Assembly: GCA_017558145.1 (NCBI GenBank)
Contig: JAFYWF010000116.1
Span: 4,415 to 68,414 of the forward strand
DNA from: Lachnospiraceae bacterium
GTDB lineage: Bacteria; Bacillota; Clostridia; Lachnospirales; Lachnospiraceae
Direction of reading: 5' to 3'
DNA length: 64,000 nucleotides
The notes under the pieces were generated by a model. That model made no database searches. It was given only the letters and a program-made list of their open reading frames with translations, and was not told the DNA's origin. Below, one piece after another: positions 1 through 64,000 of this stretch (positions within the stretch are counted from its first letter, which is position 1; each line of letters starts with the position of its first letter). The position numbers and the translations under genes are program-made.

Positions 1-530
1 GGTGCAAAAATTATCGCTGTCATACTTGGAACATATTTTTCACCACAATTTTCGCACTCATAAAAACCTGCTTTTTGATTAATTATTGCCACGCAACCAA
101 TAGTAATCACAAGTTCAATTATAGCACTGGTTGCTAAAACGACTGTCCAAATTGAATTAGGTGCATAGACCGACGCAAGAATTTGAACAAAAAAGGCAAT
201 AAAACCTATCACACAAATCACCTTTCTTAAACCTAATAGCCTTTTTGCGTGCAGTTCCTTTTCTCTGTTTAATGTCATCAAGTTTTCTTCTGCTTTTTCT
301 TTGTAATTTTCCATCGTGTTCATCCTTTCTCCCGTTAAAAGTTCATTAATATTGACATCAAGAATTGAACATAATTCCAACATAATACCCGAATCAGGCA
401 TATTCTTACCCGTTTCCCATTTTGAAACAGCTCTGTCTGATATCCCAATTCTTTCTGCCAAAACAGACTGAGTGAGTCCTTTTTCTTTTCGACACTTTGC
501 TATGAATCTACCAACTTTATTTTGATCCAT
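1..530 (-). CDS. XRE/Cro-C1 family HTH regulator with hydrophobic C-terminal region (start complete; 3' end runs off the window)
   Basis: Hand translation of the minus strand from ATG (rc of 528-530), preceded by GGAGG (rc of 538-542), gives MDQNKVGRFIAKCRKEKGLTQSVLAERIGISDRAVSKWETGKNMPDSGIMLELCSILDVNINELL, a Cro/C1 HTH pattern. I checked every codon down to nt 3 and found no stop. The tail has two hydrophobic stretches (VICVIGFIAFFVQILASVY, IWTVVLATSAIIELVITIGCVAII). It is absent from the ORF track because it has no stop in the window. Confidence 0.75.
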   Translation of the reverse strand, partial: MDQNKVGRFIAKCRKEKGLTQSVLAERIGISDRAVSKWETGKNMPDSGIMLELCSILDVNINELLTGERMNTMENYKEKAEENLMTLNREKELHAKRLLGLRKVICVIGFIAFFVQILASVYAPNSIWTVVLATSAIIELVITIGCVAIINQKAGFYECENCGEKYVPSMTAIIFA

Positions 531-659
531 TAGGCAACCTCCTTTCTGTTTGTATGATACTTCAACACAGGAAAAATGAACACGAACCAATGGTTGAGTT
601 TGCATTTTATATTGTTTCTGAACCAATTATATCAAATATCTTTATTTTTACAATCAGAT

Positions 660-1430
660 TTATCGGCTATGTTCCTGCTGATATATCACTTCATAAGCCT
701 TTTCTCTGTTCTTTCGCTCCAATTCGGCTTTATCATCAATGAGTTTATTATATCGGTCTACTAATTCATTATATTCCTTTGCCATATTATCTAACTTTTT
801 GTTAAGTTCTTCTTTTTCCTGTTCCATTTTCTTCTTATACTCCTTTGCAGACAATCCGCCCTGTTTTTTTTCTTCGGTTTCTTCATATTCATCAATGTTA
901 AAACCGTGTTTCTTAAGTATGATAGGCATAATTCGGTGCATTGAAGTTATAAAATCTCTTGTTATAAGTGTTTTGGCTGATAGTCGGTTATCTTCCGTAA
1001 TCATTAAAATATCTAAGTGCAAGTGTGGAAGTCCGCCTTTTCCGTCAGCACTTCCGCCCTCGTCCAAATGACATACTGCACTCACTACATTATTATTAAA
1101 TCTTGCATTCATATATTTTATGATTAAATCGTTGTATTCGTCCAAGCGTTCAAGTGGTAATTCTTCGGGGTATGAAAATACTACCTCACAAATCCAATTA
1201 CTTGCTTTGGTAATTCTGCCACCGCTTGCCACAACTCGCTTTTCTATTTGTTCCTTACAATCTTTATAAAGAGATTGCTTCGGTGCAATATAAATGCGGT
1301 TTTGTCCGCTTCGTTCCGTATCTATGTCGGGATTGCTGATATAATTCTTGTTCAATCTGCGGTTATGCTTATCAATCCCTCCAAGTTGTCCTGCTTTATA
1401 GCATTGACAATGAAAACTGAACTTTGCCAT
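660..1430 (-). CDS. MobV-family relaxase (Mob/Pre plasmid recombination enzyme), short form
   Basis: ORF 660..1448. N-terminus MAKFSFHCQCYKAGQLGGIDKHNRR and CHLDEGGSADGKGGLPHLHLDIL (the HxDE...PHxH metal motif of MobV relaxases), with a coiled-coil C-terminus. ATG at 1430 is preferred because GGAGGGGG lies just upstream; the track start at 1448 is TTG. Confidence 0.8.
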   Translation of the reverse strand: MAKFSFHCQCYKAGQLGGIDKHNRRLNKNYISNPDIDTERSGQNRIYIAPKQSLYKDCKEQIEKRVVASGGRITKASNWICEVVFSYPEELPLERLDEYNDLIIKYMNARFNNNVVSAVCHLDEGGSADGKGGLPHLHLDILMITEDNRLSAKTLITRDFITSMHRIMPIILKKHGFNIDEYEETEEKKQGGLSAKEYKKKMEQEKEELNKKLDNMAKEYNELVDRYNKLIDDKAELERKNREKAYEVIYQQEHSR

Positions 1431-1451
1431 AATTCCCCCTCCTCTCAAATA

Positions 1452-1528
1452 CTTGGAGCAAGAACGTCTAAATTTCTAAATCTTGCCCCAAGGTATAAGC
1501 CCCTTTACTTTGCCAGCAAAGTTGGGGC
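1452..1528. other. Two strong inverted repeats immediately upstream of the relaxase gene (candidate oriT or terminator structures)
   Basis: IR1 is cttggagcaaga (1452-1463) against tcttgccccaag (1481-1492), 11/12 complementary. IR2 is gcccc-ttt-actttgc-ca-gcaaagt-t-ggggc (1499-1528). MobV oriT sites normally lie directly upstream of mob. No nick-site consensus was recognised. Confidence 0.3.
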
Positions 1529-1532
1529 TCGG

Positions 1533-1703
1533 TTATCGTTCCTCTTCGGTCTGCCTTTGATATTTCTCAACCTTTACAAAATCATCCTCTGTATCTGTTG
1601 CAGGTTGTTTATGTTCTTCTGCTTCATCTTGTGCTACTGCTTCAAGTAAAATATCAAGAGAACTCTTATAAAATATTTCATCATCTATGTCTATTTTTGC
1701 CAC
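1533..1703 (-). CDS. Small acidic hypothetical protein (56 aa, GTG start)
   Basis: Hand translation gives (GTG)AKIDIDDEIFYKSSLDILLEAVAQDEAEEHKQPATDTEDDFVKVEKYQRQTEEER*. GGAGG lies 8 nt upstream of the GTG. It is below the ORF-track length cut-off and I recognise no homology. Confidence 0.25.
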   Translation of the reverse strand: MAKIDIDDEIFYKSSLDILLEAVAQDEAEEHKQPATDTEDDFVKVEKYQRQTEEER

Positions 1704-1773
1704 ATCAAACACCTCCCCTCACCCTTAATATGCCTTTTGGCTTGTGGGTAGGGTATAAAATCTATACACTGGA

Positions 1774-1933
1774 AAAAATCAATTTTTGATACGTTTCGGG
1801 CAAAAGAATCTTTAAAAATCAATTTTCTTCTGTATAGCCTTTTTTATTCAAAAATAGCCCCAAAATAACGCTAAAACCGCCAAAATATCACCTTTCAAAA
1901 ATCAATTTTTGATAAAATCGGCACTTCAAAAAT
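1774..1933. repeat. Iterated AAAAATCAATTTT(TGATA) / TTCAAAAAT motif (iteron-like), partly palindromic
   Basis: aaaaatcaatttttgata at 1774-1791, aaaaatcaatttt at 1814-1826, and tcaaaaatcaatttttgataaaatcgg at 1895-1920. The core TCAAAAAT-CA-ATTTTTGA is an 8-bp palindrome. Further ttcaaaaat copies lie at about 1847 and 1925. Copies 1 and 3 share about 27 nt including the flanking gata..tcgg.ca. Confidence 0.6.
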
Positions 1934-2679
1934 TTTTTTAAATTTAATAAAAGTTTTTGCTCCAAACTGTTCTCTATCGGTCATATTGTTTATGACAAGT
2001 AAATAAATTAAAAAAGCCACCGCTTTGGTGGATGTAGTTGGTGAAGCAATTACAAAGACAAAAGACAGTTCTAAACTGTAAAGTTTTTTATATAGAGTTC
2101 TGATGTGCTTCACCACCTCAGGACTTTTTTAATGGGTGTACGATAAGAAAAAACATCACCCAAAGCAAACAAAATGTTAAATGTCCACGGCGGACAACCT
2201 CAAAAATAATGCCGAACCAAGTGAGGGCGACTTGATTATTGAAAGATAATGAACGGCTACGGCATTGGATGACGTGTGCATTATATGAAAAGTGTAATGC
2301 AGTCTGGTACATATGAAAAACAAGGGCACGTTGCGTATAGTAATTAAAAGATCGACTTTGGTGGTATCGCCATATTACTGTTATGTATAGAAAATGAAAC
2401 ATCTCCGAAGTGTGCGGGGTTAAACACACTCACAGGCGAAAATTGTTTTATTACAGACTTGACCATTCGCAATCGTAAAAAGTATAGAATTTTCTATATT
2501 TTTGGTTGTGAGTGGTCAAGACTTTCTCTCATTATTTAACTAGGCGAAAAGGTCGGTTTTACTGGTTCAGAAAAGTTAATTGTTGAAACTGAACTTGTGA
2601 AGTTTCAACGCTGAAAGGGGGCAAGGGGGAAACCGCCAGAGTGTCCCCCCATTTCTTTCTTTTGCTTCTTTTCTTTCTT

Positions 2680-2882
2680 AAAAACTAATTGGAGGGAATT
2701 CGTAAAATCCCCTCCAATTCTCCACATATGCAACTGGAATAATATATTCCCTTCACACATTAACTAATATATGCAATTTTTTATTTTCGTATACAACAAC
2801 TGAGAGAGAGCCCTTCGACTCTCTCTCCTTCAAAAAAATCTTACTGAGCTTTCGCTCCTTCACATTATCACTTTGTGACAAC
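2680..2882 (-). ncRNA. Candidate ~200-nt non-coding transcript directly downstream of the MazF-like gene
   Basis: Minus-strand promoter TTGACA (rc 2912-2917), 17-nt spacer, extended -10 TGgTATTCT (rc 2889-2897). Minus-strand intrinsic terminator AATTGGAGGG/CCCTCCAATT (2687-2696 / 2710-2719) followed by AGUUUUU (rc 2680-2686). Only very short ORFs lie between them, plus an internal GAGAGAGAG/CTCTCTCTC hairpin (2803-2828). Confidence 0.3.
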
Positions 2883-2950
2883 TCGTACAGAATACCAAAA
2901 AACATTTCTTCTGTCAAGCATATTTTATAATATTTTCAACCAAAAATCAA

Positions 2951-3472
2951 CTAGAAAATGTGACACTTTTTAAGAGCCTCATTTATATCATTCAAAACCT
3001 TTCCTTTAACATTTCCAATTGACGCATTAGTATCTATTCTTTGAATACTAACATTCTGTAAAGTAAGTACATTTGTCCAACGCACCATATTCTTAAATCC
3101 ATAAACCTTTTCTACTTTTACGTGATAATCTTTCTTTACACTTGGTTCTTGAGATGATAAAGGAACAACAAAAACACTTGTTGGTGTCTTTCTTAAAATC
3201 ACAGCAGGATGGCGTCCACCAAATTCATCCCCAACATTAAAACCAAACTCAATCCACACTACGGCTCCACGTTTTAATTTATCTTCTTTATCACATACAA
3301 AAGAAGGTTCATCCATAACATACTGTGTTTTTGTTGAAATCCATTGTAAATAATTATTGGTTCTTTTACGCTCATCATCACTTTCTTTATTAGTTGATGA
3401 ATATAACTTATCAATCTGGGCATCCAGATTTCCTTTACTTTTCTCTAGTTCTTCTTGCGAAATAATCTTCAT
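2951..3472 (-). CDS. PemK/MazF-fold toxin domain protein with ~65-aa N-terminal coiled extension; no adjacent antitoxin ORF
   Basis: ORF 2951..3535. RGAVVWIEFGFNVGDEFGGRHPAVILRK...VFVVPLSSQ matches the MazF pattern (GDLIWVDFDP..G.EQ.G.RPAVVLS...VP.T.Q). ATG at 3472 (MKIISQEELEKS) follows GGAGGTGAG. Confidence 0.75.
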   Translation of the reverse strand: MKIISQEELEKSKGNLDAQIDKLYSSTNKESDDERKRTNNYLQWISTKTQYVMDEPSFVCDKEDKLKRGAVVWIEFGFNVGDEFGGRHPAVILRKTPTSVFVVPLSSQEPSVKKDYHVKVEKVYGFKNMVRWTNVLTLQNVSIQRIDTNASIGNVKGKVLNDINEALKKCHIF

Positions 3473-3593
3473 TCTAATCTCACCTCCCTTGTATACACGT
3501 GCATTGATTGTATCACATACATACGAATATCTCAAACAAATTATAACATTATTTTACAAATTAAGCAGGAGCTTTTACGCTCCTGCTTGTTTA

Positions 3594-5111
3594 CTATTTG
3601 TATTCAATAAGTATGTCTTCGGGTGGATTGCCTTTTAATCGTTCCGCTTTGGCTTTTTCCAATCGTTGCTGCTTCTGTGCCTGCTTTGTTGCTTTTTCCA
3701 GTTCGGTCATCATTTCCTCTTCAATCTGTCGAACCTCACAAGCAAACCGCCAACATTCTGCAATATCGGTAAAAATAGCCTCGTTCCAAAATCTTGTAAT
3801 ATCCCACCTATCGCCTTTATCTTCATTATAAACAGTATTCGATACATTTTGCATTGCTCTCGGCAAGGTATGACCTGCACTTTCATACACTTGGAAAAAA
3901 GAAGCAGGAGCAATAATACTCTTATCATCCTTTTCAATTCCGTGTAATAGCAAAGTAATGTATGTATGTCTTCCGTCGTGTATTCTGCCATAAGGTAATT
4001 CTTCCTTTTTGGCTTTCACTCGGCATTTATTGAGATAATTATAAATCTCTTTCCACTTGCGAGATACTTTTCCAGTGTGGCATACATAATTTTGCAATAA
4101 ATTGATTTCCCACTGTAAAACAAAGGCTTCGGGTGCTACTGGTCTGCCCAGTATAGCCTCCTGCCATTCCTTATATATCTTTAATGTGGTATAGCCTGCG
4201 TTATGCAGTTCAATCTCTCGAACCTTTTCACGCTTTGGCAATTTCACGGTGTCTTTCGTTACCAACTGCACACGGTTATGACAAATGGTAACTCTTTTAG
4301 TTTCCCAATTTATATCTTTCCACATCAAGCCACACAATTCCCCTCGTCTAAGTCCTTGTGTCATAGACATAACAACAAGATACAGAAAACTCGGGTCTTC
4401 CATTGTGGTGGCTTCATAAATCAATTCATTTAATTGCTTGTAATCAAGTGCCGAGGCTTTATATTCCTTTTTCGGTGCAGAGATTTCAGCACCCTCAACA
4501 ACATTTTCACTTACACCATATCTTACTTTATCTTTCAGCATATACGCCCAAATCTGCTTTAAGTGAGTTTTATATTTCTCGATAGATTTCCTAGAAATTC
4601 CCTGCTTTTCTTCAAATTCAAAATATGCTTCAATCTGTGCGGTCTGTATTGTCTTTACAAAAGTGGTACGCTCACCATTAAAGAACCGTTTGAAATGGTC
4701 TGTCTGTATGCGCAATTGTTCAACATAACTATCTTTGATTTTTCCCTTTTTGGCTTGCTTTCGTTTCAATTCAAGAAATTCATCCGCTACATCAACCAAA
4801 CGAATGCCCTCATTTTTGAAAACTACCTTTTTCTCCTTGGCTTCTGCCTTTTGTACTTCTATTTGATGAAGCCACTTTCTTGCTTCTGCCAATGTCTTAA
4901 AGGTCTTTCTTCGTTTGTCTTGCTTTTTTACAAATTTCTTTAATTCTTCGTCATAAATTTCCACCCTGCCAAAATCGGCAGTAGCCTCATAGGAAAACTT
5001 CTTTCCGTCTTTCAGTTTCCGCCTTATGCCCTTTTCAACTGGTTCATAAGTGATTGCTTCTTTCTTCTTTGGTGCTTCGCTTTCATCAAAATTAAATACT
5101 AATTCTTCCAT
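3594..5111 (-). CDS. Tyrosine site-specific recombinase/integrase (phage integrase family), 505 aa
   Basis: GLRRGELCGLMWKDI (catalytic R box), HDGRHTYITLLL (HxxR box) and AGH...VY near the C-terminus. The N-terminal SAM-like/arm-binding region is long. Confidence 0.85.
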   Translation of the reverse strand: MEELVFNFDESEAPKKKEAITYEPVEKGIRRKLKDGKKFSYEATADFGRVEIYDEELKKFVKKQDKRRKTFKTLAEARKWLHQIEVQKAEAKEKKVVFKNEGIRLVDVADEFLELKRKQAKKGKIKDSYVEQLRIQTDHFKRFFNGERTTFVKTIQTAQIEAYFEFEEKQGISRKSIEKYKTHLKQIWAYMLKDKVRYGVSENVVEGAEISAPKKEYKASALDYKQLNELIYEATTMEDPSFLYLVVMSMTQGLRRGELCGLMWKDINWETKRVTICHNRVQLVTKDTVKLPKREKVREIELHNAGYTTLKIYKEWQEAILGRPVAPEAFVLQWEINLLQNYVCHTGKVSRKWKEIYNYLNKCRVKAKKEELPYGRIHDGRHTYITLLLHGIEKDDKSIIAPASFFQVYESAGHTLPRAMQNVSNTVYNEDKGDRWDITRFWNEAIFTDIAECWRFACEVRQIEEEMMTELEKATKQAQKQQRLEKAKAERLKGNPPEDILIEYK

Positions 5112-5144
5112 AGCGTTCTCCTTTACATCGTGAATTTCAGCCTA

Positions 5145-5182
5145 TGGTAATATTTTTGGTAATATTTTATCATATATTACCA
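5145..5182. repeat. TGGTAATAT repeats next to the integrase start (candidate integrase arm/core binding sites at the element end)
   Basis: A perfect tandem tggtaatatttt x2 (5145-5156, 5157-5168), then an inverted copy atattacca (5174-5182). It lies between the integrase start (5111) and the response-regulator stop (5242). Confidence 0.5.
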
Positions 5183-5241
5183 CATAACAAAAGCGATTTT
5201 CCTTAGTGCTTATGCGGTCTGTAAGACTTTTTATTATTTCC

Positions 5242-5931
5242 TTACAATTTAAAGCGGTATCCTACGCCCCAAATAGTTTCAATGTATTGAGGCTTGCCGG
5301 AACCTCCTTCAATTTTCTCTCTAATTTTTTTAATATGAACTGTGACAGTTGCAATATCACCAATAGAATCCATATCCCAAATTTCTCTAAACAATTCTTC
5401 CTTAGTAAATACATGGTTCGGGTTTTCTGCAAGAAATGTAAGTAAATCAAATTCTTTTGTGGTAAAATTCTTTTCTTCTCCATCGATATAAACTCTTCTC
5501 GCAGTTTTATCAATACGAATTCCTCGAATTTCGATTACATCATTATTTTTCTGATTCGTATTAACCAATCGATTGTATCGAGACATATGAGCTTTTACAC
5601 GAGCCACTAATTCACTGGGACTGAAAGGTTTTGTCATGTAATCGTCTGCCCCTAAACCCAGACCATGAATTTTATCAATATCATCTTTCTTAGCAGAAAC
5701 CATAATGATCGGAATATCTTTGTTTTGTCGAATTTGACGACATACTTCAAATCCATCCACTCCAGGAAGCATTAAATCTAATACTATCAAATCAAAGTCT
5801 TCTGCCAAAGCTTTTGAAAGACCTGTATCACCTGCATTTTCAATCGTTACCTGAAAACCGCTTAATTCTAAATAATCTTTTTCTAAATCTGCAATTGCAA
5901 CTTCATCTTCAATAATTAAAATTTTGCTCAT
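5242..5931 (-). CDS. OmpR/PhoB-family response regulator
   Basis: Receiver domain (MSKILIIEDE...DLIVLDLMLPGVDG...KPF) plus a winged-helix C-terminus (LTTKEFDLLTFL...VTVHIKKIREKI...IETIWGVGYRF). Confidence 0.9.
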   Translation of the reverse strand: MSKILIIEDEVAIADLEKDYLELSGFQVTIENAGDTGLSKALAEDFDLIVLDLMLPGVDGFEVCRQIRQNKDIPIIMVSAKKDDIDKIHGLGLGADDYMTKPFSPSELVARVKAHMSRYNRLVNTNQKNNDVIEIRGIRIDKTARRVYIDGEEKNFTTKEFDLLTFLAENPNHVFTKEELFREIWDMDSIGDIATVTVHIKKIREKIEGGSGKPQYIETIWGVGYRFKL

Positions 5932-6010
5932 AATCTTTATTTCTCCTACATATTTTTATTTGACTTTATTAATCGCTACTATATGCACATCTATATTTTC
6001 TCTTTAAATA

Positions 6011-7498
6011 TTACATACCTTCTTGCTCCCGATATCTTCGAATAACAAAATGCATACAGGTACCAACGCCTTCTTTACTTGTTGCCCATATATATCCGCC
6101 ATGATCTTCAATAATTTTTTTAACAATGGATAGACCAATTCCACTTCCCCCTTGAGAAGAATTCCTGGATGCATCCGTCCGATAGAAACGCTCAAAAATA
6201 TTACCTAAATCCTTGGACGCAATGCCTTTTCCGTTATCTGCAATCTCAACTCGTATAGAATCATTATCTTCCGCCAAACGAATATCGATAATTCCCTTTT
6301 CTTTATCCATATATTTAATACTATTTCCAATAATATTATTGATTACTTTTTTCATTTGTTCCGGATCTGCAATAATTAAAGTATTTGGATCAATTAGGTT
6401 AGTGTAATTTAATTGAATATTTTCTGATTCTAATTCCAAGCCAACTTCCTCTACACAATCGTTAAAATAGTCTGTTACATTTAACTTATGAAAATGATAT
6501 GGAATTCGATTGGTATCAATCCCGGAATAAAAAGTTAGTTCATTAATTAATCGATCCATATCACAAGCTTTTGTATAAATTGTTTTAATATAACGATCTC
6601 TTTTTTCCTCTGTATCTGCCACCCCATCTACCAATCCCTCTACATAACCTTTAATAGAAGTAATTGGTGTTTTCAAATCATGAGTAATATTACTCACTAA
6701 CTCTTTGTTTTGCTTTTCCTTTTCTTTCATCTCCTCAGCTGATTCTTTTAGCTTTAGACGCATGTCCTCATAGCTTTTATACAAATCACCCATTTCATCA
6801 GTACTGTTTTCCTTGCACTGCAATACATAATCAAAATTTCCGCTGGCAATATGATGCATGGCAATATTCATTTCCTGAATTGGTAAAAATACTCCTCTAC
6901 GGATCCATTGTGCCAATACCATACTAGTAAAAGATAATATAATCACAATAGATATAAATAAATAAAGAATTAATGTTTTGGAGATAACACTACTTACCTT
7001 AGTTACAATAAATAAACTTCCTCTTTCTCCATCCGGGAAAATAAAGTCAATCTGTTTAACAAGCTTTTGCATATCATTATAATAATATCCTGCATCTGCC
7101 CCTTCTACAATACTTCCGTATTCCGGTAATCTGCTGGCTATCTGACTAGTTGCCAAATCATTTCCCGAAAAATAAATCTCTTTTTCTTTTCTTACAATAA
7201 TATAAGAAGCTGCTCCCGAAATTTTGTCATTTACTTCTCCTAAATAATTTTTATCTAGAAAACGAGAAGCATCCATATTCGCCTGCACTTGCAACTTGTA
7301 AAATATTTCATCCGTTAATTGACCGAAAGAAGAAATGGAATCTGACCACATAGTATAATCATTGATTTCAATTCCATAATTTAGTCCTTCTTTATGAATT
7401 ACCATATAACTTATAATTCCAAATGCGATTGATGTTAGTACGATTGGCAAAATAATCATCATGATAAAGGTAATCCATAACCTTGTTTTAAATTTCAT
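6011..7498 (-). CDS. Membrane sensor histidine kinase (HAMP-HisKA-HATPase)
   Basis: Two TM segments, an H-box at NITHDLKTPITSIKGY, an N-box at NIIGNSIKY, and G-boxes at DNGKGI and GGSGIGLSIV. Confidence 0.9.
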   Translation of the reverse strand: MKFKTRLWITFIMMIILPIVLTSIAFGIISYMVIHKEGLNYGIEINDYTMWSDSISSFGQLTDEIFYKLQVQANMDASRFLDKNYLGEVNDKISGAASYIIVRKEKEIYFSGNDLATSQIASRLPEYGSIVEGADAGYYYNDMQKLVKQIDFIFPDGERGSLFIVTKVSSVISKTLILYLFISIVIILSFTSMVLAQWIRRGVFLPIQEMNIAMHHIASGNFDYVLQCKENSTDEMGDLYKSYEDMRLKLKESAEEMKEKEKQNKELVSNITHDLKTPITSIKGYVEGLVDGVADTEEKRDRYIKTIYTKACDMDRLINELTFYSGIDTNRIPYHFHKLNVTDYFNDCVEEVGLELESENIQLNYTNLIDPNTLIIADPEQMKKVINNIIGNSIKYMDKEKGIIDIRLAEDNDSIRVEIADNGKGIASKDLGNIFERFYRTDASRNSSQGGSGIGLSIVKKIIEDHGGYIWATSKEGVGTCMHFVIRRYREQEGM

Positions 7499-7649
7499 AA
7501 CCTCATCCTTTTACATCTATATTTAATCGAATCTACTTTCATACAAGAAAAATCTTTTATTTTTCTTATTTTACCATATCTTTTCTTTCTATTTATAAAC
7601 CATATAAAATATTATTATAAAAAAAATCTAAAAAATTTTATGAATACTG

Positions 7650-7698
7650 TTGACAACAGGAATATCATCATGTAATATAATGATATCAGTAATCATTA
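7650..7698 (+). promoter_or_regulatory. Candidate sigma-A promoter and Fur/PerR-type inverted repeat upstream of the Fur-family gene
   Basis: TTGACA at 7650-7655. An A/T-rich -10 region tgtaatataat at 7671-7681; the exact hexamer is ambiguous (spacer 17-20). Inverted repeat TAATGAT (7678-7684) / ATCATTA (7692-7698), 7 nt apart, overlaps and follows the -10. Confidence 0.4.
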
Positions 7699-7719
7699 CT
7701 ATTTCTGAAAGGAGAATAA

Positions 7720-8112
7720 ATGGCACTTAAGTACAGTAGACAACGAGAGGCTATTAAGGAATTTATGATGACTCGTAAAGATCATCCTACAGCAGATGTA
7801 GTTTACATGAATGTCAGACAAGAGTTTCCTAATATAAGCCTAGGAACCGTATATCGTAACTTAACCTTATTGTCCGATATGGGAGAATTATTAAGATTAC
7901 GAGTCGGTGACGGTGTAGATCATTTTGATGCGACAACTACACCCCATTATCACTTCATTTGCAAGGATTGCGGAGCTGTTACTGATTTGGATATTCCAAT
8001 TATGCATTCCATTGACGCAACGGCAAGTGAAGATTTTAACGGCCAAATCGAAGGCCATGTAACTTATTTTTATGGAACTTGCGAACATTGTATAAAAAAA
8101 TTGTCGAACTAA
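7720..8112 (+). CDS. Fur-family metalloregulator, PerR-like
   Basis: 130 aa with a winged helix (ISLGTVYRNLTLL), HYHFICKDCG...CEHC (two CxxC pairs) and a context upstream of rubrerythrin. The PerR versus Fur/Zur subtype is inferred from context only. Confidence 0.8.
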   Translation: MALKYSRQREAIKEFMMTRKDHPTADVVYMNVRQEFPNISLGTVYRNLTLLSDMGELLRLRVGDGVDHFDATTTPHYHFICKDCGAVTDLDIPIMHSIDATASEDFNGQIEGHVTYFYGTCEHCIKKLSN

Positions 8113-8184
8113 TTTGTTTGTATCAAGTTTCCCCCAAATGTAAAATGTATTAAAAGTAATATAAAACGAAAAGGAGAATTAATT

Positions 8185-8724
8185 ATGAAATTTGTATGTT
8201 CAGTATGTGGTTATGTTCATGAAGGAGATGCGGCACCAGAAAGATGCCCACAGTGTAATGTTCCAGCGGACAAGTTTGTTGTTCAGGCAGGAGAAAGAGA
8301 ATGGGCTGCAGAACATGTTGTTGGTGTTGCTCAAGGAGTTAGCGAAGATATTTTAGAAGATTTAAGAGCTAACTATATGGGAGAATGTACTGAAGTCGGT
8401 ATGTATCTTGCTATGGCACGTGTTGCTCATAGAGAAGGTTACCCAGAAATCGGTTTATACTGGGAAAAAGCAGCTTGGGAAGAAGCAGAACATGCTGCAA
8501 AATTTGCTGAATTATTAGGCGAAGTTGTAACAGACTCTACAAAGAAAAACCTTGAAATGAGAGTTGAAGCTGAAAACGGTGCAACAGCTGGTAAATTCGA
8601 CCTTGCAAAACGTGCTAAAGCTGCTAACTTAGACGCTATCCATGACACAGTGCATGAAATGGCACGCGATGAAGCTAGACACGGAAAAGCATTCGAAGGT
8701 TTATTAAACAGATACTTTGGTTAA
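8185..8724 (+). CDS. Reverse rubrerythrin (N-terminal rubredoxin-like CxxC..CxxC, C-terminal diiron ferritin-like domain)
   Basis: [25 protein letters not shown], followed by E..EH / E..RH diiron helices ([18 protein letters not shown]). Confidence 0.9.
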
Positions 8725-8758
8725 TTAGAAAAACCTTGATTTTAAAGGATTCTTACAG

Positions 8759-8824
8759 AGAGGATAGAGAAATCTCAATGTCATTTAGATAAGAATGACA
8801 TTGAGAGAAATCTATTCTCTTTTT
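8759..8824 (+). terminator. Rho-independent terminator with a nested inner hairpin
   Basis: Outer stem agaggatag (8759-8767) / ctattctct (8812-8820) with one G-U pair, then TTTT (8821-8824). Inner perfect 12-bp hairpin ctcaatgtcatt (8774-8785) / aatgacattgag (8794-8805). Confidence 0.65.
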
Positions 8825-8835
8825 GTCTATTAAAA

Positions 8836-9237
8836 CTATTCTACAAGAGTTATTGTTCCAATAACTTTTGTAACTTCAAAATCAAATGACTCTGATACAA
8901 TCGCTTCAAACTTCAATATATTTTCTTCAACAAACTCAAAATTTTTGGAATACTGAATCATACCTAATCCAATCATTAATTCTTTGTCATTTGTTTCTAT
9001 TTCTATAACGCCACTCCTTCTCGCAGCTTCAATTGTTTTTAGCATGACATCATTATATCCCTTCGATGCAGCATTCATAGGCTCCTTTGTTAATTCTTTC
9101 GAATCTAAATTATATGTCACTGCATAAAGGTCCATTTTATCTTTATGATTTACATCAAATGCAATATTACACTTTACAAATCTTTTCGATAAATAATTAT
9201 TCCACAAACTATCCTGCTTTCCAGAGTGAATTTTCAA
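8836..9237 (-). CDS. Hypothetical protein (133 aa, TTG start in track), no recognisable family
   Basis: The evidence is the ORF only. It has a weak RBS and sits where the 5' part of a second rubrerythrin gene would be expected. Confidence 0.35.
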   Translation of the reverse strand: MKIHSGKQDSLWNNYLSKRFVKCNIAFDVNHKDKMDLYAVTYNLDSKELTKEPMNAASKGYNDVMLKTIEAARRSGVIEIETNDKELMIGLGMIQYSKNFEFVEENILKFEAIVSESFDFEVTKVIGTITLVE

Positions 9238-9333
9238 TTGTTTAAAGTTCCTTAAAGTGCTATAATACTCCTAAAGATATGGATTTATTAACCTTTTAGG
9301 ATACTTCCCCACAATCACAAACGATGCGAAGTG

Positions 9334-9408
9334 ATTGATGAAATGGCAAGAGATGAAGCTAAACATGGTAGGGCTTTCGAAGGTTTGTTAAAAAGATACT
9401 TTGCGTAA
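9334..9408 (+). pseudogene. 3'-terminal remnant of a second rubrerythrin gene
   Basis: Hand translation ...VIDEMARDEAKHGRAFEGLLKRYFA* (stop 9406-9408) parallels the end of the intact gene, [24 protein letters not shown] (8650-8724). No upstream rubrerythrin-coding frame remains. Confidence 0.75.
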
Positions 9409-9477
9409 GTCTTTTTATAACATATTTTACGACAACTAATTAAAATTTTTCATTTACAAAAGAAGGAGGCTATTATC

Positions 9478-9864
9478 ATGATTACAAACAGACCATTAGG
9501 ACACATTGGTTTAGGAACAAATGATATTGAAGCAACAGTAAACTGGTATATAAATGTACTTGGTTTTAAATTAATTGGAGATTTTAAAAGTCCAGTAGGT
9601 GAACCTATTAAATTTATTCAAAGCAATGATATTATTTACGAAATTTTCCAACCTATTGGTGGTGTTGCTGCTCCAGGAAAAATAGACCATTTTTGCTTTG
9701 CATCTGATGATATTGAAGCAGATTATCAATATTGTTTAGATAAAGGTTATACTTTTGAAGAAGAAGGCATTCAGGAACTTCCTACTGTATGGGAAAAAGG
9801 CGTAAGATATTTTAAAATCATGAGTCCTTCTGGCGAAGCTGTTGAATTTTGCCAAATTCTTTAA
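9478..9864 (+). CDS. VOC-family (glyoxalase/bleomycin-resistance/dioxygenase fold) protein
   Basis: 128 aa. LGHIGLGTNDIEATVNWYINVLGFKL and IDHFCFASDDIEADY are typical paired beta-alpha-beta-beta-beta modules. The RBS is GAAGGAGG. Confidence 0.75.
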   Translation: MITNRPLGHIGLGTNDIEATVNWYINVLGFKLIGDFKSPVGEPIKFIQSNDIIYEIFQPIGGVAAPGKIDHFCFASDDIEADYQYCLDKGYTFEEEGIQELPTVWEKGVRYFKIMSPSGEAVEFCQIL

Positions 9865-9914
9865 TTATCTTTTTTATAAACTATATATTTCTTAACTTTA
9901 AAAGTAATTTACAA

Positions 9915-9943
9915 AGAGGATAGTGAAATCTATTCTCTTTTTT
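9915..9943 (+). terminator. Rho-independent terminator (same core as 8759-8824 but without the nested insert)
   Basis: agaggatag (9915-9923), loop tgaaat, ctattctct (9930-9938), then TTTTT (9939-9943). Confidence 0.7.
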
Positions 9944-10129
9944 AGTTTAACATCTTCTATAGCAAATATATAAACAGCAAGAAATATCCCCATTACCTAT
10001 TTAATTGCTATAAAAATCTTAAATACATTTTATATTCGACAATTATGTCTGATTAATGTATAATGACTTTATGAATATTCTGTTTATTTAAGCAGAAGAA
10101 AGAATTTGTGTCGAAAAAGGAGAAATACT

Positions 10130-10528
10130 ATGGCAAAGAAAAATGGGGCTCAGACAGTTGATGTTGTAGCTGGTAGAAAAATCGTACTTTCCGCAGGTGT
10201 TGGAAAAACTAATATTGACGAATTAAAATGGCTTACAGAAACAGTTTTAGCGAGTGCAAAAGCTTGGAAGGCAAGTGGATGGGCTTACATCGCAGACTGT
10301 TCTCAAATGGAACCAGTTTCCCCTGCAGAAGGTGGAGAATTAGTTACTATGACAAAGAAATTTGTAGAAGCCGGTTGTAAAGCTTTTGCTTTTGCAGAAG
10401 GAAAATCTGTTTTGTTAAAAGTACAGGCTCAAAAGAATACACAACGTTCTCAGACAGGTATTGCTGAAGGACATTTTGAAACCGTAGAACAAGCTCTTGC
10501 TTGGTTAAAAGACGAAGTTAAAATTTAA
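10130..10528 (+). CDS. Hypothetical protein, possibly STAS/SpoIIAA-like fold
   Basis: ORF 10106..10528, whose track start is TTG. ATG at 10130 follows AAAGGAGA. The only support for the fold is weak pattern similarity (small alpha/beta, ...WAYIADCSQMEPVSPAEGGELV...). Confidence 0.4.
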   Translation: MAKKNGAQTVDVVAGRKIVLSAGVGKTNIDELKWLTETVLASAKAWKASGWAYIADCSQMEPVSPAEGGELVTMTKKFVEAGCKAFAFAEGKSVLLKVQAQKNTQRSQTGIAEGHFETVEQALAWLKDEVKI

Positions 10529-10541
10529 TAATTTACATAAG

Positions 10542-10578
10542 AAGATGTGTTTTGAATTTTCAAGGCACATCTTTTTTT
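10542..10578 (+). terminator. Rho-independent terminator
   Basis: aagatgtg (10542-10549) / cacatctt (10566-10573), followed by a T-run to 10578. Confidence 0.6.
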
Positions 10579-10726
10579 ATCAATTCTTTTTATTTTTAAA
10601 ATACCTTTCTTTTTCATGTAATTTAATATATTGTTAACAGTTTTTTGCACTTTTCATGTTTTTATTTTCTTAAAATTCTAATAATATGATATAATTAAAT
10701 TCGTATTTTCAGTGGGGGTCTATTAC

Positions 10727-11335
10727 ATGGGACATAAATTTTATGACATTAAAGAAGAAGCACCAATCGTTTTATCTATTCATGCCAATGAAAAACATAT
10801 GGATTTGGGTGCTGTTGTAAAGAAGCATTTAAGCCAAAATCTTACATTAATCTCCCTTAATTATAACGGGACTAAACGTTTGGTTTTTGATAATGTCAAA
10901 ATAGATGCACTTCATTGTCCCGAAGACGCTGTTCCCATTTTATGGCATAACGTCAAGATTATAAATCATAAAGATGCATACTTATTACAGACTAATTCCG
11001 ATGGTACCAGAAGTAATCGTAGAAACTCTTATCGCGTACCTATTGCAACTTTGGGTTGGTTAACACAGATAGGAAAACCTCCACGACAGGTTATGATTAA
11101 AGATGTTAGTATGACCGGTTTTGCCATTACAGATCGTAAAAAAGAATTGCATTTATCAGCCGGTGACAGAGTATCCCTTGCTTTTGATGATTTAATTTTT
11201 CAAATAAAATTGGAAGGTAAAGTAGTTCGCATTGAAACACATGACCAATATATTATTTATGGTTTTGTAATTCTCAATATATGTAACGATTTACCTGCCT
11301 ATATAAATTTAAAACAACGAAAAGTTAGAAGGTAA
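10727..11335 (+). CDS. PilZ-domain (c-di-GMP receptor) protein, YcgR/MotI-like size
   Basis: RRNSYRV (RxxxR) and DVSMTGF (DxSxxG) motifs with the right spacing, ~200 aa. ATG at 10727 follows GGGGG; the track start at 10712 is GTG. Confidence 0.7.
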   Translation: MGHKFYDIKEEAPIVLSIHANEKHMDLGAVVKKHLSQNLTLISLNYNGTKRLVFDNVKIDALHCPEDAVPILWHNVKIINHKDAYLLQTNSDGTRSNRRNSYRVPIATLGWLTQIGKPPRQVMIKDVSMTGFAITDRKKELHLSAGDRVSLAFDDLIFQIKLEGKVVRIETHDQYIIYGFVILNICNDLPAYINLKQRKVRR

Positions 11336-11343
11336 AATAGTTT

Positions 11344-12000
11344 ATGAAACGCTCTTTGAAAGAAATCTTAATTAGAATTGTAATTTTATTTATTGGATTA
11401 ACCATAGCACACTTAGGTGTTACTTTGTTTTTACTTGCAAACTTAGGTGCGGATCCTTTTAATGTATTTGTTCAGGGAATTTTTAGAACCACAAGTGCAA
11501 TTCCTGGATGGCCATTGCAAACTCACGGTAATACTCATATCGCGATTTGCTTTATTATTATTATTGCTTTGCTATTGATTGATCGAACTTACATAAAAAT
11601 TGGAACTGTTCTTTGTATGATTTTTGGTGGTCCTATTATTGATTTCTTTACACTAATTCTTACAGCACCTTTTGCAAATATGAATTCATTACTTCCAAAA
11701 ATTATCGTCAATGGATTAGGTTGTGTAATCTTAGCATTTGGTATGACAATCGTAATGAAATCCGATGCCGGGACAGGCCCTAATGATTTAGTAGGAATCG
11801 TGTTATCAGATAAGCTTAAGAAAAATTTCGGTGTCATTCGAATTATTGTTGATGTTTCCTTTGTAGCCATTGGTTTCTTCTTAGGAGGTTCCCTTGGAAT
11901 CGGAACATTAATTTGTGCATTTTTAGTTGGACCGGTAGCTAATATATTCCTTCCATTTAATGAAAAATGGATTAGTAATGTTGTAAAAAAATTCAACTAA
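11344..12000 (+). CDS. Polytopic membrane protein (YczE/YitT-like)
   Basis: 218 aa with about six hydrophobic helices. The N-terminus ...RIVILFIGLTIAHLGVTLFLLANLGADPFNVFVQGI is typical of that family. Confidence 0.55.
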   Translation: MKRSLKEILIRIVILFIGLTIAHLGVTLFLLANLGADPFNVFVQGIFRTTSAIPGWPLQTHGNTHIAICFIIIIALLLIDRTYIKIGTVLCMIFGGPIIDFFTLILTAPFANMNSLLPKIIVNGLGCVILAFGMTIVMKSDAGTGPNDLVGIVLSDKLKKNFGVIRIIVDVSFVAIGFFLGGSLGIGTLICAFLVGPVANIFLPFNEKWISNVVKKFN

Positions 12001-12033
12001 GTATTTCCAAAAATATAAGTATCATAAAATAAT

Positions 12034-12076
12034 AACCCCGGAAAGTAATAGCTTTGTACTATAACTTTTCGGGGTT
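12034..12076. terminator. Bidirectional terminator between convergent genes
   Basis: aaccccggaaagt (12034-12046) / acttttcggggtt (12064-12076), flanked by A-runs and T-runs. Confidence 0.65.
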
Positions 12077-12138
12077 TTACTATTGCTTTTGCAGTTATTT
12101 CTTGATAAAAAATTACTTTCTTTTACAAAACAATTAGG

Positions 12139-13668
12139 CTACATCGGTATATTTTTATGAGGAAGCTTATCTGCACATACTTCCTGATCCTGATACAAAG
12201 ATAAAATGTTTATAATCTTCTTTCTAGTATCCGATGGTATAATCACTTCGTCAACATATCCATTATGGGCTGCTTCAAAAGGAGTCATAAATTGTTTCTT
12301 ATATTCCTCTCGATATTTTTCTTTACTCTCTTCGGAGGCATCTCTATACAATACGTCAATAGCAGCTTCTGCACTCATAACAGCTATTTCTGCATTGGGC
12401 CATGCAAAAACCATATCTGCTCCTAACTCTTTACTGCACATAGCAAGATAAGAACCGCCATAAGCCTTTCTTAAAATAACAGTAATCTTTAATACTTCCG
12501 CTTCGCTATAAGCAAATAACATTTTTGCTCCGTGACGAATAATACCTCTCTGCTCCTGTTCCATTCCCGGATAAAATCCTGACACGTCTACAAGATTAAT
12601 TAAAGGAATATTGAAGCTATCACAAATACGAATAAATCCGGCTGCCTTGTCTGCCGCGTCAATATCTATACAACCTGCTTTTTGGGAGGATTGGTTTGCT
12701 ACAATCCCTACCGGATGTCCACCTATTCTAGCTAAAGTAGTAATAATATTTGGTGCATATTTTGCCTTCATTTCCATAATACTTCCTTCGTCAGTAAGAC
12801 ACTTAATTACTTCCATAGTGTCAAAGGCCTGACGATTAGAAAACGGTACAATATCATTTATTTTCTCATTTTTAATCATATTAAAAGGAGCTAATTTATG
12901 AGAACTCGGTCGCTTTTTGTAATTATCAGGAAGATATGTTAATAATTTTTTTATGTAAGCAATACACATTTTGTCATCAGAGGCCACATAATCCGCCATT
13001 CCACTCATCATGGAATGTGTCTCGGTACCACCCAACTCATCCATACTCACTACCTGACCAATAGCTTCCTTTACTACTCTTGGGCCCGTAATAAACATAT
13101 TGCTGGTACCTTCTACCATAAGAATAAAATCCGTAAGTGCCGGCGAATAAGATGCACCACCTGCACACGGTCCCATAATAGCTGAAATCTGTGGAATGAT
13201 ACCGGAAGTTTTCACATTATTGAAAAAAATATTTCCATGACCGGATAAGCTTTGAATCCCTTCTTGTACCCTGGCTCCACCGGAGTCAAATAATCCAATA
13301 ATAGGTACCTTCATTTGTAATGCTTTATTCTGAATATCTGCTATTTTTTTCGCATTCATTTTACTAATGGATCCACCAAATACCGTAAAATCCTGGGCAT
13401 AAACACAAACTGTTCTACCATCTACTTTTCCATAGCCGGTAATGACACCGTCGCCCTCCTGCTTTTTGTTCTGCATACTAAAGTAGGTACAACGATGTTC
13501 TATAAATGCATTTGTTTCTACAAAGGTTCCCTCATCTACCAGTAAGTGAATTCTTTCCCATGCTGTTAGCTTTCCTGCATTATGCTGCTTTTCTTTTCTA
13601 TTTTCTCCATGAACATTTTCTAATCGGGATTTTAACTCCTGATCCGATATCTTCAAATTTGTTCCCAT
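12139..13668 (-). CDS. Acyl-CoA carboxyltransferase subunit (propionyl-CoA carboxylase beta / methylmalonyl-CoA decarboxylase alpha family)
   Basis: 509 aa. HNAGKLTAWERI..., GGSISKMNAKKI, GLFDSGGARVQEG, MGPCAGGASYSPALTDF and RKAYGGSYLAM are typical carboxyl_trans domain blocks. Confidence 0.85.
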   Translation of the reverse strand: MGTNLKISDQELKSRLENVHGENRKEKQHNAGKLTAWERIHLLVDEGTFVETNAFIEHRCTYFSMQNKKQEGDGVITGYGKVDGRTVCVYAQDFTVFGGSISKMNAKKIADIQNKALQMKVPIIGLFDSGGARVQEGIQSLSGHGNIFFNNVKTSGIIPQISAIMGPCAGGASYSPALTDFILMVEGTSNMFITGPRVVKEAIGQVVSMDELGGTETHSMMSGMADYVASDDKMCIAYIKKLLTYLPDNYKKRPSSHKLAPFNMIKNEKINDIVPFSNRQAFDTMEVIKCLTDEGSIMEMKAKYAPNIITTLARIGGHPVGIVANQSSQKAGCIDIDAADKAAGFIRICDSFNIPLINLVDVSGFYPGMEQEQRGIIRHGAKMLFAYSEAEVLKITVILRKAYGGSYLAMCSKELGADMVFAWPNAEIAVMSAEAAIDVLYRDASEESKEKYREEYKKQFMTPFEAAHNGYVDEVIIPSDTRKKIINILSLYQDQEVCADKLPHKNIPM

Positions 13669-13789
13669 TTTATATCTCCAAAATCTTTTAACTTTTTAAG
13701 TATATTTTATAATCAAATAGCTTTATTCTTTATAAAAATTCTTTTGTAATATTTATATCATCTTTTATTACTAAATGACCATCGACAAA

Positions 13790-14689
13790 TTACCAGTTAA
13801 TTTTACCTTCGGCTTTAAATTCCTCAATCAAATCCACCAATGCCATCACCTTCATGGCACGCTTTAACATCGGAGGACCTATCATTTTTCCATTTAATAC
13901 CGCTACACTGCCACCTGCTGCCTGAATCTTATTTACTTCTGCAATCATATCTTTAGCATGCTGAATCTCTTCTTCCGAAGGCGTAAATACTTTATTACAC
14001 CAAGGAAGCTGTATGGGATTAACTATTAAACAACCTGCAAATCCCATGGCTACAGAAGCGTATTCTTCTTCTAAAAAACCTTCTTCATTTTTCAAATCCA
14101 AATACGGCGTATCAATAGGCAAAAGCCCATGGGTTCTGGCTGCCATAACAATCATCGTTCGAGGCATTTCAAAAGCTCTTCTTGGACAATCGTTAATTCC
14201 CGAAACACTATCCAGATAATCCTCTCCACCAAAAAGAATGGCAATATTTCGCTTACTACCGGAGGCAATAGAATCCACATTGATTACTGCTTGCGCATTT
14301 TCAATCAAAGGTAATATTTTTAAGCTTCCACGCTCTAACCCTTCCCGATTCTCTACAAAATCTAAAAGTGCTTCAAAGGCTTTAATATTCCCTACATCCG
14401 TAATTTTTGGAACCACTATGCCTGTAATCTGATCATCTGTAATTAACTTTAAATCCTCCGGCAAATCATCTGTTCCTAACTGGTTCACACGAATAAATAA
14501 TTGTTTTCCACGAAAAACACCTTTATCCAAATATTTTTTTAGCATTGCACGAGCTTCCGGACGCTTTCCCTTCGGTACCGCATCTTCCATATCAAAAATA
14601 ATAGCGTCTGCTTCGCAGGTGATTGCTTTATTTAAGAATTTTTCATTATATGATGGTACAAATAACATGCTTCTGAGTAAGTATTTCAT
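13790..14689 (-). CDS. HpcH/HpaI aldolase - citrate lyase beta (CitE)-like acyl-CoA lyase
   Basis: ORF 13790..14755, whose track start is TTG. LRSMLFVPSYNEKFLNKAITCEADAIIFDMEDAV matches the CitE N-terminal pattern. ATG at 14689 (MKYLLRS) follows GAAGGG. Confidence 0.75.
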   Translation of the reverse strand: MKYLLRSMLFVPSYNEKFLNKAITCEADAIIFDMEDAVPKGKRPEARAMLKKYLDKGVFRGKQLFIRVNQLGTDDLPEDLKLITDDQITGIVVPKITDVGNIKAFEALLDFVENREGLERGSLKILPLIENAQAVINVDSIASGSKRNIAILFGGEDYLDSVSGINDCPRRAFEMPRTMIVMAARTHGLLPIDTPYLDLKNEEGFLEEEYASVAMGFAGCLIVNPIQLPWCNKVFTPSEEEIQHAKDMIAEVNKIQAAGGSVAVLNGKMIGPPMLKRAMKVMALVDLIEEFKAEGKINW

Positions 14690-14841
14690 ATATTTTGCCC
14701 TTCTTTTTATAGGATATTTAGTTACAGTATAGCAAATAAGAGAAAACTTAAGCAACTAAAGGATTTGAAAATATCTATTGACCATAGAAAAAAAAAAGTT
14801 ATGATAAATATAATAATATCTAAGGTGGTTTAAAAAAGATA

Positions 14842-15954
14842 ATGGATAGAAAAATTGAACCTTATGAACTAAACAATCTAAATAATAAAAATACAAACTT
14901 TTCTCTACCCATCTCTGTATGTATTATCACTAAAAACGAGGAAAAATATATAGAAACCTGCTTAAATAAACTAAAAAAATATAATTGGGAAATCATTGTA
15001 ACCGATACCGGCTCTACAGATCGTACTGTAGATATCTGCAAGAAATATACAAACAAAATTTTTCATTTTGATTGGATTAACGATTTTGCTGCTGCCAGAA
15101 ACTTTTGTATTTCTAAAGCAAGCAACAATTGGATTTTATCCGTCGACAGTGATGAGTATTTGATCAATGAACAATCAGAGCAGGAATTATTAAAAATACT
15201 GACACCCTGCTTTTCTCATCCGGAATCTGCAGGTATGGTAGATATTCTTAATCCACAAACAAGTTCCGGACAATTAACCACAAGTAATGATCCTGTGGCA
15301 AGATTTTTCCACAAACAATATTACTCTTATGTTGGGAAAGTTCATGAACAACCTATGCCTGTCACAGAGCAAAAACCTTCCTATTTTAAATCACCTTTCA
15401 GACTTTACCATGAAGGTTATGCTAACCCGGAAATTTTACATAAAAAGGCTACACGTAACATTTCATTATTAAAAAATGAATTGGAAAAAATAACAAATGA
15501 TCCTTATTTATATTTTCAATTAGGACAAAGCTATCTATCATTAAACGATTATGAAAATGCCTATCTCATTTTCCAAAAAGGTCTTGAATTGGATGTAGAT
15601 CCAAACCTACAATATGTTAAAACTATGGTAACCTCCTATGGTTACACCATGCTTCATTTAAAAAAATACAACGAGGCTCTTTCTTTCGACTCTATCTACG
15701 ATACTTTTTCTAATTATGCAGACTTTGTCTTCCTTATGGGGCTTATTTATATGAATAATGCATTTTTTGATGAAGCAATACACCAATTTCTACATGCTAC
15801 CAAGTGTAATGAGTATTCCGTAGAAGGTATTAATAGCTATCTTGCTTACCATAATATCGGCGTTATTTATGAATGTGCTGGAATGGTTGATGAAGCAAAA
15901 AAATATTATGATATGAGCAAACTTGCTAAAGATAATGATAACTATGACAAATGA
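14842..15954 (+). CDS. GT2 glycosyltransferase with C-terminal TPR-like region
   Basis: ISVCIITKNEEKYIETCL...VTDTGSTDRT...DFAAARN...SVDSDE, then YFQLGQSYLSLNDYENAYLIFQKGLELD. It is a paralog of 50226..51302. Confidence 0.8.
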   Translation: MDRKIEPYELNNLNNKNTNFSLPISVCIITKNEEKYIETCLNKLKKYNWEIIVTDTGSTDRTVDICKKYTNKIFHFDWINDFAAARNFCISKASNNWILSVDSDEYLINEQSEQELLKILTPCFSHPESAGMVDILNPQTSSGQLTTSNDPVARFFHKQYYSYVGKVHEQPMPVTEQKPSYFKSPFRLYHEGYANPEILHKKATRNISLLKNELEKITNDPYLYFQLGQSYLSLNDYENAYLIFQKGLELDVDPNLQYVKTMVTSYGYTMLHLKKYNEALSFDSIYDTFSNYADFVFLMGLIYMNNAFFDEAIHQFLHATKCNEYSVEGINSYLAYHNIGVIYECAGMVDEAKKYYDMSKLAKDNDNYDK

Positions 15955-15967
15955 AGGGAATAAAACT

Positions 15968-17143
15968 ATGAAAATTCTAATGATGGAATGGCAAAGTTTC
16001 GGAAACGAAGATATGATTGCCGGATTTAAAGAATTAGGACATGAAGTTGTCACTATGCCTTTTACTAATGAAGAAATGCATCATAATAAAGAAATTGAAG
16101 AAAATATTGTAGGTAAAATCAAGGAATTTTCTCCTGACTTTGTTTTCTCGTTTAATTATTTTCCTATAATATCTCTTGCCTGCAAGCAAGTAGATATGAA
16201 ATATGTTTCCTGGATCTACGACAATCCTCTCGTATTACTTTATTCTTATACTGTTATTTATCCCGGAAACTACATTTTTCTTTTTGATAAAGAATTATAT
16301 ATGGAATTTCATAATTCCGGTATCCAAACCATATATTATATGCCTTTGGCAGCAAATACAGAACGTTTAAAACTTATGGAAAGTTCTGCAAAAGCAGATT
16401 TTTTTGAAAAAAGTAAATGGATGAACCAAGCAGACATCGCTTTTATCGGGTCACTCTACACCGAAAAACATCAATTTTATCAAAGACTAACAGGGATTAC
16501 ACCTTATACCAGAGGTTATTTGGAAGGAATTATGGCTGCTCAAAAACATGTTTATGGCTATAACTTTATTCAGGAAATGATGACTGCAGAAATTATGGAA
16601 GATATGTCAAAATTCCTACCTATGGAACCGGATCCCAGAAGCGTGGCTACGAAGGAATATCTTTTTGCCCAATATGTCATTAACCGACAAATTACTGCCA
16701 TGGAAAGAACAGAAATGCTAACTGCTATCGGCGAAAAATACCAATTTGACCTCTATACACCGGAAGAATCCTTAACACTTCCCGGTTGTATTAATCACGG
16801 AAAAGTTGACTATTATGACATGGCTCCCTTTGTATTTAAACATGCAAAAATCAATTTAAACATTACTCTTAGAAGTATTAAAAGCGGAATTCCTCTTCGA
16901 GCCTTTGATATCTTAGGTGCCGGTGGATTTTTACTTACCAATTATCAAACAGATTTTATGGACTGTTATATTCCGGGGGAAGATTTTGTTTACTACGAAA
17001 GCAAACAAGATTTATTAGATAAAATTGATTACTATTTAAATCATGATGATGAAAGAATTGCCATTGCAAAAAATGGTTTTGAAAGAACTGCCGCTAATCA
17101 TACCTATAAACATAGAATTGAAGAAATGCTGAGTTATTTTTAA
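15968..17143 (+). CDS. CgeB-family (DUF3880 + Glyco_trans_1_2-like) glycosyltransferase, copy 1
   Basis: ORF 15923..17143; ATG at 15968 follows GAAGGGA. Blocks shared with 17140..18357 and 61319..62497 are PLAANTER, DIAFIGSLY, KINLNITL, GIPLRAFDILGAGGF and DERIAIAKNG. Confidence 0.6.
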   Translation: MKILMMEWQSFGNEDMIAGFKELGHEVVTMPFTNEEMHHNKEIEENIVGKIKEFSPDFVFSFNYFPIISLACKQVDMKYVSWIYDNPLVLLYSYTVIYPGNYIFLFDKELYMEFHNSGIQTIYYMPLAANTERLKLMESSAKADFFEKSKWMNQADIAFIGSLYTEKHQFYQRLTGITPYTRGYLEGIMAAQKHVYGYNFIQEMMTAEIMEDMSKFLPMEPDPRSVATKEYLFAQYVINRQITAMERTEMLTAIGEKYQFDLYTPEESLTLPGCINHGKVDYYDMAPFVFKHAKINLNITLRSIKSGIPLRAFDILGAGGFLLTNYQTDFMDCYIPGEDFVYYESKQDLLDKIDYYLNHDDERIAIAKNGFERTAANHTYKHRIEEMLSYF

Positions 17144-18357
17144 ACATAACTCAGCATCTCTTTTATTATCATCCCTAAATCATAATTTCTTTTTAACTTT
17201 TCATAGCCATTTTGGGCAATCTGTTTTCGCTCCTCTTCATGCTCCAAATAATAAGCTACTTTTTCCACTAAATCCTCCATGGAGGAATACATAACCAAAT
17301 CTTCTCCATCCGTAAAATATTCTGCTATCTCCGGCTGATAATTGGTGATACAAAAACCACCACAGCTTAAAATATCAAATACACGTAAGGGAATCCCTGA
17401 TTCAATCGTTTTAGAGGTAATATTTAGATTAATTTTGCTATTGTGAAAAACATATGGCATCTCTTTTTCATAATTTACAAATCCTTTTTCTCGGATATTT
17501 AAACCATGCAAAAAAACTGGTAACGTGGAGCCGGAATATAAATCCACCTCAAAATGTTCTCCTAATACTCTTAATACCTTTTCTCTTTCTCTTGCAGACA
17601 CTTCCATACCCACAGTATCTGCGGCCATCTGAGCTAGATCCTGGTGATACATATCACCCAAACTAAGCTTGCATTTTTCTATGATTTCATTCATGATATC
17701 GTCGGGCAAAGCCTCTTTAATAAAATTATAACCATATACCTTTAGCTGAGATTCTACAAGACCGTCCGTAAATCCTTTGCAATAATCCGACAATACCACA
17801 TTCCGTAATCGATTCTTCTTTTCACTGTATAAATTACCTACAAATGAGATATCACTTTCATACTTCTTTTGAATTTCATCCTTTATCATTTTAGGATTAA
17901 TTTTTTCATTACTTAAATCTATACTTGTATTACTAAGGATTGTCACCAATCTTTCTGCATCTGCTGCCAAAGGAAAATGGATACAGTGCTTTGCTCCTAA
18001 CTGTTGCAAATACAAATTATACTTTCTGTCAAAACAGAAAATATAATTCATTTCGTTTCCAATTGTCTTAGAATATAAGGTATACATAGGACAATCATAT
18101 ATCCAGGACAAATAGGGAATTTGATTCATCTCACATAACATAGAGACCAAAGGAAAATAATCGAAACTAAATACTGCTTGAAACTTTTCTGCATGCAATA
18201 CTTGTAAAAATTCAAAAGCAAATTCTGCATCCGCATGATAGTCTTTTATTTTCTTTGCAAAAACACAATATTCTATTTTATTTTGCTTTAATATTTTTTC
18301 CAACCCGGGCTCACTATTGGAACCGAATTGGTAGAATAGTATTTTCTTCAAAATCAT
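17140..18357 (-). CDS. CgeB-family glycosyltransferase, copy 2 (convergent with copy 1, 4-nt overlap)
   Basis: It has the same conserved blocks: PLAADAER, DISFVGNLY, KINLNITS and GIPLRVFDILSCGGF. The C-terminus EMLSYV* compares with copy 1's EMLSYF*. Confidence 0.6.
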   Translation of the reverse strand: MILKKILFYQFGSNSEPGLEKILKQNKIEYCVFAKKIKDYHADAEFAFEFLQVLHAEKFQAVFSFDYFPLVSMLCEMNQIPYLSWIYDCPMYTLYSKTIGNEMNYIFCFDRKYNLYLQQLGAKHCIHFPLAADAERLVTILSNTSIDLSNEKINPKMIKDEIQKKYESDISFVGNLYSEKKNRLRNVVLSDYCKGFTDGLVESQLKVYGYNFIKEALPDDIMNEIIEKCKLSLGDMYHQDLAQMAADTVGMEVSAREREKVLRVLGEHFEVDLYSGSTLPVFLHGLNIREKGFVNYEKEMPYVFHNSKINLNITSKTIESGIPLRVFDILSCGGFCITNYQPEIAEYFTDGEDLVMYSSMEDLVEKVAYYLEHEEERKQIAQNGYEKLKRNYDLGMIIKEMLSYV

Positions 18358-18513
18358 TTTTCGCTCTTTTATTAATTTATCTTTTTATTAGAAAGAATTA
18401 TTTGAATGAGTAGAATTCCTCTGTTCTAATATTGATAATTAATTGATTTGTTTATTTAAGTATAATTGTCATACTTATTTTATATTTGCTTAAAATTTGC
18501 CAAATAGACAATA

Positions 18514-19521
18514 CTATAAATTATTGATTTGTTCTTGGAATTGTTCTATACTTCCTGCTTCAATCGCAATTCTATGGAAGGATACTAAGACATTATCATC
18601 TTTCTCTTCGCTAATTCGTTCTGCAATATATTTTGGTAGTACGCCAAATTTTTCACATACTTCAAAAACCATAGCTTTTAGAGTTTCTGTCATTTGTGTA
18701 TCCTTTTTCTGCAGCTCGGCATCCAGGCTCTGCAGCTCAGCATCCTTACTCTGCAGCTCGGCATCCAAACTCTGCAGCTCAGCATTTAAACCCTGCAATT
18801 TTGAGTCTTTCTTCTGTAATTCATCAATCATATTCTTTAATTCTTCATCTTTTGCTTTTACCAGCTTATCGACAGACAGATAATGCATATATCTCGCCTC
18901 CACATCCCGATCTTTTTTTAAGATCTTAATTCGATTATGAATTTCTTTTAATTTTTCATTTGTGTTTTGTGCCACATATTCATCGGTAGAATTATTCAAA
19001 TAACCTAAAAAATCTACTAAAATTTTAGGAACTTCTTGCGTATTCTTACCTTTTGTGCTCAAAAAAATTCTTTTTGCACCATCATTTAAATGAATTTTTC
19101 TTTCCTCGCATTGCATTGTAAAAGTATATCGATATAATTCCTCATCAAAAGGATCAAAATTACAAATAAAAATAACATAAACCGGTTTTAAACTCTTATA
19201 ATCTTCACCTTTTTTCAAATTCCCAATATCAATTTGGGCTTGATAAAATCGACTTCTAAGAGGTAAATTATGCTCATTCTTGTTTTGCATTTCCAAATTA
19301 TAAGAAAGTTTGGTTACAGAATCTTTTGCATATACATCCAATCGAATATATTTTAATTCTGAGTTATACTTTTTTGTATACTCGACTTTTATATCCAACT
19401 CACCAATCTTTTCTTCAATGATACATTCCAACACCAATCGACATGTAACAGGATCCTCCAATGCCGCCGGAAAAAGAAACTCATCACTTAAATTAAGTTG
19501 CTGAATATTACTATTACTCAT
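18514..19521 (-). CDS. Rpn-family recombination-promoting nuclease / PD-(D/E)XK 'putative transposase', copy 1
   Basis: The N-terminal half (...IRLDVYAKDSVTKLSYNLEMQN...PLRSRFYQAQ...PVYVIFICNF) fits the PD-(D/E)XK transposase-like family. The C-terminal region is a coiled coil with heptad tandem repeats. Confidence 0.7.
   Translation of the reverse strand: MSNSNIQQLNLSDEFLFPAALEDPVTCRLVLECIIEEKIGELDIKVEYTKKYNSELKYIRLDVYAKDSVTKLSYNLEMQNKNEHNLPLRSRFYQAQIDIGNLKKGEDYKSLKPVYVIFICNFDPFDEELYRYTFTMQCEERKIHLNDGAKRIFLSTKGKNTQEVPKILVDFLGYLNNSTDEYVAQNTNEKLKEIHNRIKILKKDRDVEARYMHYLSVDKLVKAKDEELKNMIDELQKKDSKLQGLNAELQSLDAELQSKDAELQSLDAELQKKDTQMTETLKAMVFEVCEKFGVLPKYIAERISEEKDDNVLVSFHRIAIEAGSIEQFQEQINNL
18709..18798. 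repeat. 21-bp tandem repeat (4 full copies plus a partial one) inside the Rpn copy-1 coding region
   Basis: ctgcagctcRgcatccNNNct units at 18709, 18730, 18751 and 18772, with a partial copy at 18793. They encode (L/K)DAELQS heptads (LNAELQSLDAELQSKDAELQSLDAELQKKD). Confidence 0.9.
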
Positions 19522-19671
19522 TCAAAATCCTCCATAACAGAGGAATTCTATATTCAAATTAGCACAAAATATCGTTCATTTCAACGCTATATCCAAATAA
19601 TTCAACACACATTTCTATTAATGTGAATTGTATTTTTATATTGCACCCTTAAATGGAATTCTAAATTAATT

Positions 19672-20550
19672 CTACACCAATCCTCTTTCCCGATAATATT
19701 CCAAATAAGATCTATCCGGATCCATGAAAATCTCATTATGTGCAGAAGCCCCTTGTACCGGTGTCATATAATCACCATACAATAGCTCTAACACTTTCGT
19801 ATACTCTGCCGGTGCCGGTATCCTTAAATGCTCAAACGGAAGCTCGACAGTCTTTTCATACCATGACTTACTATATTTCCTGTTCATACCGTAAATGGCC
19901 GGTAAAATTAACCCTATTTCCGTAGCTTTATCATAACTGCTTACCAACAAAGCCTCAAACTGTCGAAAGCGATCCCTAATTGGCTTCTCCAATAAAGAAA
20001 TTAGCATATCATACGGTAAGAAAAACGGTGTATTTTTTTCCATTGCCTCTATTACTACTTCCGGACTGGAAATGGTCATCCAGATTTCTCTTTCCATTCG
20101 TTCATAAGGCGCATTCTCTTCCAGAAAAACACCATCTAATGGGAAAATGTCTATATAAATTCCCTGATGAGGTGCATCTTCTGTACAATATACTTCCTCA
20201 ATCGCTGTGGTATTTGTATTTCGAATCTTAGCAAAAGGAAACATCAAACTATCCGTGTATGCAGTCTGAAAAAAGAACGGTTCCCTGATTTCCGTTTCCA
20301 TAATTACTTTTAATTTTTCATAATCAGGTCTTGGCATACCAACATCCAAGTCATCATCCCAAGGAATAAATCCCTGATGACGAGCTGCACCTAGAAGAGT
20401 ACCATGTTCCAGATAATATCTCAAACCATGCTTTTTACAGATTTCATCTAAAAATTCTAATATCTCTAATTCCAAAGCCCATATTTTCTTTTGTTTTTTT
20501 GTAATAAGATAATCCCATCGTGTCTCTTCTTCAAAAAACTTCTTATCCAT
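19672..20550 (-). CDS. LicD-family phosphotransferase (CDP-alcohol/phosphocholine-type), copy 1
   Basis: LEHGTLLGAARHQGFIPWDDDLDVGMPRPDYEKL is the LicD signature. Confidence 0.85.
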   Translation of the reverse strand: MDKKFFEEETRWDYLITKKQKKIWALELEILEFLDEICKKHGLRYYLEHGTLLGAARHQGFIPWDDDLDVGMPRPDYEKLKVIMETEIREPFFFQTAYTDSLMFPFAKIRNTNTTAIEEVYCTEDAPHQGIYIDIFPLDGVFLEENAPYERMEREIWMTISSPEVVIEAMEKNTPFFLPYDMLISLLEKPIRDRFRQFEALLVSSYDKATEIGLILPAIYGMNRKYSKSWYEKTVELPFEHLRIPAPAEYTKVLELLYGDYMTPVQGASAHNEIFMDPDRSYLEYYRERGLV

Positions 20551-20636
20551 TTGTATTTCCTTTTACTAAAAAACTTTATTTTTCCAACAAAATCTCTTCT
20601 TCCACAAAAAATAATGTCAAAAATTTTCTATCATTT

Positions 20637-23210
20637 TTAACTTTCCTTCTTTAGTACATTCATCATAAATTCATGCACCTTCTGTCCACAGGTACCATCT
20701 AAATTAACGGCAATATCAGACAATTCTGTTAACTGCCTTTCTCTCACGTGTTCCAATCGACCCGACACAAAATCATCCATAAAACCTTCCATAGAAAATA
20801 CCCTGCTTTCTCTTCTGGCAAAAGCAGAATAACCTCGATTGATTCGTTCAAAACCATCTTCATTCTCTAACATTTTCTCCATGGATGTTTCAGATAACAT
20901 TGGATATTGAATATTATACTCTTCCGAATCCACTTTTAATTCTATCAACACATCATCAAAGGTACGCTGTATCCATAAAGTATTTTTATCTATCTGCTTT
21001 GCAAATCCGCTAACCATATAGTAGCTTGGATGATAATCATTGCAAGGTAAGTTTGCATCTACCCAAAGTTCTTTTGCACATAAAGAAACATTTCCTGTTA
21101 ACTTATCCACCTTTACCATTCCATTTGCAAATGCAGGTGTGGATATAATCCAATCTCCCATATCAAATAGTCTGTTATGAACCATACGCAAGCCGTCATA
21201 TCTGACATATAATCCTAATTCTGATGGCATTCTTATTTCCCACTCCTGATTGGAGCGACTATCCCATTTGATTATATTACCACTAGCACTTTCTGCAAGC
21301 CAGAAAACTCCATTGGAGCCGGTGATCGCTGAATAGGTATACTCCTGCTCTCCTACAGAGTATATCTTATGTTCTTTGCTACGCATATTAAAACATAAGA
21401 TACGATTCGTATAACAGGAAACCATATACAACATATTCTCATCTTGAACAAAACCACAAACATCCCACAAATACATATATTTTTCTTTTGGAATTTGCTG
21501 GCGCCAATCTTCTAAACATTTTGTATAAGCAGTCCACTGTTTTGTAATAGAACCATATTCCCAAATAGCCTCATTTTTATTTGGTAAAAAGAACCGACTT
21601 TCTTCATAAGAAACCATATCCTTAAATCGCAATAATTTCTTATTTTCTACATATTCTTTTGGTCCATAAGGTCTGAAAAATTCTTGTCTTTTGCAATCAT
21701 AACTAACTGATTGCCAAGCAATCTCCGGTATCATGTGTATTTGATTCTCAACGCTTGCCAAAGAACTATGACTAGTATTCCAATAGGGTGCTCCTTCATC
21801 TCTTCCCTCAAAGCAGATATCATTCCATTCCACTGATTTGGCATTTGTTCTTTCACCATTTACGGAAAAAAGTCCGTTGTAAGAAGACGAAACCATATAC
21901 CATTTTTCATTTACAAATTCCATATCTGCAATGCGTACTTTTCGCTTCCACAATTCATCCAATTCTCTATAAATAAAATTATTCATAAGAAAAATCGGTT
22001 TGCCCACAGCTCCAAATAAATTGATTACTGAGGTCCCTTCTTCTCCGATATATCCATCTACCACAGCTATGGTTCTCTCAATCTCCGGTGTATTGTCAAA
22101 AATTCCTATTTTTTCTTGTTCAAAATATGCTTTTAATATTTGATACTTTTCCAGCAATTGAGGCCGTAAAGAATGCATAGTAGCTTCCAATAAGGGATGC
22201 GGACGCCATACAATTGCAACTTCTTTGTGCTCCTTCACCCATTGAAATAAGACATAAAGCTTTTGTAAATACTGTGCTCCCTGTTGTAAAAAACAATTTA
22301 GACTGGTATTTAGCATCAAAGACTTCTTCCCTTGCAACGTAGCTTTCCACTCTTCGGGTATCCATACTTCTTTTCCTTGCTGACACATTCGAATGGCCTT
22401 ATCTAACTTAGGAGACCCTAAGGCTACAACTTTATCATAATAAAACATATCTTTGCAGCCTTCTTTAAACATAGGAGATTGTGCCACCATATAATCCATA
22501 TGAAAATAAGCCGACAACAACTTATGATCTTGCGCAATTGCTCCTGTCGTCACATAGTAAGGTACATATACCAATTTTCCTACATGCTTCTTCAACTCTG
22601 CAGAATAAAAATACGGATGTACACTAGTTACCAAATTTCTATTATCGTATGGGTTATGTATGTATGCCACATCCGGCTTTTCGTTTTCTAATGAATAATT
22701 CAAATAAGAAACGATTGGTACATGCGATGGAAATTTATCTCCATCATAGCAAACCACTGTTTCTTTCGTCTTGCCTTCATACCTATAATATGGAATCGGA
22801 ACTACCACGGCTTCGCAACATTCATCCCGATTGGCTTCCTGCCAGATACTTTCCAAACTATCCCACATCTCTGCTTTATAGGGAAAAAAGGCTATTTGAT
22901 AAGTTGCCGAAATATTCTCTACAAAATTCTTCACTTGAATGATGAATTCATCTAATACTCGCACTCTTGTTTCTAACACATACTCTTCCTGGCTGATCAA
23001 AAACAATTCTTCGCAATATTGCTCTAATAAGGAAACAGGTTGTTTTGTTAAAACTTGTTTTTCTAAAGTTTCACCCACAACAACAGCAGCCTGCTGGGAA
23101 TCCTGCAGGCTGTCCATCACGTCCAAAGTATTTTTTCCTAATAATTCACTATGCAACATTAACAAAGACTCTAAGATCTCTGTTAACTGCTTTTTCACAT
23201 GTTTTCTCAT
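20637..23210 (-). CDS. Large (857 aa) two-part protein: N-terminal TagB/TagF-like (weak) half plus unknown C-terminal ~430 aa (repeat/beta-rich)
   Basis: VALGSPKLD, SLMLNTS, IVWRPHPLL and VDGYIGEEGTSVINLFGAVGKPIF resemble the Glyphos_transf layout. The C-terminal half has recurring hydrophobic-G/N-x-hydrophobic strands (YNGLFSV, NRILCFN, GNIIKWD). The match is at pattern level only. Confidence 0.35.
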   Translation of the reverse strand: MRKHVKKQLTEILESLLMLHSELLGKNTLDVMDSLQDSQQAAVVVGETLEKQVLTKQPVSLLEQYCEELFLISQEEYVLETRVRVLDEFIIQVKNFVENISATYQIAFFPYKAEMWDSLESIWQEANRDECCEAVVVPIPYYRYEGKTKETVVCYDGDKFPSHVPIVSYLNYSLENEKPDVAYIHNPYDNRNLVTSVHPYFYSAELKKHVGKLVYVPYYVTTGAIAQDHKLLSAYFHMDYMVAQSPMFKEGCKDMFYYDKVVALGSPKLDKAIRMCQQGKEVWIPEEWKATLQGKKSLMLNTSLNCFLQQGAQYLQKLYVLFQWVKEHKEVAIVWRPHPLLEATMHSLRPQLLEKYQILKAYFEQEKIGIFDNTPEIERTIAVVDGYIGEEGTSVINLFGAVGKPIFLMNNFIYRELDELWKRKVRIADMEFVNEKWYMVSSSYNGLFSVNGERTNAKSVEWNDICFEGRDEGAPYWNTSHSSLASVENQIHMIPEIAWQSVSYDCKRQEFFRPYGPKEYVENKKLLRFKDMVSYEESRFFLPNKNEAIWEYGSITKQWTAYTKCLEDWRQQIPKEKYMYLWDVCGFVQDENMLYMVSCYTNRILCFNMRSKEHKIYSVGEQEYTYSAITGSNGVFWLAESASGNIIKWDSRSNQEWEIRMPSELGLYVRYDGLRMVHNRLFDMGDWIISTPAFANGMVKVDKLTGNVSLCAKELWVDANLPCNDYHPSYYMVSGFAKQIDKNTLWIQRTFDDVLIELKVDSEEYNIQYPMLSETSMEKMLENEDGFERINRGYSAFARRESRVFSMEGFMDDFVSGRLEHVRERQLTELSDIAVNLDGTCGQKVHEFMMNVLKKES

Positions 23211-23259
23211 AAGTAAAATTTATTCCCCAACTGTCTTTTGTCATTGTAAAATCTTGTTC

Positions 23260-24339
23260 TCATATCGTTGTTTTCACTTTATATTTGTGTCGCAATGTTT
23301 TCATTGTCCAATCATCAAAACTTACAATTCCATCATTTTGTAATCTACCAAGAACAATTCCCGGATCTCTTTCTATTTGATTCGCAAACCGTTGTATTGA
23401 TTGCAAATTAAAATTTCTCTCATTTATATATTCTTCATATTCTTCCGGTGGAATTAAATTATCTTCTGCATACCTATTTGCTGCTTCTTCCTGTTCTCCG
23501 TCCTCTCTTTCAAAAGAAATACCATAATCTCCATTTATTATATGACCAATTTCATGAAACAGAGTAAACCAGAAAGAATCTGCATTTAGTCTTCTATCAT
23601 TTACCATTAGCATAATATTATCGCCAATTTTTTTTGTTGCTCCGTTTGTTTTTGAACCTGATATGTTTGGCAATATAACAAATACAACCCCTGCTTCTAA
23701 AAATGCTTTGTAAATCAAAGGATAAAAATTATCATGATTTCGGGTCAACGTCAATGCATACTTTACGGCCTCTTCAAACTTCCTTTTATTAAATTTAGGT
23801 GCTTCTGTTTTCAGCACCTTATTTATTGCAATTTGGACCATAACGTTTGCTTTTACAATGCTTCCCTCTGTTATATCTTTGATTGAACTCCTAAAACTAA
23901 CAGCCATATCTCGCTTTGTAAATACTGATAAAGTTGCAACATTAAGAAACTCCCTAACACACTTTATCTGTTCATCTTTTTTTCTAGGCAAATCCGGCAA
24001 ACCAAAATTCTCTCTAAAATACTTATAATTTAAATATTCAAATACATTTCTTTCTTCAATTAATTCCTCTTCTGATTTAAACATTGCAATTAAAGTATCA
24101 TATGAATTCTGTATATTTAACCAGTAAGTAACACTTGTTCCCATCATTCTGGATAATCTTAATGCCATATCTATTGACAGACTTTGCTCTCCTCTTATCA
24201 ACAAACTTAAGTTTTTAGGTGTTGTATCAAGCCTTTTAGCAAAATCCTCCTGAGTCAATCCGCTTTCATCAACAACTTCTTTTATATAATATCCCGGGTG
24301 AAACGCAATCGTATCATTAAATTCTATATAATTACTCAT
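23260..24339 (-). CDS. HigA-type HTH antitoxin fused to an ImmA/IrrE (HEXXH) metallopeptidase domain
   Basis: HPGYYIKEVVDESGLTQEDFAKRLDTTPKNLSLLIRGEQSLSIDMALRLSRMMGTSVTYWLNIQ (HigA/VapI HTH), and FTLFHEIGHIINGD (ImmA/IrrE zinc motif). Confidence 0.75.
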   Translation of the reverse strand: MSNYIEFNDTIAFHPGYYIKEVVDESGLTQEDFAKRLDTTPKNLSLLIRGEQSLSIDMALRLSRMMGTSVTYWLNIQNSYDTLIAMFKSEEELIEERNVFEYLNYKYFRENFGLPDLPRKKDEQIKCVREFLNVATLSVFTKRDMAVSFRSSIKDITEGSIVKANVMVQIAINKVLKTEAPKFNKRKFEEAVKYALTLTRNHDNFYPLIYKAFLEAGVVFVILPNISGSKTNGATKKIGDNIMLMVNDRRLNADSFWFTLFHEIGHIINGDYGISFEREDGEQEEAANRYAEDNLIPPEEYEEYINERNFNLQSIQRFANQIERDPGIVLGRLQNDGIVSFDDWTMKTLRHKYKVKTTI

Positions 24340-24703
24340 AATGTTTGCTCACCTCCGTAATCTCTACTATCTTAACTATTCCTGAAATTTGATCAATGTT
24401 ACATGGCTCATATGGATTCTTATTTTCATCTAAAGGTTGCATAATAATTCGCCAAGGATCTTTTCTTGATTTAACATCAATAGCAAAATAACCTTCCAAA
24501 TCTCTTCCATTTTTATTCTTTAATTTATGAAAATGAAACATTGGTTGCACAATAATATCTTTTATACTATCTGCACTTTTTAATGCATTAATACGAGCCA
24601 GCAAACTTCTTGCTAAAAGTTCATTTCCATCAAATAATCTCTTGGCTGCTTTCATATTTGTGCATTGTGTCTCTGTTTTTTCTGATGTGTATTCAAGCTC
24701 CAA
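24332..24703 (-). CDS. HigB/RelE-superfamily toxin-like protein (TTG start), overlapping the downstream antitoxin by 8 nt
   Basis: The order is toxin first. The pattern ...LLARINALKSADSIKDI...FHKLKNKNGRDLEGYFAIDVKSRKDPWRIIM resembles HigB-like killer proteins (L..a....d....LkG...g.ysi.i...wRi.f). GAGG lies upstream of the TTG. Confidence 0.55.
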   Translation of the reverse strand: MELEYTSEKTETQCTNMKAAKRLFDGNELLARSLLARINALKSADSIKDIIVQPMFHFHKLKNKNGRDLEGYFAIDVKSRKDPWRIIMQPLDENKNPYEPCNIDQISGIVKIVEITEVSKHYE

Positions 24704-24716
24704 ACTCTCTACCTCT

Positions 24717-24773
24717 ACAATAAAATTACCTGTCAGGTAATTTTATTGTAAGCATTTTTGCATCTTTTGTCAA
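24717..24773 (-). promoter_or_regulatory. Sigma-A promoter with a 33-bp perfect palindromic operator for the HigB/HigA cassette
   Basis: Minus strand: TTGACA (rc 24768-24773), 17-nt spacer, TACAAT (rc 24745-24750). The palindrome is acaataaaattacctg-t-caggtaattttattgt (24717-24749), with 16-bp perfect arms that overlap the -10 and the transcription start. Confidence 0.7.
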
Positions 24774-24843
24774 TATAAGCGAATTATTTTTAACGTTTTA
24801 TCATAAAGATTTGGATCCCTATTCCCTTCTTTCTTAGTTATGA

Positions 24844-27183
24844 TTATCTTCTACTAATCTTCTCCTTAATCTTCGTAGAACTGGTACTCTGGGTATATGG
24901 GAAAAATACCAAATCTGCCCCCTGACTCTGTAAATATCTTTTCTTTGCTAACCAATCCGGATCATTCTCATAATCACTGCCGGAAAACTGTACATCAAAA
25001 TGATATTTGCTATATGCAGTCTCCGTATCTCCATAGTTTGGGCCTATTTTTACTGCTTCATCCACATAACGACAGGAACGCACAATCTCAATTCTTTCTT
25101 CAAAAGGTATATATGGATTTGTCTTCTTGTTTTTACGAACACTCTCATCAGATACCACACCCACAATTAGATAATCACACTGCTCTTTTGCCCGCTTGAA
25201 CATATTCAAATGACCTACATGAAACAGATCAAATACTCCTGCAATATATCCCACATGATACTTCTTCGGTGCAGCTACCTCTTCTCCTGAAACACTGACC
25301 AGTACTTTGGGTATCACTTTCTTCCTTGGATACTTTATACTCCAATCATATACTCCGTAATGCTTTACCCCTAATTCCCTCAGCTGTCTCATGACACCTA
25401 CATAATTCTTAATACAGATAATTACCTTATAACTATCCGCCTCCATATTTTTCAAAATATCCGGACTGAAAATAGGAATATCATACATCCGGGTTCCCCA
25501 CTTCTCCGAACTGTTATCCAGAATCCCCTCTACTTCCACTTCTCCTTCAAACTGTTCCAGGAAACGCATAGTAAATCTTCCGGAACCGAATAAATACAGC
25601 TTTTTATCTTCCAAGTTTTCTAAAATATCCTTAAAAATTGCTTGATATTCACTCTCTGAATAATTCATTCTCTGTCGGTTGGAATGAACAATACCGTCAT
25701 TACGTTTATAGGCTACATAAAAACTACCTAACTCTTTCTTGTTACGTAAGACATCTATAAATTTTGTAGAGTACCTTTTCCATAATTGTTCATATTCACC
25801 TAGACCATACCTATCCATCAAAGTCCTTCTCGACAATGCGGATTCCAGACCTGCATCTCCACCATAAATCATATTTATAGAACGATATAGAATCACATTA
25901 GCAGGAAGTTCTTCATAATAAAACTCCTGATCATAGAAAAGAAACCTATCCTCTGTTTTAAAACAGTTTAAGGAAACAAGATCTATGTATCCTCTCTTTA
26001 AAACAGGACCAAAATACTCTGCCTTTTCTGAAAAAGCAACTTTTTTCCATTGCTCCCTGTTTGGATCATCCGGTTTTCTTCTTTCCCAATCCGGATCCAT
26101 CTTGTCCCAATCTACTTCATCATAGGAAATAATATCTGAAGAATGAAAAATAATATCTCTGAAAGCATCTAACTCCTTCAAAAAAACTTCCGTATCTTCT
26201 TTTATTATCCGTCGGAAATAATTCGTTACAATTTCACCCTTTATATACGGCATTATAAACATATCTTGTTCTATATGACCTTCTACTACAGCCACACCAT
26301 GAGCTTTCAAATCCTCATTGTGTTCTACAAGTTTTTTCAGTCGCTCTTTTCCTTCTTCATATAACGCTTTCTTTATTACAGTATCTTTTCCTGTAATAAT
26401 AGTTGCCAAAGCAAACTCTTTTCCTCTATCTATAGAGAGAGTAACATGTTTTACATCCATAAACTCATTATTTAAGGAATATTCTATAAAATAAGAATTA
26501 GCCATAATATGAAACAAACCGTTTTGTACAAGAGTATTATACAATTTCTCTTCTTCCAGAAAAATAGTATCCGGTGTCCTATAGCCTGGAAAAAATCTAA
26601 CTTCTAACTCCTCTTCCGGTAAATAATCTTCCGCATAAATTAATTGCGGCATAGATAGGTTTGGTAATACAGAATAAAATTTTCTGCTGCTAAATCCGGC
26701 TTTGTCCAAAATATTCTCTATTTCTGCTTTGGAATACGCTCTCCCTTTTAACTGATCATAATCTGCTTTGTTAATTTTATAATAATTTTCTATACCATCA
26801 AAATTACGATTAGTAAAAGCATCCCTATCACCACAGAAATAACGGATTCCCAGACGATTATCCATTCCAAGAAGTAATTTCCCATCACTTGCCAAATGTC
26901 TTCTTAGAATAGCCAGCAACTTCTCCGGCTCCTTACAATATTCTAAACAACCTAACAAAATAATATATTCATATCTCTCTAACTTATTCTCTAAGTCAAA
27001 AACTCTTTCTATATCCATACAAGAAACAGCAAGACCTGTTTCCTGAAGCCCTTCTAGAAGAGCTTCATAATTCATTTCTTGCTGTAAACTGTGTGTAATA
27101 AGAAGTGCTGTGGCTCCTTTATTAAATTTGTACCATTTGATGATTCCCTTGGGAAGTTCGCGGATTAGTTGTTGTGTATGCAT
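24844..27183 (-). CDS. Four-domain fusion: class I SAM methyltransferase - kinase-like (APH/ChoK-like) - Rossmann-like FGxG...DN..WG module - HxGH cytidylyltransferase
   Basis: N-terminus LLLGMDNRLGIRYFCG (MTase family common in clostridial glycan loci). Middle YIDLVSLNCF...FYDQEF (HxDxxxxN / D-x-E-like kinase core). Then KKLYLFGSGRF...ILDNSSEKWGT...IPIFSP. C-terminus GYIAGVFDLFHVGHLNMFKRAKEQCDYLIVGVVSDE (TagD-type CTase). Confidence 0.65.
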   Translation of the reverse strand: MHTQQLIRELPKGIIKWYKFNKGATALLITHSLQQEMNYEALLEGLQETGLAVSCMDIERVFDLENKLERYEYIILLGCLEYCKEPEKLLAILRRHLASDGKLLLGMDNRLGIRYFCGDRDAFTNRNFDGIENYYKINKADYDQLKGRAYSKAEIENILDKAGFSSRKFYSVLPNLSMPQLIYAEDYLPEEELEVRFFPGYRTPDTIFLEEEKLYNTLVQNGLFHIMANSYFIEYSLNNEFMDVKHVTLSIDRGKEFALATIITGKDTVIKKALYEEGKERLKKLVEHNEDLKAHGVAVVEGHIEQDMFIMPYIKGEIVTNYFRRIIKEDTEVFLKELDAFRDIIFHSSDIISYDEVDWDKMDPDWERRKPDDPNREQWKKVAFSEKAEYFGPVLKRGYIDLVSLNCFKTEDRFLFYDQEFYYEELPANVILYRSINMIYGGDAGLESALSRRTLMDRYGLGEYEQLWKRYSTKFIDVLRNKKELGSFYVAYKRNDGIVHSNRQRMNYSESEYQAIFKDILENLEDKKLYLFGSGRFTMRFLEQFEGEVEVEGILDNSSEKWGTRMYDIPIFSPDILKNMEADSYKVIICIKNYVGVMRQLRELGVKHYGVYDWSIKYPRKKVIPKVLVSVSGEEVAAPKKYHVGYIAGVFDLFHVGHLNMFKRAKEQCDYLIVGVVSDESVRKNKKTNPYIPFEERIEIVRSCRYVDEAVKIGPNYGDTETAYSKYHFDVQFSGSDYENDPDWLAKKRYLQSQGADLVFFPYTQSTSSTKIKEKISRR

Positions 27184-27203
27184 ATTTATTACCTCTCAAA
27201 TTT

Positions 27204-28532
27204 TTACTTTTTATAAATAAATATATTCTCGTCGCTTACATTTACATTTATTAACTGTTCCTTTATGTCCTTTGCATGTTTTTGATTAGCTATAGCAAAG
27301 CATGCATTGGGATATTTTCTTATACAATTCATCGGCGACTCAATAACATGCTCCCCATACTTAATTCCCCATTTTTTATTATCATTATCACAAACAGCAA
27401 CAATTGAAAAGCATTTTTTCTCTAATAACAAATATAAATCTCGTCCATATTTTCCACATCCAAATATAATAATTTGCTTATTCTGTATTCCCCTTAAGAA
27501 CAAATCCTTATTAAGGCTTACCCTCTTATCTCTATTCTTTAAATATTCAATAAAATTATTGGAAGATTCCAACAAGCTACTTAACAAAAACCAGGTTTCT
27601 TCGCTGTAATCATCTTTTGATAATATCCCCTGATGTATAGCTTTATTCAATTTTTCTTTAAACCAATCATAATATTCATCCCATTCGTTCAACTTAGTAT
27701 AATTATTCATTTGAGATATTTTCACATATTGTCTCAAAAACGAATAACTCATTCGTCTATAAAAACCTTTAGCATATCTCTCTGTTAAATGATTGGATAA
27801 TACATTTTCTTCCAATAGCCAACGAAATTCTTGAAAAGAATATTTCAACACATTTTTAGTATTAGAAGATGCTCCATCTCGATCCATACAATAACAATAA
27901 CAACATTTTTGAAGGTATACTGCCCGTTTTGCATGATACATCACCTGCATAGAAAAACCTATATCTTGAAATGCAGCACCAGGAGTTTCATGAAATCTGA
28001 TACTATTACTAGTCAAAAAATCCTTATTATATATTCCTTTCCAAATACTGTGATCACGTTCAAGAACATCTATTATATTTTGTGGTTTCACAACAGTTTC
28101 ATAGTCATTTTTGCTCTGGAAAAGATGCTCTTCACTAAATAAACGTTCTCCACTTAGCAAAGTAAAAAAAGATTTATAATCCGCTTTCACATAATCGACA
28201 TTTTCTTTCTCTGCACAATTATAAAGAGTTTCATACATATCAGAAACAACAAAATCATCCGTTTCAACAATTCCAATATATTTACCTTTTGCAACATCCA
28301 ACCCCATATTTAGTTGATAACCATAACTCTTAATTTCACTATGTAATAACTTTACTCTACTATCTATATCAGCATATTTTTGAAGAATCTCCTTGGTTCC
28401 ATCTGTGGACCCCGCGTCAATACAGATTATCTCCAACTCCTTTAATGTCTGTTTGAGTACACTATTAATACATTCTCCAATATATGACTTTACATTTAAA
28501 GATGGTAAAATAACTGATACTGCTGGTTTCAT
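27204..28532 (-). CDS. GT2 glycosyltransferase with C-terminal Rossmann-like FGxG...DN..WG module
   Basis: VSVILPSLNVKSYIGECINSVLKQTLKELEIICIDAGSTDGT...ETDD. The C-terminus is KQIIIFGCGKYGRDL...VCDNDNKKWGIKYGEHVIESP. Confidence 0.8.
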   Translation of the reverse strand: MKPAVSVILPSLNVKSYIGECINSVLKQTLKELEIICIDAGSTDGTKEILQKYADIDSRVKLLHSEIKSYGYQLNMGLDVAKGKYIGIVETDDFVVSDMYETLYNCAEKENVDYVKADYKSFFTLLSGERLFSEEHLFQSKNDYETVVKPQNIIDVLERDHSIWKGIYNKDFLTSNSIRFHETPGAAFQDIGFSMQVMYHAKRAVYLQKCCYCYCMDRDGASSNTKNVLKYSFQEFRWLLEENVLSNHLTERYAKGFYRRMSYSFLRQYVKISQMNNYTKLNEWDEYYDWFKEKLNKAIHQGILSKDDYSEETWFLLSSLLESSNNFIEYLKNRDKRVSLNKDLFLRGIQNKQIIIFGCGKYGRDLYLLLEKKCFSIVAVCDNDNKKWGIKYGEHVIESPMNCIRKYPNACFAIANQKHAKDIKEQLINVNVSDENIFIYKK

Positions 28533-28651
28533 CTAATTTTCCTCGTTTACTCTCTATTTTTCTGTTTCTGACCATACATGCTCTAAATTATTAGCAAACA
28601 ATTCCCACGTGTAACATTTCTTATCTTTTCTCACTTATTCCTTGGTGTCTC

Positions 28652-30124
28652 CTATTCCCAAATACAATACCAACGCTCTGCTATCTTATCCCATGATGAA
28701 TGCTCCCATACTAATTCTCTATTTCCCATACATCTATACTTATATTCATCTACATGCTTTACAATATCTTCTATTACTTCTGTAAGCTCTTTTATCTCAT
28801 TCACACCAACAAAATAAATTCCTTTATCTTGTAAATTCTGATAGGGCAACCATTTTCCTGCAATAATAATACTTCCGGCATACATTTCTTCAAGCATCGT
28901 AGAGCTTAATTGATCCGTCGTCTGTACATGAATCATGATATCTGATATTAATGCATATTCAGCCATATCCTCAAAAGTCATATATTCCTTCAAAATAATA
29001 CCTTCAATACTACCATCACTCAATCTTTGTATAATTTCTTTTTCATATTCTTTATCTTTCACACCATAAGTCATTGGAAATACACATACTATTTGCTCTT
29101 TTATTTCATCGGATAGTTGAAGCAACGCATCTACCATTTTCAAATGTTGATGTTCTTTATTTGCATTATGACCACAAGTTACAATCAACTTGTCATTATC
29201 TATGTGAAATTTCTTTCGTATTTCCTCTTTTGAACATTTCCTTTTGCTTTTAATATAATCCAAAACCTCCACCCCATAAGGAAGAGCTCTTATTTTGTTT
29301 CTATCAATTTCTTGAAAATATGCAAGAAAATTATTAACTGTACATTCTGTATCAGCTGTAATTATATCTGCACATGAAATAAGCTTTTTCTTGTATTCTT
29401 TCTCAGCCACAATAGAGCGATAGAAATCACTACCACCCACTTTAATATTCAAACGTTTTGATTTCTTTCTGATTAATTTTGTAAAAAATACCCATTCTCG
29501 TTCTATCCACAATAATTGTATTACGTCATATACTGGTATTTTTTCCAATATAGACTTTATGTCCTCCATAGTATTATAACAATAAATATGTATCAGCTTA
29601 TCTGACTGTATCAAATTTTTACTTTCATATGCATTTGTTAATAATGACAGTTCAATATCTTCATACCTTTTTGACATATTTTCAATTAACTGTTTAACAT
29701 AAGGAGTAAAAAAAGAGCAGCAAAGCAAAATCTTTTTCTTGTCATTTTCCTGCACTTTTCTTTGCAATAAATCATACTGTTTTAATGGAATGTCCGTACT
29801 GTCTAATTTCTCCTCTATAACGGAATAAATTCCACAAACCATCCCTTCCTTTGTTCTATTTAGATAACACATATATATTCGTTCTTCTTTTACGCCCATA
29901 TTAAGTAATTGATTTACTATTTCCATAGCATACTTTGAAGATGTAATAACAATAGCGCATTCCGTATTTATAATTATAGATGGGGCTTCTATTACATAAG
30001 CCCCTATCCTTGTTCCCCATAACTTCTCATTATTATCTATTACAGCTTGAATTTGATACTGTTCTTCTAAAAAAGGCAAGCATTTTTTACCAACTGCACC
30101 TGTTCCAAACACAATTATATTCAT
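28652..30124 (-). CDS. N-terminal Rossmann-like FGxG...DN..WG module fused to a GT-B-like glycosyltransferase (WecF/GT56-like pattern, weak)
   Basis: MNIIVFGTGAVGKKCL...VIDNNEKLWGTRIGAYVIEAPS. Later CGHNANKEHQHLKMVDAL, FPMTYGV..KEYEKEI and VQTTDQLSSTMLEEMYAGSIII. Confidence 0.45.
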   Translation of the reverse strand: MNIIVFGTGAVGKKCLPFLEEQYQIQAVIDNNEKLWGTRIGAYVIEAPSIIINTECAIVITSSKYAMEIVNQLLNMGVKEERIYMCYLNRTKEGMVCGIYSVIEEKLDSTDIPLKQYDLLQRKVQENDKKKILLCCSFFTPYVKQLIENMSKRYEDIELSLLTNAYESKNLIQSDKLIHIYCYNTMEDIKSILEKIPVYDVIQLLWIEREWVFFTKLIRKKSKRLNIKVGGSDFYRSIVAEKEYKKKLISCADIITADTECTVNNFLAYFQEIDRNKIRALPYGVEVLDYIKSKRKCSKEEIRKKFHIDNDKLIVTCGHNANKEHQHLKMVDALLQLSDEIKEQIVCVFPMTYGVKDKEYEKEIIQRLSDGSIEGIILKEYMTFEDMAEYALISDIMIHVQTTDQLSSTMLEEMYAGSIIIAGKWLPYQNLQDKGIYFVGVNEIKELTEVIEDIVKHVDEYKYRCMGNRELVWEHSSWDKIAERWYCIWE

Positions 30125-30141
30125 TTTTATCCAAATCTCCT

Positions 30142-30708
30142 TTACCCTTTCTCACATAACTCCTTATCTTTTTCAAAATACTCTCTGCCACAAGACGAAC
30201 ATATCTTTTTTTTATTCAAGCGTTCTCCACACTTACATACCCATCCTATCTGTTTTGCCGGAACTCCTGCCATCAAGGCATAATCTGGTACATTCATTGT
30301 AACAACAGCTCCCGCCGCAATGAACGCCCACTTACCAATTATATGACCACATACTATTGTTGCATTTGCTCCTATGCTTGCTCCTTGCTTAACCAGCGTC
30401 TTTTTATATCCAACTGTACCTTTCGGAAATGGTGCTCGCGGTGTTAAATCATTTGTAAATACACATGAAGGACCACAGAACACCTCATCTTCTATCTCTA
30501 CACCTTCATAAATAGAAACATTATTCTGTATCTTTACACCATTTCCAATTTTTACATGATTTGAAACATTGACATTCTGCCCTAAAGAACAATTCTTCCC
30601 AATATGAGCACCTTTCTGAATATGGCAAAAATACCATATTTTTGTATTCTCCCCTATTTCTACCCCCTCATCAATGTAACTACTCTCATGCACAAAATAA
30701 TTCTTCAT
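30142..30708 (-). CDS. Hexapeptide-repeat (left-handed beta-helix) amino-sugar N-acetyltransferase, WbpD/WlbB-like, with a C-terminal Cys4 ribbon
   Basis: VHESSYIDEGVEIGENTKIWYFCHIQKGAHIGKNCSLGQNVNVSNHVKIGNGVKIQNNVSIYEGVEIEDEVFCGPS, with the tail CKCG...CSSCG. Confidence 0.75.
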   Translation of the reverse strand: MKNYFVHESSYIDEGVEIGENTKIWYFCHIQKGAHIGKNCSLGQNVNVSNHVKIGNGVKIQNNVSIYEGVEIEDEVFCGPSCVFTNDLTPRAPFPKGTVGYKKTLVKQGASIGANATIVCGHIIGKWAFIAAGAVVTMNVPDYALMAGVPAKQIGWVCKCGERLNKKKICSSCGREYFEKDKELCEKG

Positions 30709-30710
30709 TC

Positions 30711-31841
30711 TTAGCGCTCCATATACTCTACAATTTTTTCTATTACTTTATCCGCATCCTTCATATCCATATAAGGATGAAATGGCAAAGACAACACCGT
30801 CTGACTTAAATGAATCGTATTCTGATAATTTTCATCTGCATATTCATATTTCTCAAATGCCTTCTGCTGATGCATTGGCTTCTGATAATACACTGCTGTT
30901 GGAATCCCATTATCTTTCAAAAACTGTTGTAACTCATCTCTATCATTCTGATTTTCTACTTGTATGGTATATTGTGCCCAACTTGAACGATATCCCTCTT
31001 TTACACTCGGAATCTTTACATAAGCACTTAATTTCTCATTATAATACTGTGCTAGTTTCTCCACCTCTATTAGTTCTTTCTGTTCAAATATCGGTAATTT
31101 TGCTAATAGAACTGATGCTTGAATAGTATCTAATCTGGAGTTCATTCCTATACGAATATTATCATATTTTGATTCACCTTTTCCATGAACTCTCAATGAT
31201 TTAATTACTTCTGCCCACTCATCACAATTCGTAAAAATTGCACCACCATCACCATAACAACCTAATGGTTTTGCCGGAAAAAAGCTAGTGGTTGCTACAT
31301 CACCAAAAGAACAGGCTCTTGCCTCTCCAATTCTACCACCAAACCCTTGTGCGCCATCCTCCAAAATGTACATATGATATTTTTCAGCAAGTTTTCTTAT
31401 TGCTTCATATTCTGCCGGTTGTCCAAACAAATCTACAGAAATAATCACTTTAGGGGTTAATTTTCCTTCTGCTATAACCTTCTCAATCATATATTGCAAG
31501 CTATCTATACTGATATTGCAGGTATCTTTATCAACATCTACAAATATTGGTGTTGCTCCTACTGCCGCAACTACTTCTCCGCTAGAAAAAAATGTAAAAT
31601 CGGGCACAAATACCGCATCCATAACACCTACATTCCATGCTATCAATGATAACTGTAACGCATCTGTACCATTTGCACATGTAATGCAATGCTTTACACC
31701 TACATACTCCGCCAAAGCATTCTCGAGTTCCACTACCTGACTTCCCATAATGAAATTTGCATCATTCAGTACCTTTTGTATGTTTTGATCAATTTGCATT
31801 TTCATACTAGCATATTGTTTTCTTAAGTCCCTAAACTCCAC
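30711..31841 (-). CDS. DegT/DnrJ/EryC1/StrS-family PLP sugar aminotransferase (WbpE-like); GTG start
   Basis: 376 aa. ...CANGTDALQL..., DVATTSFFPAKPLGCYGDGGAIFT (PLP-lysine region) and SLPFHPYM. Confidence 0.85.
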   Translation of the reverse strand: MEFRDLRKQYASMKMQIDQNIQKVLNDANFIMGSQVVELENALAEYVGVKHCITCANGTDALQLSLIAWNVGVMDAVFVPDFTFFSSGEVVAAVGATPIFVDVDKDTCNISIDSLQYMIEKVIAEGKLTPKVIISVDLFGQPAEYEAIRKLAEKYHMYILEDGAQGFGGRIGEARACSFGDVATTSFFPAKPLGCYGDGGAIFTNCDEWAEVIKSLRVHGKGESKYDNIRIGMNSRLDTIQASVLLAKLPIFEQKELIEVEKLAQYYNEKLSAYVKIPSVKEGYRSSWAQYTIQVENQNDRDELQQFLKDNGIPTAVYYQKPMHQQKAFEKYEYADENYQNTIHLSQTVLSLPFHPYMDMKDADKVIEKIVEYMER

Positions 31842-31852
31842 GTATTTTACCT

Positions 31853-32929
31853 CTACTTATTAAATCTACCTACAAAATCCATTGTCGAACAATCTGTTAA
31901 TGGAAGTTTAATACTTTTACCTTCCGCTGCTGACTTATAAATTGCTAATACCAATTCCATTGCTTTCTTACCATCCATCGCAGTAATATATGGCTGTCTA
32001 TCATTTTCTATGGCATTTATCATATCTGCATATAGCGGTGTATGACCATAGCCATATACATTCGGTGGATTCTCGTGGAATCTCTCCTTCACTACCTCCG
32101 GATCATCTAGTAAATCTGAAAATCTCCATTCTTCAATTATATTTACCGATTGTCCTCCTGCCTTCACGGTACCTTTCTCCCCAAATATATATAATGTCTC
32201 TTCTAAGTTTTTAGGATAAACATTTGTGGTCCCATCAATCATCCCATAACTTCCATTTTTAAACTTTACTAAAGCAATTCCTAAATCTTCCGCTTCTATG
32301 TAGTCATGATTTAATTTGTCTGTCATACCCACTACTTCTACAATTTCACTTCCCATCATCCAACGAAGCAAGTCAATATTATGAATACATTGATTCATTA
32401 ATGCACCACCATCCTGTGCCCACGTACCACGCCAATCTGCTCTATCATAGTACTCATGGTCTCTGCACCATCTGATATGTGCTGTTCCATAAAAAAGTCT
32501 ACCAAAACGATTCATATCTATCGCTTCTCTGATAATCTGTACTGACTTATTAAATCGATTCTGATGACATGCACTAACCTTCACATGATACTTTATAGCA
32601 GCTGCAATAATTGCATCCGCATCCTTTATAGATAAAGCAATCGGTTTCTCTATAATGCAATGACAACCATGTTCAATACAATATAGTGCAATTTCTGCAT
32701 GCTTACCACTTTCCGTGCATATTGCAACTAACTCCGGTTTTTCTTTATCCAACATTTCCTTATAATCAGTATGGCTTTTTACTTCCTCCCCAAGTTTAAA
32801 TTTCAATCTTTTGTCTTCCATACATGCTTCTACCACATCACAAATCGCTACTATTTCTAACTTATTATTCTGTGCTGCCACTATATGATTTGGTGAGATT
32901 CTGCCACATCCAATTAATGCATATCTCAT
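31853..32929 (-). CDS. Gfo/Idh/MocA-family NAD sugar oxidoreductase (WbpB-like)
   Basis: MRYALIGCGRISPNH..., EKPIALS, and a C-terminal alpha/beta dimerisation domain. It sits next to the aminotransferase and acetyltransferase. Confidence 0.75.
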   Translation of the reverse strand: MRYALIGCGRISPNHIVAAQNNKLEIVAICDVVEACMEDKRLKFKLGEEVKSHTDYKEMLDKEKPELVAICTESGKHAEIALYCIEHGCHCIIEKPIALSIKDADAIIAAAIKYHVKVSACHQNRFNKSVQIIREAIDMNRFGRLFYGTAHIRWCRDHEYYDRADWRGTWAQDGGALMNQCIHNIDLLRWMMGSEIVEVVGMTDKLNHDYIEAEDLGIALVKFKNGSYGMIDGTTNVYPKNLEETLYIFGEKGTVKAGGQSVNIIEEWRFSDLLDDPEVVKERFHENPPNVYGYGHTPLYADMINAIENDRQPYITAMDGKKAMELVLAIYKSAAEGKSIKLPLTDCSTMDFVGRFNK

Positions 32930-32951
32930 ATTATTCCCTCCTATTCGTAAA

Positions 32952-33893
32952 TTACTTAAAATAATAATTTTGATTCTTAGTTGCTCTTACCCATAAAACT
33001 CCCCGTCTATCCTCTTCAATCTTTTCTATTAGTCTATTGTTCTTTACATTCAAATAAGCATCTTTTTCATCTGCATATGCTAAACGATATGTACTAATAT
33101 TAAAATATTTTAATAGCATATCTTCTAATAACGATACTGTTAAAGTATATGGCACCGTTTCCGTTTTAGGCTCATTTATATTAAAACTAGCTAATAATGT
33201 TCCATTGTGTTTTAATATTCTTATTAATTCCTTACACATACTTTCCAAATCCCTTACATGATCTAAAGCATTAGTTGTCACCAAAACATCTACACTTTCA
33301 TCAGGTAAAGGTATGTATTGCTCACTTGATGTTACATATACCATTTCATGTGTTATCATATTATCACCAAACTTCTTTAAGTATTCCGGAACTAATACAT
33401 CTATCCCTATTTTCATCGTTGGAGTGTTCGTCCATTTCAAACTACCTCTTGGTCCACATCCAAAGTCTGCTACAATTTTATTCTTCCAAAATTCATCACT
33501 CGATTCTTCTGCTATTGAAAGCATGAAATCTTTGTAAAAATCATTCTTAAACTCCAATTTTTCTTCCTGATATCTTACTTTCCAAAAATCCAATTCAGCT
33601 TCATATTTATTTTCCGGAATTGCAATTGTAATAATTTTATCAATAGGAATCGCATATAACTTCACTAATTGTTCTTTAATTTCCAAATTATATTTTTTCG
33701 TACATAATAAAATTTCATCAAACTGATAATCCATCAAATTCTGGGGAGCGATAATTTCTACACCATTATAAGTGCTTCCCCATTTATTTTTGTCATTATC
33801 ACAGAATGCAATTATATCATATTCTGCAAGCATATCTCTCATAATTACTCTTTTTAAATATTGCCCTACCCCGAATACAACAACTTTCTTCAC
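32952..33893 (-). CDS. N-terminal Rossmann-like FGxG...DN..WG module fused to a class I SAM methyltransferase; GTG start
   Basis: KKVVVFGVGQYLKR...FCDNDKNKWGSTYNGVEIIAPQ, then IVADFGCGPRG and LVTTNALDHVRDLESMCKELIRILKHNGTLL. Confidence 0.75.
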   Translation of the reverse strand: MKKVVVFGVGQYLKRVIMRDMLAEYDIIAFCDNDKNKWGSTYNGVEIIAPQNLMDYQFDEILLCTKKYNLEIKEQLVKLYAIPIDKIITIAIPENKYEAELDFWKVRYQEEKLEFKNDFYKDFMLSIAEESSDEFWKNKIVADFGCGPRGSLKWTNTPTMKIGIDVLVPEYLKKFGDNMITHEMVYVTSSEQYIPLPDESVDVLVTTNALDHVRDLESMCKELIRILKHNGTLLASFNINEPKTETVPYTLTVSLLEDMLLKYFNISTYRLAYADEKDAYLNVKNNRLIEKIEEDRRGVLWVRATKNQNYYFK

Positions 33894-33925
33894 CTTAACA
33901 TATCCTCCTTCTAAATCATATTACC

Positions 33926-35296
33926 TTAATTATCTCTATCTAACGATTCAATTATTGTCAACAGATTATTCCCTATATATTCATAGTCAAATTTCAAAAG
34001 TACTTCCTCGTTAGGATTATGTTCTAATCTCCCTTTACCTATAAACTCTTTATACTTTCCTTTCAAATATTCATATAATTCTTTTGTATCTGTTTCTGCA
34101 TGTGACTCTTCATATGCACATCCTAGATTCCCACTTCGTATAATCTCCGCCAATTCACTATGTTCTATATCACCATTTATAATGGCTATGATCGGTTTGT
34201 TTGCAGACATATATTCCAATGCTTTTCCCGTGATAACTCCACCTACTTCTGTCTGATAATCAAAAGAGGACACCAATAATACATCCGACTCCATTTGCAA
34301 TTGCAATGAATCTTTTCGGGTTAACATTCCGCAATATACACAGTTATTTTCTAATTCATATTTCTTTGCCTGTGCTCTAAACACTTCATATGCCGATTGC
34401 TTTCCTGCATACAGAAATTCTACTCTATCGACATCTATTACGTTTTCGTCTATCAGAACTCTTATATTACAAAAAAATGAAGATAAATCCTGTAGTCCGC
34501 CATACATCCCTCCTGTATAGGCAAATCTCAATTTACCATTTATTCTTTCTTTTACATGTATACCTAACCTATCTCGTTTATCATATCCATTGGTTACACA
34601 ATATGCCTTATGCCGATATTTATGAGAAACTCTTTCACATATTCCTTTTGATACAGCCGTAATACAATCTGCTTCTCTCCATACATATCGTTCTTGATTT
34701 TTCGCAATCCATCTCACATATTTAGGTGTAAATTTATACCGACAAATAGAATCTCTTATATCAAATATCCAAATAATACTTTTATTCTTTTTATGAATAT
34801 ATTTACCAATAAAATATCCAAATAAGCCTCCATACGATGTAAACAAAAAATTTTGTTCCCAATGCCCTTCCAACTGTTTTCTCGCCATTTTTGCCAAATC
34901 ATATTGACGCAATAATTCCACTAAATAATCTAAGCTTCCAATTACCGGATATGCCACTTCAAAAGGAAAAAATTCATACTTTCCAGTCTTTCGATTAATT
35001 TTAATTCGATTATCCAAATTATCATATCTTTTATTTTTTATTGGCGTCATTATTTTTTTATACATTGAAACTATATTTTTTCCTTTACAAGAATTTTCAA
35101 TCCAAATAACTTCTATCCCCTCTGCATCTCTTTCTAAAATCTCATCTTTTATTTCACTATATTTTTTTTCCGCCAAAATAGTCACTTTATATCCTTGCAA
35201 ATGCAAATACCTTGCTATCTTCGTAAGTCGCACGGCAGCAATAGTATTATCCGGTGCAAAGTAATTACAAGCAATCAATATTTTTTTTCCCTGCAT
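33926..35296 (-). CDS. GT-B fold glycosyltransferase (GT4-like)
   Basis: KKILIACNYFAPDNTIAAVRLTKIARYLHLQGYKVTIL and, in the C-terminal domain, GGVITGKALEYMSANKPIIA. Confidence 0.6.
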   Translation of the reverse strand: MQGKKILIACNYFAPDNTIAAVRLTKIARYLHLQGYKVTILAEKKYSEIKDEILERDAEGIEVIWIENSCKGKNIVSMYKKIMTPIKNKRYDNLDNRIKINRKTGKYEFFPFEVAYPVIGSLDYLVELLRQYDLAKMARKQLEGHWEQNFLFTSYGGLFGYFIGKYIHKKNKSIIWIFDIRDSICRYKFTPKYVRWIAKNQERYVWREADCITAVSKGICERVSHKYRHKAYCVTNGYDKRDRLGIHVKERINGKLRFAYTGGMYGGLQDLSSFFCNIRVLIDENVIDVDRVEFLYAGKQSAYEVFRAQAKKYELENNCVYCGMLTRKDSLQLQMESDVLLVSSFDYQTEVGGVITGKALEYMSANKPIIAIINGDIEHSELAEIIRSGNLGCAYEESHAETDTKELYEYLKGKYKEFIGKGRLEHNPNEEVLLKFDYEYIGNNLLTIIESLDRDN

Positions 35297-35402
35297 TTTC
35301 GCTCCTCGTTCTATTCATTTGATTCTAACATCGCTGCATCTAAATAAGTTATTTTCTCATCTTCAATTTCTTTATTTTCGAATTTTGTCAAATAATTTCT
35401 TT

Positions 35403-36530
35403 TTACTTACCTAAATACTCTTTTTCAATTATTTTCACTTGATCGCGCAGATTATATCCTGCATTAACAAGCTTCTCTGGAGTTTTCTCTCTCTTATTTT
35501 CATCTAAGCTGTATTCACTATATAGTGACATAATCTTCTCTTTCCATTTACATTGTTCCAAGGGCAAAAATGAAACATTATCACATATCTTAACTTCTTC
35601 TGTAATCTCTGAACTCGCAATACAACATACACCCGATGCTTGTGCTTCTATCATTGATAATGGTAATCCTTCAAATCGCGATGGCAAACAAAAAATATCC
35701 ATAGCAGAATACCAATTATAAATATCATCTCTATGTCCCAAAAACAAAACATCATTTTCTAATTTAAGTTCTTTAACCTTTCTCTTGACTTCTGGTAATA
35801 ATTCTCCATCTCCCAAAAGTACCAATTTTATATTGTCTACTTCTTTAGTAAGTTCATAAAACACATTTATTAAAAAATCATGGTTTTTTTGATAAACGAA
35901 TCTTCCAATGTGTCCTATAACAAAATAATCTTCCATTTCATTTGCTCTTCTATATTCTTTGCGTACTTCAGAATTAAAAGCAAATTTATCCAATTCAATA
36001 GCATTAGGCATTACTTTTATTTTCTTTTTATCTATCTGTTCTCCAAACAAAAATTCCCCGGCTTTTTTAGAGCATGCCCAATAATCTGTTGCCATTTTTT
36101 CAGTAAAATTACGTTTTGTTTCCTCATGCAATTTTATTTCCAAATCTCTTTTTTTACTATCCAGTGTATCAATACCAGCATTATGTGCATGTACAATTAT
36201 TTTTTTTACTCCTTTTTCTTTACAGATTTGTTCTACTAAGAAACTCTTCCACTGTTTTGTGTGCAAATGAACTATATCGTATCTTTCATCTAGAATTTTT
36301 TCAAATTCATATCTAAACTGTTCCTTATTATCTTCAGCATAACAAGATATATAATGAATTTTGCTACCTGTTTGTATAATTTCATTTTCAAAATCAATTT
36401 TTTTACTCATAGTTGCAAAATCACAATGGAAACAATCTTTATCCATAAATTTCCAGTTATTTAGTGCATAATGCGTAATTCCCCCGTTTGAATTAGCTAT
36501 CGGAAATTGTAAAATTTTTATTTTATTCAT
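35403..36530 (-). CDS. GT4 (glycosyl transferase group 1) glycosyltransferase
   Basis: ORF 35403..36548 with FCLPSRFEGLPLSMIEAQASGVCCIAS (the E-x7-E region). The start is uncertain. ATG 36548 lies inside a leader hairpin. ATG 36530 (MNKIKILQFP) follows the U-tract but has no clear SD. Confidence 0.8.
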   Translation of the reverse strand: MNKIKILQFPIANSNGGITHYALNNWKFMDKDCFHCDFATMSKKIDFENEIIQTGSKIHYISCYAEDNKEQFRYEFEKILDERYDIVHLHTKQWKSFLVEQICKEKGVKKIIVHAHNAGIDTLDSKKRDLEIKLHEETKRNFTEKMATDYWACSKKAGEFLFGEQIDKKKIKVMPNAIELDKFAFNSEVRKEYRRANEMEDYFVIGHIGRFVYQKNHDFLINVFYELTKEVDNIKLVLLGDGELLPEVKRKVKELKLENDVLFLGHRDDIYNWYSAMDIFCLPSRFEGLPLSMIEAQASGVCCIASSEITEEVKICDNVSFLPLEQCKWKEKIMSLYSEYSLDENKREKTPEKLVNAGYNLRDQVKIIEKEYLGK

Positions 36531-36646
36531 AAAACATCGAAAAGGCATCGAAACCGAAGCCTTTTTTCCCCTTTCAACAATATTAAATCACTTCCTTGTG
36601 ACAACTTATCTCAAAGTTTTGCTTCCTTGCATCTATTCTACTTTTT
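36528..36646 (-). ncRNA. Conserved 5' leader, copy L1 (twin GGA-loop hairpins plus a terminator-like hairpin)
   Basis: In RNA sense: UGC-AAGGAA-GCA (rc 36620-36631), UCAC-AAGGAA-GUGA (rc 36588-36601), and GGCUUCG-GUUU-CGAUGCC followed by UUUU (rc 36540-36561). It is homologous block-by-block to 41455-41618. Confidence 0.5.
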
Positions 36647-36674
36647 ATATCGGAAAGTTTTTATTAATTCTTTA
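36647..36674 (-). promoter_or_regulatory. Sigma-D/sigma-28-type promoter (TAAA-N17-CCGATAT), copy L1
   Basis: Minus strand: TAAA (rc 36671-36674), 17-nt spacer, CCGATAT (rc 36647-36653). It lies just downstream of a terminator. Confidence 0.6.
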
Positions 36675-36704
36675 CCCTCTATCAATATTCACAAAACCAA
36701 CAAT

Positions 36705-36726
36705 AAGGTGCCTTTTTTGGCACCTT
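36705..36726 (-). terminator. Rho-independent terminator after the TagF-like gene
   Basis: aaggtgcc (36705-36712), loop tttttt, ggcacctt (36719-36726). The minus-strand downstream sequence is auuguugguuuug. Confidence 0.6.
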
Positions 36727-36740
36727 ACTCGTTCTTCTAC

Positions 36741-38003
36741 TTAATTGTTCATATATATACTTTTTATCACTTCTGCAAGATCCTCTGATGCATGTCCCGT
36801 AAAAACTATTCCAAGTTCATCAAATATATCATCAATAGCTATTTCATACTCTTTTTCATTGAATTTAGAAATGATTTGCTCAAGCTCATCATTATTTGTT
36901 GCTATTGCGAATGGAAATTTTGCATCAAATGTAGGAGTAATATCCTTATTGTTTCTAACATTATCCAACGGATCTGTTGCTATATTCCACATAAGCTCTC
37001 CTCTGTCATTTGCATATTTTTGTATGTCATCTGCATAAATAAACACGGGAATCTTTGCATACCCTGCTTCAAAACAGGCACTTGAATAATCTGTTATATA
37101 TCCATCCATTGCCGCCAGTATTTCATACATATCATCAGCCTTACTCTCATTTATGATTCTGTCGTTAACTTCCTCATCCTTATAGTCTTCAAAAGTAGGT
37201 GCAAGCTGTGGATGTACTCTTACGCATATATACCATGTTCCTGTGAATTTCTTTTCCAGGACATTGATAAGTCGTTTAAAATCCAAACTCCAAATTTCCG
37301 AAAACACAAACCTCTTCCCGTCTTTTGCTCCTTCTCTAAAAGTAGGTGCATACATAAGTATCTTTGCATCCAATGGAAGATTATGTTTTTTTCTAAAATT
37401 CTCTTTTTGTACTGTTCTGTCCCCGTACATCACATCCACTCTTGGAGCTCCTGTCATCTGATAGGTTCCACCGTACACAAGACCTTTTGGGGACACTTCT
37501 TCACACCATCTTGAATCTATTACCAAATCATCTATCATATCCGAGTCATTTTTGCTTACCAGATATGCCATTTTAGAAAATCCTTTTCCGCGCCAAAGTC
37601 CGGTACATTTGATTGCTATTGTATAATGATTCACATTTAAATAGTACTGGGCTTTTCTTTTAACAGTGCCATATGGTTTTCTGTAGTTATCTATCCATAC
37701 TTTGGATCTCGTAAGATAATATGCACGATTTAAAAGCGTATTGGGAACTTTTTTTATATAGTTTGGAAATTCTTTATTCATATCATTTACAAACCACACA
37801 AATTCATAATCCGGCTTTTGCTTGTGAAGTGCCTGTACAAGATATTTGGGATTGCACCCAAATCCACCTTTTCCTTCAAAGGTACATACACTGATTAGAT
37901 TTTTCTTTATAGGAAATATTCTGCATGCATAAAAGCATAAGCTATCTCCAAAAGCTTTTATTCTTCTTTTCAATATATACAATTCTGTTTTTATTCTTCC
38001 CAT
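36741..38003 (-). CDS. CDP-glycerol/polyol-phosphate transferase, TagB/TagF family
   Basis: ILMYAPTFREG, ICVRVHPQL and DGYITDYSSACFEAGYAKIPVFIYADD are classic Glyphos_transf blocks. Confidence 0.85.
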   Translation of the reverse strand: MGRIKTELYILKRRIKAFGDSLCFYACRIFPIKKNLISVCTFEGKGGFGCNPKYLVQALHKQKPDYEFVWFVNDMNKEFPNYIKKVPNTLLNRAYYLTRSKVWIDNYRKPYGTVKRKAQYYLNVNHYTIAIKCTGLWRGKGFSKMAYLVSKNDSDMIDDLVIDSRWCEEVSPKGLVYGGTYQMTGAPRVDVMYGDRTVQKENFRKKHNLPLDAKILMYAPTFREGAKDGKRFVFSEIWSLDFKRLINVLEKKFTGTWYICVRVHPQLAPTFEDYKDEEVNDRIINESKADDMYEILAAMDGYITDYSSACFEAGYAKIPVFIYADDIQKYANDRGELMWNIATDPLDNVRNNKDITPTFDAKFPFAIATNNDELEQIISKFNEKEYEIAIDDIFDELGIVFTGHASEDLAEVIKSIYMNN

Positions 38004-38027
38004 TTTTACCTCTTAAGTAAATGCATA

Positions 38028-38762
38028 TCACTTCTCTGATACTAGACTTGTCAAACTTTCCGGTATATTTGCTGCTGCACGCTCATAATCCTCTAAAAAA
38101 TCCACTTCAGCCCAAAAAGCATCTTCTGTAGAAACAGTTTTTATGTCGTAATTTTCTTCATCGATTAATCTTTGTATTGCACTTTCAAAATAAGCTGTAA
38201 ATTCCTTTTCTTTCAAAAGTTGTTTAGTTTTTGCTTTTAATGCAGGCAGCACCTCTTTACGAAAAGAAGCCATCCCTATAAATTCGCCTTCAGCTTCATC
38301 CAATGACATTTGCTTTGTGATTTCGATTACTTTTCCATTTTTACTACGTACCTTCATGGCTTCGTCATCACACTTTTTATAATCCACCGGAAGAATTACA
38401 TCTGCTTCTAATTTAAGCATTTTTTCAAAGATAATTGGCTCGCACAGAGTATCTGCATGCAAATATACAAAATCATCACTTAAGGCTTCCATTCCCATAT
38501 AAAACGATCCCAGCACATTCACCATTTCATAAAAAGGATTATACATTAAACACACATTGTCCATATCTTTTGTCAATTCTTCAAAGGCTTCACACTGATA
38601 TCCTGTGACAATAACTATTTTCTCAATTCCATAATATTGCAATAATTGCAGATTATATTCAATCAATTTTTTACCTGCGATTTCTGCAAAGGATTTTGGT
38701 TTCCCTTCCGTTAATTTCCCTAATCTGCTGCCTTTTCCGGCTGCCATAATAATTGCCTGCAT
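38028..38762 (-). CDS. LicC-like sugar/alcohol-phosphate nucleotidyl(cytidylyl)transferase
   Basis: MQAIIMAAGKGSRLGKLTEGKPKSFAEIAGKKLIEYNLQLL is the NTP_transferase G-rich loop. 244 aa. Confidence 0.8.
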   Translation of the reverse strand: MQAIIMAAGKGSRLGKLTEGKPKSFAEIAGKKLIEYNLQLLQYYGIEKIVIVTGYQCEAFEELTKDMDNVCLMYNPFYEMVNVLGSFYMGMEALSDDFVYLHADTLCEPIIFEKMLKLEADVILPVDYKKCDDEAMKVRSKNGKVIEITKQMSLDEAEGEFIGMASFRKEVLPALKAKTKQLLKEKEFTAYFESAIQRLIDEENYDIKTVSTEDAFWAEVDFLEDYERAAANIPESLTSLVSEK

Positions 38763-38764
38763 AT

Positions 38765-39913
38765 CTAATTCTCCATTGCTTTCTTAAATATTTTTTTAAT
38801 AATATCCGATTCTTCACTTAATTTATCATTAGAAAGATTTCCTGTTACCTGACCGCTCAATTCATCCAGCATTTGCTCTTGTATTCCCAAATCAGATAAT
38901 AAATACAAGATGTCTAATTTATTCAAAAATACCTTAAACATATTTTCTGCCTCTTCTGCAGACTTTACTTTTGAGTATCCTAACCCATTTAATATCTGAT
39001 TTATTTTTTCTTGATTAACTTCATATTCATATTTTATCCATGCGGGGTATAGTGCCAACAATCCTGCTCCGTGACTGGTATCTGTATATGCTCCTATAGA
39101 ATACTGCATACGATGCGGTAAACATGTTCCTACATTTGCAAGATTCATTCCTACTATCATGCTGGCATAACACATCTGACTTCGTGCTTCATGATTATCC
39201 AAATCCTGTTTTAATAACGAAAGATTATGACCTACAATCTGAATTGCTTTTTCTGATATCATCTCAGAAAACGGATTTGCTTTTACAGCTACATAACTCT
39301 CAATAGCATGCGCCAAAACATCAAATCCTGTCTCCATAGTTATTTTTTCCGGAACTGTCCATGTAAACATATCGTCTACAATCGCAATTTTCGGCAAAAT
39401 ATTTTTACCGCGTATTCCTGTTTTAATTCTGTGATATGTGCTGGAAATAATTGCTCCTTTACTTAGTTCAGTGCCGGTTCCTGCTGTTGTAGGAATTGCA
39501 ATAATTGGCAGAGTCTCTTTTCTCGGCTCTTTTCCTTCCAATAAATATGTCTCGATAGGCTCTTCTACAGGTATTCCTACTGCAACTGCTTTGGCAGCAT
39601 CAATAGCACTTCCTCCACCAAATCCAATGACACAATCAATTGATCTTTCTTTTCCAATCTCAATTGCCTGTTTTACTTCTTCTAACTTTGGATTTTGACT
39701 AATCTTATCGTAAATATATATCTTATTATTTCCGATTATCTCAACAATTGCTTGCTGAATTAACTGCTGATATCCATGTTTCACAAGACTTCTTCCGGTA
39801 GTAATAATCATTATATTTCCGATTAATCTCGCTTTTTCTTTTTGCAATGCCTCTTTCCATATATTGGTTCCAAAATAAATCTTAGTAGATAATTCAAAAG
39901 TAAATTCTTTCAT
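38765..39913 (-). CDS. Iron-containing (group III) alcohol dehydrogenase family oxidoreductase
   Basis: VIGFGGGSAIDAAKAVA, with downstream His-rich metal ligands (DVLAHAIE, CLPHRMQYS). Confidence 0.8.
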   Translation of the reverse strand: MKEFTFELSTKIYFGTNIWKEALQKEKARLIGNIMIITTGRSLVKHGYQQLIQQAIVEIIGNNKIYIYDKISQNPKLEEVKQAIEIGKERSIDCVIGFGGGSAIDAAKAVAVGIPVEEPIETYLLEGKEPRKETLPIIAIPTTAGTGTELSKGAIISSTYHRIKTGIRGKNILPKIAIVDDMFTWTVPEKITMETGFDVLAHAIESYVAVKANPFSEMISEKAIQIVGHNLSLLKQDLDNHEARSQMCYASMIVGMNLANVGTCLPHRMQYSIGAYTDTSHGAGLLALYPAWIKYEYEVNQEKINQILNGLGYSKVKSAEEAENMFKVFLNKLDILYLLSDLGIQEQMLDELSGQVTGNLSNDKLSEESDIIKKIFKKAMEN

Positions 39914-39921
39914 ACATTTAT

Positions 39922-41454
39922 TTACAGATTTTCTATCCGTACCTCTCTATCATTTCTTATTTTGTCCAAAATCTCTATTCTTCTGACATATAAGTCTTTT
40001 AATGAATTATAAGTTTCTTTATACAATTCATACATATATATGTATTTACGGTGATTTTCCAAGTTTGGCTTTATAATCATTCTAATTAATGCAAATTTAT
40101 TAGCTGCTTCTTTCATATTCTGATAAACACCCTGACCTGCCAATACCATCATTGCTGCACCTGATGCTGTAGTTTCGAATTCTGCCAATACCATAACATC
40201 TCTTCCCAAAACATCGGCTTTAATTTGAGATATCAGGTTTATTCTCGCCAATCCCCCTGATAAACGTACAGATTCTATGTCCACTCCTGTTTCCTTTATT
40301 GCATCAATAATATCCAAGTCAATAAAGCCTGTACTTTCAAAAACGGCTCTTGTCATATCTTTACGTGTATGCATTCTTTCCAAGCCAAAGAAAACACCTC
40401 TGGCATTATTATCCCATACCGGTGTTCTCTCTCCCAATAAATATGGTAAGAAAATTAGACCTTTGGCTCCTATTTCAGATTCATTTGCATCTTTTTCCAT
40501 GATTTCATATGGATATTGTTCTCCCTGATAATAACATTGCTTTACCCATTCTATCAATCCTCCCCCTAAATTATTGGATCCTCCAACTATATTGGCATCT
40601 TCCTGATAGAATGGAACATTATATATCTTATTACTATTAACTAAACCTTTTTTCTTGCTTAAAGCTCTAAAAACAGTTACTGTGCCGGATACATCACTAG
40701 CTTCTCCTTCTTCTGATACACCACTGCCTATAAATGAACATATTGCATCATACGAAGTTACAACGACTTTAATATCTTGATTTGAATTTATTTTCTCCGC
40801 TGTATTCCGATTAATCTTCCCAATACAAACTCCTGTATCAGTTACTTCCGGTAACTTATTTACAGATATTCCTAATTTTTTTAGAAAAACTTCAGGATAC
40901 ATCTTTTTAGCCAAATCATAATGATACTTTGTTGCATTTAAATAATCTGTAACACATTCTCCGCAAAGTTTATAGATCAAATAATCATTAGGTGTCATAA
41001 AATAACGTGTTTTTTCAAACATTTCCGGTAAATTTCTTTTAACCCATAATATTTTAGGTAACATAAGACTTACAGACATATCTAATCCGGTATTCTTTTT
41101 AACTTCTTCAAATTCTTTCATTTCTGAAATCATTTGAACTTCTTTTTCTGCACGCTTATCTGAAACCATAAACGCTTTTCCTAACGGATTTCCATTAGAA
41201 TCAACACATACCAAACAAGATGCAGATGTTGTAACTGTTATATATTCTATCTTGACATTTCCGGCATCTTTTAATGCTTTTCTCATTACGATTTCAGCCT
41301 TTTCCCACCATTCCGCAGGATCCTGCTCAACCCTTTTATCATTTATTGCTGTATTTATTGCTATAGCTGCACTTCCGAGTTTTAAACCATTCTGATTAAA
41401 AATAATACATCGTATACTTTTTAATCCCATATTAATAACCATGACATTATTCAT
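39922..41454 (-). CDS. FGGY-family carbohydrate/polyol kinase
   Basis: ORF 39922..41472, whose track start is TTG. ATG at 41454 follows AAAAGGA. VMVINMGLKSIRCIIFNQNG...QDPAEWW, and a C-terminal GGLARINLISQIKADVLG. Confidence 0.8.
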   Translation of the reverse strand: MNNVMVINMGLKSIRCIIFNQNGLKLGSAAIAINTAINDKRVEQDPAEWWEKAEIVMRKALKDAGNVKIEYITVTTSASCLVCVDSNGNPLGKAFMVSDKRAEKEVQMISEMKEFEEVKKNTGLDMSVSLMLPKILWVKRNLPEMFEKTRYFMTPNDYLIYKLCGECVTDYLNATKYHYDLAKKMYPEVFLKKLGISVNKLPEVTDTGVCIGKINRNTAEKINSNQDIKVVVTSYDAICSFIGSGVSEEGEASDVSGTVTVFRALSKKKGLVNSNKIYNVPFYQEDANIVGGSNNLGGGLIEWVKQCYYQGEQYPYEIMEKDANESEIGAKGLIFLPYLLGERTPVWDNNARGVFFGLERMHTRKDMTRAVFESTGFIDLDIIDAIKETGVDIESVRLSGGLARINLISQIKADVLGRDVMVLAEFETTASGAAMMVLAGQGVYQNMKEAANKFALIRMIIKPNLENHRKYIYMYELYKETYNSLKDLYVRRIEILDKIRNDREVRIENL

Positions 41455-41618
41455 TGTTAATTTCCTTTTCAATTATAATCAGTCTCTTTTCAAAATTCTA
41501 CTTTTGTAAAAGTAAAAAGACATCGAAAATCGATGCCTTATAAATCATACTAATATTATATCACTTCCTGTGATACTCTTATACGAGTTTTGCTTCCCTG
41601 CATCTTATTCTGATAATA
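41455..41618 (-). ncRNA. Conserved 5' leader, copy L2 (twin GGA-loop hairpins plus an intrinsic-terminator-like hairpin)
   Basis: In RNA sense: UGC-AGGGAA-GCA (rc 41591-41602), AUCAC-AGGAA-GUGAU (rc 41560-41574), and GGCAUCGA-UUU-UCGAUGUC (rc 41519-41537) followed by UUUUUACUUUU (rc 41507-41518). The SD AAAAGGA and the ATG at 41454 follow. Confidence 0.5.
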
Positions 41619-41645
41619 ATATCGGAAATTTTGCGAATTAGCTTA
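41619..41645 (-). promoter_or_regulatory. Sigma-D/sigma-28-type promoter (TAAG-N16-CCGATAT), copy L2
   Basis: Minus strand: TAAG (rc 41642-41645), 16-nt spacer, CCGATAT (rc 41619-41625). Confidence 0.6.
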
Positions 41646-41665
41646 ACCTTTTTGGTAATATTCCT

Positions 41666-43462
41666 TTACTTGCTCTTGGGTAAATACAGCTCTGGTACAT
41701 TAGTAATTATATCTGTCACACCAAACATAGCATATTTTTCAAGATGCTTTTCCTTTAGCTGTCTTGTCTGCCCAAAGAAAGGCTCTTCTCCATTCCATGC
41801 TCTTACAGGAATACCTTCTGTCTGTTTGATTTCTTCTTCATCTACAGACAATCCTCCAATCCATGGATGAATTGCATCTGCTTCGTATTTTAGATAATCC
41901 AATCGACACTGTTCCATATCCACTCCCAAGATTCCGGTTTGAGCATATGGTGCTAACTTCTTAATTAGTCCCATGGATTCTGGTAGGAAGGAAGAATATA
42001 CAATATTCTCTTCCAAACCATAATCAGCTACCAATTGAAGAACTTTTTCTTCCATACCTTCATAGCGGATAATACTGTTCTTCAGCTCAATGTTAATCAG
42101 AAATTTTCCCTCCGGTCTTTCTTCTTCACACACAGAATATAATAAACGGAATACTTCTTCTAAGGTAGGAATTGTTGTATATGTTCCATTTACACTTGCA
42201 ATTTTCAAGTTCTTCAGTTCTTGCAAAGTATAATCACAAACCCTTCCTTTTCCATTGGTGGATCGATCTACAGTTTCATCATGTATTACTACCAATTCTC
42301 CATCTTTGGTCAGCTGAACATCCAATTCGATTCCAGTAATACCTTTGATTTCAGAAGCTGCTTTGAATGCTTCCAATGTATTCTCAGGATAAGCCATACT
42401 GCAACCTCTATGAGCCCAGAATCGAATATTCTTTTTATCTATACTATTGTTTGTATCTTCTTTATCATCTTGAGAATTACTGTTCAATTTCTTAGTCTCT
42501 TGTTTTCGATTTCGATATTTCAGATACTGTTCCATTTTATCTGCCAACCAAATACTCTCTTCCGGTGTTACAATAGGGACCATTCCATCTAATATCTGTT
42601 CCACAAAAGCCTTAACTTCATATCGAAGCCCTTGCCCTTCATACGGGAATTCGTAAATGTCTTTTTTGTTAGGGTTTTCATATCTTACTTCAAATCGTCT
42701 TGTTAACCACCAAGGAGCCTGCACCACAATATAACCTACACTTCCTGCAATTACTAATTGGCCCTCCGACTTTACTTCCAATCCCGTTTTCGCTAACCCT
42801 GTCGCACTACCATATTCAAAACTTGCTTTAGTATAGATATCCGTTCCGTTTATAGCCAAAGCGGAATGAAACTGAAGATCTGTTTCTTCCGTTCCCAATA
42901 GTTTCAAGGAAGGAAGCATGGAATAAGTACCTAATTCTAAGAAACTTCCTCCATGATTAGAATCTAAAATTTCTCTCATATTGGTTGAACCTAATTTAGA
43001 AAAACATGCTTCCACATCATATATTTTTCCTATTTTTCCGCTTTTAATTACCTGTTGCAATGCCTGGAATCCAGGACAATACGCTGTCTTGATACCTTCC
43101 ATTAGTACAAGATTATTTTCTTCTGCTATAGCAAATAACTCTTCCGCTTGTGCTTTAGAAAATACCATAGGCTTTTCACACAATACATGTTTTCCTGCCA
43201 ACAACATCTTTTTGGCATATTCATAATGTGTTTCATGCGGTGTTGCAATATATATAGCATCTACAGCCTCTATAAATTCATCTTTTTTATCGGTATAATT
43301 TGAAATAAACAATTCCGTTGCAAATAATTTTGCACTATTAAGATTAGGATTATAAACTGCACTTACTTCTATTCTTTCCACATATCTTGCTTCAGGTACA
43401 AAACGCTTTGCAATTCGTCCAGTTCCAATGATACCTAATCTTATTTTATAATTATTTTCCAT
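41666..43462 (-). CDS. Fusion: Gfo/Idh/MocA oxidoreductase (N) + glycerophosphodiester phosphodiesterase GDPD (C)
   Basis: N-terminus IRLGIIGTGRIAKRF...EKPMVFS. C-terminus FWAHRGCSMAYPENTLEAFKAA...GIELDVQLTKDGELVVIHDETVDRSTNG (GDPD HR..E..D..H pattern). The N-domain is a paralog of the C-domain of 48834..50177. Confidence 0.75.
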   Translation of the reverse strand: MENNYKIRLGIIGTGRIAKRFVPEARYVERIEVSAVYNPNLNSAKLFATELFISNYTDKKDEFIEAVDAIYIATPHETHYEYAKKMLLAGKHVLCEKPMVFSKAQAEELFAIAEENNLVLMEGIKTAYCPGFQALQQVIKSGKIGKIYDVEACFSKLGSTNMREILDSNHGGSFLELGTYSMLPSLKLLGTEETDLQFHSALAINGTDIYTKASFEYGSATGLAKTGLEVKSEGQLVIAGSVGYIVVQAPWWLTRRFEVRYENPNKKDIYEFPYEGQGLRYEVKAFVEQILDGMVPIVTPEESIWLADKMEQYLKYRNRKQETKKLNSNSQDDKEDTNNSIDKKNIRFWAHRGCSMAYPENTLEAFKAASEIKGITGIELDVQLTKDGELVVIHDETVDRSTNGKGRVCDYTLQELKNLKIASVNGTYTTIPTLEEVFRLLYSVCEEERPEGKFLINIELKNSIIRYEGMEEKVLQLVADYGLEENIVYSSFLPESMGLIKKLAPYAQTGILGVDMEQCRLDYLKYEADAIHPWIGGLSVDEEEIKQTEGIPVRAWNGEEPFFGQTRQLKEKHLEKYAMFGVTDIITNVPELYLPKSK

Positions 43463-43516
43463 ATCTTTTATAAGAATTATTTCTTCCTTTTCTCCTTTTG
43501 TATGAACGGCTTCTGT

Positions 43517-44449
43517 TCATATGTTATCTATTTGTTTGGCCATGGATACTCCGGTATCATAAATTACCTTTAGTACTGCTTCTGATAGTTTATGAGGAAA
43601 ACTATTCATGGCAGGAAATGTTTCAAAACTTAAGGTACCTTTATATCCTATTTCTTTTAATGCCTTTAAAATTCCTTCCCAATCAGCACCTCTATCTTCT
43701 CCCTTACCGAATGTGTATGGTAGCTGATGAGTATCGTCTGTTCCATTATTTTCATGAAGATGTAATACCTTAATTCTTGAACCCATTTTCTTAATAAAAT
43801 CATATGGATCTTTCTTTGCCAATTGAAGATGTCCGGTATCAAGGCAGAAACCAAATAATTCTTCCCCTGCATACTCATTAAGAGTGTCTATATACCAAAT
43901 AGCATCTTCTACATCAGAACATACACCTTCTACAATTCTTCCTCCAACACTTTCGTAAAGATTTTCTAAACAAACTCTAACACCACACTGTTTTAACAAT
44001 GGCACCAACATCTTAAAATATTCCAGATTCGTTTGCTTTTCTGCTTCTTTTCCTTTGCTATATTGTAATTTAAAAGGATGGATTACTACCCACGGTACTC
44101 CCATGGCTTCCGCAATAATAATACTTTTAGGAATTACATTTCCTTGCATATACGCCGTTGCTTTTCCATTTCCCGGTACATACACAGGATATGGTGCATG
44201 CATCTGCGAAGGTAATAAACCATACATATCCATTGCATGTTTATATTTTCCAAAAATAGTTACCAACTCCGGTATCTCTTTGTCAAAAAACTTATTTAAT
44301 TTTCCTGCATATACATTGCTATTGATTAAAAATGCATCTAGATTAAAATCCACCTTGGTAAATCCAGCATTTGCAATTTTTTGAAATCCCTTCGTTATAT
44401 CGCCTTGTTCTGTAACAATTCCTTTTGTTTGTACTCCTATTGTCAACAT
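43517..44449 (-). CDS. Xylose-isomerase-like TIM-barrel sugar(-phosphate) isomerase/epimerase
   Basis: VCLENL...FCLDTGHLQLA...VLHLHENNGTDDTHQLPYTFG...GTLSFETF. Confidence 0.7.
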   Translation of the reverse strand: MLTIGVQTKGIVTEQGDITKGFQKIANAGFTKVDFNLDAFLINSNVYAGKLNKFFDKEIPELVTIFGKYKHAMDMYGLLPSQMHAPYPVYVPGNGKATAYMQGNVIPKSIIIAEAMGVPWVVIHPFKLQYSKGKEAEKQTNLEYFKMLVPLLKQCGVRVCLENLYESVGGRIVEGVCSDVEDAIWYIDTLNEYAGEELFGFCLDTGHLQLAKKDPYDFIKKMGSRIKVLHLHENNGTDDTHQLPYTFGKGEDRGADWEGILKALKEIGYKGTLSFETFPAMNSFPHKLSEAVLKVIYDTGVSMAKQIDNI

Positions 44450-44458
44450 ATTTTTCTC

Positions 44459-46495
44459 CTATACATCATACAAATCATGATAGCATCTATATTTAATTCC
44501 CATACTATCTAATTGTGCTCCAATTGGTCCATAATATTGGTTTGCAATAAACACCAATCTTTCTTTCTCAGGAACTTCTAAAATTGCTTTCGGTGATTTA
44601 ATAATTAATCCAAATCTTGTCGTGTTCCATATGGAAGAATCGTTATCCACTAAAAATTCTGGTCTATATTTAGTACCCCAAATTTCTGTAAAATTATACG
44701 CCATAACTCCAGCCCCAAACAAAATAATCTTTTTATTTGGCTGATTCAAATACTCTTCCAATCGAATAACCTCTTCCCATTCATTTGCTATACTTCCTAA
44801 CAAAGAAATATAGGGCATGTGTAAATCATTTGGTGCTTTATTAAAGATTCCTTCTGTGTTAAATATCAAACGTCCTGCATAATGCTGTCTTCTGAGTTCG
44901 CCGATGATTCTATGCCAATCTGTGGTTTTATTTCCTCGTCCCATAGTATAGGTATATGGTATCTGCCTATCATTATGAATTCCATCATTATCATTTATAT
45001 GTACTAATTTAAGTAAATTGCCTGCCTCCTCTATCATAGTACGAAGGTTCTTGGATAATACATTCCCATTACCAACATCAATACTAATTCCAATACATTC
45101 CTTATCACAGATGCGATTAATCTGCCTTGCTATTCTTTTTAAATTAGTTATCTCTGATGCTTCACTGCAAATATATTCTTGTTGCTTAGAGATCACATAC
45201 CCATTTTCAAGATAGATTTCTATTTCCTTATCTATCAAGAGATCAACAAAACTTTCCAAGATATATGAAATAATACGTGTAGAGGCTACTCCTTCTGTAT
45301 TGATTACAATATAGCTTACACCCATGTCCTCCGCTATCATTACTGCATGAAAAAACTGTTCTTCATCTAAATCAATTCCCTTTAAGATTATCCCTGTTGG
45401 AACCGGCGTGCTATTCTGAGAGATTACTCCATCCTGCCATTGTTTATATTCATCCAAATCTTCATAGTTTATTTCCGTTTCTGTAAATCCCTGTTCACAT
45501 AAGAATGCCGGAACATCTTCCCTCCACACATGTTTCATATAAGGGATTCCTGTTTTAAATTTTCTATCCTTCATTACTCCAATACTTTCTCCTGTCATTA
45601 GTTGTAAATTCTTATCTGCTTTTTCTATGGATTCTGAACCTAAGATAAATTCTCTTCTGAAATCATAATAGAAAGGCGACTCTTTTGCATAATCCCACCA
45701 CAATTGCTCCATTTCAAAATGTCCAATTTTAGGATTCCAAGGTTTTCCCGCCAAAAAATGTACCAGCGTTACTTTTTCTTTCGCTTCTTTGTAACCAACA
45801 CCAAAATTGTGTGCAAATCTGGCATATAAATTATATTTAACAGTTTCTACGAATTTTACATCTTTCCAATGAACATAATTCAACAAATCCTGATCCGGTG
45901 TTTCCAACCGATAATCATACTTTTGGGCTACTTCCATGTATGCCTTTAATCCATATTTTTCTCGAAGTAGCTTTAAGTTCATTAATAATACACCAGAATT
46001 AAAATAGGTGAATCCTTCCCTTACATGTTCTTTGAACATTTCATCACGATATTGAAACACACCAATACCGGAAAATGGTTCCGGACAAGCACACAAAGCA
46101 TTTCCATTAAATTCTGTATGATATAGTTCTTTTAAGGAATGATTTACAACAATATCTACATCCAGATACAAAATTCTCTCTATTTCCTCCGGTAATATTT
46201 CCGGAAGCACCAATCGATAAAAAGACTCCACCGGCCAATTTGCATATTCTGTACATTCTTTTGGAAAATAAGATGGTTCAATCTGCAACCAATGCACATA
46301 TCCCCCATAGGATTGTATCAAGTTTTCTAAACAATGTTTTTCTTTTTCAATCAGTTCGCTTTGCAATAGATAAATATGCATCTGAACATCTTTACCTTGG
46401 TTTTCAAATAAAGACATCAACATTACATAAGTATATCTGACATAATTTCTATCCAATGCAACTGCAATATTCATTCTGCTATCATCCATGTGCAT
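44459..46495 (-). CDS. Triple fusion: GT8 glycosyltransferase - xylose-isomerase-like TIM barrel - Rossmann-like FGxG...DN..W module
   Basis: N-terminus MNIAVALDRNYVRYTYVMLMSL...LYLDVDIVV...FNSGVLLMNL (GT8). Middle LVHINDNDGIHNDRQIPYTYTMGRG...RLIFNTEG, parallel to the 43517 protein. C-terminus KKIILFGAGVMAY...LVDNDSSIWNTTRFGLIIKSP. Confidence 0.7.
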   Translation of the reverse strand: MHMDDSRMNIAVALDRNYVRYTYVMLMSLFENQGKDVQMHIYLLQSELIEKEKHCLENLIQSYGGYVHWLQIEPSYFPKECTEYANWPVESFYRLVLPEILPEEIERILYLDVDIVVNHSLKELYHTEFNGNALCACPEPFSGIGVFQYRDEMFKEHVREGFTYFNSGVLLMNLKLLREKYGLKAYMEVAQKYDYRLETPDQDLLNYVHWKDVKFVETVKYNLYARFAHNFGVGYKEAKEKVTLVHFLAGKPWNPKIGHFEMEQLWWDYAKESPFYYDFRREFILGSESIEKADKNLQLMTGESIGVMKDRKFKTGIPYMKHVWREDVPAFLCEQGFTETEINYEDLDEYKQWQDGVISQNSTPVPTGIILKGIDLDEEQFFHAVMIAEDMGVSYIVINTEGVASTRIISYILESFVDLLIDKEIEIYLENGYVISKQQEYICSEASEITNLKRIARQINRICDKECIGISIDVGNGNVLSKNLRTMIEEAGNLLKLVHINDNDGIHNDRQIPYTYTMGRGNKTTDWHRIIGELRRQHYAGRLIFNTEGIFNKAPNDLHMPYISLLGSIANEWEEVIRLEEYLNQPNKKIILFGAGVMAYNFTEIWGTKYRPEFLVDNDSSIWNTTRFGLIIKSPKAILEVPEKERLVFIANQYYGPIGAQLDSMGIKYRCYHDLYDV

Positions 46496-46523
46496 ATTCT
46501 CCTTGGAACAATCTTTCTAATAT

Positions 46524-46552
46524 ATTATCGTCTATATATCTACTTTTCTCAA
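46524..46552 (-). promoter_or_regulatory. Candidate sigma-A promoter for the 46495<-41666 operon
   Basis: Minus strand: TTGAGA (rc 46547-46552), 17-nt spacer, GATAAT (rc 46524-46529). Confidence 0.3.
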
Positions 46553-46566
46553 CCCTTATCTCTTCC

Positions 46567-46594
46567 TAAAGTTTTATCGTTTTCTTTCCGATAT
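46567..46594 (+). promoter_or_regulatory. Sigma-D/sigma-28-type promoter (TAAA-N17-CCGATAT) for the plus-strand glycan operon
   Basis: TAAA (46567-46570), 17-nt spacer, CCGATAT (46588-46594), 34 nt upstream of the ATG at 46629. Confidence 0.55.
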
Positions 46595-46628
46595 ATTTAA
46601 AAATGTAAGAAAGAAAAAGTATGTATTT

Positions 46629-47660
46629 ATGGCAAAAGTGAGTGTGATTATTCCCTGCTTCAATGCACAGTTTTATATAGACAGATGCCTTACCTCAGTT
46701 ACTTCCCAATCCATCGGAATAGATTCCTTAGAAATCATATGTGTTGATGATGCTTCTACGGATAATACCTGGGAAAAACTGCAGCAATGGGAACAGCGAT
46801 ATCCCAATCAGATTATGATTCTTCATTTTGATACCAATTCCAGACAAGGAACTGCCCGTAATGTAGCATTACAATATGCCACTTCTCCTTGGATAAGCTT
46901 CGTGGATTCCGATGACTGGATTGAGCCTGATTATTACCAAAAGCTACTATATTGTGGAGAACAGACAGCTTCTGATATCGTAATCTGTAAGACTATACGG
47001 GATTCTTCTTTAGAATTATCATTTTTAGATAATACTAAAACAGGTGAACCGAATCGTTTTATGGTGATAGACTCTTTGGAAAAACGCAAACTATTCTTAG
47101 TGCTTCGCAGCATGGATTCTCTTGCTTGTGCAAAGATTGTTCGTAAAGATTTTCTGTTAGAAAATCAGATTTTTTTTCCGGAATACCTTACCTACGAAGA
47201 TACCTATTGGGGCTCTTTGCTTCATCTGTATACAAACAGGGTGTATTTTTTAGAAGAAACTCTTTATCATTATTATATTAATGAACATTCTTCTGTTTTA
47301 CAGTCTAACTCGGAACATCATTTGGATCTTCTTACGGTACAGATGCGGTTATGGAACGAATGGGAAGAACGAGGCTTTCTAGAAAATTTCAGAGAAGAAT
47401 TAGAATATGATTTTCTTCATTCCTGTTATCTTCGCTTTTTGAAGGTTCTGGTTTACCGCTACCAAACACCCCCTTTATCACTGTTTCTTTTATTACAGCA
47501 ATTGATTCAGAAACGAATTCCGGATTTTTTAAATAACTCTTATTTACAACAAATAGAGCAACCGGATTTTTATAAAATATTATTTCAAGCAATAACATTA
47601 CCCATGAATAAGGAATCGTTTATGGAATTTACTACATCTATCCAAAGAATTGGAATGTAG
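46629..47660 (+). CDS. GT2 glycosyltransferase (paralog of 51317..52360)
   Basis: VSVIIPCFNAQFYIDRCLTSVTSQSIGIDSLEIICVDDASTDNT...SFVDSDDW. Confidence 0.85.
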   Translation: MAKVSVIIPCFNAQFYIDRCLTSVTSQSIGIDSLEIICVDDASTDNTWEKLQQWEQRYPNQIMILHFDTNSRQGTARNVALQYATSPWISFVDSDDWIEPDYYQKLLYCGEQTASDIVICKTIRDSSLELSFLDNTKTGEPNRFMVIDSLEKRKLFLVLRSMDSLACAKIVRKDFLLENQIFFPEYLTYEDTYWGSLLHLYTNRVYFLEETLYHYYINEHSSVLQSNSEHHLDLLTVQMRLWNEWEERGFLENFREELEYDFLHSCYLRFLKVLVYRYQTPPLSLFLLLQQLIQKRIPDFLNNSYLQQIEQPDFYKILFQAITLPMNKESFMEFTTSIQRIGM

Positions 47661-47661
47661 T

Positions 47662-47806
47662 TGTAACAGTTCAACCATGACCAATCACTACGCTGATTGG
47701 TCATGAGAGAAAGTGTAAATATAAAGAAAGCAGCACCCAGCTCGCTGAAAGCGACTTTAAATCTGGGTGCTGCCCGTAACAGGAAGCCGGAGGCTGAACT
47801 GTTACA
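47662..47806 (+). other. GC-rich ~145-nt structured insert: three perfect 11-12-bp helices in a three-way-junction layout (MITE-like element or unknown cis-RNA)
   Basis: P1 is tgtaacagttca (47662-47673) / tgaactgttaca (47795-47806). P2 is catgaccaatca (47676-47687) / tgattggtcatg (47694-47705). P3 is gcagcacccag (47730-47740) / ctgggtgctgc (47763-47773), with an inner tcgc-tgaaa-gcga. TGTAG lies on both flanks (47656-47660, 47807-47811). Confidence 0.6.
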
Positions 47807-47831
47807 TGTAGGTATTACAAGGAGGTAAATT

Positions 47832-48812
47832 ATGTTACAATTCGAACCATCTTATTTTAACGCAGAAGACCGCGATGGTTTCCACATCAAATCTATGGTA
47901 AAACGCTGCTGGGCTGTTCAGCTTAAGGTTCTATCAGAAATTGATGCTATCTGCAAACGCCACAATATTATGTATTATGCTGAATGTGGAACTCTTTTAG
48001 GCGCTGTCAGACATGGTGGCTTTATTCCTTGGGATGACGATTTAGATATTGGTATGCGACGCGTGGATTATACCCGCTTTCTTCATTATGCAAAAACAGA
48101 ACTTCCGGAAGGATATTCTATTATTAATGTAAAGGGAAATGGTATCCAATTAATTTGTAGAGTTGTAAATACCCTTTTTATTACCATGAATCCTAAACAA
48201 CTAGAAGAATTCTATGGTTTTCCCTATATTGGCGGTATTGATATTTTTATAACCGATAATATTCCTAAAAACAAAAATGAAGAAAATGTTCAACTGGAAT
48301 TATTGGCCGCCGTTAACAGCTTAGCCATTAATTGGGATAAAAAATTTTCTAATACACAATCTGATAATCTGGATGTAGAATCTGTAGAAAATGCTTCTAT
48401 GGAAGAAAAAATGGAATTAGTCAAACAAATTGAAGAATTATGTAATATAAAATTGGATCCAAACAAATCCATGAAACGTCAGCTACTTATTCTATCAGAT
48501 CAGATTTGTGCCATGTATTGGGATGACGAACCAAACGAAGTTTCCTTAATGCCTGATTTGGTGCTTAAAAGAGAGTTTCGTTTTCCGGTAAGCTATTATG
48601 CCTCTACCATAGATATGCCGTTTGAAAATACTACCATTCCTGTACCGAAAGAATATGATAAAATTTTACGAAAACGATATGGTGACAACTATATGACTCC
48701 AATCCAATGTACAAGTTCTCACAATTATCCTTTTTACTGTCATCAGGAAAAACGTTTATTCGCTGAATTTGAAAAACAGAATCTACCAATTCCTGCTTAT
48801 TTGAAAGAATAG
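47832..48812 (+). CDS. LicD-family phosphotransferase, copy 2
   Basis: AECGTLLGAVRHGGFIPWDDDLDIGMRRVDYTRF. Confidence 0.85.
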   Translation: MLQFEPSYFNAEDRDGFHIKSMVKRCWAVQLKVLSEIDAICKRHNIMYYAECGTLLGAVRHGGFIPWDDDLDIGMRRVDYTRFLHYAKTELPEGYSIINVKGNGIQLICRVVNTLFITMNPKQLEEFYGFPYIGGIDIFITDNIPKNKNEENVQLELLAAVNSLAINWDKKFSNTQSDNLDVESVENASMEEKMELVKQIEELCNIKLDPNKSMKRQLLILSDQICAMYWDDEPNEVSLMPDLVLKREFRFPVSYYASTIDMPFENTTIPVPKEYDKILRKRYGDNYMTPIQCTSSHNYPFYCHQEKRLFAEFEKQNLPIPAYLKE

Positions 48813-48833
48813 TCTCCTACAGGAGGTTTGCTT

Positions 48834-50177
48834 ATGAAAAAAGTTATTACATACGGTACTTATGATTTATTTCATCAAGGTCATTATAATCTGTTAAAAC
48901 GTGCCAAAGAATTAGGCGATTACTTAATTGTTGGTGTTACTACAGAGCATTACGATGAATCCAGGGGAAAGGTTAATGTCATTGATCCTTTACTGGAACG
49001 CATTGAAAATGTCCGAAAAACCGGGTTTGCGGATATGATTATTGTAGAAGACCATGAAGGACAAAAAATTGAAGATATTCAAAAATATAATGTGGATATT
49101 TTTACCTTAGGATCTGATTGGGTTGGTACTTTTGATTATTTAAAACAATTTTGTAAGGTTATTTATTTAGATCGTACGCCCAATATTTCCTCTACTCAAT
49201 TACGTCAAACCAGAAGCCAGATTATTCGTACCGGTATTATCGGCACCGGACGAATCGCACCCCGTTTTCTTTCTGAATCCAAATACGTAAGTGGAATTGA
49301 AATTACTTGTGCATACAATCCGGAAAAAGCAGAAGGAAAATTATTTGAAATCAATCATGATATCAAATGCTTTTCAGATTCCATTGATGAATTTTTATCT
49401 TATGTAGATGCCGTTTATATTGCATCTCCCAACGAAACTCATTATGAATACGCTAAAATTGCTTTAGAACAAGGTAAACACGTATTAAGTGAGAAACCGT
49501 TAGCTTTTACCAAAGAAAAAACTTTAGAGCTACATGATTTAGCAGATGCCAATAACTTAATTTTATTAGAAGGAATTAAAACTGCTTATTGTCCCGGTTT
49601 TCAGCAGCTTCTTAACATTGCCCATAGTGGACGAATTGGCAAAATATACGATGTGGAAGCCACTTTTACACGTCTGGCAAATCCGGAAGCCAGGGAATAC
49701 ACAGATTATAACTATGGTGGTTCTTTTTTGGAATTTGGTGGATATACCATGCTTCCTATTATTAAATTGTTAGGAACCGATTATAAAGAGATACAGTTTA
49801 ATAGTATCTTGAATGAAGATGGTAATGATATCTACACTAAACTTCACATAAAATATAAAGATACTATGGCATCCGCAAAAACCGGTATTGGTATTAAATC
49901 AGAAGGACAATTGGTTATCGCTGGAACCAAAGGATATATTTTAGCCGAATCCCCTTGGTGGCTTACGAAAAAATTTGTAGTTCGCTATGAAGATCCTACC
50001 GTGATAGAAACCTACGAACCTAATTTCCAAGGAGATGGTCTTCGTTATGAAATTGCAGAATTTGTTGCATCTATTAATGGTTACAGCAAAAATAGCTATA
50101 AATTAACCAAAGAAGAATCTCTTGCCATGGCTGCCATTACAGAAGAATTTATGAAACTCCGTAAGGAACAAAAATAA
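48834..50177 (+). CDS. Fusion: TagD-type (HxGH) cytidylyltransferase (N) + Gfo/Idh/MocA oxidoreductase (C)
   Basis: ORF 48828..50177, whose track start is TTG. ATG at 48834 lies 7 nt after AGGAGG. KKVITYGTYDLFHQGHYNLLKRAKELGDYLIVGVTT, then IRTGIIGTGRIAPRF...EKPLAFT. Confidence 0.8.
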   Translation: MKKVITYGTYDLFHQGHYNLLKRAKELGDYLIVGVTTEHYDESRGKVNVIDPLLERIENVRKTGFADMIIVEDHEGQKIEDIQKYNVDIFTLGSDWVGTFDYLKQFCKVIYLDRTPNISSTQLRQTRSQIIRTGIIGTGRIAPRFLSESKYVSGIEITCAYNPEKAEGKLFEINHDIKCFSDSIDEFLSYVDAVYIASPNETHYEYAKIALEQGKHVLSEKPLAFTKEKTLELHDLADANNLILLEGIKTAYCPGFQQLLNIAHSGRIGKIYDVEATFTRLANPEAREYTDYNYGGSFLEFGGYTMLPIIKLLGTDYKEIQFNSILNEDGNDIYTKLHIKYKDTMASAKTGIGIKSEGQLVIAGTKGYILAESPWWLTKKFVVRYEDPTVIETYEPNFQGDGLRYEIAEFVASINGYSKNSYKLTKEESLAMAAITEEFMKLRKEQK

Positions 50178-50225
50178 ATTTTCTAAATTATTTTATTTCT
50201 ATTTTTACATTTATGGAGAAATATT

Positions 50226-51302
50226 ATGTTACCAATTTCTATCTGCATGATTATGAAAAATGAAGAAAAGAATCTGAAGACATGTTTGGAATCTGTCAAA
50301 TGCTTAAATTGTGAATTAATTTTAGTAGATACCGGTTCCACAGATTCTACTCTGGAAATTGCAAAAAAATATACGGATAAAATCTATCATTTTGATTGGA
50401 TTCATGATTTTGCAGCTGCAAGAAATTATTCTCTTTCACTTGCTATCAATGATTGGGTACTTGTTTTAGACTGTGATGAATCCATATCTTCCATAGATAT
50501 GGATTCTCTTTCTATGTTTATGGATATTCACCCTGATAAAATAGGTCTTCTTTCCCGTCGTAACCATTATGAAATGAACCAAAGCGATTCCGTATATACA
50601 GATCAAGTTGAACGTTTTTTTAATCGCAAGCTATATGAATACCGTGGTGAAGTTCATGAACAGGTAGTACCAAAAGCTTCCGCTATTTCTTTAAATCTTG
50701 GAAAAAAAGAATCGATTAATCTGTATTTAGAGCACTTTGGATATGTAGGCTCTCCGGAAGAATTACATGCAAAAGCTATGCGTGATGCTGAGATACTGAA
50801 AATAATGCTTGTAAAAAATCCTAATGATCCCTATCTCTATTTTCAATTAGGACAAAGCTACAATATGCTTCATGATGATGAGAAAGCTTTGTATTATTAT
50901 GATAAAGGACTTTCCTTTGATGTAAATCCCGAAGCAGAATATGTTCAAATGATGGTCATAGGATATGGATATGCCCTACTTCATTTAGAACGATATGAGC
51001 AGGCGCTGGGATTAGCTAATATTTATGATGTCTTTGCCGTATCCGCTGATTTTATTTGCCTTATGGGTTTAATCTATTTACGCACCGGTAATCTACTTAG
51101 TGCTATGGGTGAATTTTTAAAAGCAGCTTCCCATCCGGTTGCTCATATGGAGGGGGCCAACTCTTTTATTCCTTATTACAATATGGGCTGTATCAATGAA
51201 TTGTTGGGGGATTATAATATGGCACTTTCCTTATATAAAAAATGTGGTTCTTTTCCTATGGCTTTATCTAAGATTCAAGAATTAGAATCTAAAATACAAT
51301 AA
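50226..51302 (+). CDS. GT2 glycosyltransferase with C-terminal TPR-like region (paralog of 14842..15954)
   Basis: ISICMIMKNEEKNLKTCL...VDTGSTDST...DFAAARN...LDCDE, and YFQLGQSYNMLHDDEKALYYYDKGLSFD. Confidence 0.8.
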   Translation: MLPISICMIMKNEEKNLKTCLESVKCLNCELILVDTGSTDSTLEIAKKYTDKIYHFDWIHDFAAARNYSLSLAINDWVLVLDCDESISSIDMDSLSMFMDIHPDKIGLLSRRNHYEMNQSDSVYTDQVERFFNRKLYEYRGEVHEQVVPKASAISLNLGKKESINLYLEHFGYVGSPEELHAKAMRDAEILKIMLVKNPNDPYLYFQLGQSYNMLHDDEKALYYYDKGLSFDVNPEAEYVQMMVIGYGYALLHLERYEQALGLANIYDVFAVSADFICLMGLIYLRTGNLLSAMGEFLKAASHPVAHMEGANSFIPYYNMGCINELLGDYNMALSLYKKCGSFPMALSKIQELESKIQ

Positions 51303-51316
51303 AGGAGGATTCTTCT

Positions 51317-52360
51317 ATGGCCGCAATTAGTGTAATCATACCTTGCTACAACGTTTCCTCCTATATCGATAGATGCCTTACTTCCATTACTTCACAAACC
51401 ATAGATCTTTCCCTCCTGGAGATTATTTGTATCGATGATGCATCCACCGATGATACCTGGCAAAAGCTTCAAACATGGGAAGCAAAGTATCCGGATAATA
51501 TTATGATTATCCAATGTAAAGAAAACGGACGGCAGGGAAAAGCCCGCAATATTGGCTTATCCTATGCTTCTGCTAATTGGATTGCTTTTATAGATTCCGA
51601 TGATTGGATAGAACGTGACTATTTTCAAAAAATGTATGCTGCTGCCTGCAGCACTGCTGCTGATTTGATTACCTGTGGAAATGTACGTGATTTTTCTTAC
51701 CAATTACAATATCGACATGATAACAATTATGACTATTCCAAAGATGCTGTTTGTGGCAAATATATTACAATAGACTCTGAAGAAAAGAAAAAACTATATA
51801 TCCGTATGATGAGTTCTGACTTAACCGCTTGGGGAAAACTAATCAAAAAGGATATTTTATTAGACAATGAAATCTTTTTCCCCGAAGGACTGGCTTACGA
51901 AGATAACTATTGGGGAACTTTATTACATTTTTATGTTAATAAAATTTATGAAATAGACCTTCCCTTATATCACTATTTTGTAAATGAGAAATCTACCATT
52001 CTTTCCATGAATGCAGATTATCACGAAGATTTCCTAACTGTCCAATTACTAAAATGGAATACTTTTTTGGAACGTGGATTTTTTGAACAATATTCAGAAG
52101 AAATTATCTTTGATTTTCTTCACGCATGTTATTTAGATTACCTTAAAATCATTTGCTTAAGATTCGATCCACCATCCTTTAGTAGATTCCTACTACTAAA
52201 AGAAATTATATTAACACACATTCCTAATTATTCTCACAATAAATACTTTGAACAAGGCTTCACAGAATTCCAACACATGCTAATAGACATGCTTCGATTA
52301 CCTGTGAACAAAGACCAATTTCTTGAAATTTCCGGATATATTAAACTTCATGGAATTTAA
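51317..52360 (+). CDS. GT2 glycosyltransferase (paralog of 46629..47660)
   Basis: ISVIIPCYNVSSYIDRCLTSITSQTIDLSLLEIICIDDASTDDT...AFIDSDDW. Confidence 0.85.
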   Translation: MAAISVIIPCYNVSSYIDRCLTSITSQTIDLSLLEIICIDDASTDDTWQKLQTWEAKYPDNIMIIQCKENGRQGKARNIGLSYASANWIAFIDSDDWIERDYFQKMYAAACSTAADLITCGNVRDFSYQLQYRHDNNYDYSKDAVCGKYITIDSEEKKKLYIRMMSSDLTAWGKLIKKDILLDNEIFFPEGLAYEDNYWGTLLHFYVNKIYEIDLPLYHYFVNEKSTILSMNADYHEDFLTVQLLKWNTFLERGFFEQYSEEIIFDFLHACYLDYLKIICLRFDPPSFSRFLLLKEIILTHIPNYSHNKYFEQGFTEFQHMLIDMLRLPVNKDQFLEISGYIKLHGI

Positions 52361-52364
52361 TTTA

Positions 52365-52552
52365 GAGGGGCTGATTGCAAATTACTCAGAAATGGATTTT
52401 TTGTATCTAACTTGTACGCATCTGCGAAACATTGTTTGTGAGAAACGAACAAAACTGTTTACAGTTTTTGTACGTTAATCGCAAACAATGTAATGAGCAG
52501 TAAGCGAACAAGAGATACATAAATCCATGACTGATATTTGCAACAGCCCCTC
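52365..52552. repeat. ~188-bp long imperfect palindrome (single extended hairpin; ERIC/MITE-like)
   Basis: The arms pair end to end. gaggggctg-a-ttgcaaat (52365-) pairs with atttgcaa-cagcccctc (-52552). The inner blocks cag..atggattt..gtatct..ttgt..acattgtttg.ga pair with tc.caaacaatgt..acaa..agatac..aaatccat..ctg. The apex is acaaaactgt-tt-acagttttt near 52459. Confidence 0.8.
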
Positions 52553-52565
52553 TCGCTTTATAGAT

Positions 52566-52596
52566 GAAAAAGAGGAAGTCTTGCGACTTCCTCTTC
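52566..52596 (-). terminator. Rho-independent terminator of the flagellin gene
   Basis: Minus-strand RNA AAGAGGAAGUC-GCAA-GACUUCCUCUU followed by UUUU (stem 52570-52580 / 52585-52595). Confidence 0.8.
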
Positions 52597-52634
52597 TTAC
52601 AGCTATTTTTTTAATAAGCTTATTATTATTTTGA

Positions 52635-53495
52635 TTAGCCAAGTAATGCCAATACACCCTGATTAGACTGGTTAGCCTGAGCCAACATAGACTGTCCTGC
52701 CTGAGCAAGAATGTTGTTGTTAGAGAATCTAACCATTTCAGCTGCCATATCTGTATCACGAATCTGGCTTTCTGCTGCTGTTGTATTTTCTACAACGTTG
52801 TCTAAGTTTCTAATTGTGTGTTCAAGACGATTCTGGATAGCACCGAGTTCAGAACGCTGTGTAGAAACTGTTTCAAGCGCTTGCTTAACATAATTGTTAA
52901 GGCTGGAGAATTTACTTGTTGTAAATACTGTTGTAGAAGCTGTAATGCTTGCCTGTGTATAGAATGTAGAAATAGAAGAATAGTAAGATGTAGATAAACT
53001 ACTACAACTCATAGAATCAATAGTAATCTTAATATACTGTCCTGTTTCTGCACCAACCTGAAGACCGATATTAGTGAATTTACCATCTAATAAGCTCTTT
53101 TCGTTGAAAGTTGTTGTAGATTTAACTCTGTCGATTTCGCTCATTAACTGCTGAACTTCCATAGCGATGTAGTTACGGTCTGCTGTTGCAAGAGTTCCGT
53201 TTTCACCTTTAACTGCTAATTCGTTCATACGCTGTAACATATCATGTACTTCAGTTAAAGCACCTTCTGCTGTCTGTACACAAGAGATACCGTCAGATGC
53301 GTTTGCAGAAGCCTGTGTAAGACCTCTAATCTGTCTTCTCATTTTTTCAGAAATAGCTAATCCAGCTGCGTCATCTGCTGCACGGTTAATTTTGTAACCG
53401 GAAGATAATTTTTCTGTGGATTTTGCCTGTGCACCTGTTGTGATGTTAAGCATTCTCTGAGAATTCATTGCTGTAAGATTGTGTTGTACTACCAT
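52635..53495 (-). CDS. fliC: Flagellin (short, 286 aa; D0/D1 core with a minimal Ser/Thr/Tyr-rich central segment)
   Basis: N-terminus MVVQHNLTAMNSQRMLNITTGAQAKSTEKLSSGYKINRAADDAAGLAISEKMRRQIRGLTQA. C-terminus LGAIQNRLEHTIRNLDNVVENTTAAESQIRDTDMAAEMVRFSNNNILAQAGQSMLAQANQ. It has a strong SD (GGAGG). Confidence 0.95.
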   Translation of the reverse strand: MVVQHNLTAMNSQRMLNITTGAQAKSTEKLSSGYKINRAADDAAGLAISEKMRRQIRGLTQASANASDGISCVQTAEGALTEVHDMLQRMNELAVKGENGTLATADRNYIAMEVQQLMSEIDRVKSTTTFNEKSLLDGKFTNIGLQVGAETGQYIKITIDSMSCSSLSTSYYSSISTFYTQASITASTTVFTTSKFSSLNNYVKQALETVSTQRSELGAIQNRLEHTIRNLDNVVENTTAAESQIRDTDMAAEMVRFSNNNILAQAGQSMLAQANQSNQGVLALLG

Positions 53496-53650
53496 AAATT
53501 TACCTCCTTGTATTACTGGACAACTCCTTTTGTCTCAGTTAAAAATTATTTAAATAGTTTTTAATTTATATTAACTACAAGTCAAAAGCTTTAAGTCGGG
53601 CCCTGACGAAAGGCCTATGACTTGTAGTTAGTATCACCTTTGTATATTTT
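53496..53650 (-). ncRNA. Flagellin 5' UTR with CsrA-type sites and a GC-rich palindromic insert
   Basis: In RNA sense: a 10-bp perfect-stem hairpin CUACAAGUCA...UGACUUGUAG (53575-53627), then ACAA-AAGGAG-UUGU with GGA in the loop (rc 53520-53533), and 8 nt later ACAAGGAGGUA overlapping the SD (rc 53501-53511). Confidence 0.55.
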
Positions 53651-53676
53651 ATATCGGAAGGTTTTTTTATTACTTA
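53651..53676 (-). promoter_or_regulatory. Sigma-D/sigma-28-type promoter of the flagellin gene (TAAG-N15-CCGATAT)
   Basis: Minus strand: TAAG (rc 53673-53676), 15-nt spacer, CCGATAT (rc 53651-53657). The -35 context GGTTAAG is the same as in copy L2. Confidence 0.7.
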
Positions 53677-53796
53677 ACCCCTTTTTTTTAATTTTTTAAT
53701 AAATTTTTATTCGGCCTCATTTTTCAAATTAAATGCAACCCCTACTTCATCCAAACTAGAAGTTACTGTTTTATTAGCAAACTTATTTCATCCAAT

Positions 53797-54717
53797 TCAA
53801 TCTATATGATACAATACTCTATCTTCTTCTGGTATCATCAAAGCCTCCATTGCTTTTTCCAATGTAAGATTCATACTTTTCATAAGATTTTCCAGATTTT
53901 CCTTGATTGCCTCTTGTCTTCCTTCTTGCCTTCCACTTTCCTTATGATCATTCCATGCTTTACACATATCAAATCTCTCCCCTTCTTCTGTTTTTACTTT
54001 ATATTTGTTAATGTTTATATTAATACCTAAAACTCCAAAAATAGCTCTCATAGATTCTTTATCCAGCAAATAACCATTCATGTATACACTTATTATCTCA
54101 TTCATTTTGTTTTCGTCTTTTGAATTTAATAATAATTCAAATATAAAGCGATTTTCTGTTTTAAATTGAGAAAAATCTTTATAATCATGATAGTCAAAAA
54201 GATTTAGTCTGTAATTTGTTACAAATGGTTGCAACCTTTCATCCATCTCCAATAACTCATATAACGATCGTGCTCCATCCCAAGCTTCATTTTTTCCTAA
54301 ATATAAGATTAATGTGATTATTGGTTGAAATTTTTCATTTTTTCTCATTTGACTTAAAAATTCATTCTTAGTAAATTTATATCTAGCATTAATCCATTTC
54401 CTATAAGAATGTTTTTGCTGCTTTAGATAGCCAACCGCTTCTTCCAGCATGACTCTTAACACCATTCTGTAATCTACATAAGATTGATTTTCTAAAATAC
54501 AAATTGAAATTTTCTGTCCTTTCCACCTATAAACCTTGTCTCTTATCACCTTTATAGCTTCTTCATTTTTTTCATGATGCACCAGTTGAGAATCTAATTC
54601 TTCCAATTCCTCTTCCCTGATAATTTGTTCGCCATGAAACATAACTCCATTAATCATATCCGCAAAACGTCTTTTATCATCAAAATAGTCGCTTTGCCAC
54701 AAATCTTTTTTTCCCAA
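53797..54717 (-). CDS. Rpn-family recombination-promoting nuclease / putative transposase (YhgA-like), copy 2; TTG start
   Basis: DYFDDKRRFADMINGVMFHGEQII..., ISICILENQSYVDYRMVLRVM, and a C-terminal GRQEGRQEA repeat followed by a helix. These are typical of this family. Confidence 0.7.
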   Translation of the reverse strand: MGKKDLWQSDYFDDKRRFADMINGVMFHGEQIIREEELEELDSQLVHHEKNEEAIKVIRDKVYRWKGQKISICILENQSYVDYRMVLRVMLEEAVGYLKQQKHSYRKWINARYKFTKNEFLSQMRKNEKFQPIITLILYLGKNEAWDGARSLYELLEMDERLQPFVTNYRLNLFDYHDYKDFSQFKTENRFIFELLLNSKDENKMNEIISVYMNGYLLDKESMRAIFGVLGINININKYKVKTEEGERFDMCKAWNDHKESGRQEGRQEAIKENLENLMKSMNLTLEKAMEALMIPEEDRVLYHID

Positions 54718-55010
54718 TTTGCCTTCCTTCCCTATTTAATTTTTTAAAAAAGGGAATTTCTGATGCGATAGGATTTAGATTTGCCCTTAAGATATGCGAT
54801 AGAATCCCTTGTGTTAAATTAAATATATTATAATTTTTTATTATATTATCACAGTTTTACGTTTCCTCATATGTGCAATATTCACAAACTTTCTGCAATG
54901 TAAAATAAGGTATCATTTTGACACCTTATTTTACTATCATCACTATTTATAAATCTTGTTGGATATTAATCACTACCTTTTATTAATTCAAATTCTACAA
55001 AACATGAAGA

Positions 55011-56069
55011 TTATTTCATTCCTAAAACATTTTTATTCCAAAGAATCTTACATCCATCTTGATATAAAGAATAATCTTCTAAGTGCAAGGCTTTTTCTAA
55101 TATACTATAATATTTTGAGGATGTAGAAAATCCGGTTGCATACTTTCTATACAACTCAACAGTCAAAAAGAATATAGCAGTTTTAACCATTTCTTCCATT
55201 TGATTTGTTCGAATGTAATTTAGTGCAATTTGATCTAATAATTTTTCATATATTTTTATGTCCATAGGAAGATTTAATTTTTCTCTCTCTTCCATCATTA
55301 ACTCCGTAATCCAATAGGTATCAATACACTTAATATTCCTTCCCGCATTTGCCGTGATTCCCTTTGCATTTTGGCGGTACCAATATACGGTATTATCATA
55401 TTTGATCACTTTATGACACCTGGGAGCAATCAAATAACCCATAATAGAATCTTCATACCAGTATCCTTCCGGAAAATCTACATGTTGCAATAAGTGACTC
55501 TTTATTATCTTTCCCCATACATAACCGGATACTTGATTTTGATCTATTTCATTCATTGTTTTTGTATCATCTGATTTTAATTCCATGATTTCTGTTATAT
55601 CAGAAAATGTTTTAAAATCACCTTCCACCATGTCTGCATCGTATTCCATTGCAATCTGTAGCATTTCTTCTATGGCATTTTCTGCCAGAATATCGTCCGC
55701 ATCTACAAACATATAATATCTGCAATCCATTTTCTGCATTCCACGATTACGGGATCCGGAAAACCCTTTGTTTTCCTGATGGATAATTTTTATATTATCA
55801 TATTTTGTATATGATTCTAATATCTCTCCTGTTCGGTCTGTAGATCCATCATTGATACATACCACTTCCCATTGATACCTCGTCTTTTGATTCACAAGAG
55901 ATTGCAGGCACTCTTCCAGATATTTTTCTTCGTTATAACAGGGAACCACTACTCGCAAATCTATTGCTACTTCTTCCATTTTTTTACTTGTTATGGAAGA
56001 GGATTGAGGTTTAGGGGATAGTGTATTCAGAAAATTTCTTACAAACAACAAATCATTTTCATTTAACAT
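55011..56069 (-). CDS. GT2 glycosyltransferase
   Basis: LRVVVPCYNEEKYLEECLQSLVNQKTRYQWEVVCINDGSTDRT...FVDADD. Confidence 0.85.
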   Translation of the reverse strand: MLNENDLLFVRNFLNTLSPKPQSSSITSKKMEEVAIDLRVVVPCYNEEKYLEECLQSLVNQKTRYQWEVVCINDGSTDRTGEILESYTKYDNIKIIHQENKGFSGSRNRGMQKMDCRYYMFVDADDILAENAIEEMLQIAMEYDADMVEGDFKTFSDITEIMELKSDDTKTMNEIDQNQVSGYVWGKIIKSHLLQHVDFPEGYWYEDSIMGYLIAPRCHKVIKYDNTVYWYRQNAKGITANAGRNIKCIDTYWITELMMEEREKLNLPMDIKIYEKLLDQIALNYIRTNQMEEMVKTAIFFLTVELYRKYATGFSTSSKYYSILEKALHLEDYSLYQDGCKILWNKNVLGMK

Positions 56070-56070
56070 A

Positions 56071-57033
56071 TCAAATACCCAACTTCTTTAGTATCTCCAT
56101 ACATTTTTCCAGAGTCATACTTAATTCCAATTTTTCTTGATTCAGCTTTTCAATAGTGTCATTCATAAATCCACTGTCCACTTCATTTAACACCACATCT
56201 TCTAATAATTGTATATAAAATGGAGTCAGCTTGGCATACTGCCACCAGAATTTCTCCGTATTGAAATGCAATGCTTCATGCTGCCATGGTTTTCTTCCTG
56301 CAAAATGAATGATAGAAGTATTTTCTTTTACCCAATCGTAATCAAGTCCTTCATTAAAGGCAAGTTTTGCGAAAAGATTATATTTTTTTTCATCCAAATA
56401 ACGTACATCACCATGATATACATAATTTAATAAATCTTGATCTTGTGCTCCTATATTTAATTTTAGACCCATTTGAACAAAAAATTCCAAATTTACATTT
56501 TCTCTCATCTTATCCAAATTCATCAAAAGAATTCCGGCATTAAAGTATTGAAAATTCTCTTGTTTCATATGTTCTTGGAATAATTCATACTGCTTCTGCA
56601 TTAATCCTCCGGTTAATACACTCATATCCGGACAAACACACAAAGATTTTCCCTGAAAATCCGTATGATAGAAATCCCAAATAGACTCCTTCACAATCAC
56701 ATCTACATCCAGGTATAAAATTCGATTTATTTCTTTTGGCAATATATCCGTTAATGCCAAACGATAATATACTTCCAACGGCCATTCCTCTGTGTGAGGA
56801 AGCTCTTGTGGAAACCATTCTTTTTCCATTTTCACCAAATATATTATTTGCTTATATTTTTCTGCCAAATCATGAAAGTGCTGTAACTCTTTCTCTGCTA
56901 CTTGTCCATACAGTACAAAAACCTGTACCTCTCTATCTTTATGATTTTCAAATACCGATGTCAGCATAACGCATGCATATTTTACAAATTTTTCGTTTAC
57001 CGCAATGGCAATATTCATTCTCTTTTGTTCCAT
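56071..57033 (-). CDS. GT8 glycosyltransferase (paralog of the N-domain of 44459..46495)
   Basis: MNIAIAVNEKFVKYACVMLTSVFENH...LYLDVDVIV...FNAGILLMNL. Confidence 0.85.
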   Translation of the reverse strand: MEQKRMNIAIAVNEKFVKYACVMLTSVFENHKDREVQVFVLYGQVAEKELQHFHDLAEKYKQIIYLVKMEKEWFPQELPHTEEWPLEVYYRLALTDILPKEINRILYLDVDVIVKESIWDFYHTDFQGKSLCVCPDMSVLTGGLMQKQYELFQEHMKQENFQYFNAGILLMNLDKMRENVNLEFFVQMGLKLNIGAQDQDLLNYVYHGDVRYLDEKKYNLFAKLAFNEGLDYDWVKENTSIIHFAGRKPWQHEALHFNTEKFWWQYAKLTPFYIQLLEDVVLNEVDSGFMNDTIEKLNQEKLELSMTLEKCMEILKKLGI

Positions 57034-57088
57034 TTTTTATCCCGCTTTTTTATAATTTGTATTTTATGTCAGCCAAATTATAATTTCT

Positions 57089-58216
57089 TTATATTATTAT
57101 ATCTTTCAACTGTTCTGTTATCACTTGGGTACTGAAATGATCTTCATAGACATATCTTCCTGCCTGAGCAATAGCAGATAAATTATTTTTTTCTGCAATT
57201 ACAAGTAAAATTCTTTTTAACAGTTCCTGCACATTTTCACTTGGGAAAACAAAGCCATTCACACAATCTTGCATGAACTTGGAAATACCCGTAGCATCTG
57301 ATACAATACACAACTTTTGAAACATCATTGCTTCCACAATTGTGGTTGGTGTTGCGTCTACTCTGGAAGGCGCCAAAACACAATCGCAAATCTCGTACCA
57401 TTCATACACCTGTGATTTATCTATACTTCCTAAAAATTCTGCATTAGGTAACATTTCTATGGCTTTACAAATAGTTTCTCCATATTCTTTTTGTCCCGGC
57501 AAGGAATAACCACAAAAATAAAATTTGGATTTTTTCTGAAATTCTTCCGGTAACATCGTAATAGCTTTAATCAGAAGATCCTGTCCCTTAATACTGGTTA
57601 GTGCTGCCGGGATAAAAAATATAACCTGCTCATTTTCTTTTACTATAAATTCTTTCTTTCTTTTATCCTGAATTGGCATAGAAAGGAGTTTTATATTTTT
57701 ACCATACAGTTCCTGAACTCCTTCTTGTACCGCTGGTGTAACACCTGCAATTTGTATGTTGGAACTTAACAAACTCAGATTTAAAAAATCCTTCTGCATT
57801 ATTTCCAACTGTGTTTTTGTTTCATGAAACCACCATAACACTTTCGTTTTAGTATTTAAAAAATAATACACATAATAATAACAGCCTGCAGAATTAACAA
57901 ATATTAAATCAAAGGATTCTCTTAAAACCTCTCGATATTCCTCAGAGCAATATACATATGGGCGGATAATAATATTGACACCCATTTGTAACATTTTTTC
58001 TCTATATTCACCATCCTCAGAAGAAATCATATATATTTCATACTTCTCCCAAAGAGCCAGCTCTAACAATTCTTTCATTACTGTCATAGCTCCGCTTAAT
58101 CTTAAGTCAGGAACAATAACCAGCATTTTCTTTTCCTTTTCCGGTAATTTTGAATCATAGATTTGACTTGCTTCTTTGGAAAGCTTTACCATCAAGTCTT
58201 CTCTTGGAATGCTCAT
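57089..58216 (-). CDS. GT4 (group 1) glycosyltransferase
   Basis: GT-B layout. The C-terminal domain has LAPSRVDATPTTIVEAMMFQKLCIVSD (the E-x7-E-like region). Confidence 0.7.
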   Translation of the reverse strand: MSIPREDLMVKLSKEASQIYDSKLPEKEKKMLVIVPDLRLSGAMTVMKELLELALWEKYEIYMISSEDGEYREKMLQMGVNIIIRPYVYCSEEYREVLRESFDLIFVNSAGCYYYVYYFLNTKTKVLWWFHETKTQLEIMQKDFLNLSLLSSNIQIAGVTPAVQEGVQELYGKNIKLLSMPIQDKRKKEFIVKENEQVIFFIPAALTSIKGQDLLIKAITMLPEEFQKKSKFYFCGYSLPGQKEYGETICKAIEMLPNAEFLGSIDKSQVYEWYEICDCVLAPSRVDATPTTIVEAMMFQKLCIVSDATGISKFMQDCVNGFVFPSENVQELLKRILLVIAEKNNLSAIAQAGRYVYEDHFSTQVITEQLKDIII

Positions 58217-58374
58217 GAAATCTTACTCCTTATGATATCGTAAAGATATACTCTTAATTTCCTTTATTTTATCATTCATTGTCTTTATTAACAATTGTGC
58301 ATATTGTACATACATACGTATAAAAATGTGTTAAAATAATTCCAACATTTGACAGTATCAATTGGAGTATTCTT

Positions 58375-60126
58375 ATGAAAATACAAAAGTTAAAGAATCA
58401 AATATTGGATTCTATAAATGAGCAAAATTATGTAAAGGCATTAGAATATTATCTTCACTACGAAAAGGAAGGGTATCCCTTTGATGATTCCATTGCCATT
58501 TTAGCCGGTAGTATTTTTCATTATTTTGGAGAACGTGAAAATGCCTGGGATGCTATTTCTAAAGGACTTTCCTATAACCATGCCAACTATGAATTATATG
58601 TTATGTTGGGAAATTACTACTTAGAGCAAAATTTAATACAGGCCTATTTGTGCTTTGAAAATGCTTTGTTTTTTTGCGACAACGAAGACGATAAAAATGT
58701 AATTCGCTCTTTAATGGAACAGTTATCCACAGAATATCAGGTACCTGTCCCTAAAACATCCTTCGTGATTCTTTCCTATAATTTATTAGAATACACAAAA
58801 AAATGTATTGAAAGTATTCGTTCCTCTACACCTGAAAGTGCCAGAGAAATTATTGTTGTTGATAACGCTTCTCTAGATGGCAGTGTAGAATGGCTTCGCA
58901 TGCAATCGGATATCATCCTGATTGAAAATAAGGATAATGTTGGCTTTCCGGCCGGCTGCAACCAGGGAATAACAGCATCCTCTCCGAATACTGATATTTT
59001 CTTATTAAACAATGATACAATTGTTACTCCCAATTCTCTTTTTTGGCTTCGTATGGGATTATATGAAAATGATAATGTTGGTTCCACAGGAAGTGTTTCC
59101 AATTACGTTGCTAACGGTCAGCAAATAGAAAAAGATTTTACGTCCATAGAAGATTGGCTTTCTTTTTCAGATACCAATAATATTCCTATGAAATCTCCTT
59201 ACGAAGAAAAATTATGCTTAGTAGGATTTGCTTTATTGATAAAAAGAAGTGCTCTAAATGAAATTGGTCTTTTGGATGAAATCTTTACTCCGGGCAATTG
59301 TGAAGATGTAGATTATGGACTTCGTATGTTAAAAGCCGGTTATCACAATATTTTGTGTAAGAACAGCTTTATACTGCATTTCGGAAGTAAATCCTTTAGA
59401 AAAGATGATCAGAAGTATTTTAATCTTTTAGAAAATAATATTTTAAAACTAAATTCAAAATGGAATATGGATATTTCTAAATATATGCATCCATCTGTTG
59501 AACTATTAGATATGATATCTTGTAAACAAGATACGCCCATAAATATTTTAGATATTAATTGTGGATGTGGTGCTCTCATGGCCAAAATAAAAAGTTGGTA
59601 TCCTAATTCTACTATTTATGGTATTGAAGTTGATTCCGAAGCTACCGCTATTGCTAGGGCTTTTGGACAGGTGATTTGCAATGATATAGAAGAATTGGAA
59701 TTATCGTGCCCGGAAAATTATTTTGATTATTGTATCATAGGAGATGCTTTAGAACATTTACCTAATCCCAAAAAATTCTTAGAAATTTTACGTAGATACA
59801 TAAAACAAAATGGACATATCATTTTATCCATACAAAATGTAAAGCATTGGTCTGTATTACTTCCTTTACTGACAGAAGATGCATTTTCATATTCTAATAA
59901 TGGACTTACAGATGATACACCTTCTAATATTTTTACTCTTCGAGAAGTATTAAAGCTCCTTTTATTGTGTGGGTACGAAGTTGAAAATTATAATTTTACT
60001 ACTTTAGGTGAACCAACTGTAAAAGAACAGGAAATGATTCAGAATCTTGTTACGTATATGAAGCAACCAAATATTTCCACTTTTATGGCTCATAAATATG
60101 TGATACTTGCAAAAGTAGTCGATTAG
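58375..60126 (+). CDS. Triple fusion: N-terminal TPR - GT2 glycosyltransferase - C-terminal class I SAM methyltransferase
   Basis: TPR-like YVKALEYYLHYEK...YELYVMLGNYYLEQNLIQAYLCFENAL. GT2: SFVILSYNLLEYTKKCIESI...VVDNASLDGS...LLNNDT. MTase: ILDINCGCGALM...IIGDALEHLPNPKKFLEILRRYIKQNGHIILS. Confidence 0.8.
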   Translation: MKIQKLKNQILDSINEQNYVKALEYYLHYEKEGYPFDDSIAILAGSIFHYFGERENAWDAISKGLSYNHANYELYVMLGNYYLEQNLIQAYLCFENALFFCDNEDDKNVIRSLMEQLSTEYQVPVPKTSFVILSYNLLEYTKKCIESIRSSTPESAREIIVVDNASLDGSVEWLRMQSDIILIENKDNVGFPAGCNQGITASSPNTDIFLLNNDTIVTPNSLFWLRMGLYENDNVGSTGSVSNYVANGQQIEKDFTSIEDWLSFSDTNNIPMKSPYEEKLCLVGFALLIKRSALNEIGLLDEIFTPGNCEDVDYGLRMLKAGYHNILCKNSFILHFGSKSFRKDDQKYFNLLENNILKLNSKWNMDISKYMHPSVELLDMISCKQDTPINILDINCGCGALMAKIKSWYPNSTIYGIEVDSEATAIARAFGQVICNDIEELELSCPENYFDYCIIGDALEHLPNPKKFLEILRRYIKQNGHIILSIQNVKHWSVLLPLLTEDAFSYSNNGLTDDTPSNIFTLREVLKLLLLCGYEVENYNFTTLGEPTVKEQEMIQNLVTYMKQPNISTFMAHKYVILAKVVD

Positions 60127-60238
60127 AAATATGTTTTTTACAATATTAAAATTCTTTGGTAGTTTCAATTTATAAAATCAAGAATAAGGCTTTTATGAAC
60201 CTTATAAATCGTAAATATCTTATTTCGAGGTCAATGTT

Positions 60239-61057
60239 ATGATTAGTGTTATTATACCTACCTATAATAGAGCCGGTACCATATTAAGATCTGTAAACAG
60301 TGTTTTAAATCAAACTTATAAAGATTTGGAACTTATTATTATTGATGATGGTTCTACAGACAATACAAAAAAATTAATAGAGGAAATGGAAGACGATAGA
60401 ATCCGTTATATTTATCTTGGAGCCAATGGCGGTGCTTCCAATGCTCGTAACATTGGTGCTTCTTATGCTTTAGGAGATTGGATTGCTTTTCAGGATAGTG
60501 ATGATGCATGGCGTCCTGAAAAACTGGAAAAACAAATGATATTGGCCAATGAACATCCGGAGTATTCTTTAATTTATTCCTCTTTTGAGTATCATGATTT
60601 AGATGGAACATCTACCGGTTTTCCCGCAAGACCATACACCGGTATTATGGAAAATGATATGTATTCTTCTCTTCTTCTTTGTAATGTGATTGGTTGTCCA
60701 ACGATGCTAATCAAAAGAGATGCTTTTTCACAATCGGGAGGATTTGATACCAATTACCATAGTTTGGAAGATTGGGAATTTGTCATTCGATTTTCTAAAA
60801 ATAATTTGATTGGTTTTGTACCGGATTATCTTATGGATGTTTATTTATTAAACAACGGTGTATCCTCTCGTGTAGCACCTTATTATGAAAGTCGATGTCG
60901 TATGCTTGCAGAATATCGAGAGGATATTATGAAATTAGGCTTATTTGATACTATTGTTTTAGATATTTTTAATCGAGCCAAAGATTCCGGCGTTCAAAAA
61001 CAGGTACAGGACATGATGATGCTTTACCTTCAAACAATTTCTCCGAAGAATATATAA
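60239..61057 (+). CDS. GT2 glycosyltransferase
   Basis: MISVIIPTYNRAGTILRSVNSVLNQTYKDLELIIIDDGSTDNT...FQDSDD. Confidence 0.85.
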   Translation: MISVIIPTYNRAGTILRSVNSVLNQTYKDLELIIIDDGSTDNTKKLIEEMEDDRIRYIYLGANGGASNARNIGASYALGDWIAFQDSDDAWRPEKLEKQMILANEHPEYSLIYSSFEYHDLDGTSTGFPARPYTGIMENDMYSSLLLCNVIGCPTMLIKRDAFSQSGGFDTNYHSLEDWEFVIRFSKNNLIGFVPDYLMDVYLLNNGVSSRVAPYYESRCRMLAEYREDIMKLGLFDTIVLDIFNRAKDSGVQKQVQDMMMLYLQTISPKNI

Positions 61058-61234
61058 TATAATCATAGATTTTTTATGTTTGATTAACAAAACTCCTCGA
61101 TTTATTAATCTAATGCCTTATTTTAATGACATTGATTTCTAAACCGAGGAGTTTTTGTTTTCATTATTATTTCATAATCCTTATCATTATGGCATGATTC
61201 TACATCTTTACTTTAATTCTCTTTAATATTATAT

Positions 61235-61330
61235 GATTTGATGATTATACCTTAATTTTTTTACTATAACCCGATTCGATGACTCTACCCTAATTCATTT
61301 TACTATTACACAATTTGATTACTCTACCAC
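61235..61330. repeat. ~38-bp tandem repeat (2.5 copies) reiterating the stop-codon region of the CgeB-like gene
   Basis: R1 gatttgatgattataccttaattttttt actataac (61235-61270). R2 gattcgatgactctaccctaattcatttt actattac (61273-61309). R3 atttgattactctaccac (61313-61330) contains the real stop (61319-61321). Confidence 0.75.
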
Positions 61331-62497
61331 TCTTCGTATCATATCCACCATTCGATTGACATAACCATGGTATTCTTTTACTTTTTTATAACCATTCAAC
61401 GCAATTTTTACTCTCTCATCCTCATGGGTCAAATAGTAAAAACATTTATCCACCAATTCTTCTAAACTACTATAAGCTTCCAAATCTACTCCAATATCAA
61501 ATAATTCCGGAAGCTCTGCTTGAAAATTCGTCATACAAAATCCACCACAACCCATAATATCAAAGATACGAAGTGGTAAACCTGTCTGGATTGGTTTGAT
61601 GGTCATGTTTAAATTTATTTTACTTAAGTGAAATATTTTAGGCATTTCTGTCAGAGTTTTCACTCCTTCATGAACATGTACATTTTTTAACTTAGAAGTA
61701 TCACTTCTGGTGTACAAATCTACATTAAAATATTGCGCCAATGTATTCAGTGTTCGAATACGGTCCTTTTCTGCTGCCTCCATCCCAAGATAAGAATGGG
61801 CTACTATAAATTTATCGGTATCTAATAGACTATCTTTTGGAGAATAAAAGTTAGAATCTGCCTTTTTTATGTCTTTAACTATTTCTTGTGTTATGGTTTC
61901 TTCCATAAAGTTATATCCCATAACCTTTAAAGATGCTTCTACCACACCGTCAATATAGCCTATCGTAAATTCTGATAATTTATCACCCATTTTTCTCAAT
62001 GGATTTTTTTCGATATAAAGAGAACCTACAAAAGAAATATCACTACTAAATTTTTCTTTCTCACTTTTTTTAATCTCTGCAATTACTTTGTCAAATCTTT
62101 CTGTAGCTGCTGCCAAAGGTAAATAAAAAACACCATCCGGATTCAAGGGATGAATTGCTTCATATTGTGCCCGATCAAAAAGAAAAATTCGATTGGTACT
62201 ATGTTGTACTGATCTGGAAAATAATTCCGGAACCGGACAGTCCACTGTCCAACAAAGGTATTTCGTTCCATAAATCTGACAGATATCTGCAATAGATGGG
62301 AAAAAATTGATACTAAAAACAAACATTGGATGGTATTGATCCAATGCCTGTTTTACTAATTTTACTTGATCGGAAGGTAGGAGACCCTTCTGATCAATTT
62401 CTGTTGTTTCTTCTATCACATTTAGCCCCATTTTTTGAAAAGCTTCTACAATATCGGGCTCACAAATACTGCCATAACGGTAAATTAATATGTTCAC
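61319..62497 (-). CDS. CgeB-family glycosyltransferase, copy 3; GTG start
   Basis: PLAAATER, DISFVGSLY, KINLNMTI, GLPLRIFDIMGCGGF and DERVKIALNG. Confidence 0.6.
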   Translation of the reverse strand: MNILIYRYGSICEPDIVEAFQKMGLNVIEETTEIDQKGLLPSDQVKLVKQALDQYHPMFVFSINFFPSIADICQIYGTKYLCWTVDCPVPELFSRSVQHSTNRIFLFDRAQYEAIHPLNPDGVFYLPLAAATERFDKVIAEIKKSEKEKFSSDISFVGSLYIEKNPLRKMGDKLSEFTIGYIDGVVEASLKVMGYNFMEETITQEIVKDIKKADSNFYSPKDSLLDTDKFIVAHSYLGMEAAEKDRIRTLNTLAQYFNVDLYTRSDTSKLKNVHVHEGVKTLTEMPKIFHLSKINLNMTIKPIQTGLPLRIFDIMGCGGFCMTNFQAELPELFDIGVDLEAYSSLEELVDKCFYYLTHEDERVKIALNGYKKVKEYHGYVNRMVDMIRRVVE

Positions 62498-62554
62498 CTT
62501 AATCTTTTTTAGCTCCTTTTAATTCTCGATACTTTATTGACAATATAATATTAT

Positions 62555-62860
62555 TTAGTTAACTTCAAAATCCAAACACATTCTTATCTTAGTATAAGGT
62601 CTTACTTTTCCATCTGCCACAGCTACATGCTCTGGATGAGTTGCATATAATTTTAATGCTTCTTCATTTTCAAAAGTAGAATCTAACATTACTTCTGCAT
62701 TGGAAGAAGCCAGTCCTTCAATCTGTACTTTAATTTCTGTCAGTCCTGGAATTTTTCCTGCCAAACCTTCTAAACCTTCTTTGATTCCTTTTTTTACTTC
62801 CTGTTTTTCTTTCGCAGTTAATTCATCCTTCAATTGCCATAAAATAATGTGTTTTACCAT
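62555..62860 (-). CDS. Dabb (stress-responsive alpha/beta barrel) domain protein
   Basis: 101 aa. MVKHIILWQLKDELT...FENEEALKLYATHPEHVAV. Confidence 0.75.
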   Translation of the reverse strand: MVKHIILWQLKDELTAKEKQEVKKGIKEGLEGLAGKIPGLTEIKVQIEGLASSNAEVMLDSTFENEEALKLYATHPEHVAVADGKVRPYTKIRMCLDFEVN

Positions 62861-62934
62861 GTTTTTCCCTCTCTTTACTTTTTAAATTTATTTATGAAAT
62901 TAATATAAGTATATTTTCTTAGTCTATCTATTTT

Positions 62935-63810
62935 TTATTCCATTCCATACATTTTTAACATCTCGTCAATGACATACGCTACTCCGTCTTCTTCGTTAGA
63001 CTTAGTAATATATTTCGCTAATTTTTTTATTTCTTCATCAGCGTTAGCCATAGCTATAGTAGCGCCAAAATCCATTTCCATCATGGAATAATCGTTTAAG
63101 CTATCCCCTAATACCATGACTTCATCCATGGTATATCCTAATGACTCGATATATTTTTTTAATATGGGTCCCTTTTGCGCTCTAATGTCAGTTACCTCTA
63201 AATTATTTTTAAAAGAAGAACTAACGGCAATATCTCCTTTTTCTTCCAATTCTATTTTTATAGTTTGAAGCATATCTACATCATCCGAAACCAGAAACAT
63301 TTTCGTGATTGGGATATCATTTTTTCTTAATGCTTCAAAATCTTTTACTTCCTTTGTTTTGTCCCACATCATTTTATACAGTGGTGATTTTCTTAATTCA
63401 TCTCTGTCTTTTGTATCATGAAAATATTTAATATAATCTAAGATTCCTTGATCCGCTTCTTCAAATGATCCAATAATATAATTTTTTTCTTCACTACAAA
63501 ACATAATTCCTAAAGGATATTTTTTTATCTTTTCATACAAATACTCACATTGATCAAAAGAAAGTGCAAGTGACAACCAAACCTCTTGCTTTGGATTACG
63601 GATTTCTGCTCCACTACTTAAGATATAATCACAAACCAAATCTGTTTTCCCAAGGGGTTCCAAAGCGCTGACATAGTTTCGTCCTGTTACTACCATAAAT
63701 CGAATTCCTTGTTTACAAGCTCTTTTTAAGCTTTCTATTGTTTTTTCACTGAATACATGATTGTTATTTAATAGTGTTCCATCCATATCACTGGCAATTA
63801 CTTTAATCAT
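62935..63810 (-). CDS. Cof-type HAD-IIB phosphatase
   Basis: VIASDMDGTLLNNNH...VVTGRNY...LGDSLNDYSMMEM. Confidence 0.85.
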   Translation of the reverse strand: MIKVIASDMDGTLLNNNHVFSEKTIESLKRACKQGIRFMVVTGRNYVSALEPLGKTDLVCDYILSSGAEIRNPKQEVWLSLALSFDQCEYLYEKIKKYPLGIMFCSEEKNYIIGSFEEADQGILDYIKYFHDTKDRDELRKSPLYKMMWDKTKEVKDFEALRKNDIPITKMFLVSDDVDMLQTIKIELEEKGDIAVSSSFKNNLEVTDIRAQKGPILKKYIESLGYTMDEVMVLGDSLNDYSMMEMDFGATIAMANADEEIKKLAKYITKSNEEDGVAYVIDEMLKMYGME

Positions 63811-63846
63811 CCATTTATCCTCTTTTTCATTACTATCTATTTTTAA

Positions 63847-64000
63847 TTATTCCATAATACCAAATTCAAGATAAAGTTTTTTTCTTACTTCTTCATCCTT
63901 CGTGGCTAATTCTATATCTGATAATCTATTTTCCACAAGTAAACGGAAAATTAATTCCGATAATTTTATTTCTCCTTCGGCTCTTCCTTCGGCTCTTCCT
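63847..64000 (-). CDS. C-terminal fragment (gene start outside the window) of a probable third Rpn-family protein
   Basis: Hand translation gives ...GRAEGRAEGEIKLSELIFRLLVENRLSDIELATKDEEVRKKLYLEFGIME* (stop rc 63847-63849). The EGRAEG x2 is encoded by a 12-bp tandem repeat (63973-63996). Compare GRQEGRQEA in copy 2. Confidence 0.45.
   Translation of the reverse strand, partial: GRAEGRAEGEIKLSELIFRLLVENRLSDIELATKDEEVRKKLYLEFGIME

Follow-up and report, generated by a model that had tools for sequence, protein, structure and literature searches.

A probable flagellin O-glycosylation island with SigD-type promoters in an uncultured Lachnospiraceae bacterium

Introduction

GmaR, the Listeria flagellin O-GlcNAc transferase, has a GT domain that puts GlcNAc on flagellin (PMC9638930), and the combination of GT2 and TPR domains serves as the criterion for calling flagellin glycosyltransferases in Clostridium (PMC13317340). 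GmaR of Listeria monocytogenes and the predicted GT2-TPR flagellin glycosyltransferases of the Clostridium variable regions have TPR repeats behind an N-terminal GT2 domain that bears a DxD motif, are soluble, and modify flagellin directly in the cytoplasm, with the gene beside that for flagellin. In Clostridioides difficile type A (CD0240-CD0244), five SigD-controlled genes make a non-nonulosonic flagellin O-glycan of one sugar. A GT2-type enzyme starts it, a TagF-like transferase extends it through a phosphodiester with a CDP-activated donor, and methylation follows (PMC10714395, PMC3865298). For the TagF-like CD0244, the proposed reaction is transfer of phosphothreonine from CDP-threonine to the flagellin GlcNAc (PMC10714395). 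The flagellar islands of Clostridium, Campylobacter and Geobacillus are variable, transposase-peppered blocks of sugar-biosynthesis and transferase genes beside flagellin genes, most of them centred on Maf and pseudaminic or legionaminic acid and located between flgB and fliD; the Clostridium variable regions span 2 to 89 genes and differ by strain (PMC13317340).

Related enzymes act elsewhere. CgeB, a Bacillus subtilis glycosyltransferase of spore crust maturation, combines Glyco_trans_1_2 and DUF3880 in a soluble, GT4-like GT-B fold, and in C. acetobutylicum a DUF3880 glycosyltransferase shares its gene neighbourhood with a Maf-type (MAF_flag10) protein (PMC4000134). Wall teichoic acid machinery (TagF/TarF, TagD, LicD) relies on CDP-alcohol activation and phosphodiester transfer.

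Here we analyse a ~48-kb island (14842-62497) within a 64-kb window, the whole stretch of DNA considered. The window comes from a metagenome contig. It is likely a SigD-controlled island for cytoplasmic O-glycosylation of flagellin, with phosphodiester-linked substituents, from an uncultured gut or rumen Lachnospiraceae bacterium. While this general kind of flagellin-decorating island is already known, the make-up is undescribed, and the locus is the largest example of a clade-wide system for which we found no description.

Results

Gene content and limits of the island

A Pfam scan of every ORF of at least 100 aa within 14842-62497 (n = 37; Table 1) bore out the inventory proposed by an earlier sequence-only reading. 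The limits it had drawn are right: HpcH aldolase and carboxyltransferase genes border the island to the left, and to the right, out to +15 kb, are Dabb, HAD and housekeeping genes. The 17 glycosyltransferases comprise eight GT2, two GT8, four GT4/GT-B and three CgeB-like proteins, exactly as had been counted. They are accompanied by two LicD proteins, one clear TagF-like protein (36741) with a remote second one (20637), where one or two had been proposed, and three methyltransferase domains, two of them clear (32952 and 58375) and one (24844) weak and under the Pfam cut-off. The WbpB/E/D-like trio was recovered as GFO, DegT and hexapeptide acetyltransferase genes, and the oxidoreductase, TIM-barrel, kinase and cytidylyltransferase genes are all present: an FGGY kinase, Fe-ADH, NTP_transf_3, two TagD-like cytidylyltransferase domains, two GFO domains beyond the trio, GDPD and xylose-isomerase-like TIM barrels. 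The 32 glycan ORFs are all intact and full length, with complete domains. Compared with the five genes of C. difficile type A, the island has 32 glycan genes; further differences are its LicD and CgeB-like GT-B enzymes, its CDP-donor pathways of polyol type and its TagF-propeller fusion.

Five ORFs that the sequence-only reading had not mentioned were counted as non-glycan interruptions: two PD-(D/E)XK/Rpn transposase-like genes, a HigB-like ORF, its HTH/M78 partner and the 857-aa protein described below. The 18514 gene is a probable mobile or recombination element rather than a glycan gene, and 23260..24703 is a probable toxin-antitoxin insertion, next to which a palindrome at 24716-24750 overlaps a near-consensus sigma-70 promoter. 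The Transposase_31/YhgA-like family of the 53797 gene also adjoins flagellins in three related loci (L062, L064 and L069).

Pfam detected no Wzx/Wzy, ABC transporter, Bac_transf or MraY-type primer, Maf or NeuB among the island ORFs. Kyte-Doolittle hydropathy gave no convincing transmembrane segment for any island product, while a histidine kinase (6011) and a membrane protein (11344) outside the island scored strongly. Both analyses agree with the earlier claim that exporter, polymerase, primer and membrane-spanning products are absent. Unlike most of the Clostridium, Campylobacter and Geobacillus islands, this one lacks Maf and nonulosonic acid genes; it is free of poly-G/C tracts of at least 7 nt and lies away from other flagellar genes, none of which occur within the examined reach of the 86-kb contig.

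Table 1. Features of the island by position in the window. Indented rows are members of the operon or module above them; single numbers are start positions.
Feature	Position	Strand	Basis
GT2-TPR protein 1, 370 aa, GmaR-like candidate initiating O-glycosyltransferase	14842..15954	+	Pfam Glycos_transf_2 + TPR
CgeB-like GT-B glycosyltransferase 1	15923..17143	+	Pfam Glyco_trans_1_2 + DUF3880
CgeB-like GT-B glycosyltransferase 2	17140..18357	-	Pfam; 35% identical to CgeB-like 1
PD-(D/E)XK (PDDEXK_2) transposase-like/Rpn-like gene	18514..19521	-	Pfam E 9e-15
LicD-family phosphotransferase 1	19672..20550	-	Pfam LicD E 3e-44
857-aa protein: helical N-terminus, TagF/epimerase-type GT-B, C-terminal beta-propeller	20637..23210	-	family matches; AF2/Foldseek
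Toxin-antitoxin-like insertion	23260..24703	-	weak HigB-like 123-aa ORF (24332-24703); HTH_3/Peptidase_M78 (23260-24339)
779-aa protein: weak N-terminal methyltransferase-like region, middle region, C-terminal TagD-like cytidylyltransferase	24844..27183	-	Pfam
GT2 glycosyltransferase, 442 aa	27204..28532	-	Pfam E 3e-27
GT-B (GT4-like) glycosyltransferase, N-terminal Rossmann-like extension	28652..30124	-	Pfam Glycos_transf_1 E 1e-7
Amino-sugar trio (three genes)	30142..32929	-	Pfam
 NeuD/PglB-type hexapeptide N-acetyltransferase	30142-30708	-	Pfam; NCBIfam NeuD-like, below curated cut-off
 DegT aminotransferase	30711-31841	-	Pfam; NCBIfam PseC/DegT-like, below curated cut-off
 GFO/IDH/MocA sugar 3-dehydrogenase-like	31853-32929	-	Pfam; NCBIfam UDP-GlcNAc 3-dehydrogenase-like E 1e-33, below curated cut-off
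SAM-dependent methyltransferase	32952..33893	-	Pfam Methyltransf_11 E 1e-9
Two GT4-type glycosyltransferases, first genes of the operon behind the 36674 promoter	33926-35296, 35403-36548	-	Pfam
SigD/sigma-28-type promoter TAAA-N17-CCGATAT	36647..36674	-	99 nt upstream of GT4 gene
Terminator-like hairpin closing FGGY-to-TagF operon	36702..36729	-	hairpin
Predicted CDP-alditol module, four genes	36741..41472	-	Pfam
 TagF-like phosphotransferase	36741-38003	-	Pfam; NCBIfam TarF-like E 3e-18
 NTP_transf_3 nucleotidyltransferase	38028-38762	-	Pfam
 Fe-ADH	38765-39913	-	Pfam
 FGGY xylulokinase-like kinase	39922-41472	-	Pfam; NCBIfam best xylulokinase, 267 bits (cut-off 380)
SigD-type promoter TAAG-N16-CCGATAT	41619..41645	-	147 nt upstream of FGGY gene
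Three-gene operon	41666..46495	-	Pfam
 GFO oxidoreductase fused to GDPD	41666-43462	-	Pfam; NCBIfam IolG-like + GDPD, below cut-off
 Xylose-isomerase-like TIM barrel	43517-44449	-	Pfam
 GT8 fused to TIM barrel	44459-46495	-	Pfam
SigD-type promoter TAAA-N17-CCGATAT	46567..46594	+	35 nt upstream of GT2 gene (46629)
Five-gene operon convergent on flagellin	46629..52360	+	Pfam
 GT2, first gene	46629	+	Pfam
 LicD 2	47832	+	Pfam
 TagD-like cytidylyltransferase fused to GFO oxidoreductase	48828	+	Pfam
 GT2-TPR protein 2 (GmaR-like)	50226	+	Pfam; PDB match GmaR
 GT2, last gene	51317	+	Pfam
Flagellin, 286 aa, D0/D1 only	52635..53495	-	Pfam, only Flagellin_N + Flagellin_C
SigD-type promoter TAAG-N15-CCGATAT, flagellin gene	53651..53676	-	156 nt upstream
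Transposase_31/YhgA-like (Rpn family), not a glycan gene	53797..54717	-	Pfam E 4e-5
Three-gene operon	55011..58216	-	Pfam
 GT2	55011-56069	-	Pfam
 GT8	56071-57033	-	Pfam
 GT4	57089-58216	-	Pfam
GT2 fused to SAM methyltransferase	58375-60126	+	Pfam; homologues in 8/79 related loci
GT2	60239-61057	+	Pfam; homologues in 19/79 related loci
CgeB-like GT-B glycosyltransferase 3, right island edge	61319..62497	-	Pfam

SigD-type promoters and the flagellin

The 64 kb contain exactly four matches to the motif TAAR-N15-17-CCGATAT, compared with a mean of 0.31 in 300 dinucleotide shuffles, none of which reached four. All four sites fall in the 6.8% intergenic fraction of the island, each aimed at the next gene, and they are the very sites that had been proposed for the flagellin gene and three glycan operons. 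The motif agrees with the SigD promoter mapped for C. difficile fliC, TAAA-N18-CCGATAA (PMC3865298). As a comparison set we used 79 related Lachnospiraceae flagellin loci; 117 flagellins, that of the island included, were compared. The motif was found upstream of flagellin in 62 of these loci, as well as upstream of flaG-, flgK-, flgL-, fliD- and flgM-like genes and several glycosyltransferase homologues. Within the island, 19 of the 37 genes lie behind SigD-type promoters; for the other 18, among them those of the leftmost 10 kb and of the operons on the right, no such promoter was recognisable.

The single flagellin of the island has a central loop of 60 aa (aa 142-201), presumed to be the glycan acceptor, that is 40% Ser/Thr, a fraction above that of all 116 related flagellins (median 0.22, maximum 0.33). 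Ten glycosyltransferase genes lie within 10 kb of this flagellin gene, where the relatives have a median of 3 and at most 7. Among these relatives, loop Ser/Thr content does not rise with the local glycosyltransferase count (Spearman rho -0.22).

Candidate initiating and elongating glycosyltransferases

The usual hallmarks of flagellin glycosylation had been described as absent, which is correct for Maf and nonulosonic acids but not for the fusion of a GT2 domain to TPR repeats, a hallmark of non-NulO Gram-positive systems that was overlooked and is present twice. The top PDB sequence match of GT2-TPR protein 1 is GmaR (22ao_A, E 2e-31; the alignment covers the DxD region), SunS being second, and that of protein 2 is again GmaR (E 1e-28), with the peptide glycosyltransferase SunS next. 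Based on these matches, the two proteins, which are 46% identical to each other, are candidate GmaR-like, divergent initiating transferases. They share the architecture, predicted solubility and flagellin-proximal position of those enzymes. However, at 358-370 aa they are shorter than GmaR (637 aa), without its linker and antirepressor domains, and whereas GmaR adds one GlcNAc, ~15 more glycosyltransferases accompany the predicted initiators. GT2-TPR genes are present in 21 of the 79 related loci, and in one of these (L005) the order GT2TPR / CTP-GFO / LicD, convergent on flagellin, is retained at 51-75% identity.

CgeB-like enzymes are the most consistent flagellin neighbours among the related loci, where ORF maps showed them in 57 of 79 (107 ORFs in total). 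A CgeB-like gene stands directly downstream of the flagellin gene 24 times, co-directional in 22, and in some loci it is preceded by the flagellar promoter motif. CgeB-like 1 probably starts at the ATG at 15968, giving 391 aa. It has at least 6629 homologues, the best 120 of which are 68-88% identical and ~391 aa long, and its AF2 model (pLDDT 88) has a GT4-type GT-B fold. CgeB-like 3 is up to 63% identical to homologues in two related loci (L030 and L046), and the three island paralogues are diverged (33-35% identity). Like B. subtilis CgeB, these enzymes presumably work on a protein-bound glycan with no lipid carrier involved. They differ in having flagellin, with its flagellar promoter motif, as genomic partner instead of spore-coat genes, and in belonging to a tight 391-aa family (68-88% identity) from gut and rumen metagenomes.

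Phosphotransferases and CDP-activated donors

The 857-aa protein gave no direct Pfam, NCBIfam or PDB sequence match, but has at least 2680 homologues; among 33 family members, 11 matched Glyphos_transf and 12 the Vgb_lyase propeller. Its AF2 model (pLDDT 91.5) matched UDP-GlcNAc 2-epimerase GT-B folds and beta-propellers in Foldseek, and it is a candidate soluble CDP-alcohol phosphotransferase, although the TagF assignment is remote (hhalign probability 5% against the island's TagF-like protein). Homologues adjoin flagellins in seven related loci (L009, L036, L043, L047, L069, L070 and L079). The 779-aa protein matched CTP_transf_like (E 4e-19) and, below cut-off, Methyltransf_23 (E 6e-5) in Pfam and a glycerol-3-phosphate cytidylyltransferase-like family in NCBIfam. 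Of the 79 related loci, 30 carry LicD genes; CgeB-like, LicD and GT2-TPR genes all flank flagellins across related Lachnospiraceae.

Discussion

The lack of export machinery, together with the flagellin-centred arrangement and the SigD-type promoters, argues for flagellin glycosylation rather than synthesis of a wall polymer, as the sequence-only reading had concluded. That core is strengthened by the motif in related loci, the GmaR-like pair, the family-wide linkage to flagellin and the Ser/Thr-rich loop. The acceptor, order of steps, chemistry, and number and size of glycans that we infer would be as follows. A late flagellar sigma factor (SigD/FliA class) would transcribe at least three glycan operons along with the flagellin gene. 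Soluble enzymes would modify Ser/Thr residues of the short surface loop in the cytoplasm, before flagellar type III export, with the first sugar put straight onto the protein by one or both GmaR-like enzymes, whose TPR repeats probably recognise flagellin. CgeB-like GT-B, GT2, GT4 and GT8 enzymes would attach further sugars, one of them probably a 3-acetamido sugar from the dehydrogenase / aminotransferase / acetyltransferase trio. LicD-type and TagF-type phosphotransferases, one of the latter with a fused beta-propeller, may then attach alcohol or polyol groups through phosphodiesters, drawing on CDP-activated donors supplied by the kinase, Fe-ADH, nucleotidyltransferase and cytidylyltransferase-GFO fusions of the island, and methyltransferases may cap some residues. 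With assembly on the protein and exit via the flagellar export apparatus, a lipid carrier, flippase, polymerase and ABC exporter would be unneeded. Given the precedent of C. difficile CD0244 (PMC10714395), the earlier predictions of methylation and phosphodiester-rich substitution are reasonable at the family level.

The further claim that the glycan is therefore unusually large is not established, since gene count does not imply size. Two divergent initiators, three divergent CgeB-like paralogues, SigD-type promoters for only about half of the genes, the insertions and the need for glycosylated flagellin to pass the narrow flagellar channel are at least as compatible with several moderate or heterogeneous glycans as with a single large one. 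We expect more than one glycan type, or else a heterogeneous glycan, rather than a single giant chain. The two initiators and the mobile and toxin-antitoxin insertions suggest several modules. One alternative is that the flagellin island is a patchwork of modules that are redundant, in part decayed or stacked by horizontal transfer, in which only a few enzymes act and the glycan is ordinary and small. The Rpn/PD-(D/E)XK and toxin-antitoxin-like genes, the paralogy of initiators and CgeB-like proteins, and the strain-to-strain variability of Clostridium regions (PMC13317340) point in this direction. We nevertheless consider this alternative unlikely, as the glycan ORFs are uniformly intact, the paralogues are too divergent (33-46%) for recent duplicates, SigD-type promoters are kept at three separate operons and the acceptor loop is unusually Ser/Thr-rich.

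A second alternative is that the block, in whole or in part and above all in the half lacking SigD-type promoters, makes a lipid-carrier-linked, teichoic-acid-like wall polymer or capsule, with primer and exporter elsewhere and the flagellin merely embedded. TagF-like, LicD, cytidylyltransferase, GT4, GT2, GT8 and WbpB/E/D-like proteins are classic wall-polymer or capsule families, 18 of the 37 genes lack the motif, and in C. sporogenes the flagellar variable region reportedly has cell-envelope genes between flagellin genes (PMC13317340). This is improbable: the 48 kb and the flanks examined contain no membrane proteins, primers, flippases, polymerases or ABC exporters; SigD-type promoters stand before the TagF-like and LicD-containing operons; and the promoter-less families of the left end (GT2-TPR, CgeB-like, LicD and TagF-propeller) adjoin flagellins in other genomes. 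In contrast to wall teichoic acid loci, the island has no TagO/TagA/TagB-type primer, TagGH exporter or LCP ligase, and its enzymes are predicted to be soluble, with genes behind flagellar promoters. Loci for teichoic acids and capsules are just as typical a setting for TagF, LicD, GT4 and GT2 enzymes, and other parts of the genome could encode exporters.

Spore formation is common among Lachnospiraceae and mother-cell glycosylation requires no flippase, so that glycosylation of spore-surface proteins by the CgeB-like and associated enzymes, as by CgeB for the B. subtilis spore crust, would likewise account for the missing exporters and fits the CgeB-type Pfam pair of three proteins, but is very improbable given the co-directional CgeB-like genes directly downstream of flagellin in many related genomes, the flagellar promoter motif on some of them and the absence of spore-coat genes nearby.

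Gene content and boundaries of the island

Scanning all 37 island ORFs of at least 100 aa against Pfam reproduced exactly the gene inventory of the sequence-only reading. The 17 glycosyltransferase genes comprise eight GT2 (two carrying fused TPR repeats, one a fused methyltransferase), two GT8, four GT4-like and three CgeB-like (Glyco_trans_1_2 plus DUF3880) genes, accompanied by two LicD genes, one clear TagF-like enzyme, three methyltransferase domains (one weak), a GFO/DegT/hexapeptide trio, an FGGY kinase, an Fe-ADH, GFO and GDPD fusions, TIM barrels and three nucleotidyl- or cytidylyltransferase domains. The flagellin has N- and C-terminal helical domains only, and glycosyltransferase operons lie to its left and right, the clustering expected of a flagellin glycosylation island. 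The proposed boundaries (14842 and 62497) were also correct, with non-glycan genes on either side: a small mobilisable element, a two-component system, Fur/rubrerythrin, a PilZ protein, a carboxyltransferase and an HpcH aldolase on the left, and Dabb, HAD and housekeeping genes over at least 15 kb on the right. Base composition did not mark out the island (G+C uniform at 0.30-0.36). The gaps between island genes are all below ~300 bp, so nothing sizeable is hidden. Newly recognised features are two Rpn/PD-(D/E)XK transposase-like genes and a HigB-like ORF with an HTH/M78 partner; an 857-aa ORF lacking a direct family match had not been singled out. The window corresponds to positions 4872-68871, in the same orientation, of the 86.5-kb ENA metagenome contig ERZ27256885 k141_1505537, and one island protein is 100% identical to an NCBI Lachnospiraceae MAG protein (locus tag IKW30_12720).

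Features of the window discussed in the text
Feature	Position	Strand	Remarks
Mob_Pre relaxase	660-1448	-	mobilisable element (660-5111) at the left end
PemK/MazF-like toxin	2951-3535	-	same element; N-terminal extension of ~85 aa
Tyrosine integrase	3594-5111	-	same element; 505 aa
PilZ-domain protein	10712-11335		
Protein with ~six hydrophobic segments	11344-12000		no significant Pfam match
GT2-TPR 1	14842	+	
CgeB-like 1	15923 (TTG)	+	mechanical ORF start, overlapping the upstream gene
CgeB-like 2	17140	-	
PDDEXK_2 gene	18514-19521		Rpn/PD-(D/E)XK
857-aa protein	20637-23210	-	
HTH_3/Peptidase_M78 protein	23260		ImmA/IrrE-type; within 23260-24773
HigB-like ORF, weak	24332		123 aa; within 23260-24773
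Perfect 16-bp palindrome	24716-24750		overlaps the next feature
Sigma-70 promoter, near consensus	24773-24745	-	TTGACA-17-TACAAT
TagF-like protein	36741-38003		
FGGY kinase start	41472		
Hairpin	41517-41539	-	10-bp stem and T-run
SigD-type site	41645-41619		FGGY-to-TagF operon 147 nt downstream
GT2-TPR 2	50226	+	
Flagellin	52635-53495		286 aa
SigD-type site			flagellin gene 156 nt downstream
Transposase_31/YhgA-like gene	53797-54717		Rpn/PD-(D/E)XK
CgeB-like 3	61319	-	
SigD-type site			GT4-led nine-gene operon 99 nt downstream
SigD-type site			GT2-LicD-CTP/GFO-GT2TPR-GT2 operon 35 nt downstream

None of the 37 island products matched the Pfam models for flippases, polymerases, ABC transporters, priming transferases, Maf or NeuB, and none has a convincing hydrophobic segment, a measure by which two proteins from outside the island, a histidine kinase and a membrane protein with six segments, scored clearly. 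The absence of export, polymerisation and priming genes noted from the sequence alone was thus borne out, as was that of Maf and pseudaminic/legionaminic acid genes. More specifically, there is neither a Pfam match nor a polytopic membrane protein in the island for a polyprenyl-phosphate initiating transferase of the Bac_transf or MraY/WecA type, and no flippase, polymerase or ABC exporter in the island or its flanks, from position 1 to ~15 kb beyond the right edge. Likewise, no MAF_flag10/DUF115 transferase, NeuB/PseI/LegI synthase or CMP-NulO synthetase was found by Pfam among the 37 ORFs; nearest to nonulosonic acid genes are a NeuD-like acetyltransferase and a DegT aminotransferase whose PseC-like score falls below threshold. 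For lack of an oligosaccharyltransferase, a lipid-carrier primer and a flippase, we set aside an S-layer or general O-oligosaccharyltransferase system.

SigD-type promoters precede the flagellin gene and three glycan operons

The motif TAAR-N15-17-CCGATAT occurs at exactly four sites in the 64 kb, all intergenic (intergenic sequence is 6.8% of the island) and each aimed at the next gene. These are the four promoters of the sequence-only reading, at the flagellin gene and three glycan operons, compared with a mean of 0.31 sites in dinucleotide shuffles, where 0 of 300 reached four. As an independent test of the motif, we turned to 79 related Lachnospiraceae flagellin loci (10 kb either side of the flagellin gene, ORFs annotated by similarity to island proteins), and detected it upstream of the flagellin start in 62, at a median distance of 123 nt. 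Most other sites in these loci precede ORFs with FlaG-, FlgK-, FlgL-, FliD- or FlgM-looking N-terminal sequence, and a few precede homologues of the island CgeB-like, GT2-TPR, TagF-like, NTP-transferase and 857-aa proteins. Because of these positions and the match to the experimentally mapped Clostridioides difficile fliC promoter, TAAA-N18-CCGATAA (PMC3865298), we take the motif to be the probable late flagellar (SigD/FliA) promoter of this clade; SigD/FliA (sigma-28) promoters are identified by TAAA-N15-16-(G)CCGATAT ahead of late flagellar genes, and this arrangement is found here. At the level of this motif, the island would be co-regulated with late flagellar genes. Nineteen of the 37 island genes lie behind SigD-type sites and the other 18 lack a recognisable one. 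A sigma-70 promoter scan gave no enrichment over shuffles and was left out of the operon definition.

Between the SigD-type site of the FGGY-to-TagF operon and the FGGY kinase start lies a hairpin with a T-run behind it. This position is in the 5´ leader of the operon, where the hairpin could be an attenuator or leader structure.

Island modules accompany flagellin genes across the Lachnospiraceae

Among GTDB species representatives, the most similar flagellins share 60-73% identity with that of the island and are nearly all from Lachnospiraceae (such as Acetatifactor, Kineothrix, Butyrivibrio and Lacrimispora). Island glycan families also flank flagellins in 62 of the 79 related loci: CgeB-like genes are present in 57 (107 of 1344 ORFs), LicD genes in 30 and GT2-TPR genes in 21. 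A CgeB-like gene is immediately downstream of the flagellin gene 24 times (22 co-directional) and is the sole recognisable glycosyltransferase in 21 loci, and LicD occupies the downstream position 12 times. In one Acetatifactor locus (L005), the GT2TPR / CTP-GFO / LicD order is kept, convergent on flagellin, at 51-75% identity, and GFO-GDPD and TagF-like genes are carried as well. The linkage of the CgeB-like, LicD and GT2-TPR genes, together with this conserved order, indicates that the island is built from modules that accompany flagellin genes family-wide. Flank synteny was found in none of the 79 related loci, and no empty insertion site was shown.

In some loci, three or four LicD genes come directly after the flagellin gene, and no glycosyltransferase can be recognised between them. 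This is the arrangement in L027, L030, L034 and L073; within 10 kb, L027 and L034 have no recognisable glycosyltransferase, and L030 and L073 have just CgeB-like genes, further downstream. Such runs hint that flagellin may be modified directly with phospho-alcohols, or that the enzymes for its glycan are encoded elsewhere.

The island is an extreme case among related flagellin loci, with ten glycosyltransferase genes within 10 kb of flagellin versus a median of three and a maximum of seven in 55 full-length loci. The Ser/Thr fraction of its flagellin central loop is also the highest (0.40; median 0.22 and maximum 0.33 for 116 relatives), making this loop a candidate acceptor and lending indirect support to a glycan-bearing flagellin. 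Across relatives, loop Ser/Thr content does not rise with local glycosyltransferase count (rho -0.22).

The enzyme families present would also allow a wall polymer or capsule whose exporters are encoded elsewhere, but the missing export and priming genes, the promoters and the cross-genome linkage to flagellin make this less likely. A decayed mosaic making a small glycan only is another, less likely possibility; the glycan ORFs are all intact, and flagellar promoters are retained at three operons.

GmaR-like, CgeB-like and TagF-like enzymes

For both GT2-TPR proteins (46% identical to each other), the best match among solved structures in the PDB was GmaR (E 1e-28 and 2e-31 over ~190 residues, DxD region aligned), followed by the peptide S-glycosyltransferase SunS. 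The GT domain of GmaR transfers GlcNAc to Listeria flagellin, with its TPR domain proposed to recognise flagellin (PMC9638930), and the GT2 plus TPR combination is used to call flagellin glycosyltransferases in Clostridium (PMC13317340). By homology, the island thus probably encodes flagellin-directed protein glycosyltransferases of the GT2-TPR type, as opposed to Maf. GmaR is 637 aa long with C-terminal linker and antirepressor domains (PMC9638930), whereas the island proteins (358 and 370 aa) share the GT2 and TPR domains and end after the TPR; they are GmaR-like enzymes rather than GmaR orthologues. A bifunctional glycosyltransferase/MogR antirepressor identity was rejected, since the antirepressor half is absent.

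The three CgeB-like copies are 33-35% identical to one another, and all have the Glyco_trans_1_2 and DUF3880 pair. CgeB-like 1 has at least 6629 homologues, the best 120 of which are 68-88% identical, and belongs to a very tight 391-aa family. Its AlphaFold model (pLDDT 88) shows a complete GT4-type GT-B enzyme. The length of the orthologues and disorder of residues 1-12 in the AF2 model indicate that the true start is ATG 15968. The CgeB name suggests spore-surface glycosylation, but this is contradicted by the adjacent flagellin, the flagellar promoter motifs and neighbours that are flagellin and flagellar genes, not coat genes.

The TagF-like protein carries the Glyphos_transf domain (PF04464, E 8.5e-46) typical of TagF/TarF. 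The 857-aa protein has no direct PF04464 match, but 11 of 33 sampled members of its family do (best E 1.4e-6), and 12 of 33 match a beta-propeller model. Its own model (pLDDT 91.5) has a GT-B domain resembling UDP-GlcNAc 2-epimerases, then a propeller; TagF falls in the superfamily of such GT-B domains, and CD0244 of C. difficile is similar to both (PMC10714395). An hhalign comparison of the 857-aa family with the TagF-like protein of the island did not reach significance (5% probability). For the CgeB-like and 857-aa proteins, a PDB sequence search gave nothing useful, and the folds came only from structure prediction and Foldseek, with generic GT-B and propeller matches that are silent on the acceptor. 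With these models, we read the 857-aa protein as a putative second TagF-type phosphotransferase that is soluble and may use its propeller to bind the substrate. The family has at least 2680 homologues in Lachnospiraceae-type genomes, and TagF-like GT-B plus beta-propeller proteins are a candidate new domain-architecture family. Its members are mostly annotated as hypothetical, many without a direct Pfam match.

NCBIfam gave no above-threshold equivalog for any island pathway enzyme. Below curated thresholds, xylulokinase is the closest match to the FGGY kinase, and the members of the trio look like a sugar 3-dehydrogenase, an aminotransferase and an N-acetyltransferase; two TagD-like cytidylyltransferase domains and a single NTP_transf_3 enzyme are also present. 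The pathway would therefore supply CDP-activated donors of an alcohol or polyol, together with a 3-acetamido sugar. Since no equivalog passed its threshold, the specific identities, namely the 3-acetamido sugar, a pentitol phosphate and an inositol-type route hinted at by IolG- and IolE-like scores, are guesses.

A proposed route of flagellin glycosylation

Given the gene content, predicted solubility of the products, promoter motif, GmaR homology and family-wide linkage, we infer the most likely acceptor, order of steps and chemistry as follows. SigD would transcribe no fewer than three glycan operons along with the flagellin gene. The GmaR-like GT2-TPR enzymes would begin O-glycosylation on the Ser/Thr-rich loop in the cytoplasm, and the CgeB-like, GT2, GT4 and GT8 enzymes would extend the glycan. 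LicD and TagF-type enzymes would add phosphodiester-linked groups from island-made CDP donors, and methyltransferases would cap some residues. The modified flagellin would exit via the flagellar export apparatus, which would explain the lack of lipid-carrier and export genes in the island. The sequence-only reading had gone from many transferases to one unusually large glycan, a step we do not accept. We favour several or heterogeneous glycans because there are two divergent initiators and three divergent CgeB-like paralogues, mobile-element and toxin-antitoxin insertions interrupt the island, half of the genes lack a flagellar promoter, and a glycosylated protein must fit the narrow export channel.

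Relation to known systems

Flagellar glycosylation islands and hypervariable regions have been described in Clostridium, with 2-89 genes and some of them non-nonulosonic with GT2-TPR enzymes (PMC13317340), and TagF-like phosphodiester chemistry has been described on C. difficile flagellin (PMC10714395). A DUF3880 glycosyltransferase shares a C. acetobutylicum gene neighbourhood with a Maf-type (MAF_flag10) protein (PMC4000134). The general kind of system is therefore already known. The literature searched contained no study of Lachnospiraceae flagellin glycosylation, nothing relevant on CgeB or LicD together with flagellin, and no description of a pairing between flagellin and CgeB-like and LicD genes across the Lachnospiraceae, of the TagF-propeller family or of an island of such size and composition without Maf and nonulosonic acid.

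Among the bacterial antigens that dominate in the mammalian gut are the flagellins of Lachnospiraceae, with antibodies to these proteins noted in Crohn's disease. The island, known here from its sequence, gains interest from this immunological importance. It is conceivable, though we think it improbable, that the Lachnospiraceae have a flagellin-decoration system of their own, with a CgeB-like GT-B signature and teichoic-acid-like phosphodiester polyols, of which the island is the extreme case. The conserved soluble CgeB-like GT-B would then possibly make up a third flagellin glycosyltransferase class next to Maf and GT2-TPR. LicD and TagF-propeller enzymes, both soluble, would add phosphodiester-linked polyol units in the cytoplasm, and a dense glycan-phosphate coat on a D0/D1-only flagellin would replace the missing outer domains. 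Such a coat would reshape the TLR5 and antibody view of a major gut antigen. If Lachnospiraceae flagellins are routinely and variably coated with sugars and phosphodiester-linked groups, work with recombinant unmodified flagellin misses part of the immune target, strain-level island variation could account for variable immunogenicity, and the soluble protein-directed transferases (GT2-TPR, CgeB-like, TagF-propeller and LicD) would be new glycoengineering tools. The cross-genome linkage supplies concrete, testable candidate enzymes.

Insertions and neighbouring genes

The two Rpn/PD-(D/E)XK genes belong to families that also adjoin flagellins in related genomes (L031, L062, L064, L069), and one lies directly upstream of the flagellin promoter. 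Given this recurrence, they may drive recombination and variability at flagellin loci. No G/C tract of at least 7, as in Campylobacter-style phase-variable homopolymers, was found. The HigB-like ORF and its HTH_3/Peptidase_M78 partner, with the palindrome overlapping the sigma-70 promoter, look like an autoregulated toxin-antitoxin or immunity module. Finally, the PilZ-domain gene, a few kb from the island, is directly followed by the gene for the protein with ~six hydrophobic segments; the two could be a c-di-GMP-linked pair.

Follow-up and report, generated by a model that had tools for sequence, protein, structure and literature searches.

In a gut Lachnospiraceae bacterium, five enzymes encoded in a single gene cluster for glycan synthesis have a small Rossmann-like module in common, with one copy on each enzyme. 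The module may well be an accessory domain that takes no part in catalysis and serves to bind a nucleotide, a reading drawn from sequence, a structural model and analogy to which we give about as much credence as doubt. The homologous segments of about 90 amino acids lie in minus-strand ORFs of the window, i.e. the whole stretch of 64,000 nucleotides that was analyzed. Their envelopes, as set by an HMM built from 100 family members, are:

25327..25617, minus strand: module copy A, amino acids 523-619 of a 779-amino-acid protein (ORF 24844-27183)
27207..27491, minus strand: module copy B, amino acids 348-442, the C-terminus of a 442-amino-acid GT2 glycosyltransferase (ORF 27204-28532)
29852..30124, minus strand: module copy C, amino acids 1-91, the N-terminus of a 490-amino-acid GT4/GT-B glycosyltransferase (ORF 28652-30124)
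33609..33893, minus strand: module copy D, amino acids 1-95, the N-terminus of a 313-amino-acid class I SAM methyltransferase (ORF 32952-33893)
44465..44746, minus strand: module copy E, amino acids 584-677, the C-terminus of a 678-amino-acid GT8 plus TIM-barrel protein (ORF 44459-46495)

A preliminary description of this DNA had already placed one Rossmann-like module of this size at essentially these coordinates, and the motif noted there agrees with the residues invariant in all five copies, namely F-G-x-G, D-N, W, I..P and Q-L. The HMM of 100 family members recognizes copy A with 88.9 bits (E 5.9e-29), B with 83.9 bits (E 2.1e-27), C with 94.5 bits (E 1e-30), D with 86.6 bits (E 2.9e-28) and E with 80.7 bits (E 2e-26). 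Furthermore, a leave-one-out test, in which an HMM from four copies was searched for the fifth, retrieved A with an E-value of 5.8e-13, B with 3.5e-16, C with 3.6e-21, D with 2.3e-14 and E with 1.3e-11; the top unrelated ORF of the window in this test, a Gfo/Idh/MocA ORF (31853-32929), reached 0.006-0.9. When single modules served as phmmer queries against the six-frame translation of the window, the other four copies outranked almost everything else, with the exception of query B, for which the Gfo/Idh/MocA Rossmann ORF ranked among them. A sixth copy was not found in the six-frame scan of the window, and the module is absent from the hexapeptide acetyltransferase (30142-30708) in the same scan. 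The nearest relatives of copy E are the modules of TIM-barrel plus module proteins in other loci (44-48% identity).

The segments might instead be integral to the neighbouring catalytic domains and resemble one another by chance or composition, a reading in whose favour the low pairwise identity among the five copies (20-38%) is the sole point. It is refuted by the leave-one-out E-values (1e-11 to 4e-21, as compared to at least 0.006 for unrelated ORFs) and is almost certainly wrong. Pfam assigns different families to the different hosts: Methyltransf_23 and CTP_transf_like to that of copy A, in which the module is internal, preceded by a conserved region of unknown function and followed by the cytidylyltransferase domain at the C-terminus; Glycos_transf_2 (GT2, amino acids 6-124) to that of B; Glycos_transf_1 (299-457) to that of C; Methyltransf_11 (143-234) to that of D; and Glyco_transf_8 (9-254) together with AP_endonuc_2 (381-548) to that of E, whose TIM barrel is xylose-isomerase-like. 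None of these catalytic-domain matches overlaps the module. The earlier claim of an attachment to five unrelated catalytic domains thus holds, and the objection raised along with it, that the segments could simply be parts of those domains, does not. The copy C module is also predicted by AF2 to fold confidently in isolation as a compact Rossmann-like domain (pLDDT 92.6, pTM 0.82). As judged from this model, the module is an independently folding Rossmann-like domain, separate from the attached catalytic domains, and the order of its secondary structure elements is b1-aA-b2-loop-b3-a-b4-a-b5.

Across 391 modules from 80 loci, the most conserved positions are two glycines (0.94 each) and an aspartate (0.91), which in the alignment correspond to the GxGxxG motif of Rex and to its b2-end Asp. 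Of the five window copies, only two (B and C) have the third glycine of GxGxxG. Within one partner class, the module is conserved over its whole length.

In the window itself, a TagF-like gene (36741-38003) is without a module that 18 of 24 close homologues have, and the same is true of a GT2 gene (46629-47660), for which 14 of 16 close homologues have one. As these genes lack what most of their homologues carry, the catalytic fold can do without the module, arguing for an accessory domain. No TM-like window was detected in any of the five hosts by a hydropathy scan, and their Pfam and NCBIfam matches include neither an HTH nor the DNA-binding domain of Rex.

The module is not special to this locus and is instead a general accessory domain. 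The family is widespread, with 12,521 clusters at 50% identity, and occurs N-terminal, C-terminal, internal, in tandem or alone, with more than 15 unrelated catalytic partner families. Among these, CTP-transferases, LicD, TagF-like, GT2, GT4, GT8, GT-D, GT111 and GT32-like proteins, SAM methyltransferases, FkbM and radical SAM proteins handle nucleotide-activated substrates or cofactors, and for the TIM-barrel, GDSL and NKWYS partners an action on nucleotide-linked sugars would be plausible. In related loci of Lachnospiraceae, there are 1-10 module copies per about 22 kb (commonest count 6). Flagellin, which the preliminary description had suggested as a binding partner besides a shared nucleotide-sugar, is encoded no further than 10 kb away in just 4 of 80 such loci. 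Across genomes, nearest-neighbour modules share their partner class in 85/86, 87/100 and 60/61 cases, and module identity is 22% within one locus as compared to 40% between loci for modules that share a partner class. By this comparison the module-enzyme fusions are old, since the modules group by partner enzyme and not by locus. Thus, the description of the module as "shuffled" stands insofar as one module is found on different enzymes, but the shuffling was neither local nor recent.

In the reading that we prefer, each segment would be a small (about 90 amino acids) Rossmann-like domain of the PF22674 (C2185-like_N) type that is added on to its enzyme without a part in catalysis. It would bind a nucleotide at the canonical Rossmann site, which is made up of the glycine-rich b1-aA turn (GxG) and the b2-end Asp. 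We base this on the characterized relatives (the WbaP DUF, Rex and VioB), which all bind a nucleotide, on the conserved G, G and D of the canonical site, on the fact that most identified partner families handle nucleotide-activated substrates or cofactors, and on the AF2 fold together with the solved relatives (3nkl, Rex, 2g6t, VioB and WbaP). Every partner class could produce, alter or use up activated building blocks such as NDP-sugars and CDP-alcohols, and the module might grip the nucleotide "handle" of these. Alternatively, it might sense a by-product that is a nucleotide and adjust the activity of its enzyme accordingly; possibly it also acts as a dimerizing unit. On the other hand, three of the five window copies are without the third glycine of GxGxxG, glycosyltransferases, LicD, TagF and cytidylyltransferases have nucleotide sites of their own and therefore do not obviously need a second one, and the needs of folding could in principle suffice to explain why the glycines and the Asp are conserved. 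A wider proposal, which we regard as unlikely, is that the module is a handle for the control or assembly of the whole pathway, by which the binding of a common nucleotide (e.g. an NMP or NDP by-product, or the nucleotide part of intermediates), the pairing of copies, or both would coordinate 5-10 otherwise unrelated enzymes. If so, these enzymes would form an island for flagellin or glycan glycosylation in the cytoplasm.

Nucleotide binding has to be weighed against a role as a protein-protein adaptor, in which the module mainly homo- or hetero-oligomerizes and gathers the 5-10 module-bearing enzymes of a cluster into a complex, as the preliminary description had suggested, with the GxG and Asp kept for fold or interface. 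Many copies per cluster and the gain or loss of an accessory module among close homologues would suit an adaptor, and tandem arrays of 2-4 modules, present in 49 of 159 proteins examined, are as expected of self-pairing domains and are explained by protein interaction no less well than by nucleotide binding; for one natural tandem protein, the AF2 model computed from its single sequence (pLDDT 62, pTM 0.45) was too poor for any packing to be read. Related domains do dimerize: Rex is a dimer. In WbaP the DUF makes up most of the dimer interface (PMC10942596). However, modules of the same locus share only 22% identity and track their partner class, and thus do not look as if they co-evolved around a shared interface, and the sole near-universal residues are those of a classical nucleotide site. 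We therefore consider a pure adaptor unlikely.

The frequent loss of the module among close homologues could also mean that it is a degenerate or structural appendage, a stable fold that helps solubility or spacing and has no specific ligand or partner. Literature searches on PF22674 found no reported function, and the likely prototype of the family, 2g6t, has lost the GxG/Asp signature. Such an appendage would hardly be expected to keep G, G and D at 91-94% conservation while partner classes share only about 22% module identity, nor to be conserved over its whole length inside a partner class or retained repeatedly in so large a family, and we hold this reading to be improbable. Very improbable, in our view, is a redox or metabolite sensor of the Rex kind, in which NAD(H) or a general metabolite would be bound and glycan synthesis tied to the metabolic state, independent of the nucleotides of the pathway. 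It draws on the Rex NAD(H) domains being the top matches in structure and second in sequence, and on the GxG and b2-end Asp being kept as in NAD-binding Rossmann folds. Against it stand the frequent absence of the third glycine, the shorter module, which ends after b5 and is without the C-terminal helix of Rex, and the closest sequence relative, which is of the uridine-nucleotide-binding CapD/WbaP type.

The domain family is already catalogued as Pfam PF22674. In the precomputed annotation of the source contig, PF22674 is assigned to copies B, C and D (E <= 1e-5) and as "weak" to A; this assignment covers A-D, the exact sequence of E being absent from the collection. PF22674 is also found on seven of nine close homologues. 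The homologue table uses model version PF22674.3 and our local library PF22674.2, with a cutoff of 27 bits, under which all five copies remain (D 24.9, B 15.1, no match for A, C and E). The close homologues P0001-P0009 fail PF22674.2 as well, and just 15 of 100 family members are recognized by it at E <= 1e-3. The Pfam check called for in the preliminary description thus gave one family for four segments in the precomputed annotation and no copy above cutoff locally. The PF22674 prototype is likely the N-domain of PDB 2g6t, a structural-genomics entry for an uncharacterized Clostridium acetobutylicum protein; the name C2185 presumably derives from the locus tag CAC2185. The module profile matches 2g6t over the whole domain (module positions 6-89), and Foldseek superposes the two with an rmsd of 2.9 A over 89 columns. 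As in copies C and D, the domain of 2g6t is N-terminal to a second domain. Unlike the modules studied here, it is without the GxG and b2-Asp signature; therefore, some family members probably do not bind nucleotides.

Relatives were ranked by the module profile against PDB sequences and by Foldseek against the PDB. The best solved match in sequence is 3nkl (E 5.2e-12), followed by Rex (1e-8), 2g6t (8.5e-7) and VioB (5.7e-4); the TM scores are 0.71 for 2g6t, 0.70 for 3nkl, 0.65-0.70 for Rex, 0.67 for VioB and 0.66 for WbaP (PDB 8t53, Foldseek E 1.4e-2). CoA_binding (PF02629) scores copy C with 21.3 bits, against a cutoff of 22.3. The module thus shares a lineage with the nucleotide-sensing DUF of WbaP and of PglF/WbpM-type proteins, with the domain by which Rex senses NAD(H), with the N-domain by which PglD/VioB grip an NDP-sugar, and with the C-domain found in sugar C-methyltransferases.

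The resemblance to PglD/NeuD noted in the preliminary description is real, although this is not the closest family, PF22674, 3nkl, Rex and 2g6t being nearer. PglD_N (PF17836), which in NeuD/PglD/VioB enzymes holds the nucleotide of the NDP-sugar substrate, has the same small three-layer Rossmann-like fold, and according to the PDB entry titles VioB was solved with a TDP-sugar and Rex with NAD+/NADH. Its cutoff of 23.4 bits is reached by no copy (B 21.7, C 15.3, others no match), it matches 9 of 100 family members at E <= 1e-3, and the NCBIfam NeuD_NnaD model gives E-values of only 0.004-0.035 on the modules. In NeuD/PglD/VioB the domain is followed by a left-handed beta-helix acetyltransferase, which is absent after all five copies. 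The NCBIfam Rex models match the module region only (E 8e-4 to 0.07), and the winged-helix DNA-binding domain of Rex is absent from the module hosts. The alignments span about 105-110 columns of the 200-residue Rex chains, and the C-terminal helix of Rex that the module lacks is domain-swapped. Methyltransf_14 (PF08484), the C-terminal domain of NDP-sugar C-methyltransferases such as TcaB9, binds a dTDP-sugar. It gives no Pfam match in the five window copies and matches 14 of 100 family members at E <= 1e-3; in P0012 the match overlaps the module at amino acids 99-145, and the 160-position profile is only partly covered (positions 67-113).

A further relative is the CoA_binding_3-type DUF of WbaP and PglF/WbpM/CapD, likewise a non-catalytic domain on glycan-pathway enzymes. 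From its name and sequence we take 3nkl to be a fragment of a CapD/WbpM-type protein, and its aligned motifs are iYGAGsaG and fIDDDrkK..G..iyrP. The isolated WbaP DUF is stabilized by UMP, UDP and UTP in thermal-shift experiments and was proposed by the authors to be a regulatory nucleotide sensor and dimerization element (PMC10942596). The WbaP/PglF domain comes after a four-helix membrane bundle and has a domain-swapped beta-hairpin, whereas the module is shorter, sits on soluble hosts without TM segments and carries the signature DN..KWG in place of DDD. If the wider proposal of a pathway-wide handle is correct, the module would be the soluble-enzyme counterpart of the nucleotide-sensing DUF of WbaP/PglF, reused in more than 15 catalytic families.

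Between 24.8 and 46.5 kb of the window, the minus strand encodes a series of soluble enzymes of carbohydrate pathways, and five of these proteins share a segment of about 90 amino acids, referred to here as the module. Its boundaries were taken from the envelopes of an HMM that comprises 100 non-redundant members of the family, and the host domains were assigned with Pfam:

25327-25617, minus strand: copy A, aa 523-619 of a 779-aa protein (Methyltransf_23 and CTP_transf_like)
27207-27491, minus strand: copy B, aa 348-442 of a 442-aa protein (Glycos_transf_2)
29852-30124, minus strand: copy C, aa 1-91 of a 490-aa protein (Glycos_transf_1)
33609-33893, minus strand: copy D, aa 1-95 of a 313-aa protein (Methyltransf_11)
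44465-44746, minus strand: copy E, aa 584-677 of a 678-aa protein (Glyco_transf_8 and AP_endonuc_2)

The copies are 20-38% identical to each other, with F-G-x-G, D-N, W, I..P and Q-L invariant in the five-copy alignment. When HMMs built from four copies were used to detect the fifth, E-values of 1.3e-11 to 3.6e-21 were obtained. In the whole window, translated in six frames, the unrelated ORF that came closest was a Gfo/Idh/MocA Rossmann protein with E-values of 0.006-0.9. Thus, the similarity is well beyond chance, and five homologous segments lie where the preliminary description had put them, on catalytic domains that are unrelated to each other, as it had also claimed. A sixth copy was not found in the six-frame scan of the window.

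The structure of module C was modelled by AlphaFold2 with a 100-sequence alignment. The model is confident and compact on its own (pLDDT 92.6, pTM 0.82), and the predicted order of elements, b1-aA-b2-loop-b3-a-b4-a-b5, is that of a small Rossmann-like domain. Its Foldseek matches in the PDB include the N-domain of 2g6t (TM 0.71), 3nkl (0.70), Rex NAD(H)-binding domains (0.65-0.70), the N-domain of the acetyltransferase VioB (0.67) and WbaP (0.66). Searching PDB sequences with the module profile yielded 3nkl (E = 5.2e-12), Rex (1e-8), 2g6t (8.5e-7), VioB (5.7e-4) and FkbM 2py6 (0.2).

In the local Pfam library, the window copies fall slightly under the cutoffs of several related models, namely PF22674 (C2185-like_N; D with 24.9 bits, cutoff 27), PglD_N (B with 21.7 bits, cutoff 23.4) and CoA_binding (C with 21.3 bits, cutoff 22.3). 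Together with the VioB matches, the PglD_N score upholds the kinship to PglD_N that had been proposed from the sequence pattern. The precomputed annotation of the source contig places PF22674 on three copies, B, C and D, with E <= 1e-5, and on A as a weak match. PF22674.3 is furthermore recorded for seven of nine close homologues, which the local PF22674.2 fails to reach. The module family is therefore already catalogued, apparently through the newer version of the PF22674 model. With the older library, the matches among 100 family members at E <= 1e-3 were PF22674 (15), Methyltransf_14 (14), PglD_N (9) and CoA_binding (6), and about 60% of the instances matched no model at all. The module is thus a real, mobile Rossmann-like domain and a member of the known family PF22674. 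This entry carries no functional annotation, and literature searches yielded nothing on the domain itself, only a study of the related WbaP (via PF13727).

A search with the five-copy profile against 1.84 billion representatives retrieved 12,521 clusters (50% identity) at E <= 1e-3, 1,976 of them at E <= 1e-10. The best 150 of the 12,521 clusters and the nine close homologues were examined, in total 159 proteins, which carry one (110), two (44), three (3) or four (2) copies in N-terminal (37), C-terminal (83) or internal (88) position or alone (7). The partner families of the module include the following:

CTP_transf_like, LicD, TagF-like Glyphos_transf
GT1/GT4, GT2, GT8, GT-D, DUF4422 (related to WbbM), Gly_transf_sug
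AP_endonuc_2 TIM barrels, several SAM-MTase families, FkbM, WbsX, radical SAM, GDSL, NKWYS

Tandem arrangements were also observed. P0010 (GFI17278.1, Lachnospiraceae) consists of four modules with a period of about 111 aa followed by a cytidylyltransferase, P0059 likewise has four copies, and in P0012 three copies precede GT4 and GT2 domains. A single-sequence structure model of the natural two-module protein P0023 was too poor to show tandem packing (pLDDT 62, pTM 0.45).

The window derives from a Lachnospiraceae MAG, and for comparison 80 species-level loci, nearly all from Lachnospiraceae or other Clostridia, were collected by seeding on full-length orthologues of protein A (A-type), which biases the set towards Lachnospiraceae clusters with an A-type gene. 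All 80 loci contain the module, with 1-10 copies per ~22 kb (mode 6) and 404 module-bearing ORFs in total. GT2-module, A-type, TIM-module, module-TagF, module-GT4 and GT8-module proteins are the recurrent architectures. Ten short ORFs consist of the module only, several of them at locus ends or resembling split genes; the best candidate for a genuine stand-alone module is P0004 (86 aa, on a 166-kb contig). In related loci, the A-type gene is usually followed directly by two distinct TIM genes, one with the module and one without. In the window, a module-less TIM-barrel gene (43517-44449, minus strand) lies directly downstream of the gene for protein E (44459-46495; TIM barrel and module).

The nearest neighbour of a module from another locus nearly always belongs to the same partner class (A-type 85 of 86, GT2 87 of 100, TIM 60 of 61, TagF 12 of 14), and the mean module identity is 22% between different proteins of one locus as compared to 40% within one class across loci. 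This argues that the fusions are ancient and were not shuffled in place. Hence, of the "shuffled" module in the preliminary description, the mobility and the attachment to unrelated enzymes stand, but not a local shuffling, as the modules track their partner class. Copy E clusters with modules from TIM-module proteins, and protein E therefore looks like a TIM-module unit to which a GT8 was fused. The module is accessory, since the TagF-like gene (36741-38003) and a GT2 gene (46629-47660) of the window lack it, whereas most of the close homologues that each has in related loci possess it (18 of 24 for the TagF-like gene, 14 of 16 for the GT2 gene). Consensus patterns derived for each partner class showed conservation over the whole domain within a class and gave no pointer to ligand specificity.

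With respect to function, the only near-universal residues in 391 modules are two glycines in the b1-aA turn (0.94 each) and an Asp that closes b2 (0.91). In HMM alignments the glycines coincide with the GxGxxG motif of Rex and the Asp with its acidic residue at the same point of b2, also an Asp, and we take them to be the phosphate- and ribose-binding positions of Rossmann folds. Rex is an NAD(H) sensor, and VioB and PglD grip the nucleotide of an NDP-sugar (as is in part apparent from PDB entry titles). The isolated DUF of WbaP is stabilised by UMP, UDP and UTP, makes up most of the dimer interface and was proposed to be a nucleotide-sensing regulator that also occurs in PglF-like dehydratases (PMC10942596). 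All characterised relatives thus bind a nucleotide, either non-catalytically or as a substrate grip, and the majority of the partner classes work with SAM or with nucleotide-activated compounds. Because of these relatives and partners and the conserved Gly/Gly/Asp, we give roughly even chances to the module being a non-catalytic nucleotide-binding accessory domain, which would either grip the nucleotide handle of activated precursors or sense a nucleotide effector.

Several points caution against this assignment. 2g6t is devoid of the GxG/Asp signature, the third glycine of GxGxxG is present in only two of the window copies, and glycosyltransferases and cytidylyltransferases have nucleotide sites of their own. 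As the main alternative, the module might serve protein-protein docking or oligomerisation; the tandem arrays and the multi-copy clusters speak in its favour, and we consider it rather improbable.

Protein A (24844-27183, minus strand) has 351 relatives across species-level genomes. Its C-terminal domain is similar to the cytidylyltransferases for ethanolamine-P, glycerol-3-P and choline-P. The region of aa ~240-520 is strongly conserved in the alignment of A-type proteins and gave no Pfam or PDB sequence match, so that the kinase assigned to it in the preliminary description was not confirmed. Further genes in and around the cluster were:

20637-23210, minus strand: 857-aa ORF in the glycan cluster, no Pfam match at E <= 1e-3 and none in the precomputed annotation; homologues in about 8-10 of the 80 loci
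23260-24703, minus strand: cassette of a 359-aa HTH_3 and Peptidase_M78 (ImmA/IrrE-like) protein and an upstream 107-123-aa ORF without family match
41666-43462, minus strand: Gfo/Idh/MocA oxidoreductase fused to a glycerophosphodiester phosphodiesterase (GDPD)
48828-50177, plus strand: cytidylyltransferase fused to Gfo/Idh/MocA oxidoreductase
52635-53495: flagellin

The two-gene cassette separates the gene of protein A from the 857-aa ORF and so interrupts the cluster; it resembles a toxin-antitoxin or regulatory pair that has been inserted. Both oxidoreductase fusions are unusual. Genes of mobile elements (Mob_Pre relaxase, PemK/MazF-like toxin, phage-type integrase) are located at the left edge (660-5111, minus strand), and transposase-like genes inside the island (PD-(D/E)XK, 18514-19521; Transposase_31, 53797-54717). 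A PilZ-domain protein of the c-di-GMP receptor type (10712-11335, plus strand) is encoded upstream of the island and adjoins Fur, rubrerythrin and glyoxalase genes.

The flanks of the cluster (14842-18357, 50226-51302, 52635-53495, 61319-62497) contain flagellin, two GT2-TPR and three DUF3880 plus Glyco_trans_1_2 (CgeB-like) genes; the window besides encodes two LicD proteins, one TagF-like protein, the GDPD fusion and several nucleotidyltransferases. Genes for multi-TM proteins, flippases, polymerases or initiating transferases are absent from 14.8 to 62.5 kb. The flagellin, GT2-TPR and CgeB-like genes and the lack of a multi-TM protein in this region suggest a cytoplasmic flagellin-glycosylation island. 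A specific tie of the module to flagellin glycosylation is not claimed here, because flagellin was found within 10 kb in 4 of the 80 loci only, and flagellin or a DUF3880-type gene in 11. This distance is too short to judge an enrichment beside flagellin genes as against CPS/teichoic-acid loci.

In gut Clostridia, the clusters for glycans and flagellin glycosylation are large and diverse and have hardly been characterised. One small domain on 5-10 enzymes per cluster, and in thousands of protein clusters, offers a cheap experimental entry point, as binding to 90 residues could reveal whether the pathways have in common a nucleotide-sensing or docking principle like that recently proposed for WbaP/PglF. 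Since the older Pfam version mostly misses the module, an explanation is now at hand for long stretches that carry no annotation in multidomain proteins labelled "glycosyltransferase" or "methyltransferase". When compared to known systems, the module is new neither in its fold nor in the kind of system it represents. It has well-known relatives, the closest characterised ones being the DUF of WbaP/PglF and Rex, and what stands out is its breadth and repetition rather than its kind.

Follow-up and report, generated by a model that had tools for sequence, protein, structure and literature searches.

Two paralogous cassettes, L1 and L2, head two flagellin-glycan operons of an uncultured, gut-type Lachnospiraceae bacterium, and each joins a predicted sigma-28 promoter to a leader with two small GGA-loop hairpins and a terminator-like last hairpin. 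With a probability of roughly 0.4, we read them as CsrA-responsive attenuators that couple glycan synthesis to the FliW-CsrA-flagellin checkpoint. Such a cassette probably ties the synthesis of the sugar coat to the assembly of the flagellum. That CsrA binds, where the transcripts end and in which direction control works are all inferred. The features are collected in Table 1; "the window" denotes the whole analysed stretch of 64,000 nucleotides.

Anatomy of the two cassettes

Every gene in the L1/L2 region lies on the minus strand. The GT4 glycosyltransferase behind L1 is a protein of 375 residues, identical to an NCBI protein from a Lachnospiraceae metagenome-assembled genome; a start codon at 36548 was ruled out by the N-termini of homologues. 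Homologues of this gene with about 60% identity are all found in mid-operon positions, after gaps of 20-74 nt and without a leader. Since the upstream L2 operon is closed by an intrinsic terminator, L1 requires a promoter of its own, and between that terminator and the L1 gene no promoter other than that of L1 is visible.

The predicted promoters of both cassettes are of the sigma-28 (SigD/FliA) type, with the form TAAA-N17-CCGATAT in L1 and TTAA-N17-CCGATAT in L2. The consensus for Lachnospiraceae is TAAA-N16-17-MCGATAa (PMC3720852). The sequence TCCGATAT occurs seven times in the window, against 1.9 expected, and four of the seven sites are intergenic and face a gene. These include the flagellin gene, which is preceded by TCCGATAT at 53651-53658 and thus has the same kind of promoter as L1 and L2; its leader carries a canonical BS1 hairpin (GACAA-AAGGAG-UUGUC) and the Shine-Dalgarno (SD) site ACAAGGAGG. 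The leader RNA expected from the sigma-28 promoter would be about 105 nt long.

Downstream of the promoter, each leader is predicted to fold into two hairpins with GGA in the loop, HP1 and HP2, separated by 17 nt in L1 and 16 nt in L2 (GGA-to-GGA distances of 31 and 29 nt, respectively). Both the sigma-D promoter and the twin GGA-loop hairpins 16-18 nt apart had been proposed in the initial annotation, and both assignments hold: the promoters fit the family consensus and are of the type found at the flagellin gene, and the hairpins fold at the proposed spacing. Considered alone, the presence of two GGA-loop hairpins in a leader exceeds chance only weakly (L1, P=0.12; L2, P=0.014), and the weight of evidence for the leader comes from conservation rather than from hairpin statistics of single leaders. 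A third, covarying hairpin between HP1 and HP2, designated HPm, had been missed in the initial annotation.

In both cassettes a GC-rich stem-loop with a U tract lies between the promoter and the first gene, which is the anatomy of an intrinsic terminator. The L1 version is imperfect, having a U-U mismatch and an interrupted U tract (UUUUCGAUGUUUU), features owing to which a simple terminator scan does not call it; it ends 9 nt ahead of the start codon, and its arms and loop are common to L2. That the last hairpin is shared by L1 and L2 had been recognized earlier, but its resemblance to an intrinsic terminator had not. Because of this resemblance, the module would be either an attenuator or a small-RNA cassette. 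Relative to locus L019, an indel of ~180 nt runs exactly from promoter to terminator: it ends just past the U tract of L2, which sets the cassette's 3' boundary, and the gene that follows keeps its native SD region.

Table 1. Coordinates of the L1 and L2 cassettes and of the operons they precede
Feature	Position	Strand	Remarks
L1 cassette	36528-36674	minus	
L1 -35 element TAAA	36671..36674	minus	read from sequence; 17 nt upstream of CCGATAT
L1 -10 element CCGATAT	36647..36653	minus	sigma-28/SigD type
L1 5' block AGAAUAGAUGCAAGGAAGCA	36620..36639	minus	conserved; contains HP1
L1 HP1 UGC-AAGGAA-GCA	36620-36631 (GGA 36624-36626)	minus	-1.9 kcal/mol
L1 HPm (middle hairpin) AACUU-UGAGAU-AAGUU	36603..36618	minus	-2.2 kcal/mol
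L1 HP2 GUCAC-AAGGAA-GUGAU	36587..36602 (GGA 36593-36595)	minus	-4.2 kcal/mol
L1 tail UAAUAUU	36579..36585	minus	same in L2, not conserved in L106
L1 SD-like AAAGGGGA	36567..36574	minus	GGA 24 nt past the HP2 GGA; 5' of the last hairpin
L1 last hairpin AAAAGGCUUCGGUUUCGAUGCCUUUU (AAAAGGC-U-UCG-GUUU-CGA-U-GCCUUUU) with U-rich CGAUGUUUU	36531..36565 (hairpin 36540-36565)	minus	-11.6 kcal/mol, z=-3.4
GT4 glycosyltransferase start codon ATG	36528-36530	minus	first gene of the L1 operon; start confirmed by homologue N-termini
L1 operon	ATG 36528-36530 to about 24844	minus	GT4, GT, methyltransferase, oxidoreductase, DegT aminotransferase, acetyltransferase, GT, GT2, others (Pfam)
Intrinsic terminator closing the upstream (L2) operon	36702..36729	minus	11 pairs, then GUUGGUUUUG (terminator scan)
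L2 cassette	41508-41646	minus	
L2 promoter TTAA-N17-CCGATAT	41619..41646	minus	TTAA 41643-41646, CCGATAT 41619-41625
L2 5' block AGAAUAAGAUGCAGGGAAGCA	41591..41611	minus	HP1 41591-41602, GGA 41595-41597
L2 HPm ACUC-GUAUAA-GAGU	41575..41588	minus	-4.1 kcal/mol, z=-5.2
L2 HP2 AUCAC-AGGAA-GUGAU with tail UAAUAUU	41552..41574 (HP2 41560-41574, GGA 41566-41568)	minus	-6.8 kcal/mol, z=-6.9
L2 intrinsic terminator AAGGCAUCGA-UUU-UCGAUGUCUU, then UUUACUUUU	41508..41539 (hairpin 41517-41539)	minus	10 bp, -11.5 kcal/mol, z=-6.2; called by the scan
FGGY kinase ATG and SD (AAGGA, GGA-containing)	41452..41467 (ATG 41452-41454)	minus	first gene of the L2 operon
L2 operon	to 36741	minus	FGGY kinase, Fe-ADH, nucleotidyltransferase, glycerophosphotransferase

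Conservation of the leaders and recurrence of their layout

Between L1 and L2, the shared blocks are identical at 58 of 64 positions (91%), whereas the linkers agree at only 13 of 37 (35%). The first block (alignment columns 3-28, window positions 36614-36639, reaching 6 nt into HPm) has 24 of 26 positions identical, and the window contains the 19-mer GATGCARGGAAGCAAAACT at exactly two places, where 0.04 would be expected. Conserved blocks set in diverged linkers argue that the second cassette is not merely a recent copy; by this pattern, both copies are old and under selection.

A clear homologue was found in another species (L106:89-151, 54.5 bits, E=1.8e-10), where the cassette occupies the same junction, between a gene for glycerophosphodiester phosphodiesterase (GDPD) and a sugar-kinase operon. 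The hairpins are kept there, so that one objection anticipated in the initial annotation, a lack of hairpin conservation in related genomes, falls away. The covariance-model search proposed at the same time had a limited yield: applied to 85 sources, together 829 kb of related loci, covariance model R1 scored L1 and L2 only. The argument that two copies by themselves speak for function has to be weakened, because the closest relative lacks L2 altogether; the contrast between blocks and linkers and the L106 homologue argue for function more strongly. Overall, the sequence family is tiny, comprising L1, L2, L106 and a doubtful, decayed relative, L022 (10.2 bits), the downstream region of which is broken by an IS110 element.

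Within this family, GAUGC..GGAAGC in the HP1 region is invariant across L1, L2, L106 and L022, and the HP2 motif CACA(N)GGA(N)G varies among the four relatives at the N positions only. Being invariant, HP1 and HP2 offer no covariation; HP1 has only 3 bp, and in L022 it does not form a hairpin. In HPm, CUC/GAG of L2 and L106 represents a compensatory change from U-A to C-G relative to L1. The terminator differs between L2 and L106 by one compensatory and three wobble-compatible changes, its loop-closing pair being A-U in L2 and G-C in L106, and conservation is higher in its 5' arm (AAGGCAUCG) than in its 3' arm. As MAFFT was inconsistent in where it put 1-nt indels within HPm, HP2 and the terminator, column-wise pair counts on the four-way alignment were dropped and the pairs were checked by hand. 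A leader peptide starting at the AUG inside HP1 was considered as well (ORFs of 8, 15, 21 and 4 codons in L1, L2, L106 and L022, respectively) and rejected because an SD is lacking, the AUG sits some 8 nt from the predicted 5' end, the ORFs are of unequal length and 1-nt indels break the frame.

About ten leaders unrelated in sequence, from other Lachnospiraceae metagenome loci, have the same layout of sigma-28 promoter, GGA-loop hairpins and terminator, and precede the same type of sugar operon. In their hairpins the GGA is fixed while the stems around it covary. In a set of 13 leaders, partly chosen by eye, we counted 25 GGA-loop hairpins where 7.4 would be expected, and the highest number in 500 shuffles was 14. 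Class B, a group among the leaders unrelated to L1 and L2, keeps GUGCGAAUGGAGUCGC invariant and shows covariation in the helix AUAUAUC/GGUGUAU. The layout recurs in leader positions only, and its recurrence in many gut Lachnospiraceae loci with unrelated sequences suggests a general design.

In the window and in 11 related loci, Rfam 15 gave no match at the gathering threshold, and no family matched at a permissive E <= 10 either, with c-di-GMP and Csr/Rsm families included; the best sub-threshold matches were to unrelated families at 20-22 bits. This supports the earlier remark that no described leader or riboswitch class with this sequence was known. A pattern search for GGAAGCAAAACN{8,24}CACN{1,2}GGAAGTG in 185,579 species genomes gave nine matches, a number expected by chance, all of them in unrelated taxa or coding DNA, and was discarded; the promoter and HP1 pattern (CCGATAW..AGRAATA..GATGCNNGGAAGC) had no match in a metagenome DNA collection.

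Candidate CsrA sites and a possible attenuator

The CsrA consensus obtained by SELEX is RUACARGGAUGU, with ACA and GGA invariant and GU nearly so, and most of the selected ligands present GGA in the loop of a short hairpin with a stem of about 4 bp or less (PMC7652899). In both leaders GGA lies in such loops: HP1 has 3 bp and the loop AAGGAA or AGGGAA, and HP2 has 5 bp and the loop AAGGAA or AGGAA. HP2 also follows the flanking consensus (C-ACA-A-GGA-A-GU-G in L1, ACA-GGA-U-GU in L106, ACA-G-GGA-A-G in L022), whereas HP1 matches it only in part (GCA..GGA..GC); by its sequence, HP2 of L1 is the best candidate for a CsrA-type site. One CsrA dimer can bridge sites 10-63 nt apart (PMC7652899), a range that includes the distances between the two GGAs. 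Neither hairpin overlaps an SD or a start codon, both lying at least 60 nt upstream of the start codons; additional, unstructured GGA motifs occur in the SD-like regions, AAAGGGGA in L1 and AAAAGGAAA in L2. The CsrA recognition suggested initially is supported in part: HP2 matches the consensus and the spacing suits a dimer, but the classic hag-type mechanism is not directly applicable, because neither GGA hairpin overlaps a Shine-Dalgarno sequence.

Neither csrA nor fliW was found in the window or in any fetched locus (Pfam; tblastn for CsrA), and tblastn with B. subtilis and E. coli CsrA queries gave no matches in the window or in any of the loci. In cultured motile Lachnospiraceae, csrA is present within a flgM-csrA cluster (PMC3720852). 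Both csrA and fliW are presumably present in this genome.

On the attenuator reading, free CsrA would clamp HP1 and HP2, leaving the HP1 nucleotides (GAUGC or GAAGC) unavailable to the terminator 5' arm (GCAUC or GCUUC) as a pairing partner. The terminator would then form, and transcription would halt ahead of the first gene. When FliW captures CsrA, the weak 3-bp HP1 could open and pair with the terminator 5' arm as an antiterminator, allowing RNA polymerase to read through into the glycan genes. The downstream GGA-containing Shine-Dalgarno regions could add translational control.

The alternative pairing was assessed by folding transcripts cut at the terminator loop and comparing them with 200 shuffled-arm runs. 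In the lowest-energy folds of L1, L2, L022, L025, L029, L098 and L068, the 5' arm pairs with a GGA hairpin, and in L1, L2 and L022 specifically with HP1 nucleotides. The expected number of base pairs was 5-8, compared to about 2 for shuffled arms; shuffles out of 200 reaching the observed value numbered 29 for L1, where the control is weak, 5 for L2, 1 for L022, 2 for L025, 11 for L029, 20 for L098 and 7 for L068. The cut-off transcripts of L077 and L027 showed no such pairing of the 5' arm. The proposed antiterminator has only 5 bp, versus 10 bp in the terminator, and its HP1 5-mer differs between leaders (GAAGC for L1, GAUGC for L2 and L106).

Other explanations have to be weighed against the attenuator. 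The conserved motif extends beyond GGA, with GGAAG in both loops of L1, L2 and L022, and class-B leaders are more elaborately structured than CsrA sites need; the guanidine-II riboswitch, moreover, consists of twin small hairpins with identical loops. The cassettes might therefore be attenuators or riboswitch-like elements that sense a glycan-pathway metabolite or an RNA-binding protein other than CsrA, with the GGAAG loops as recognition elements. We regard this as rather unlikely, given that no Rfam family matches even at the permissive threshold, that AAGGAA loops are unable to pair with each other and that hairpins of 3 to 5 bp offer little room for a ligand pocket. Position by position, HP2 agrees with the CsrA consensus, the L106 loop AGGAU coming closer still, and the flagellar promoter together with the flagellin leader in the window points to CsrA. 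If CsrA is the effector, it might bind the twin hairpins without acting on termination, either protecting the 5' end of the mRNA from RNase or bridging to a GGA-containing SD, in which case the last hairpin would be structural and in L1, for example, would place the ATG beside the upstream AAAGGGG. As in E. coli flhDC, the two sites are close to the predicted 5' end, no more than about 55 nt away, and remote from the SD. The L1 gene has no SD at its ATG; AAAGGGGA is the sole purine-rich ribosome-binding candidate for the ATG at 36530, and its distance from the GGA of HP2 is a hag-like spacing. GGA also occurs within the SD regions of L2 and L106, and the mismatch, interrupted U tract and closeness to the start codon of the L1 hairpin would suit a role in translation rather than termination. 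However, full terminator anatomy is seen in L2, L106 and about ten unrelated leaders, the SD of L2 is about 100 nt from HP2, past the 63-nt bridging limit, and a purely structural role leaves the conservation of the terminator 5' arm and loop unexplained. CsrA binding without an effect on termination therefore seems unlikely to us.

It is quite unlikely, in our view, that the cassette is mainly a small-RNA gene, producing a sigma-28-dependent, terminated RNA of ~105 nt whose two high-affinity GGA hairpins soak up CsrA in trans, with the downstream genes expressed by leaky read-through. Each RNA would carry two CsrA-type hairpins and a terminal terminator, two copies per locus would raise the dose, and the indel relative to L019 spans precisely such a unit while sparing the SD region of the next gene. 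Known sponges, on the other hand, are far richer in GGA sites, and the use of RNA sponges is not known from FliW-type systems (PMC7652899). In three of three clear cases the cassette lies directly upstream of a co-directional operon, the L1 gene has no other visible promoter, and the restriction of the layout to leader positions likewise speaks against a free-standing RNA gene. Finally, apart from its promoter the cassette could have no regulatory role, being a duplicated promoter fragment with incidental hairpins and GGA motifs. The hairpins are short, their single-sequence statistics are weak in L1, the closest relative manages without L2 and the family is very small; all the same, we consider this very improbable in view of the block-linker contrast, the conservation in a second species, the compensatory changes in HPm and the terminator, and the recurrence of the architecture in unrelated leaders.

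CsrA is known to affect Rho-dependent termination, but intrinsic termination is not a known CsrA target (PMC7652899). A wider version of the attenuator reading would posit a Lachnospiraceae family of sigma-28-dependent leader attenuators with CsrA as the effector that acts on intrinsic termination. A GGA hairpin would serve as a protein-locked anti-antiterminator, its nucleotides being free to pair with the terminator 5' arm when unlocked, and the terminated ~105-nt RNAs would titrate CsrA; this is a tentative possibility with the odds clearly against it. If true, CsrA would for the first time be seen to control an intrinsic terminator, and the FliW-CsrA flagellin checkpoint would for the first time reach flagellin glycosylation, embodied in a portable promoter-leader-terminator cassette that can be placed ahead of operons.

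The main established CsrA target in Firmicutes is flagellin mRNA, and in many bacteria flagellin must be glycosylated before export. If CsrA binds the leaders, the sugar-modification operons would likewise come under the FliW-CsrA-flagellin checkpoint, by way of control of an intrinsic terminator, a mode of action not described for CsrA. Motile gut Lachnospiraceae, Roseburia and Eubacterium among them, have pro-inflammatory flagellins (PMC3720852).

Comparison with known systems

The Bacillus attenuators controlled by PyrR (pyr) and TRAP (trp) follow a three-state logic, in which a protein-bound anti-antiterminator has nucleotides in common with an antiterminator and the third element is an intrinsic terminator. 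The predicted pairing of L1 and L2 would follow the same logic; however, the protein and its recognition motif differ, and the antiterminator is only about 5 bp long. In E. coli pgaA, CsrA sites in the leader of a polysaccharide operon decide whether transcription continues by preventing an alternative pairing (PMC7652899), much as in our model. There CsrA reshapes the RNA and favours Rho-dependent termination, whereas the L1/L2 terminator is intrinsic and the host is a Firmicute with CsrA control of the FliW type rather than the sRNA type.

In E. coli flhDC, two 5'-proximal CsrA sites block RNase E (PMC7652899). Like L1 and L2, this leader belongs to the flagellar regulon and has two CsrA-type sites near the 5' end, far from the SD; unlike them, it lacks a leader terminator, and CsrA activates flhDC. 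The Csr/Rsm sponges CsrB, RsmY and RsmZ and the C. jejuni flaA leader share with the cassettes the form of short RNAs with GGA-loop hairpins ending in an intrinsic terminator, but the cassettes have two hairpin sites only, always occupy a leader position and match no Csr/Rsm family in Rfam, and in these respects they do not fit the sponge RNA class.

A further parallel is provided by the flagellin leaders of Firmicutes, B. subtilis hag (BS1/BS2) and C. difficile fliC, the latter with the CsrA sites BS1 (TGACAAGGATGT) and BS2 (CTAAGGAGGG) (PMC8523840). In L1 and L2, the predicted CsrA sites differ in lying upstream of a terminator-like hairpin without SD overlap and in having a glycan operon as their target. 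What they have in common with the flagellin leaders is a sigma-28/SigD promoter, a short hairpin with an ACA-N-GGA loop, and the logic of the flagellar regulon and the FliW-CsrA checkpoint, and the flagellin gene in this very window is arranged exactly as in the hag and fliC leaders.

Promoters and parts of the duplicated leader cassette

The initial annotation had described a sigma-D promoter and a leader with twin GGA-loop hairpins, duplicated (L1 and L2) ahead of two different glycan operons, and this description holds. The window comes from an uncultured Lachnospiraceae bacterium; the L1 operon begins with a GT4 glycosyltransferase gene, the L2 operon with an FGGY kinase gene. The promoter (TAAA/TTAA-N17-CCGATAT) agrees with both the Lachnospiraceae sigma-28 consensus, TAAA-N16-17-MCGATAa, and the general sigma-28 form, TAAA-N15-CCGATAT (PMC3720852). 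TCCGATAT is commoner in the window than expected (7 sites vs 1.9), and four of its sites are intergenic and gene-facing: those of L1, L2, the flagellin gene and a GT2/LicD operon. A strong terminator (36702-36729, terminator scan) closes the operon upstream of L1, so that the L1 operon relies on its own promoter. The fourth sigma-28 promoter (GT2/LicD, 46587-46631, plus strand), kept in the closest fetched relative (L019:1915-1985, minus strand), is followed by a leader that is short (about 35 nt), unstructured and free of GGA hairpins; some sigma-28 glycan operons do without the hairpin leader.

That the duplication is real is evident from reading the sequence and from a 19-mer common to both copies, which occurs exactly twice in the window vs 0.04 expected. 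The alignment of L1 and L2 is a mosaic: three blocks are identical at 58/64 positions, the linkers at 13/37, about chance level for AT-rich sequence. This contrast implies that the copies diverged long ago with the blocks held constant. The middle hairpin (HPm), lying between the first and second GGA-loop hairpins (HP1 and HP2), shows a compensatory change, U-A in L1 vs C-G in L2 and in L106, a locus from another species.

Positions and sequences of leader features
Feature	Position	Strand	Detail
L1 -35 element	36671-36674	minus	TAAA; sequence reading
L2 -35 element	41643-41646	minus	TTAA; sequence reading
L1 -10 element	36647-36653	minus	CCGATAT; 17 nt from -35
L2 -10 element	41619-41625	minus	CCGATAT; 17 nt from -35
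5' block		minus	L1 AGAAUA; L2 AGAAUAA
L1 HP1	36620-36631	minus	UGC-AAGGAA-GCA
L2 HP1	41591-41602	minus	UGC-AGGGAA-GCA
L1 HPm	36603-36618	minus	AACUU-UGAGAU-AAGUU
L2 HPm	41575-41588	minus	ACUC-GUAUAA-GAGU
L1 HP2	36587-36602	minus	GUCAC-AAGGAA-GUGAU
L2 HP2	41560-41574	minus	AUCAC-AGGAA-GUGAU
Tail, L1 and L2		minus	UAAUAUU
L1 last hairpin	36540-36565	minus	
L2 last hairpin	41517-41539	minus	
L1 operon start codon	36528-36530	minus	
L2 operon start codon	41452-41454	minus	
TCCGATAT, flagellin gene	53651-53658		
TCCGATAT, GT2/LicD operon	46587-46594	plus	
Flagellin gene	52635-53495	minus	amid glycosyltransferase, sugar-nucleotide enzyme, LicD and glycerophosphotransferase genes
L106 leader			TTAA-N17-CCGATAC, AGAAUAAGAUGCAGGGAAGCA, CUC/GAG, AUCAC-AGGAU-GUGAU, AAGGCAUCGG-UUU-CUGGUGCCUUUUU
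Class B leaders	L025:8778-8945; L028, L029, L030, L031 ~4950-5180; L034, L035 ~4900-5070; L090:4830-5030; L098:340-500		also L047, L092
Other, mutually unrelated leaders	L077:310-480; L078:320-470; L068:4950-5130; L027:5015-5150; L065:5665-5800		

The last hairpin is terminator-like and forms part of the cassette. In L2, a 10-bp stem followed by UUUACUUUU was detected by the terminator scan (-11.5 kcal/mol, z=-6.2); its L1 counterpart folds at -11.6 kcal/mol, but one U-U pair is mismatched and the U tract is broken, and it ends 9 nt 5' of the ATG. With a 1-nt offset allowed, the two copies agree in both arms and in the loop, AAGGCWUCGR-UUU(U)-CGAUGYCUUUU. The ATG of the L1 GT4 gene, positioned by homologue N-termini, has no adjoining Shine-Dalgarno (SD) sequence. 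In this stretch (36528-36575, minus strand) the sole candidate, AAAGGGG, is found 5' of the last hairpin, whose 26 nt would on folding place it about 11 nt from the ATG.

In L019, the closest relative among the fetched loci, where the kinase is 88% identical and gene order is the same, the gap upstream of the kinase measures 42 nt vs 211 nt in the window (L019:5958-6001 vs 41455-41665). The difference, about 180 nt, starts at the stop codon of the glycerophosphodiester phosphodiesterase (GDPD) gene and ends just beyond the terminator U tract; the native ribosome-binding region of the kinase is retained. Judging by these limits, the unit gained or lost comprises promoter, leader and terminator, which thus behave as a portable cassette.

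The flagellin-glycosylation island spans 24-62 kb. Directly 3' of L1, the gene product matches a protein of an NCBI "MAG: Lachnospiraceae bacterium" at 100% identity; the L2 gene occurs on an ENA metagenome contig. Two PD-(D/E)XK/YhgA-type transposase-like genes (18514-19521, 53797-54717) border parts of the island, a gene for an HTH and M78-peptidase protein adjoined by one for a 123-aa protein lies inside it (23260-24703), and a PilZ-domain protein gene lies upstream (10712-11335). Neither csrA nor fliW nor any flagellar structural gene lies in the 64-kb window; in cultured motile Lachnospiraceae, csrA belongs to a flgM-csrA cluster (PMC3720852).

Relatives and a recurring layout

Strict DNA pattern scans of 185,579 species genomes and a metagenome collection gave no genuine match. 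Walking through FGGY kinase homologues located L106 (kinase 77% identical), a clear homologue at the same junction as L2, between a GDPD gene and an aldolase-kinase operon. A covariance model of L1 and L2, an approach suggested in the initial annotation, scores this further copy at 54.5 bits (E=1.8e-10). All ten pairs of the L2 terminator are preserved in that of L106, despite one double change (A-U to G-C in the pair that closes the loop) and three single changes compatible with wobble pairing; the 5' arm, AAGGCAUCG, is unchanged. A second, doubtful relative (L022:10720-10810) follows a glycerophosphotransferase gene, like L1, and retains CCGATAT, GAUGC..GGAAGC, CAC-AGGGAAG-GUG and AAGGCAU, but scores only 10.2 bits. 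Gene remnants and an opposite-strand IS110-family transposase lie beyond it (L022:10683-12800), and this leader is probably decaying. In HP2 of all four, CACA(N)GGA(N)G is fixed and the N positions alone vary. The sequence family is small: L1, L2, L106 and perhaps L022.

The layout extends further than the sequence. Among 76 fetched metagenome loci encoding the kinase, scanned for sigma-28 promoters, about 10 distinct leaders are arranged alike: after the promoter come one to three GGA-loop hairpins and a strong intrinsic terminator, followed by an SD often containing GGA and by the aldolase-kinase operon. The largest group, class B (L025, L028, L029-31, L034/35, L047, L090, L092, L098), lies ahead of aldolase-FGGY kinase operons in Lachnospiraceae of human-gut and other metagenomes. 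Its invariant features include the hairpin GUGCGA-AUGGAG-UCGC and the sequence GUGCGAAUGGAGUCGC. A helix, AUAUAUC/GGUGUAU, contains inner stems that vary, and the terminator, AAGCCCUGCAUUUGUAUGCAGGGCUUU, is conserved and shows a compensatory variant in L025. The stem of its 5' hairpin covaries around a fixed GGA (UAUAAU-UAGGA-AUUAUA, UAUAAA-UUGGA-UUUAUA, AAUUAAA-UGGA-UUUAAUU). Other types are L077/78, L068/69, L027 and L065; in one unrelated leader, UGCGA-AAGGAA-UCGCG precedes GGAGUCCCUGCAC..GUGCAGGGAUUCUUU, with GGA inside the terminator 5' arm. None of these leaders, class B included, matches Rfam. Thirteen of them, chosen partly by eye, contain 25 GGA-loop hairpins vs 7.4 in dinucleotide shuffles (maximum 14 in 500). 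The L1/L2 family sits within a wider architectural class in Lachnospiraceae flagellin-glycan loci; both this sigma-28/GGA-hairpin/terminator layout and the class B family are undescribed.

Candidate CsrA sites and a proposed attenuator

The GGA hairpins are candidate sites for CsrA, a dimeric RNA-binding protein, on evidence that is entirely circumstantial. In the SELEX consensus, RUACARGGAUGU, both ACA and GGA are invariant and GU is nearly so; in SELEX ligands GGA lies in a hairpin loop on a stem mostly of <=4 bp, and a single dimer can span two sites separated by 10-63 nt (PMC7652899). L1 HP2 reads C-ACA-A-GGA-A-GU-G, the L106 loop, AGGAU, is nearer still to the consensus, and the GGAs of HP1 and HP2 are 29-31 nt apart. 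The CsrA-leader reading of the initial annotation is reasonable but incomplete; HPm does not figure in it. Elsewhere, a sigma-28 leader in L022 (3160-3290) contains ACAAGGAUGU, which matches the consensus core perfectly, and ACAAGGAGGG at the SD; the gene it precedes, for a 187-aa protein without a Pfam domain, may be another CsrA target.

Neither HP1 nor HP2 overlaps an SD, unlike in the B. subtilis flagellin gene hag, a known CsrA target, so the hag mechanism invoked earlier is not directly transferable. The conserved terminator suggests attenuation instead. When transcripts were cut at the terminator loop, their lowest-energy folds paired the terminator 5' arm with GGA-hairpin nucleotides: GAAGC with GCUUC in L1, GAUGC with GCAUC in L2 and L106, and 7 bp in L022. 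The independent leaders L025, L029, L098 and L068 do the same, with 5-8 expected base pairs; the arm-shuffle control gives about 2 bp. For L1, L2, L022, L025, L029, L098 and L068, shuffles reached the observed pairing in 29, 5, 1, 2, 11, 20 and 7 of 200 runs, respectively. The cut-transcript folds of L077 and L027 lack such pairing. HP1 is weak (-1.9 kcal/mol), so its persistence would require protein. In L106 the terminator 5' arm is better conserved than the 3' arm, and class B terminators show sequence conservation in the loop and the 5' arm, as expected of an arm with two pairing partners. The cassette may thus be a CsrA-responsive attenuator, each step of which is a proposal: CsrA would lock the GGA hairpins, letting the terminator form and keeping the operon off; FliW, which captures CsrA, would take it away, the antiterminator would form, and RNA polymerase would read through. 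The weak points are a short antiterminator, an L1 5-mer that differs from that of L2/L106, and the lack of covariation in the alternative pairing; in known cases CsrA acts on Rho-dependent, not intrinsic, termination (PMC7652899).

CsrA could instead protect the 5' end of the mRNA, as in flhDC (PMC7652899), or bridge to a GGA-containing SD, in which case the L1 hairpin would mainly carry AAAGGGG next to the ATG. The cassette boundaries, promoter to terminator, agree with a terminated RNA of about 105 nt that could serve as a CsrA sponge, although two sites are few and the cassette is always in leader position. That class B structure exceeds the needs of CsrA sites would fit a leader sensing a different protein or ligand. 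The block/linker contrast, the compensatory changes and the presence in a second species make a functionless cassette unlikely. L1 and L2 are copies of one leader cassette, driven by sigma-28, that bears CsrA-type hairpins and its own terminator.

The flagellin leader in the window (53496-53680, minus strand) combines a sigma-28 promoter, TTAA-N15-TCCGATAT, with a 5' stem that is long and perfectly paired, CUAACUACAAGUC...GACUUGUAGUUAA. Its canonical CsrA-type pair of sites consists of the hairpin GACAA-AAGGAG-UUGUC and, at a distance of 20 nt, ACAAGGAGG at the SD; this pairing of hairpin and SD site matches that of C. difficile fliC (PMC8523840).
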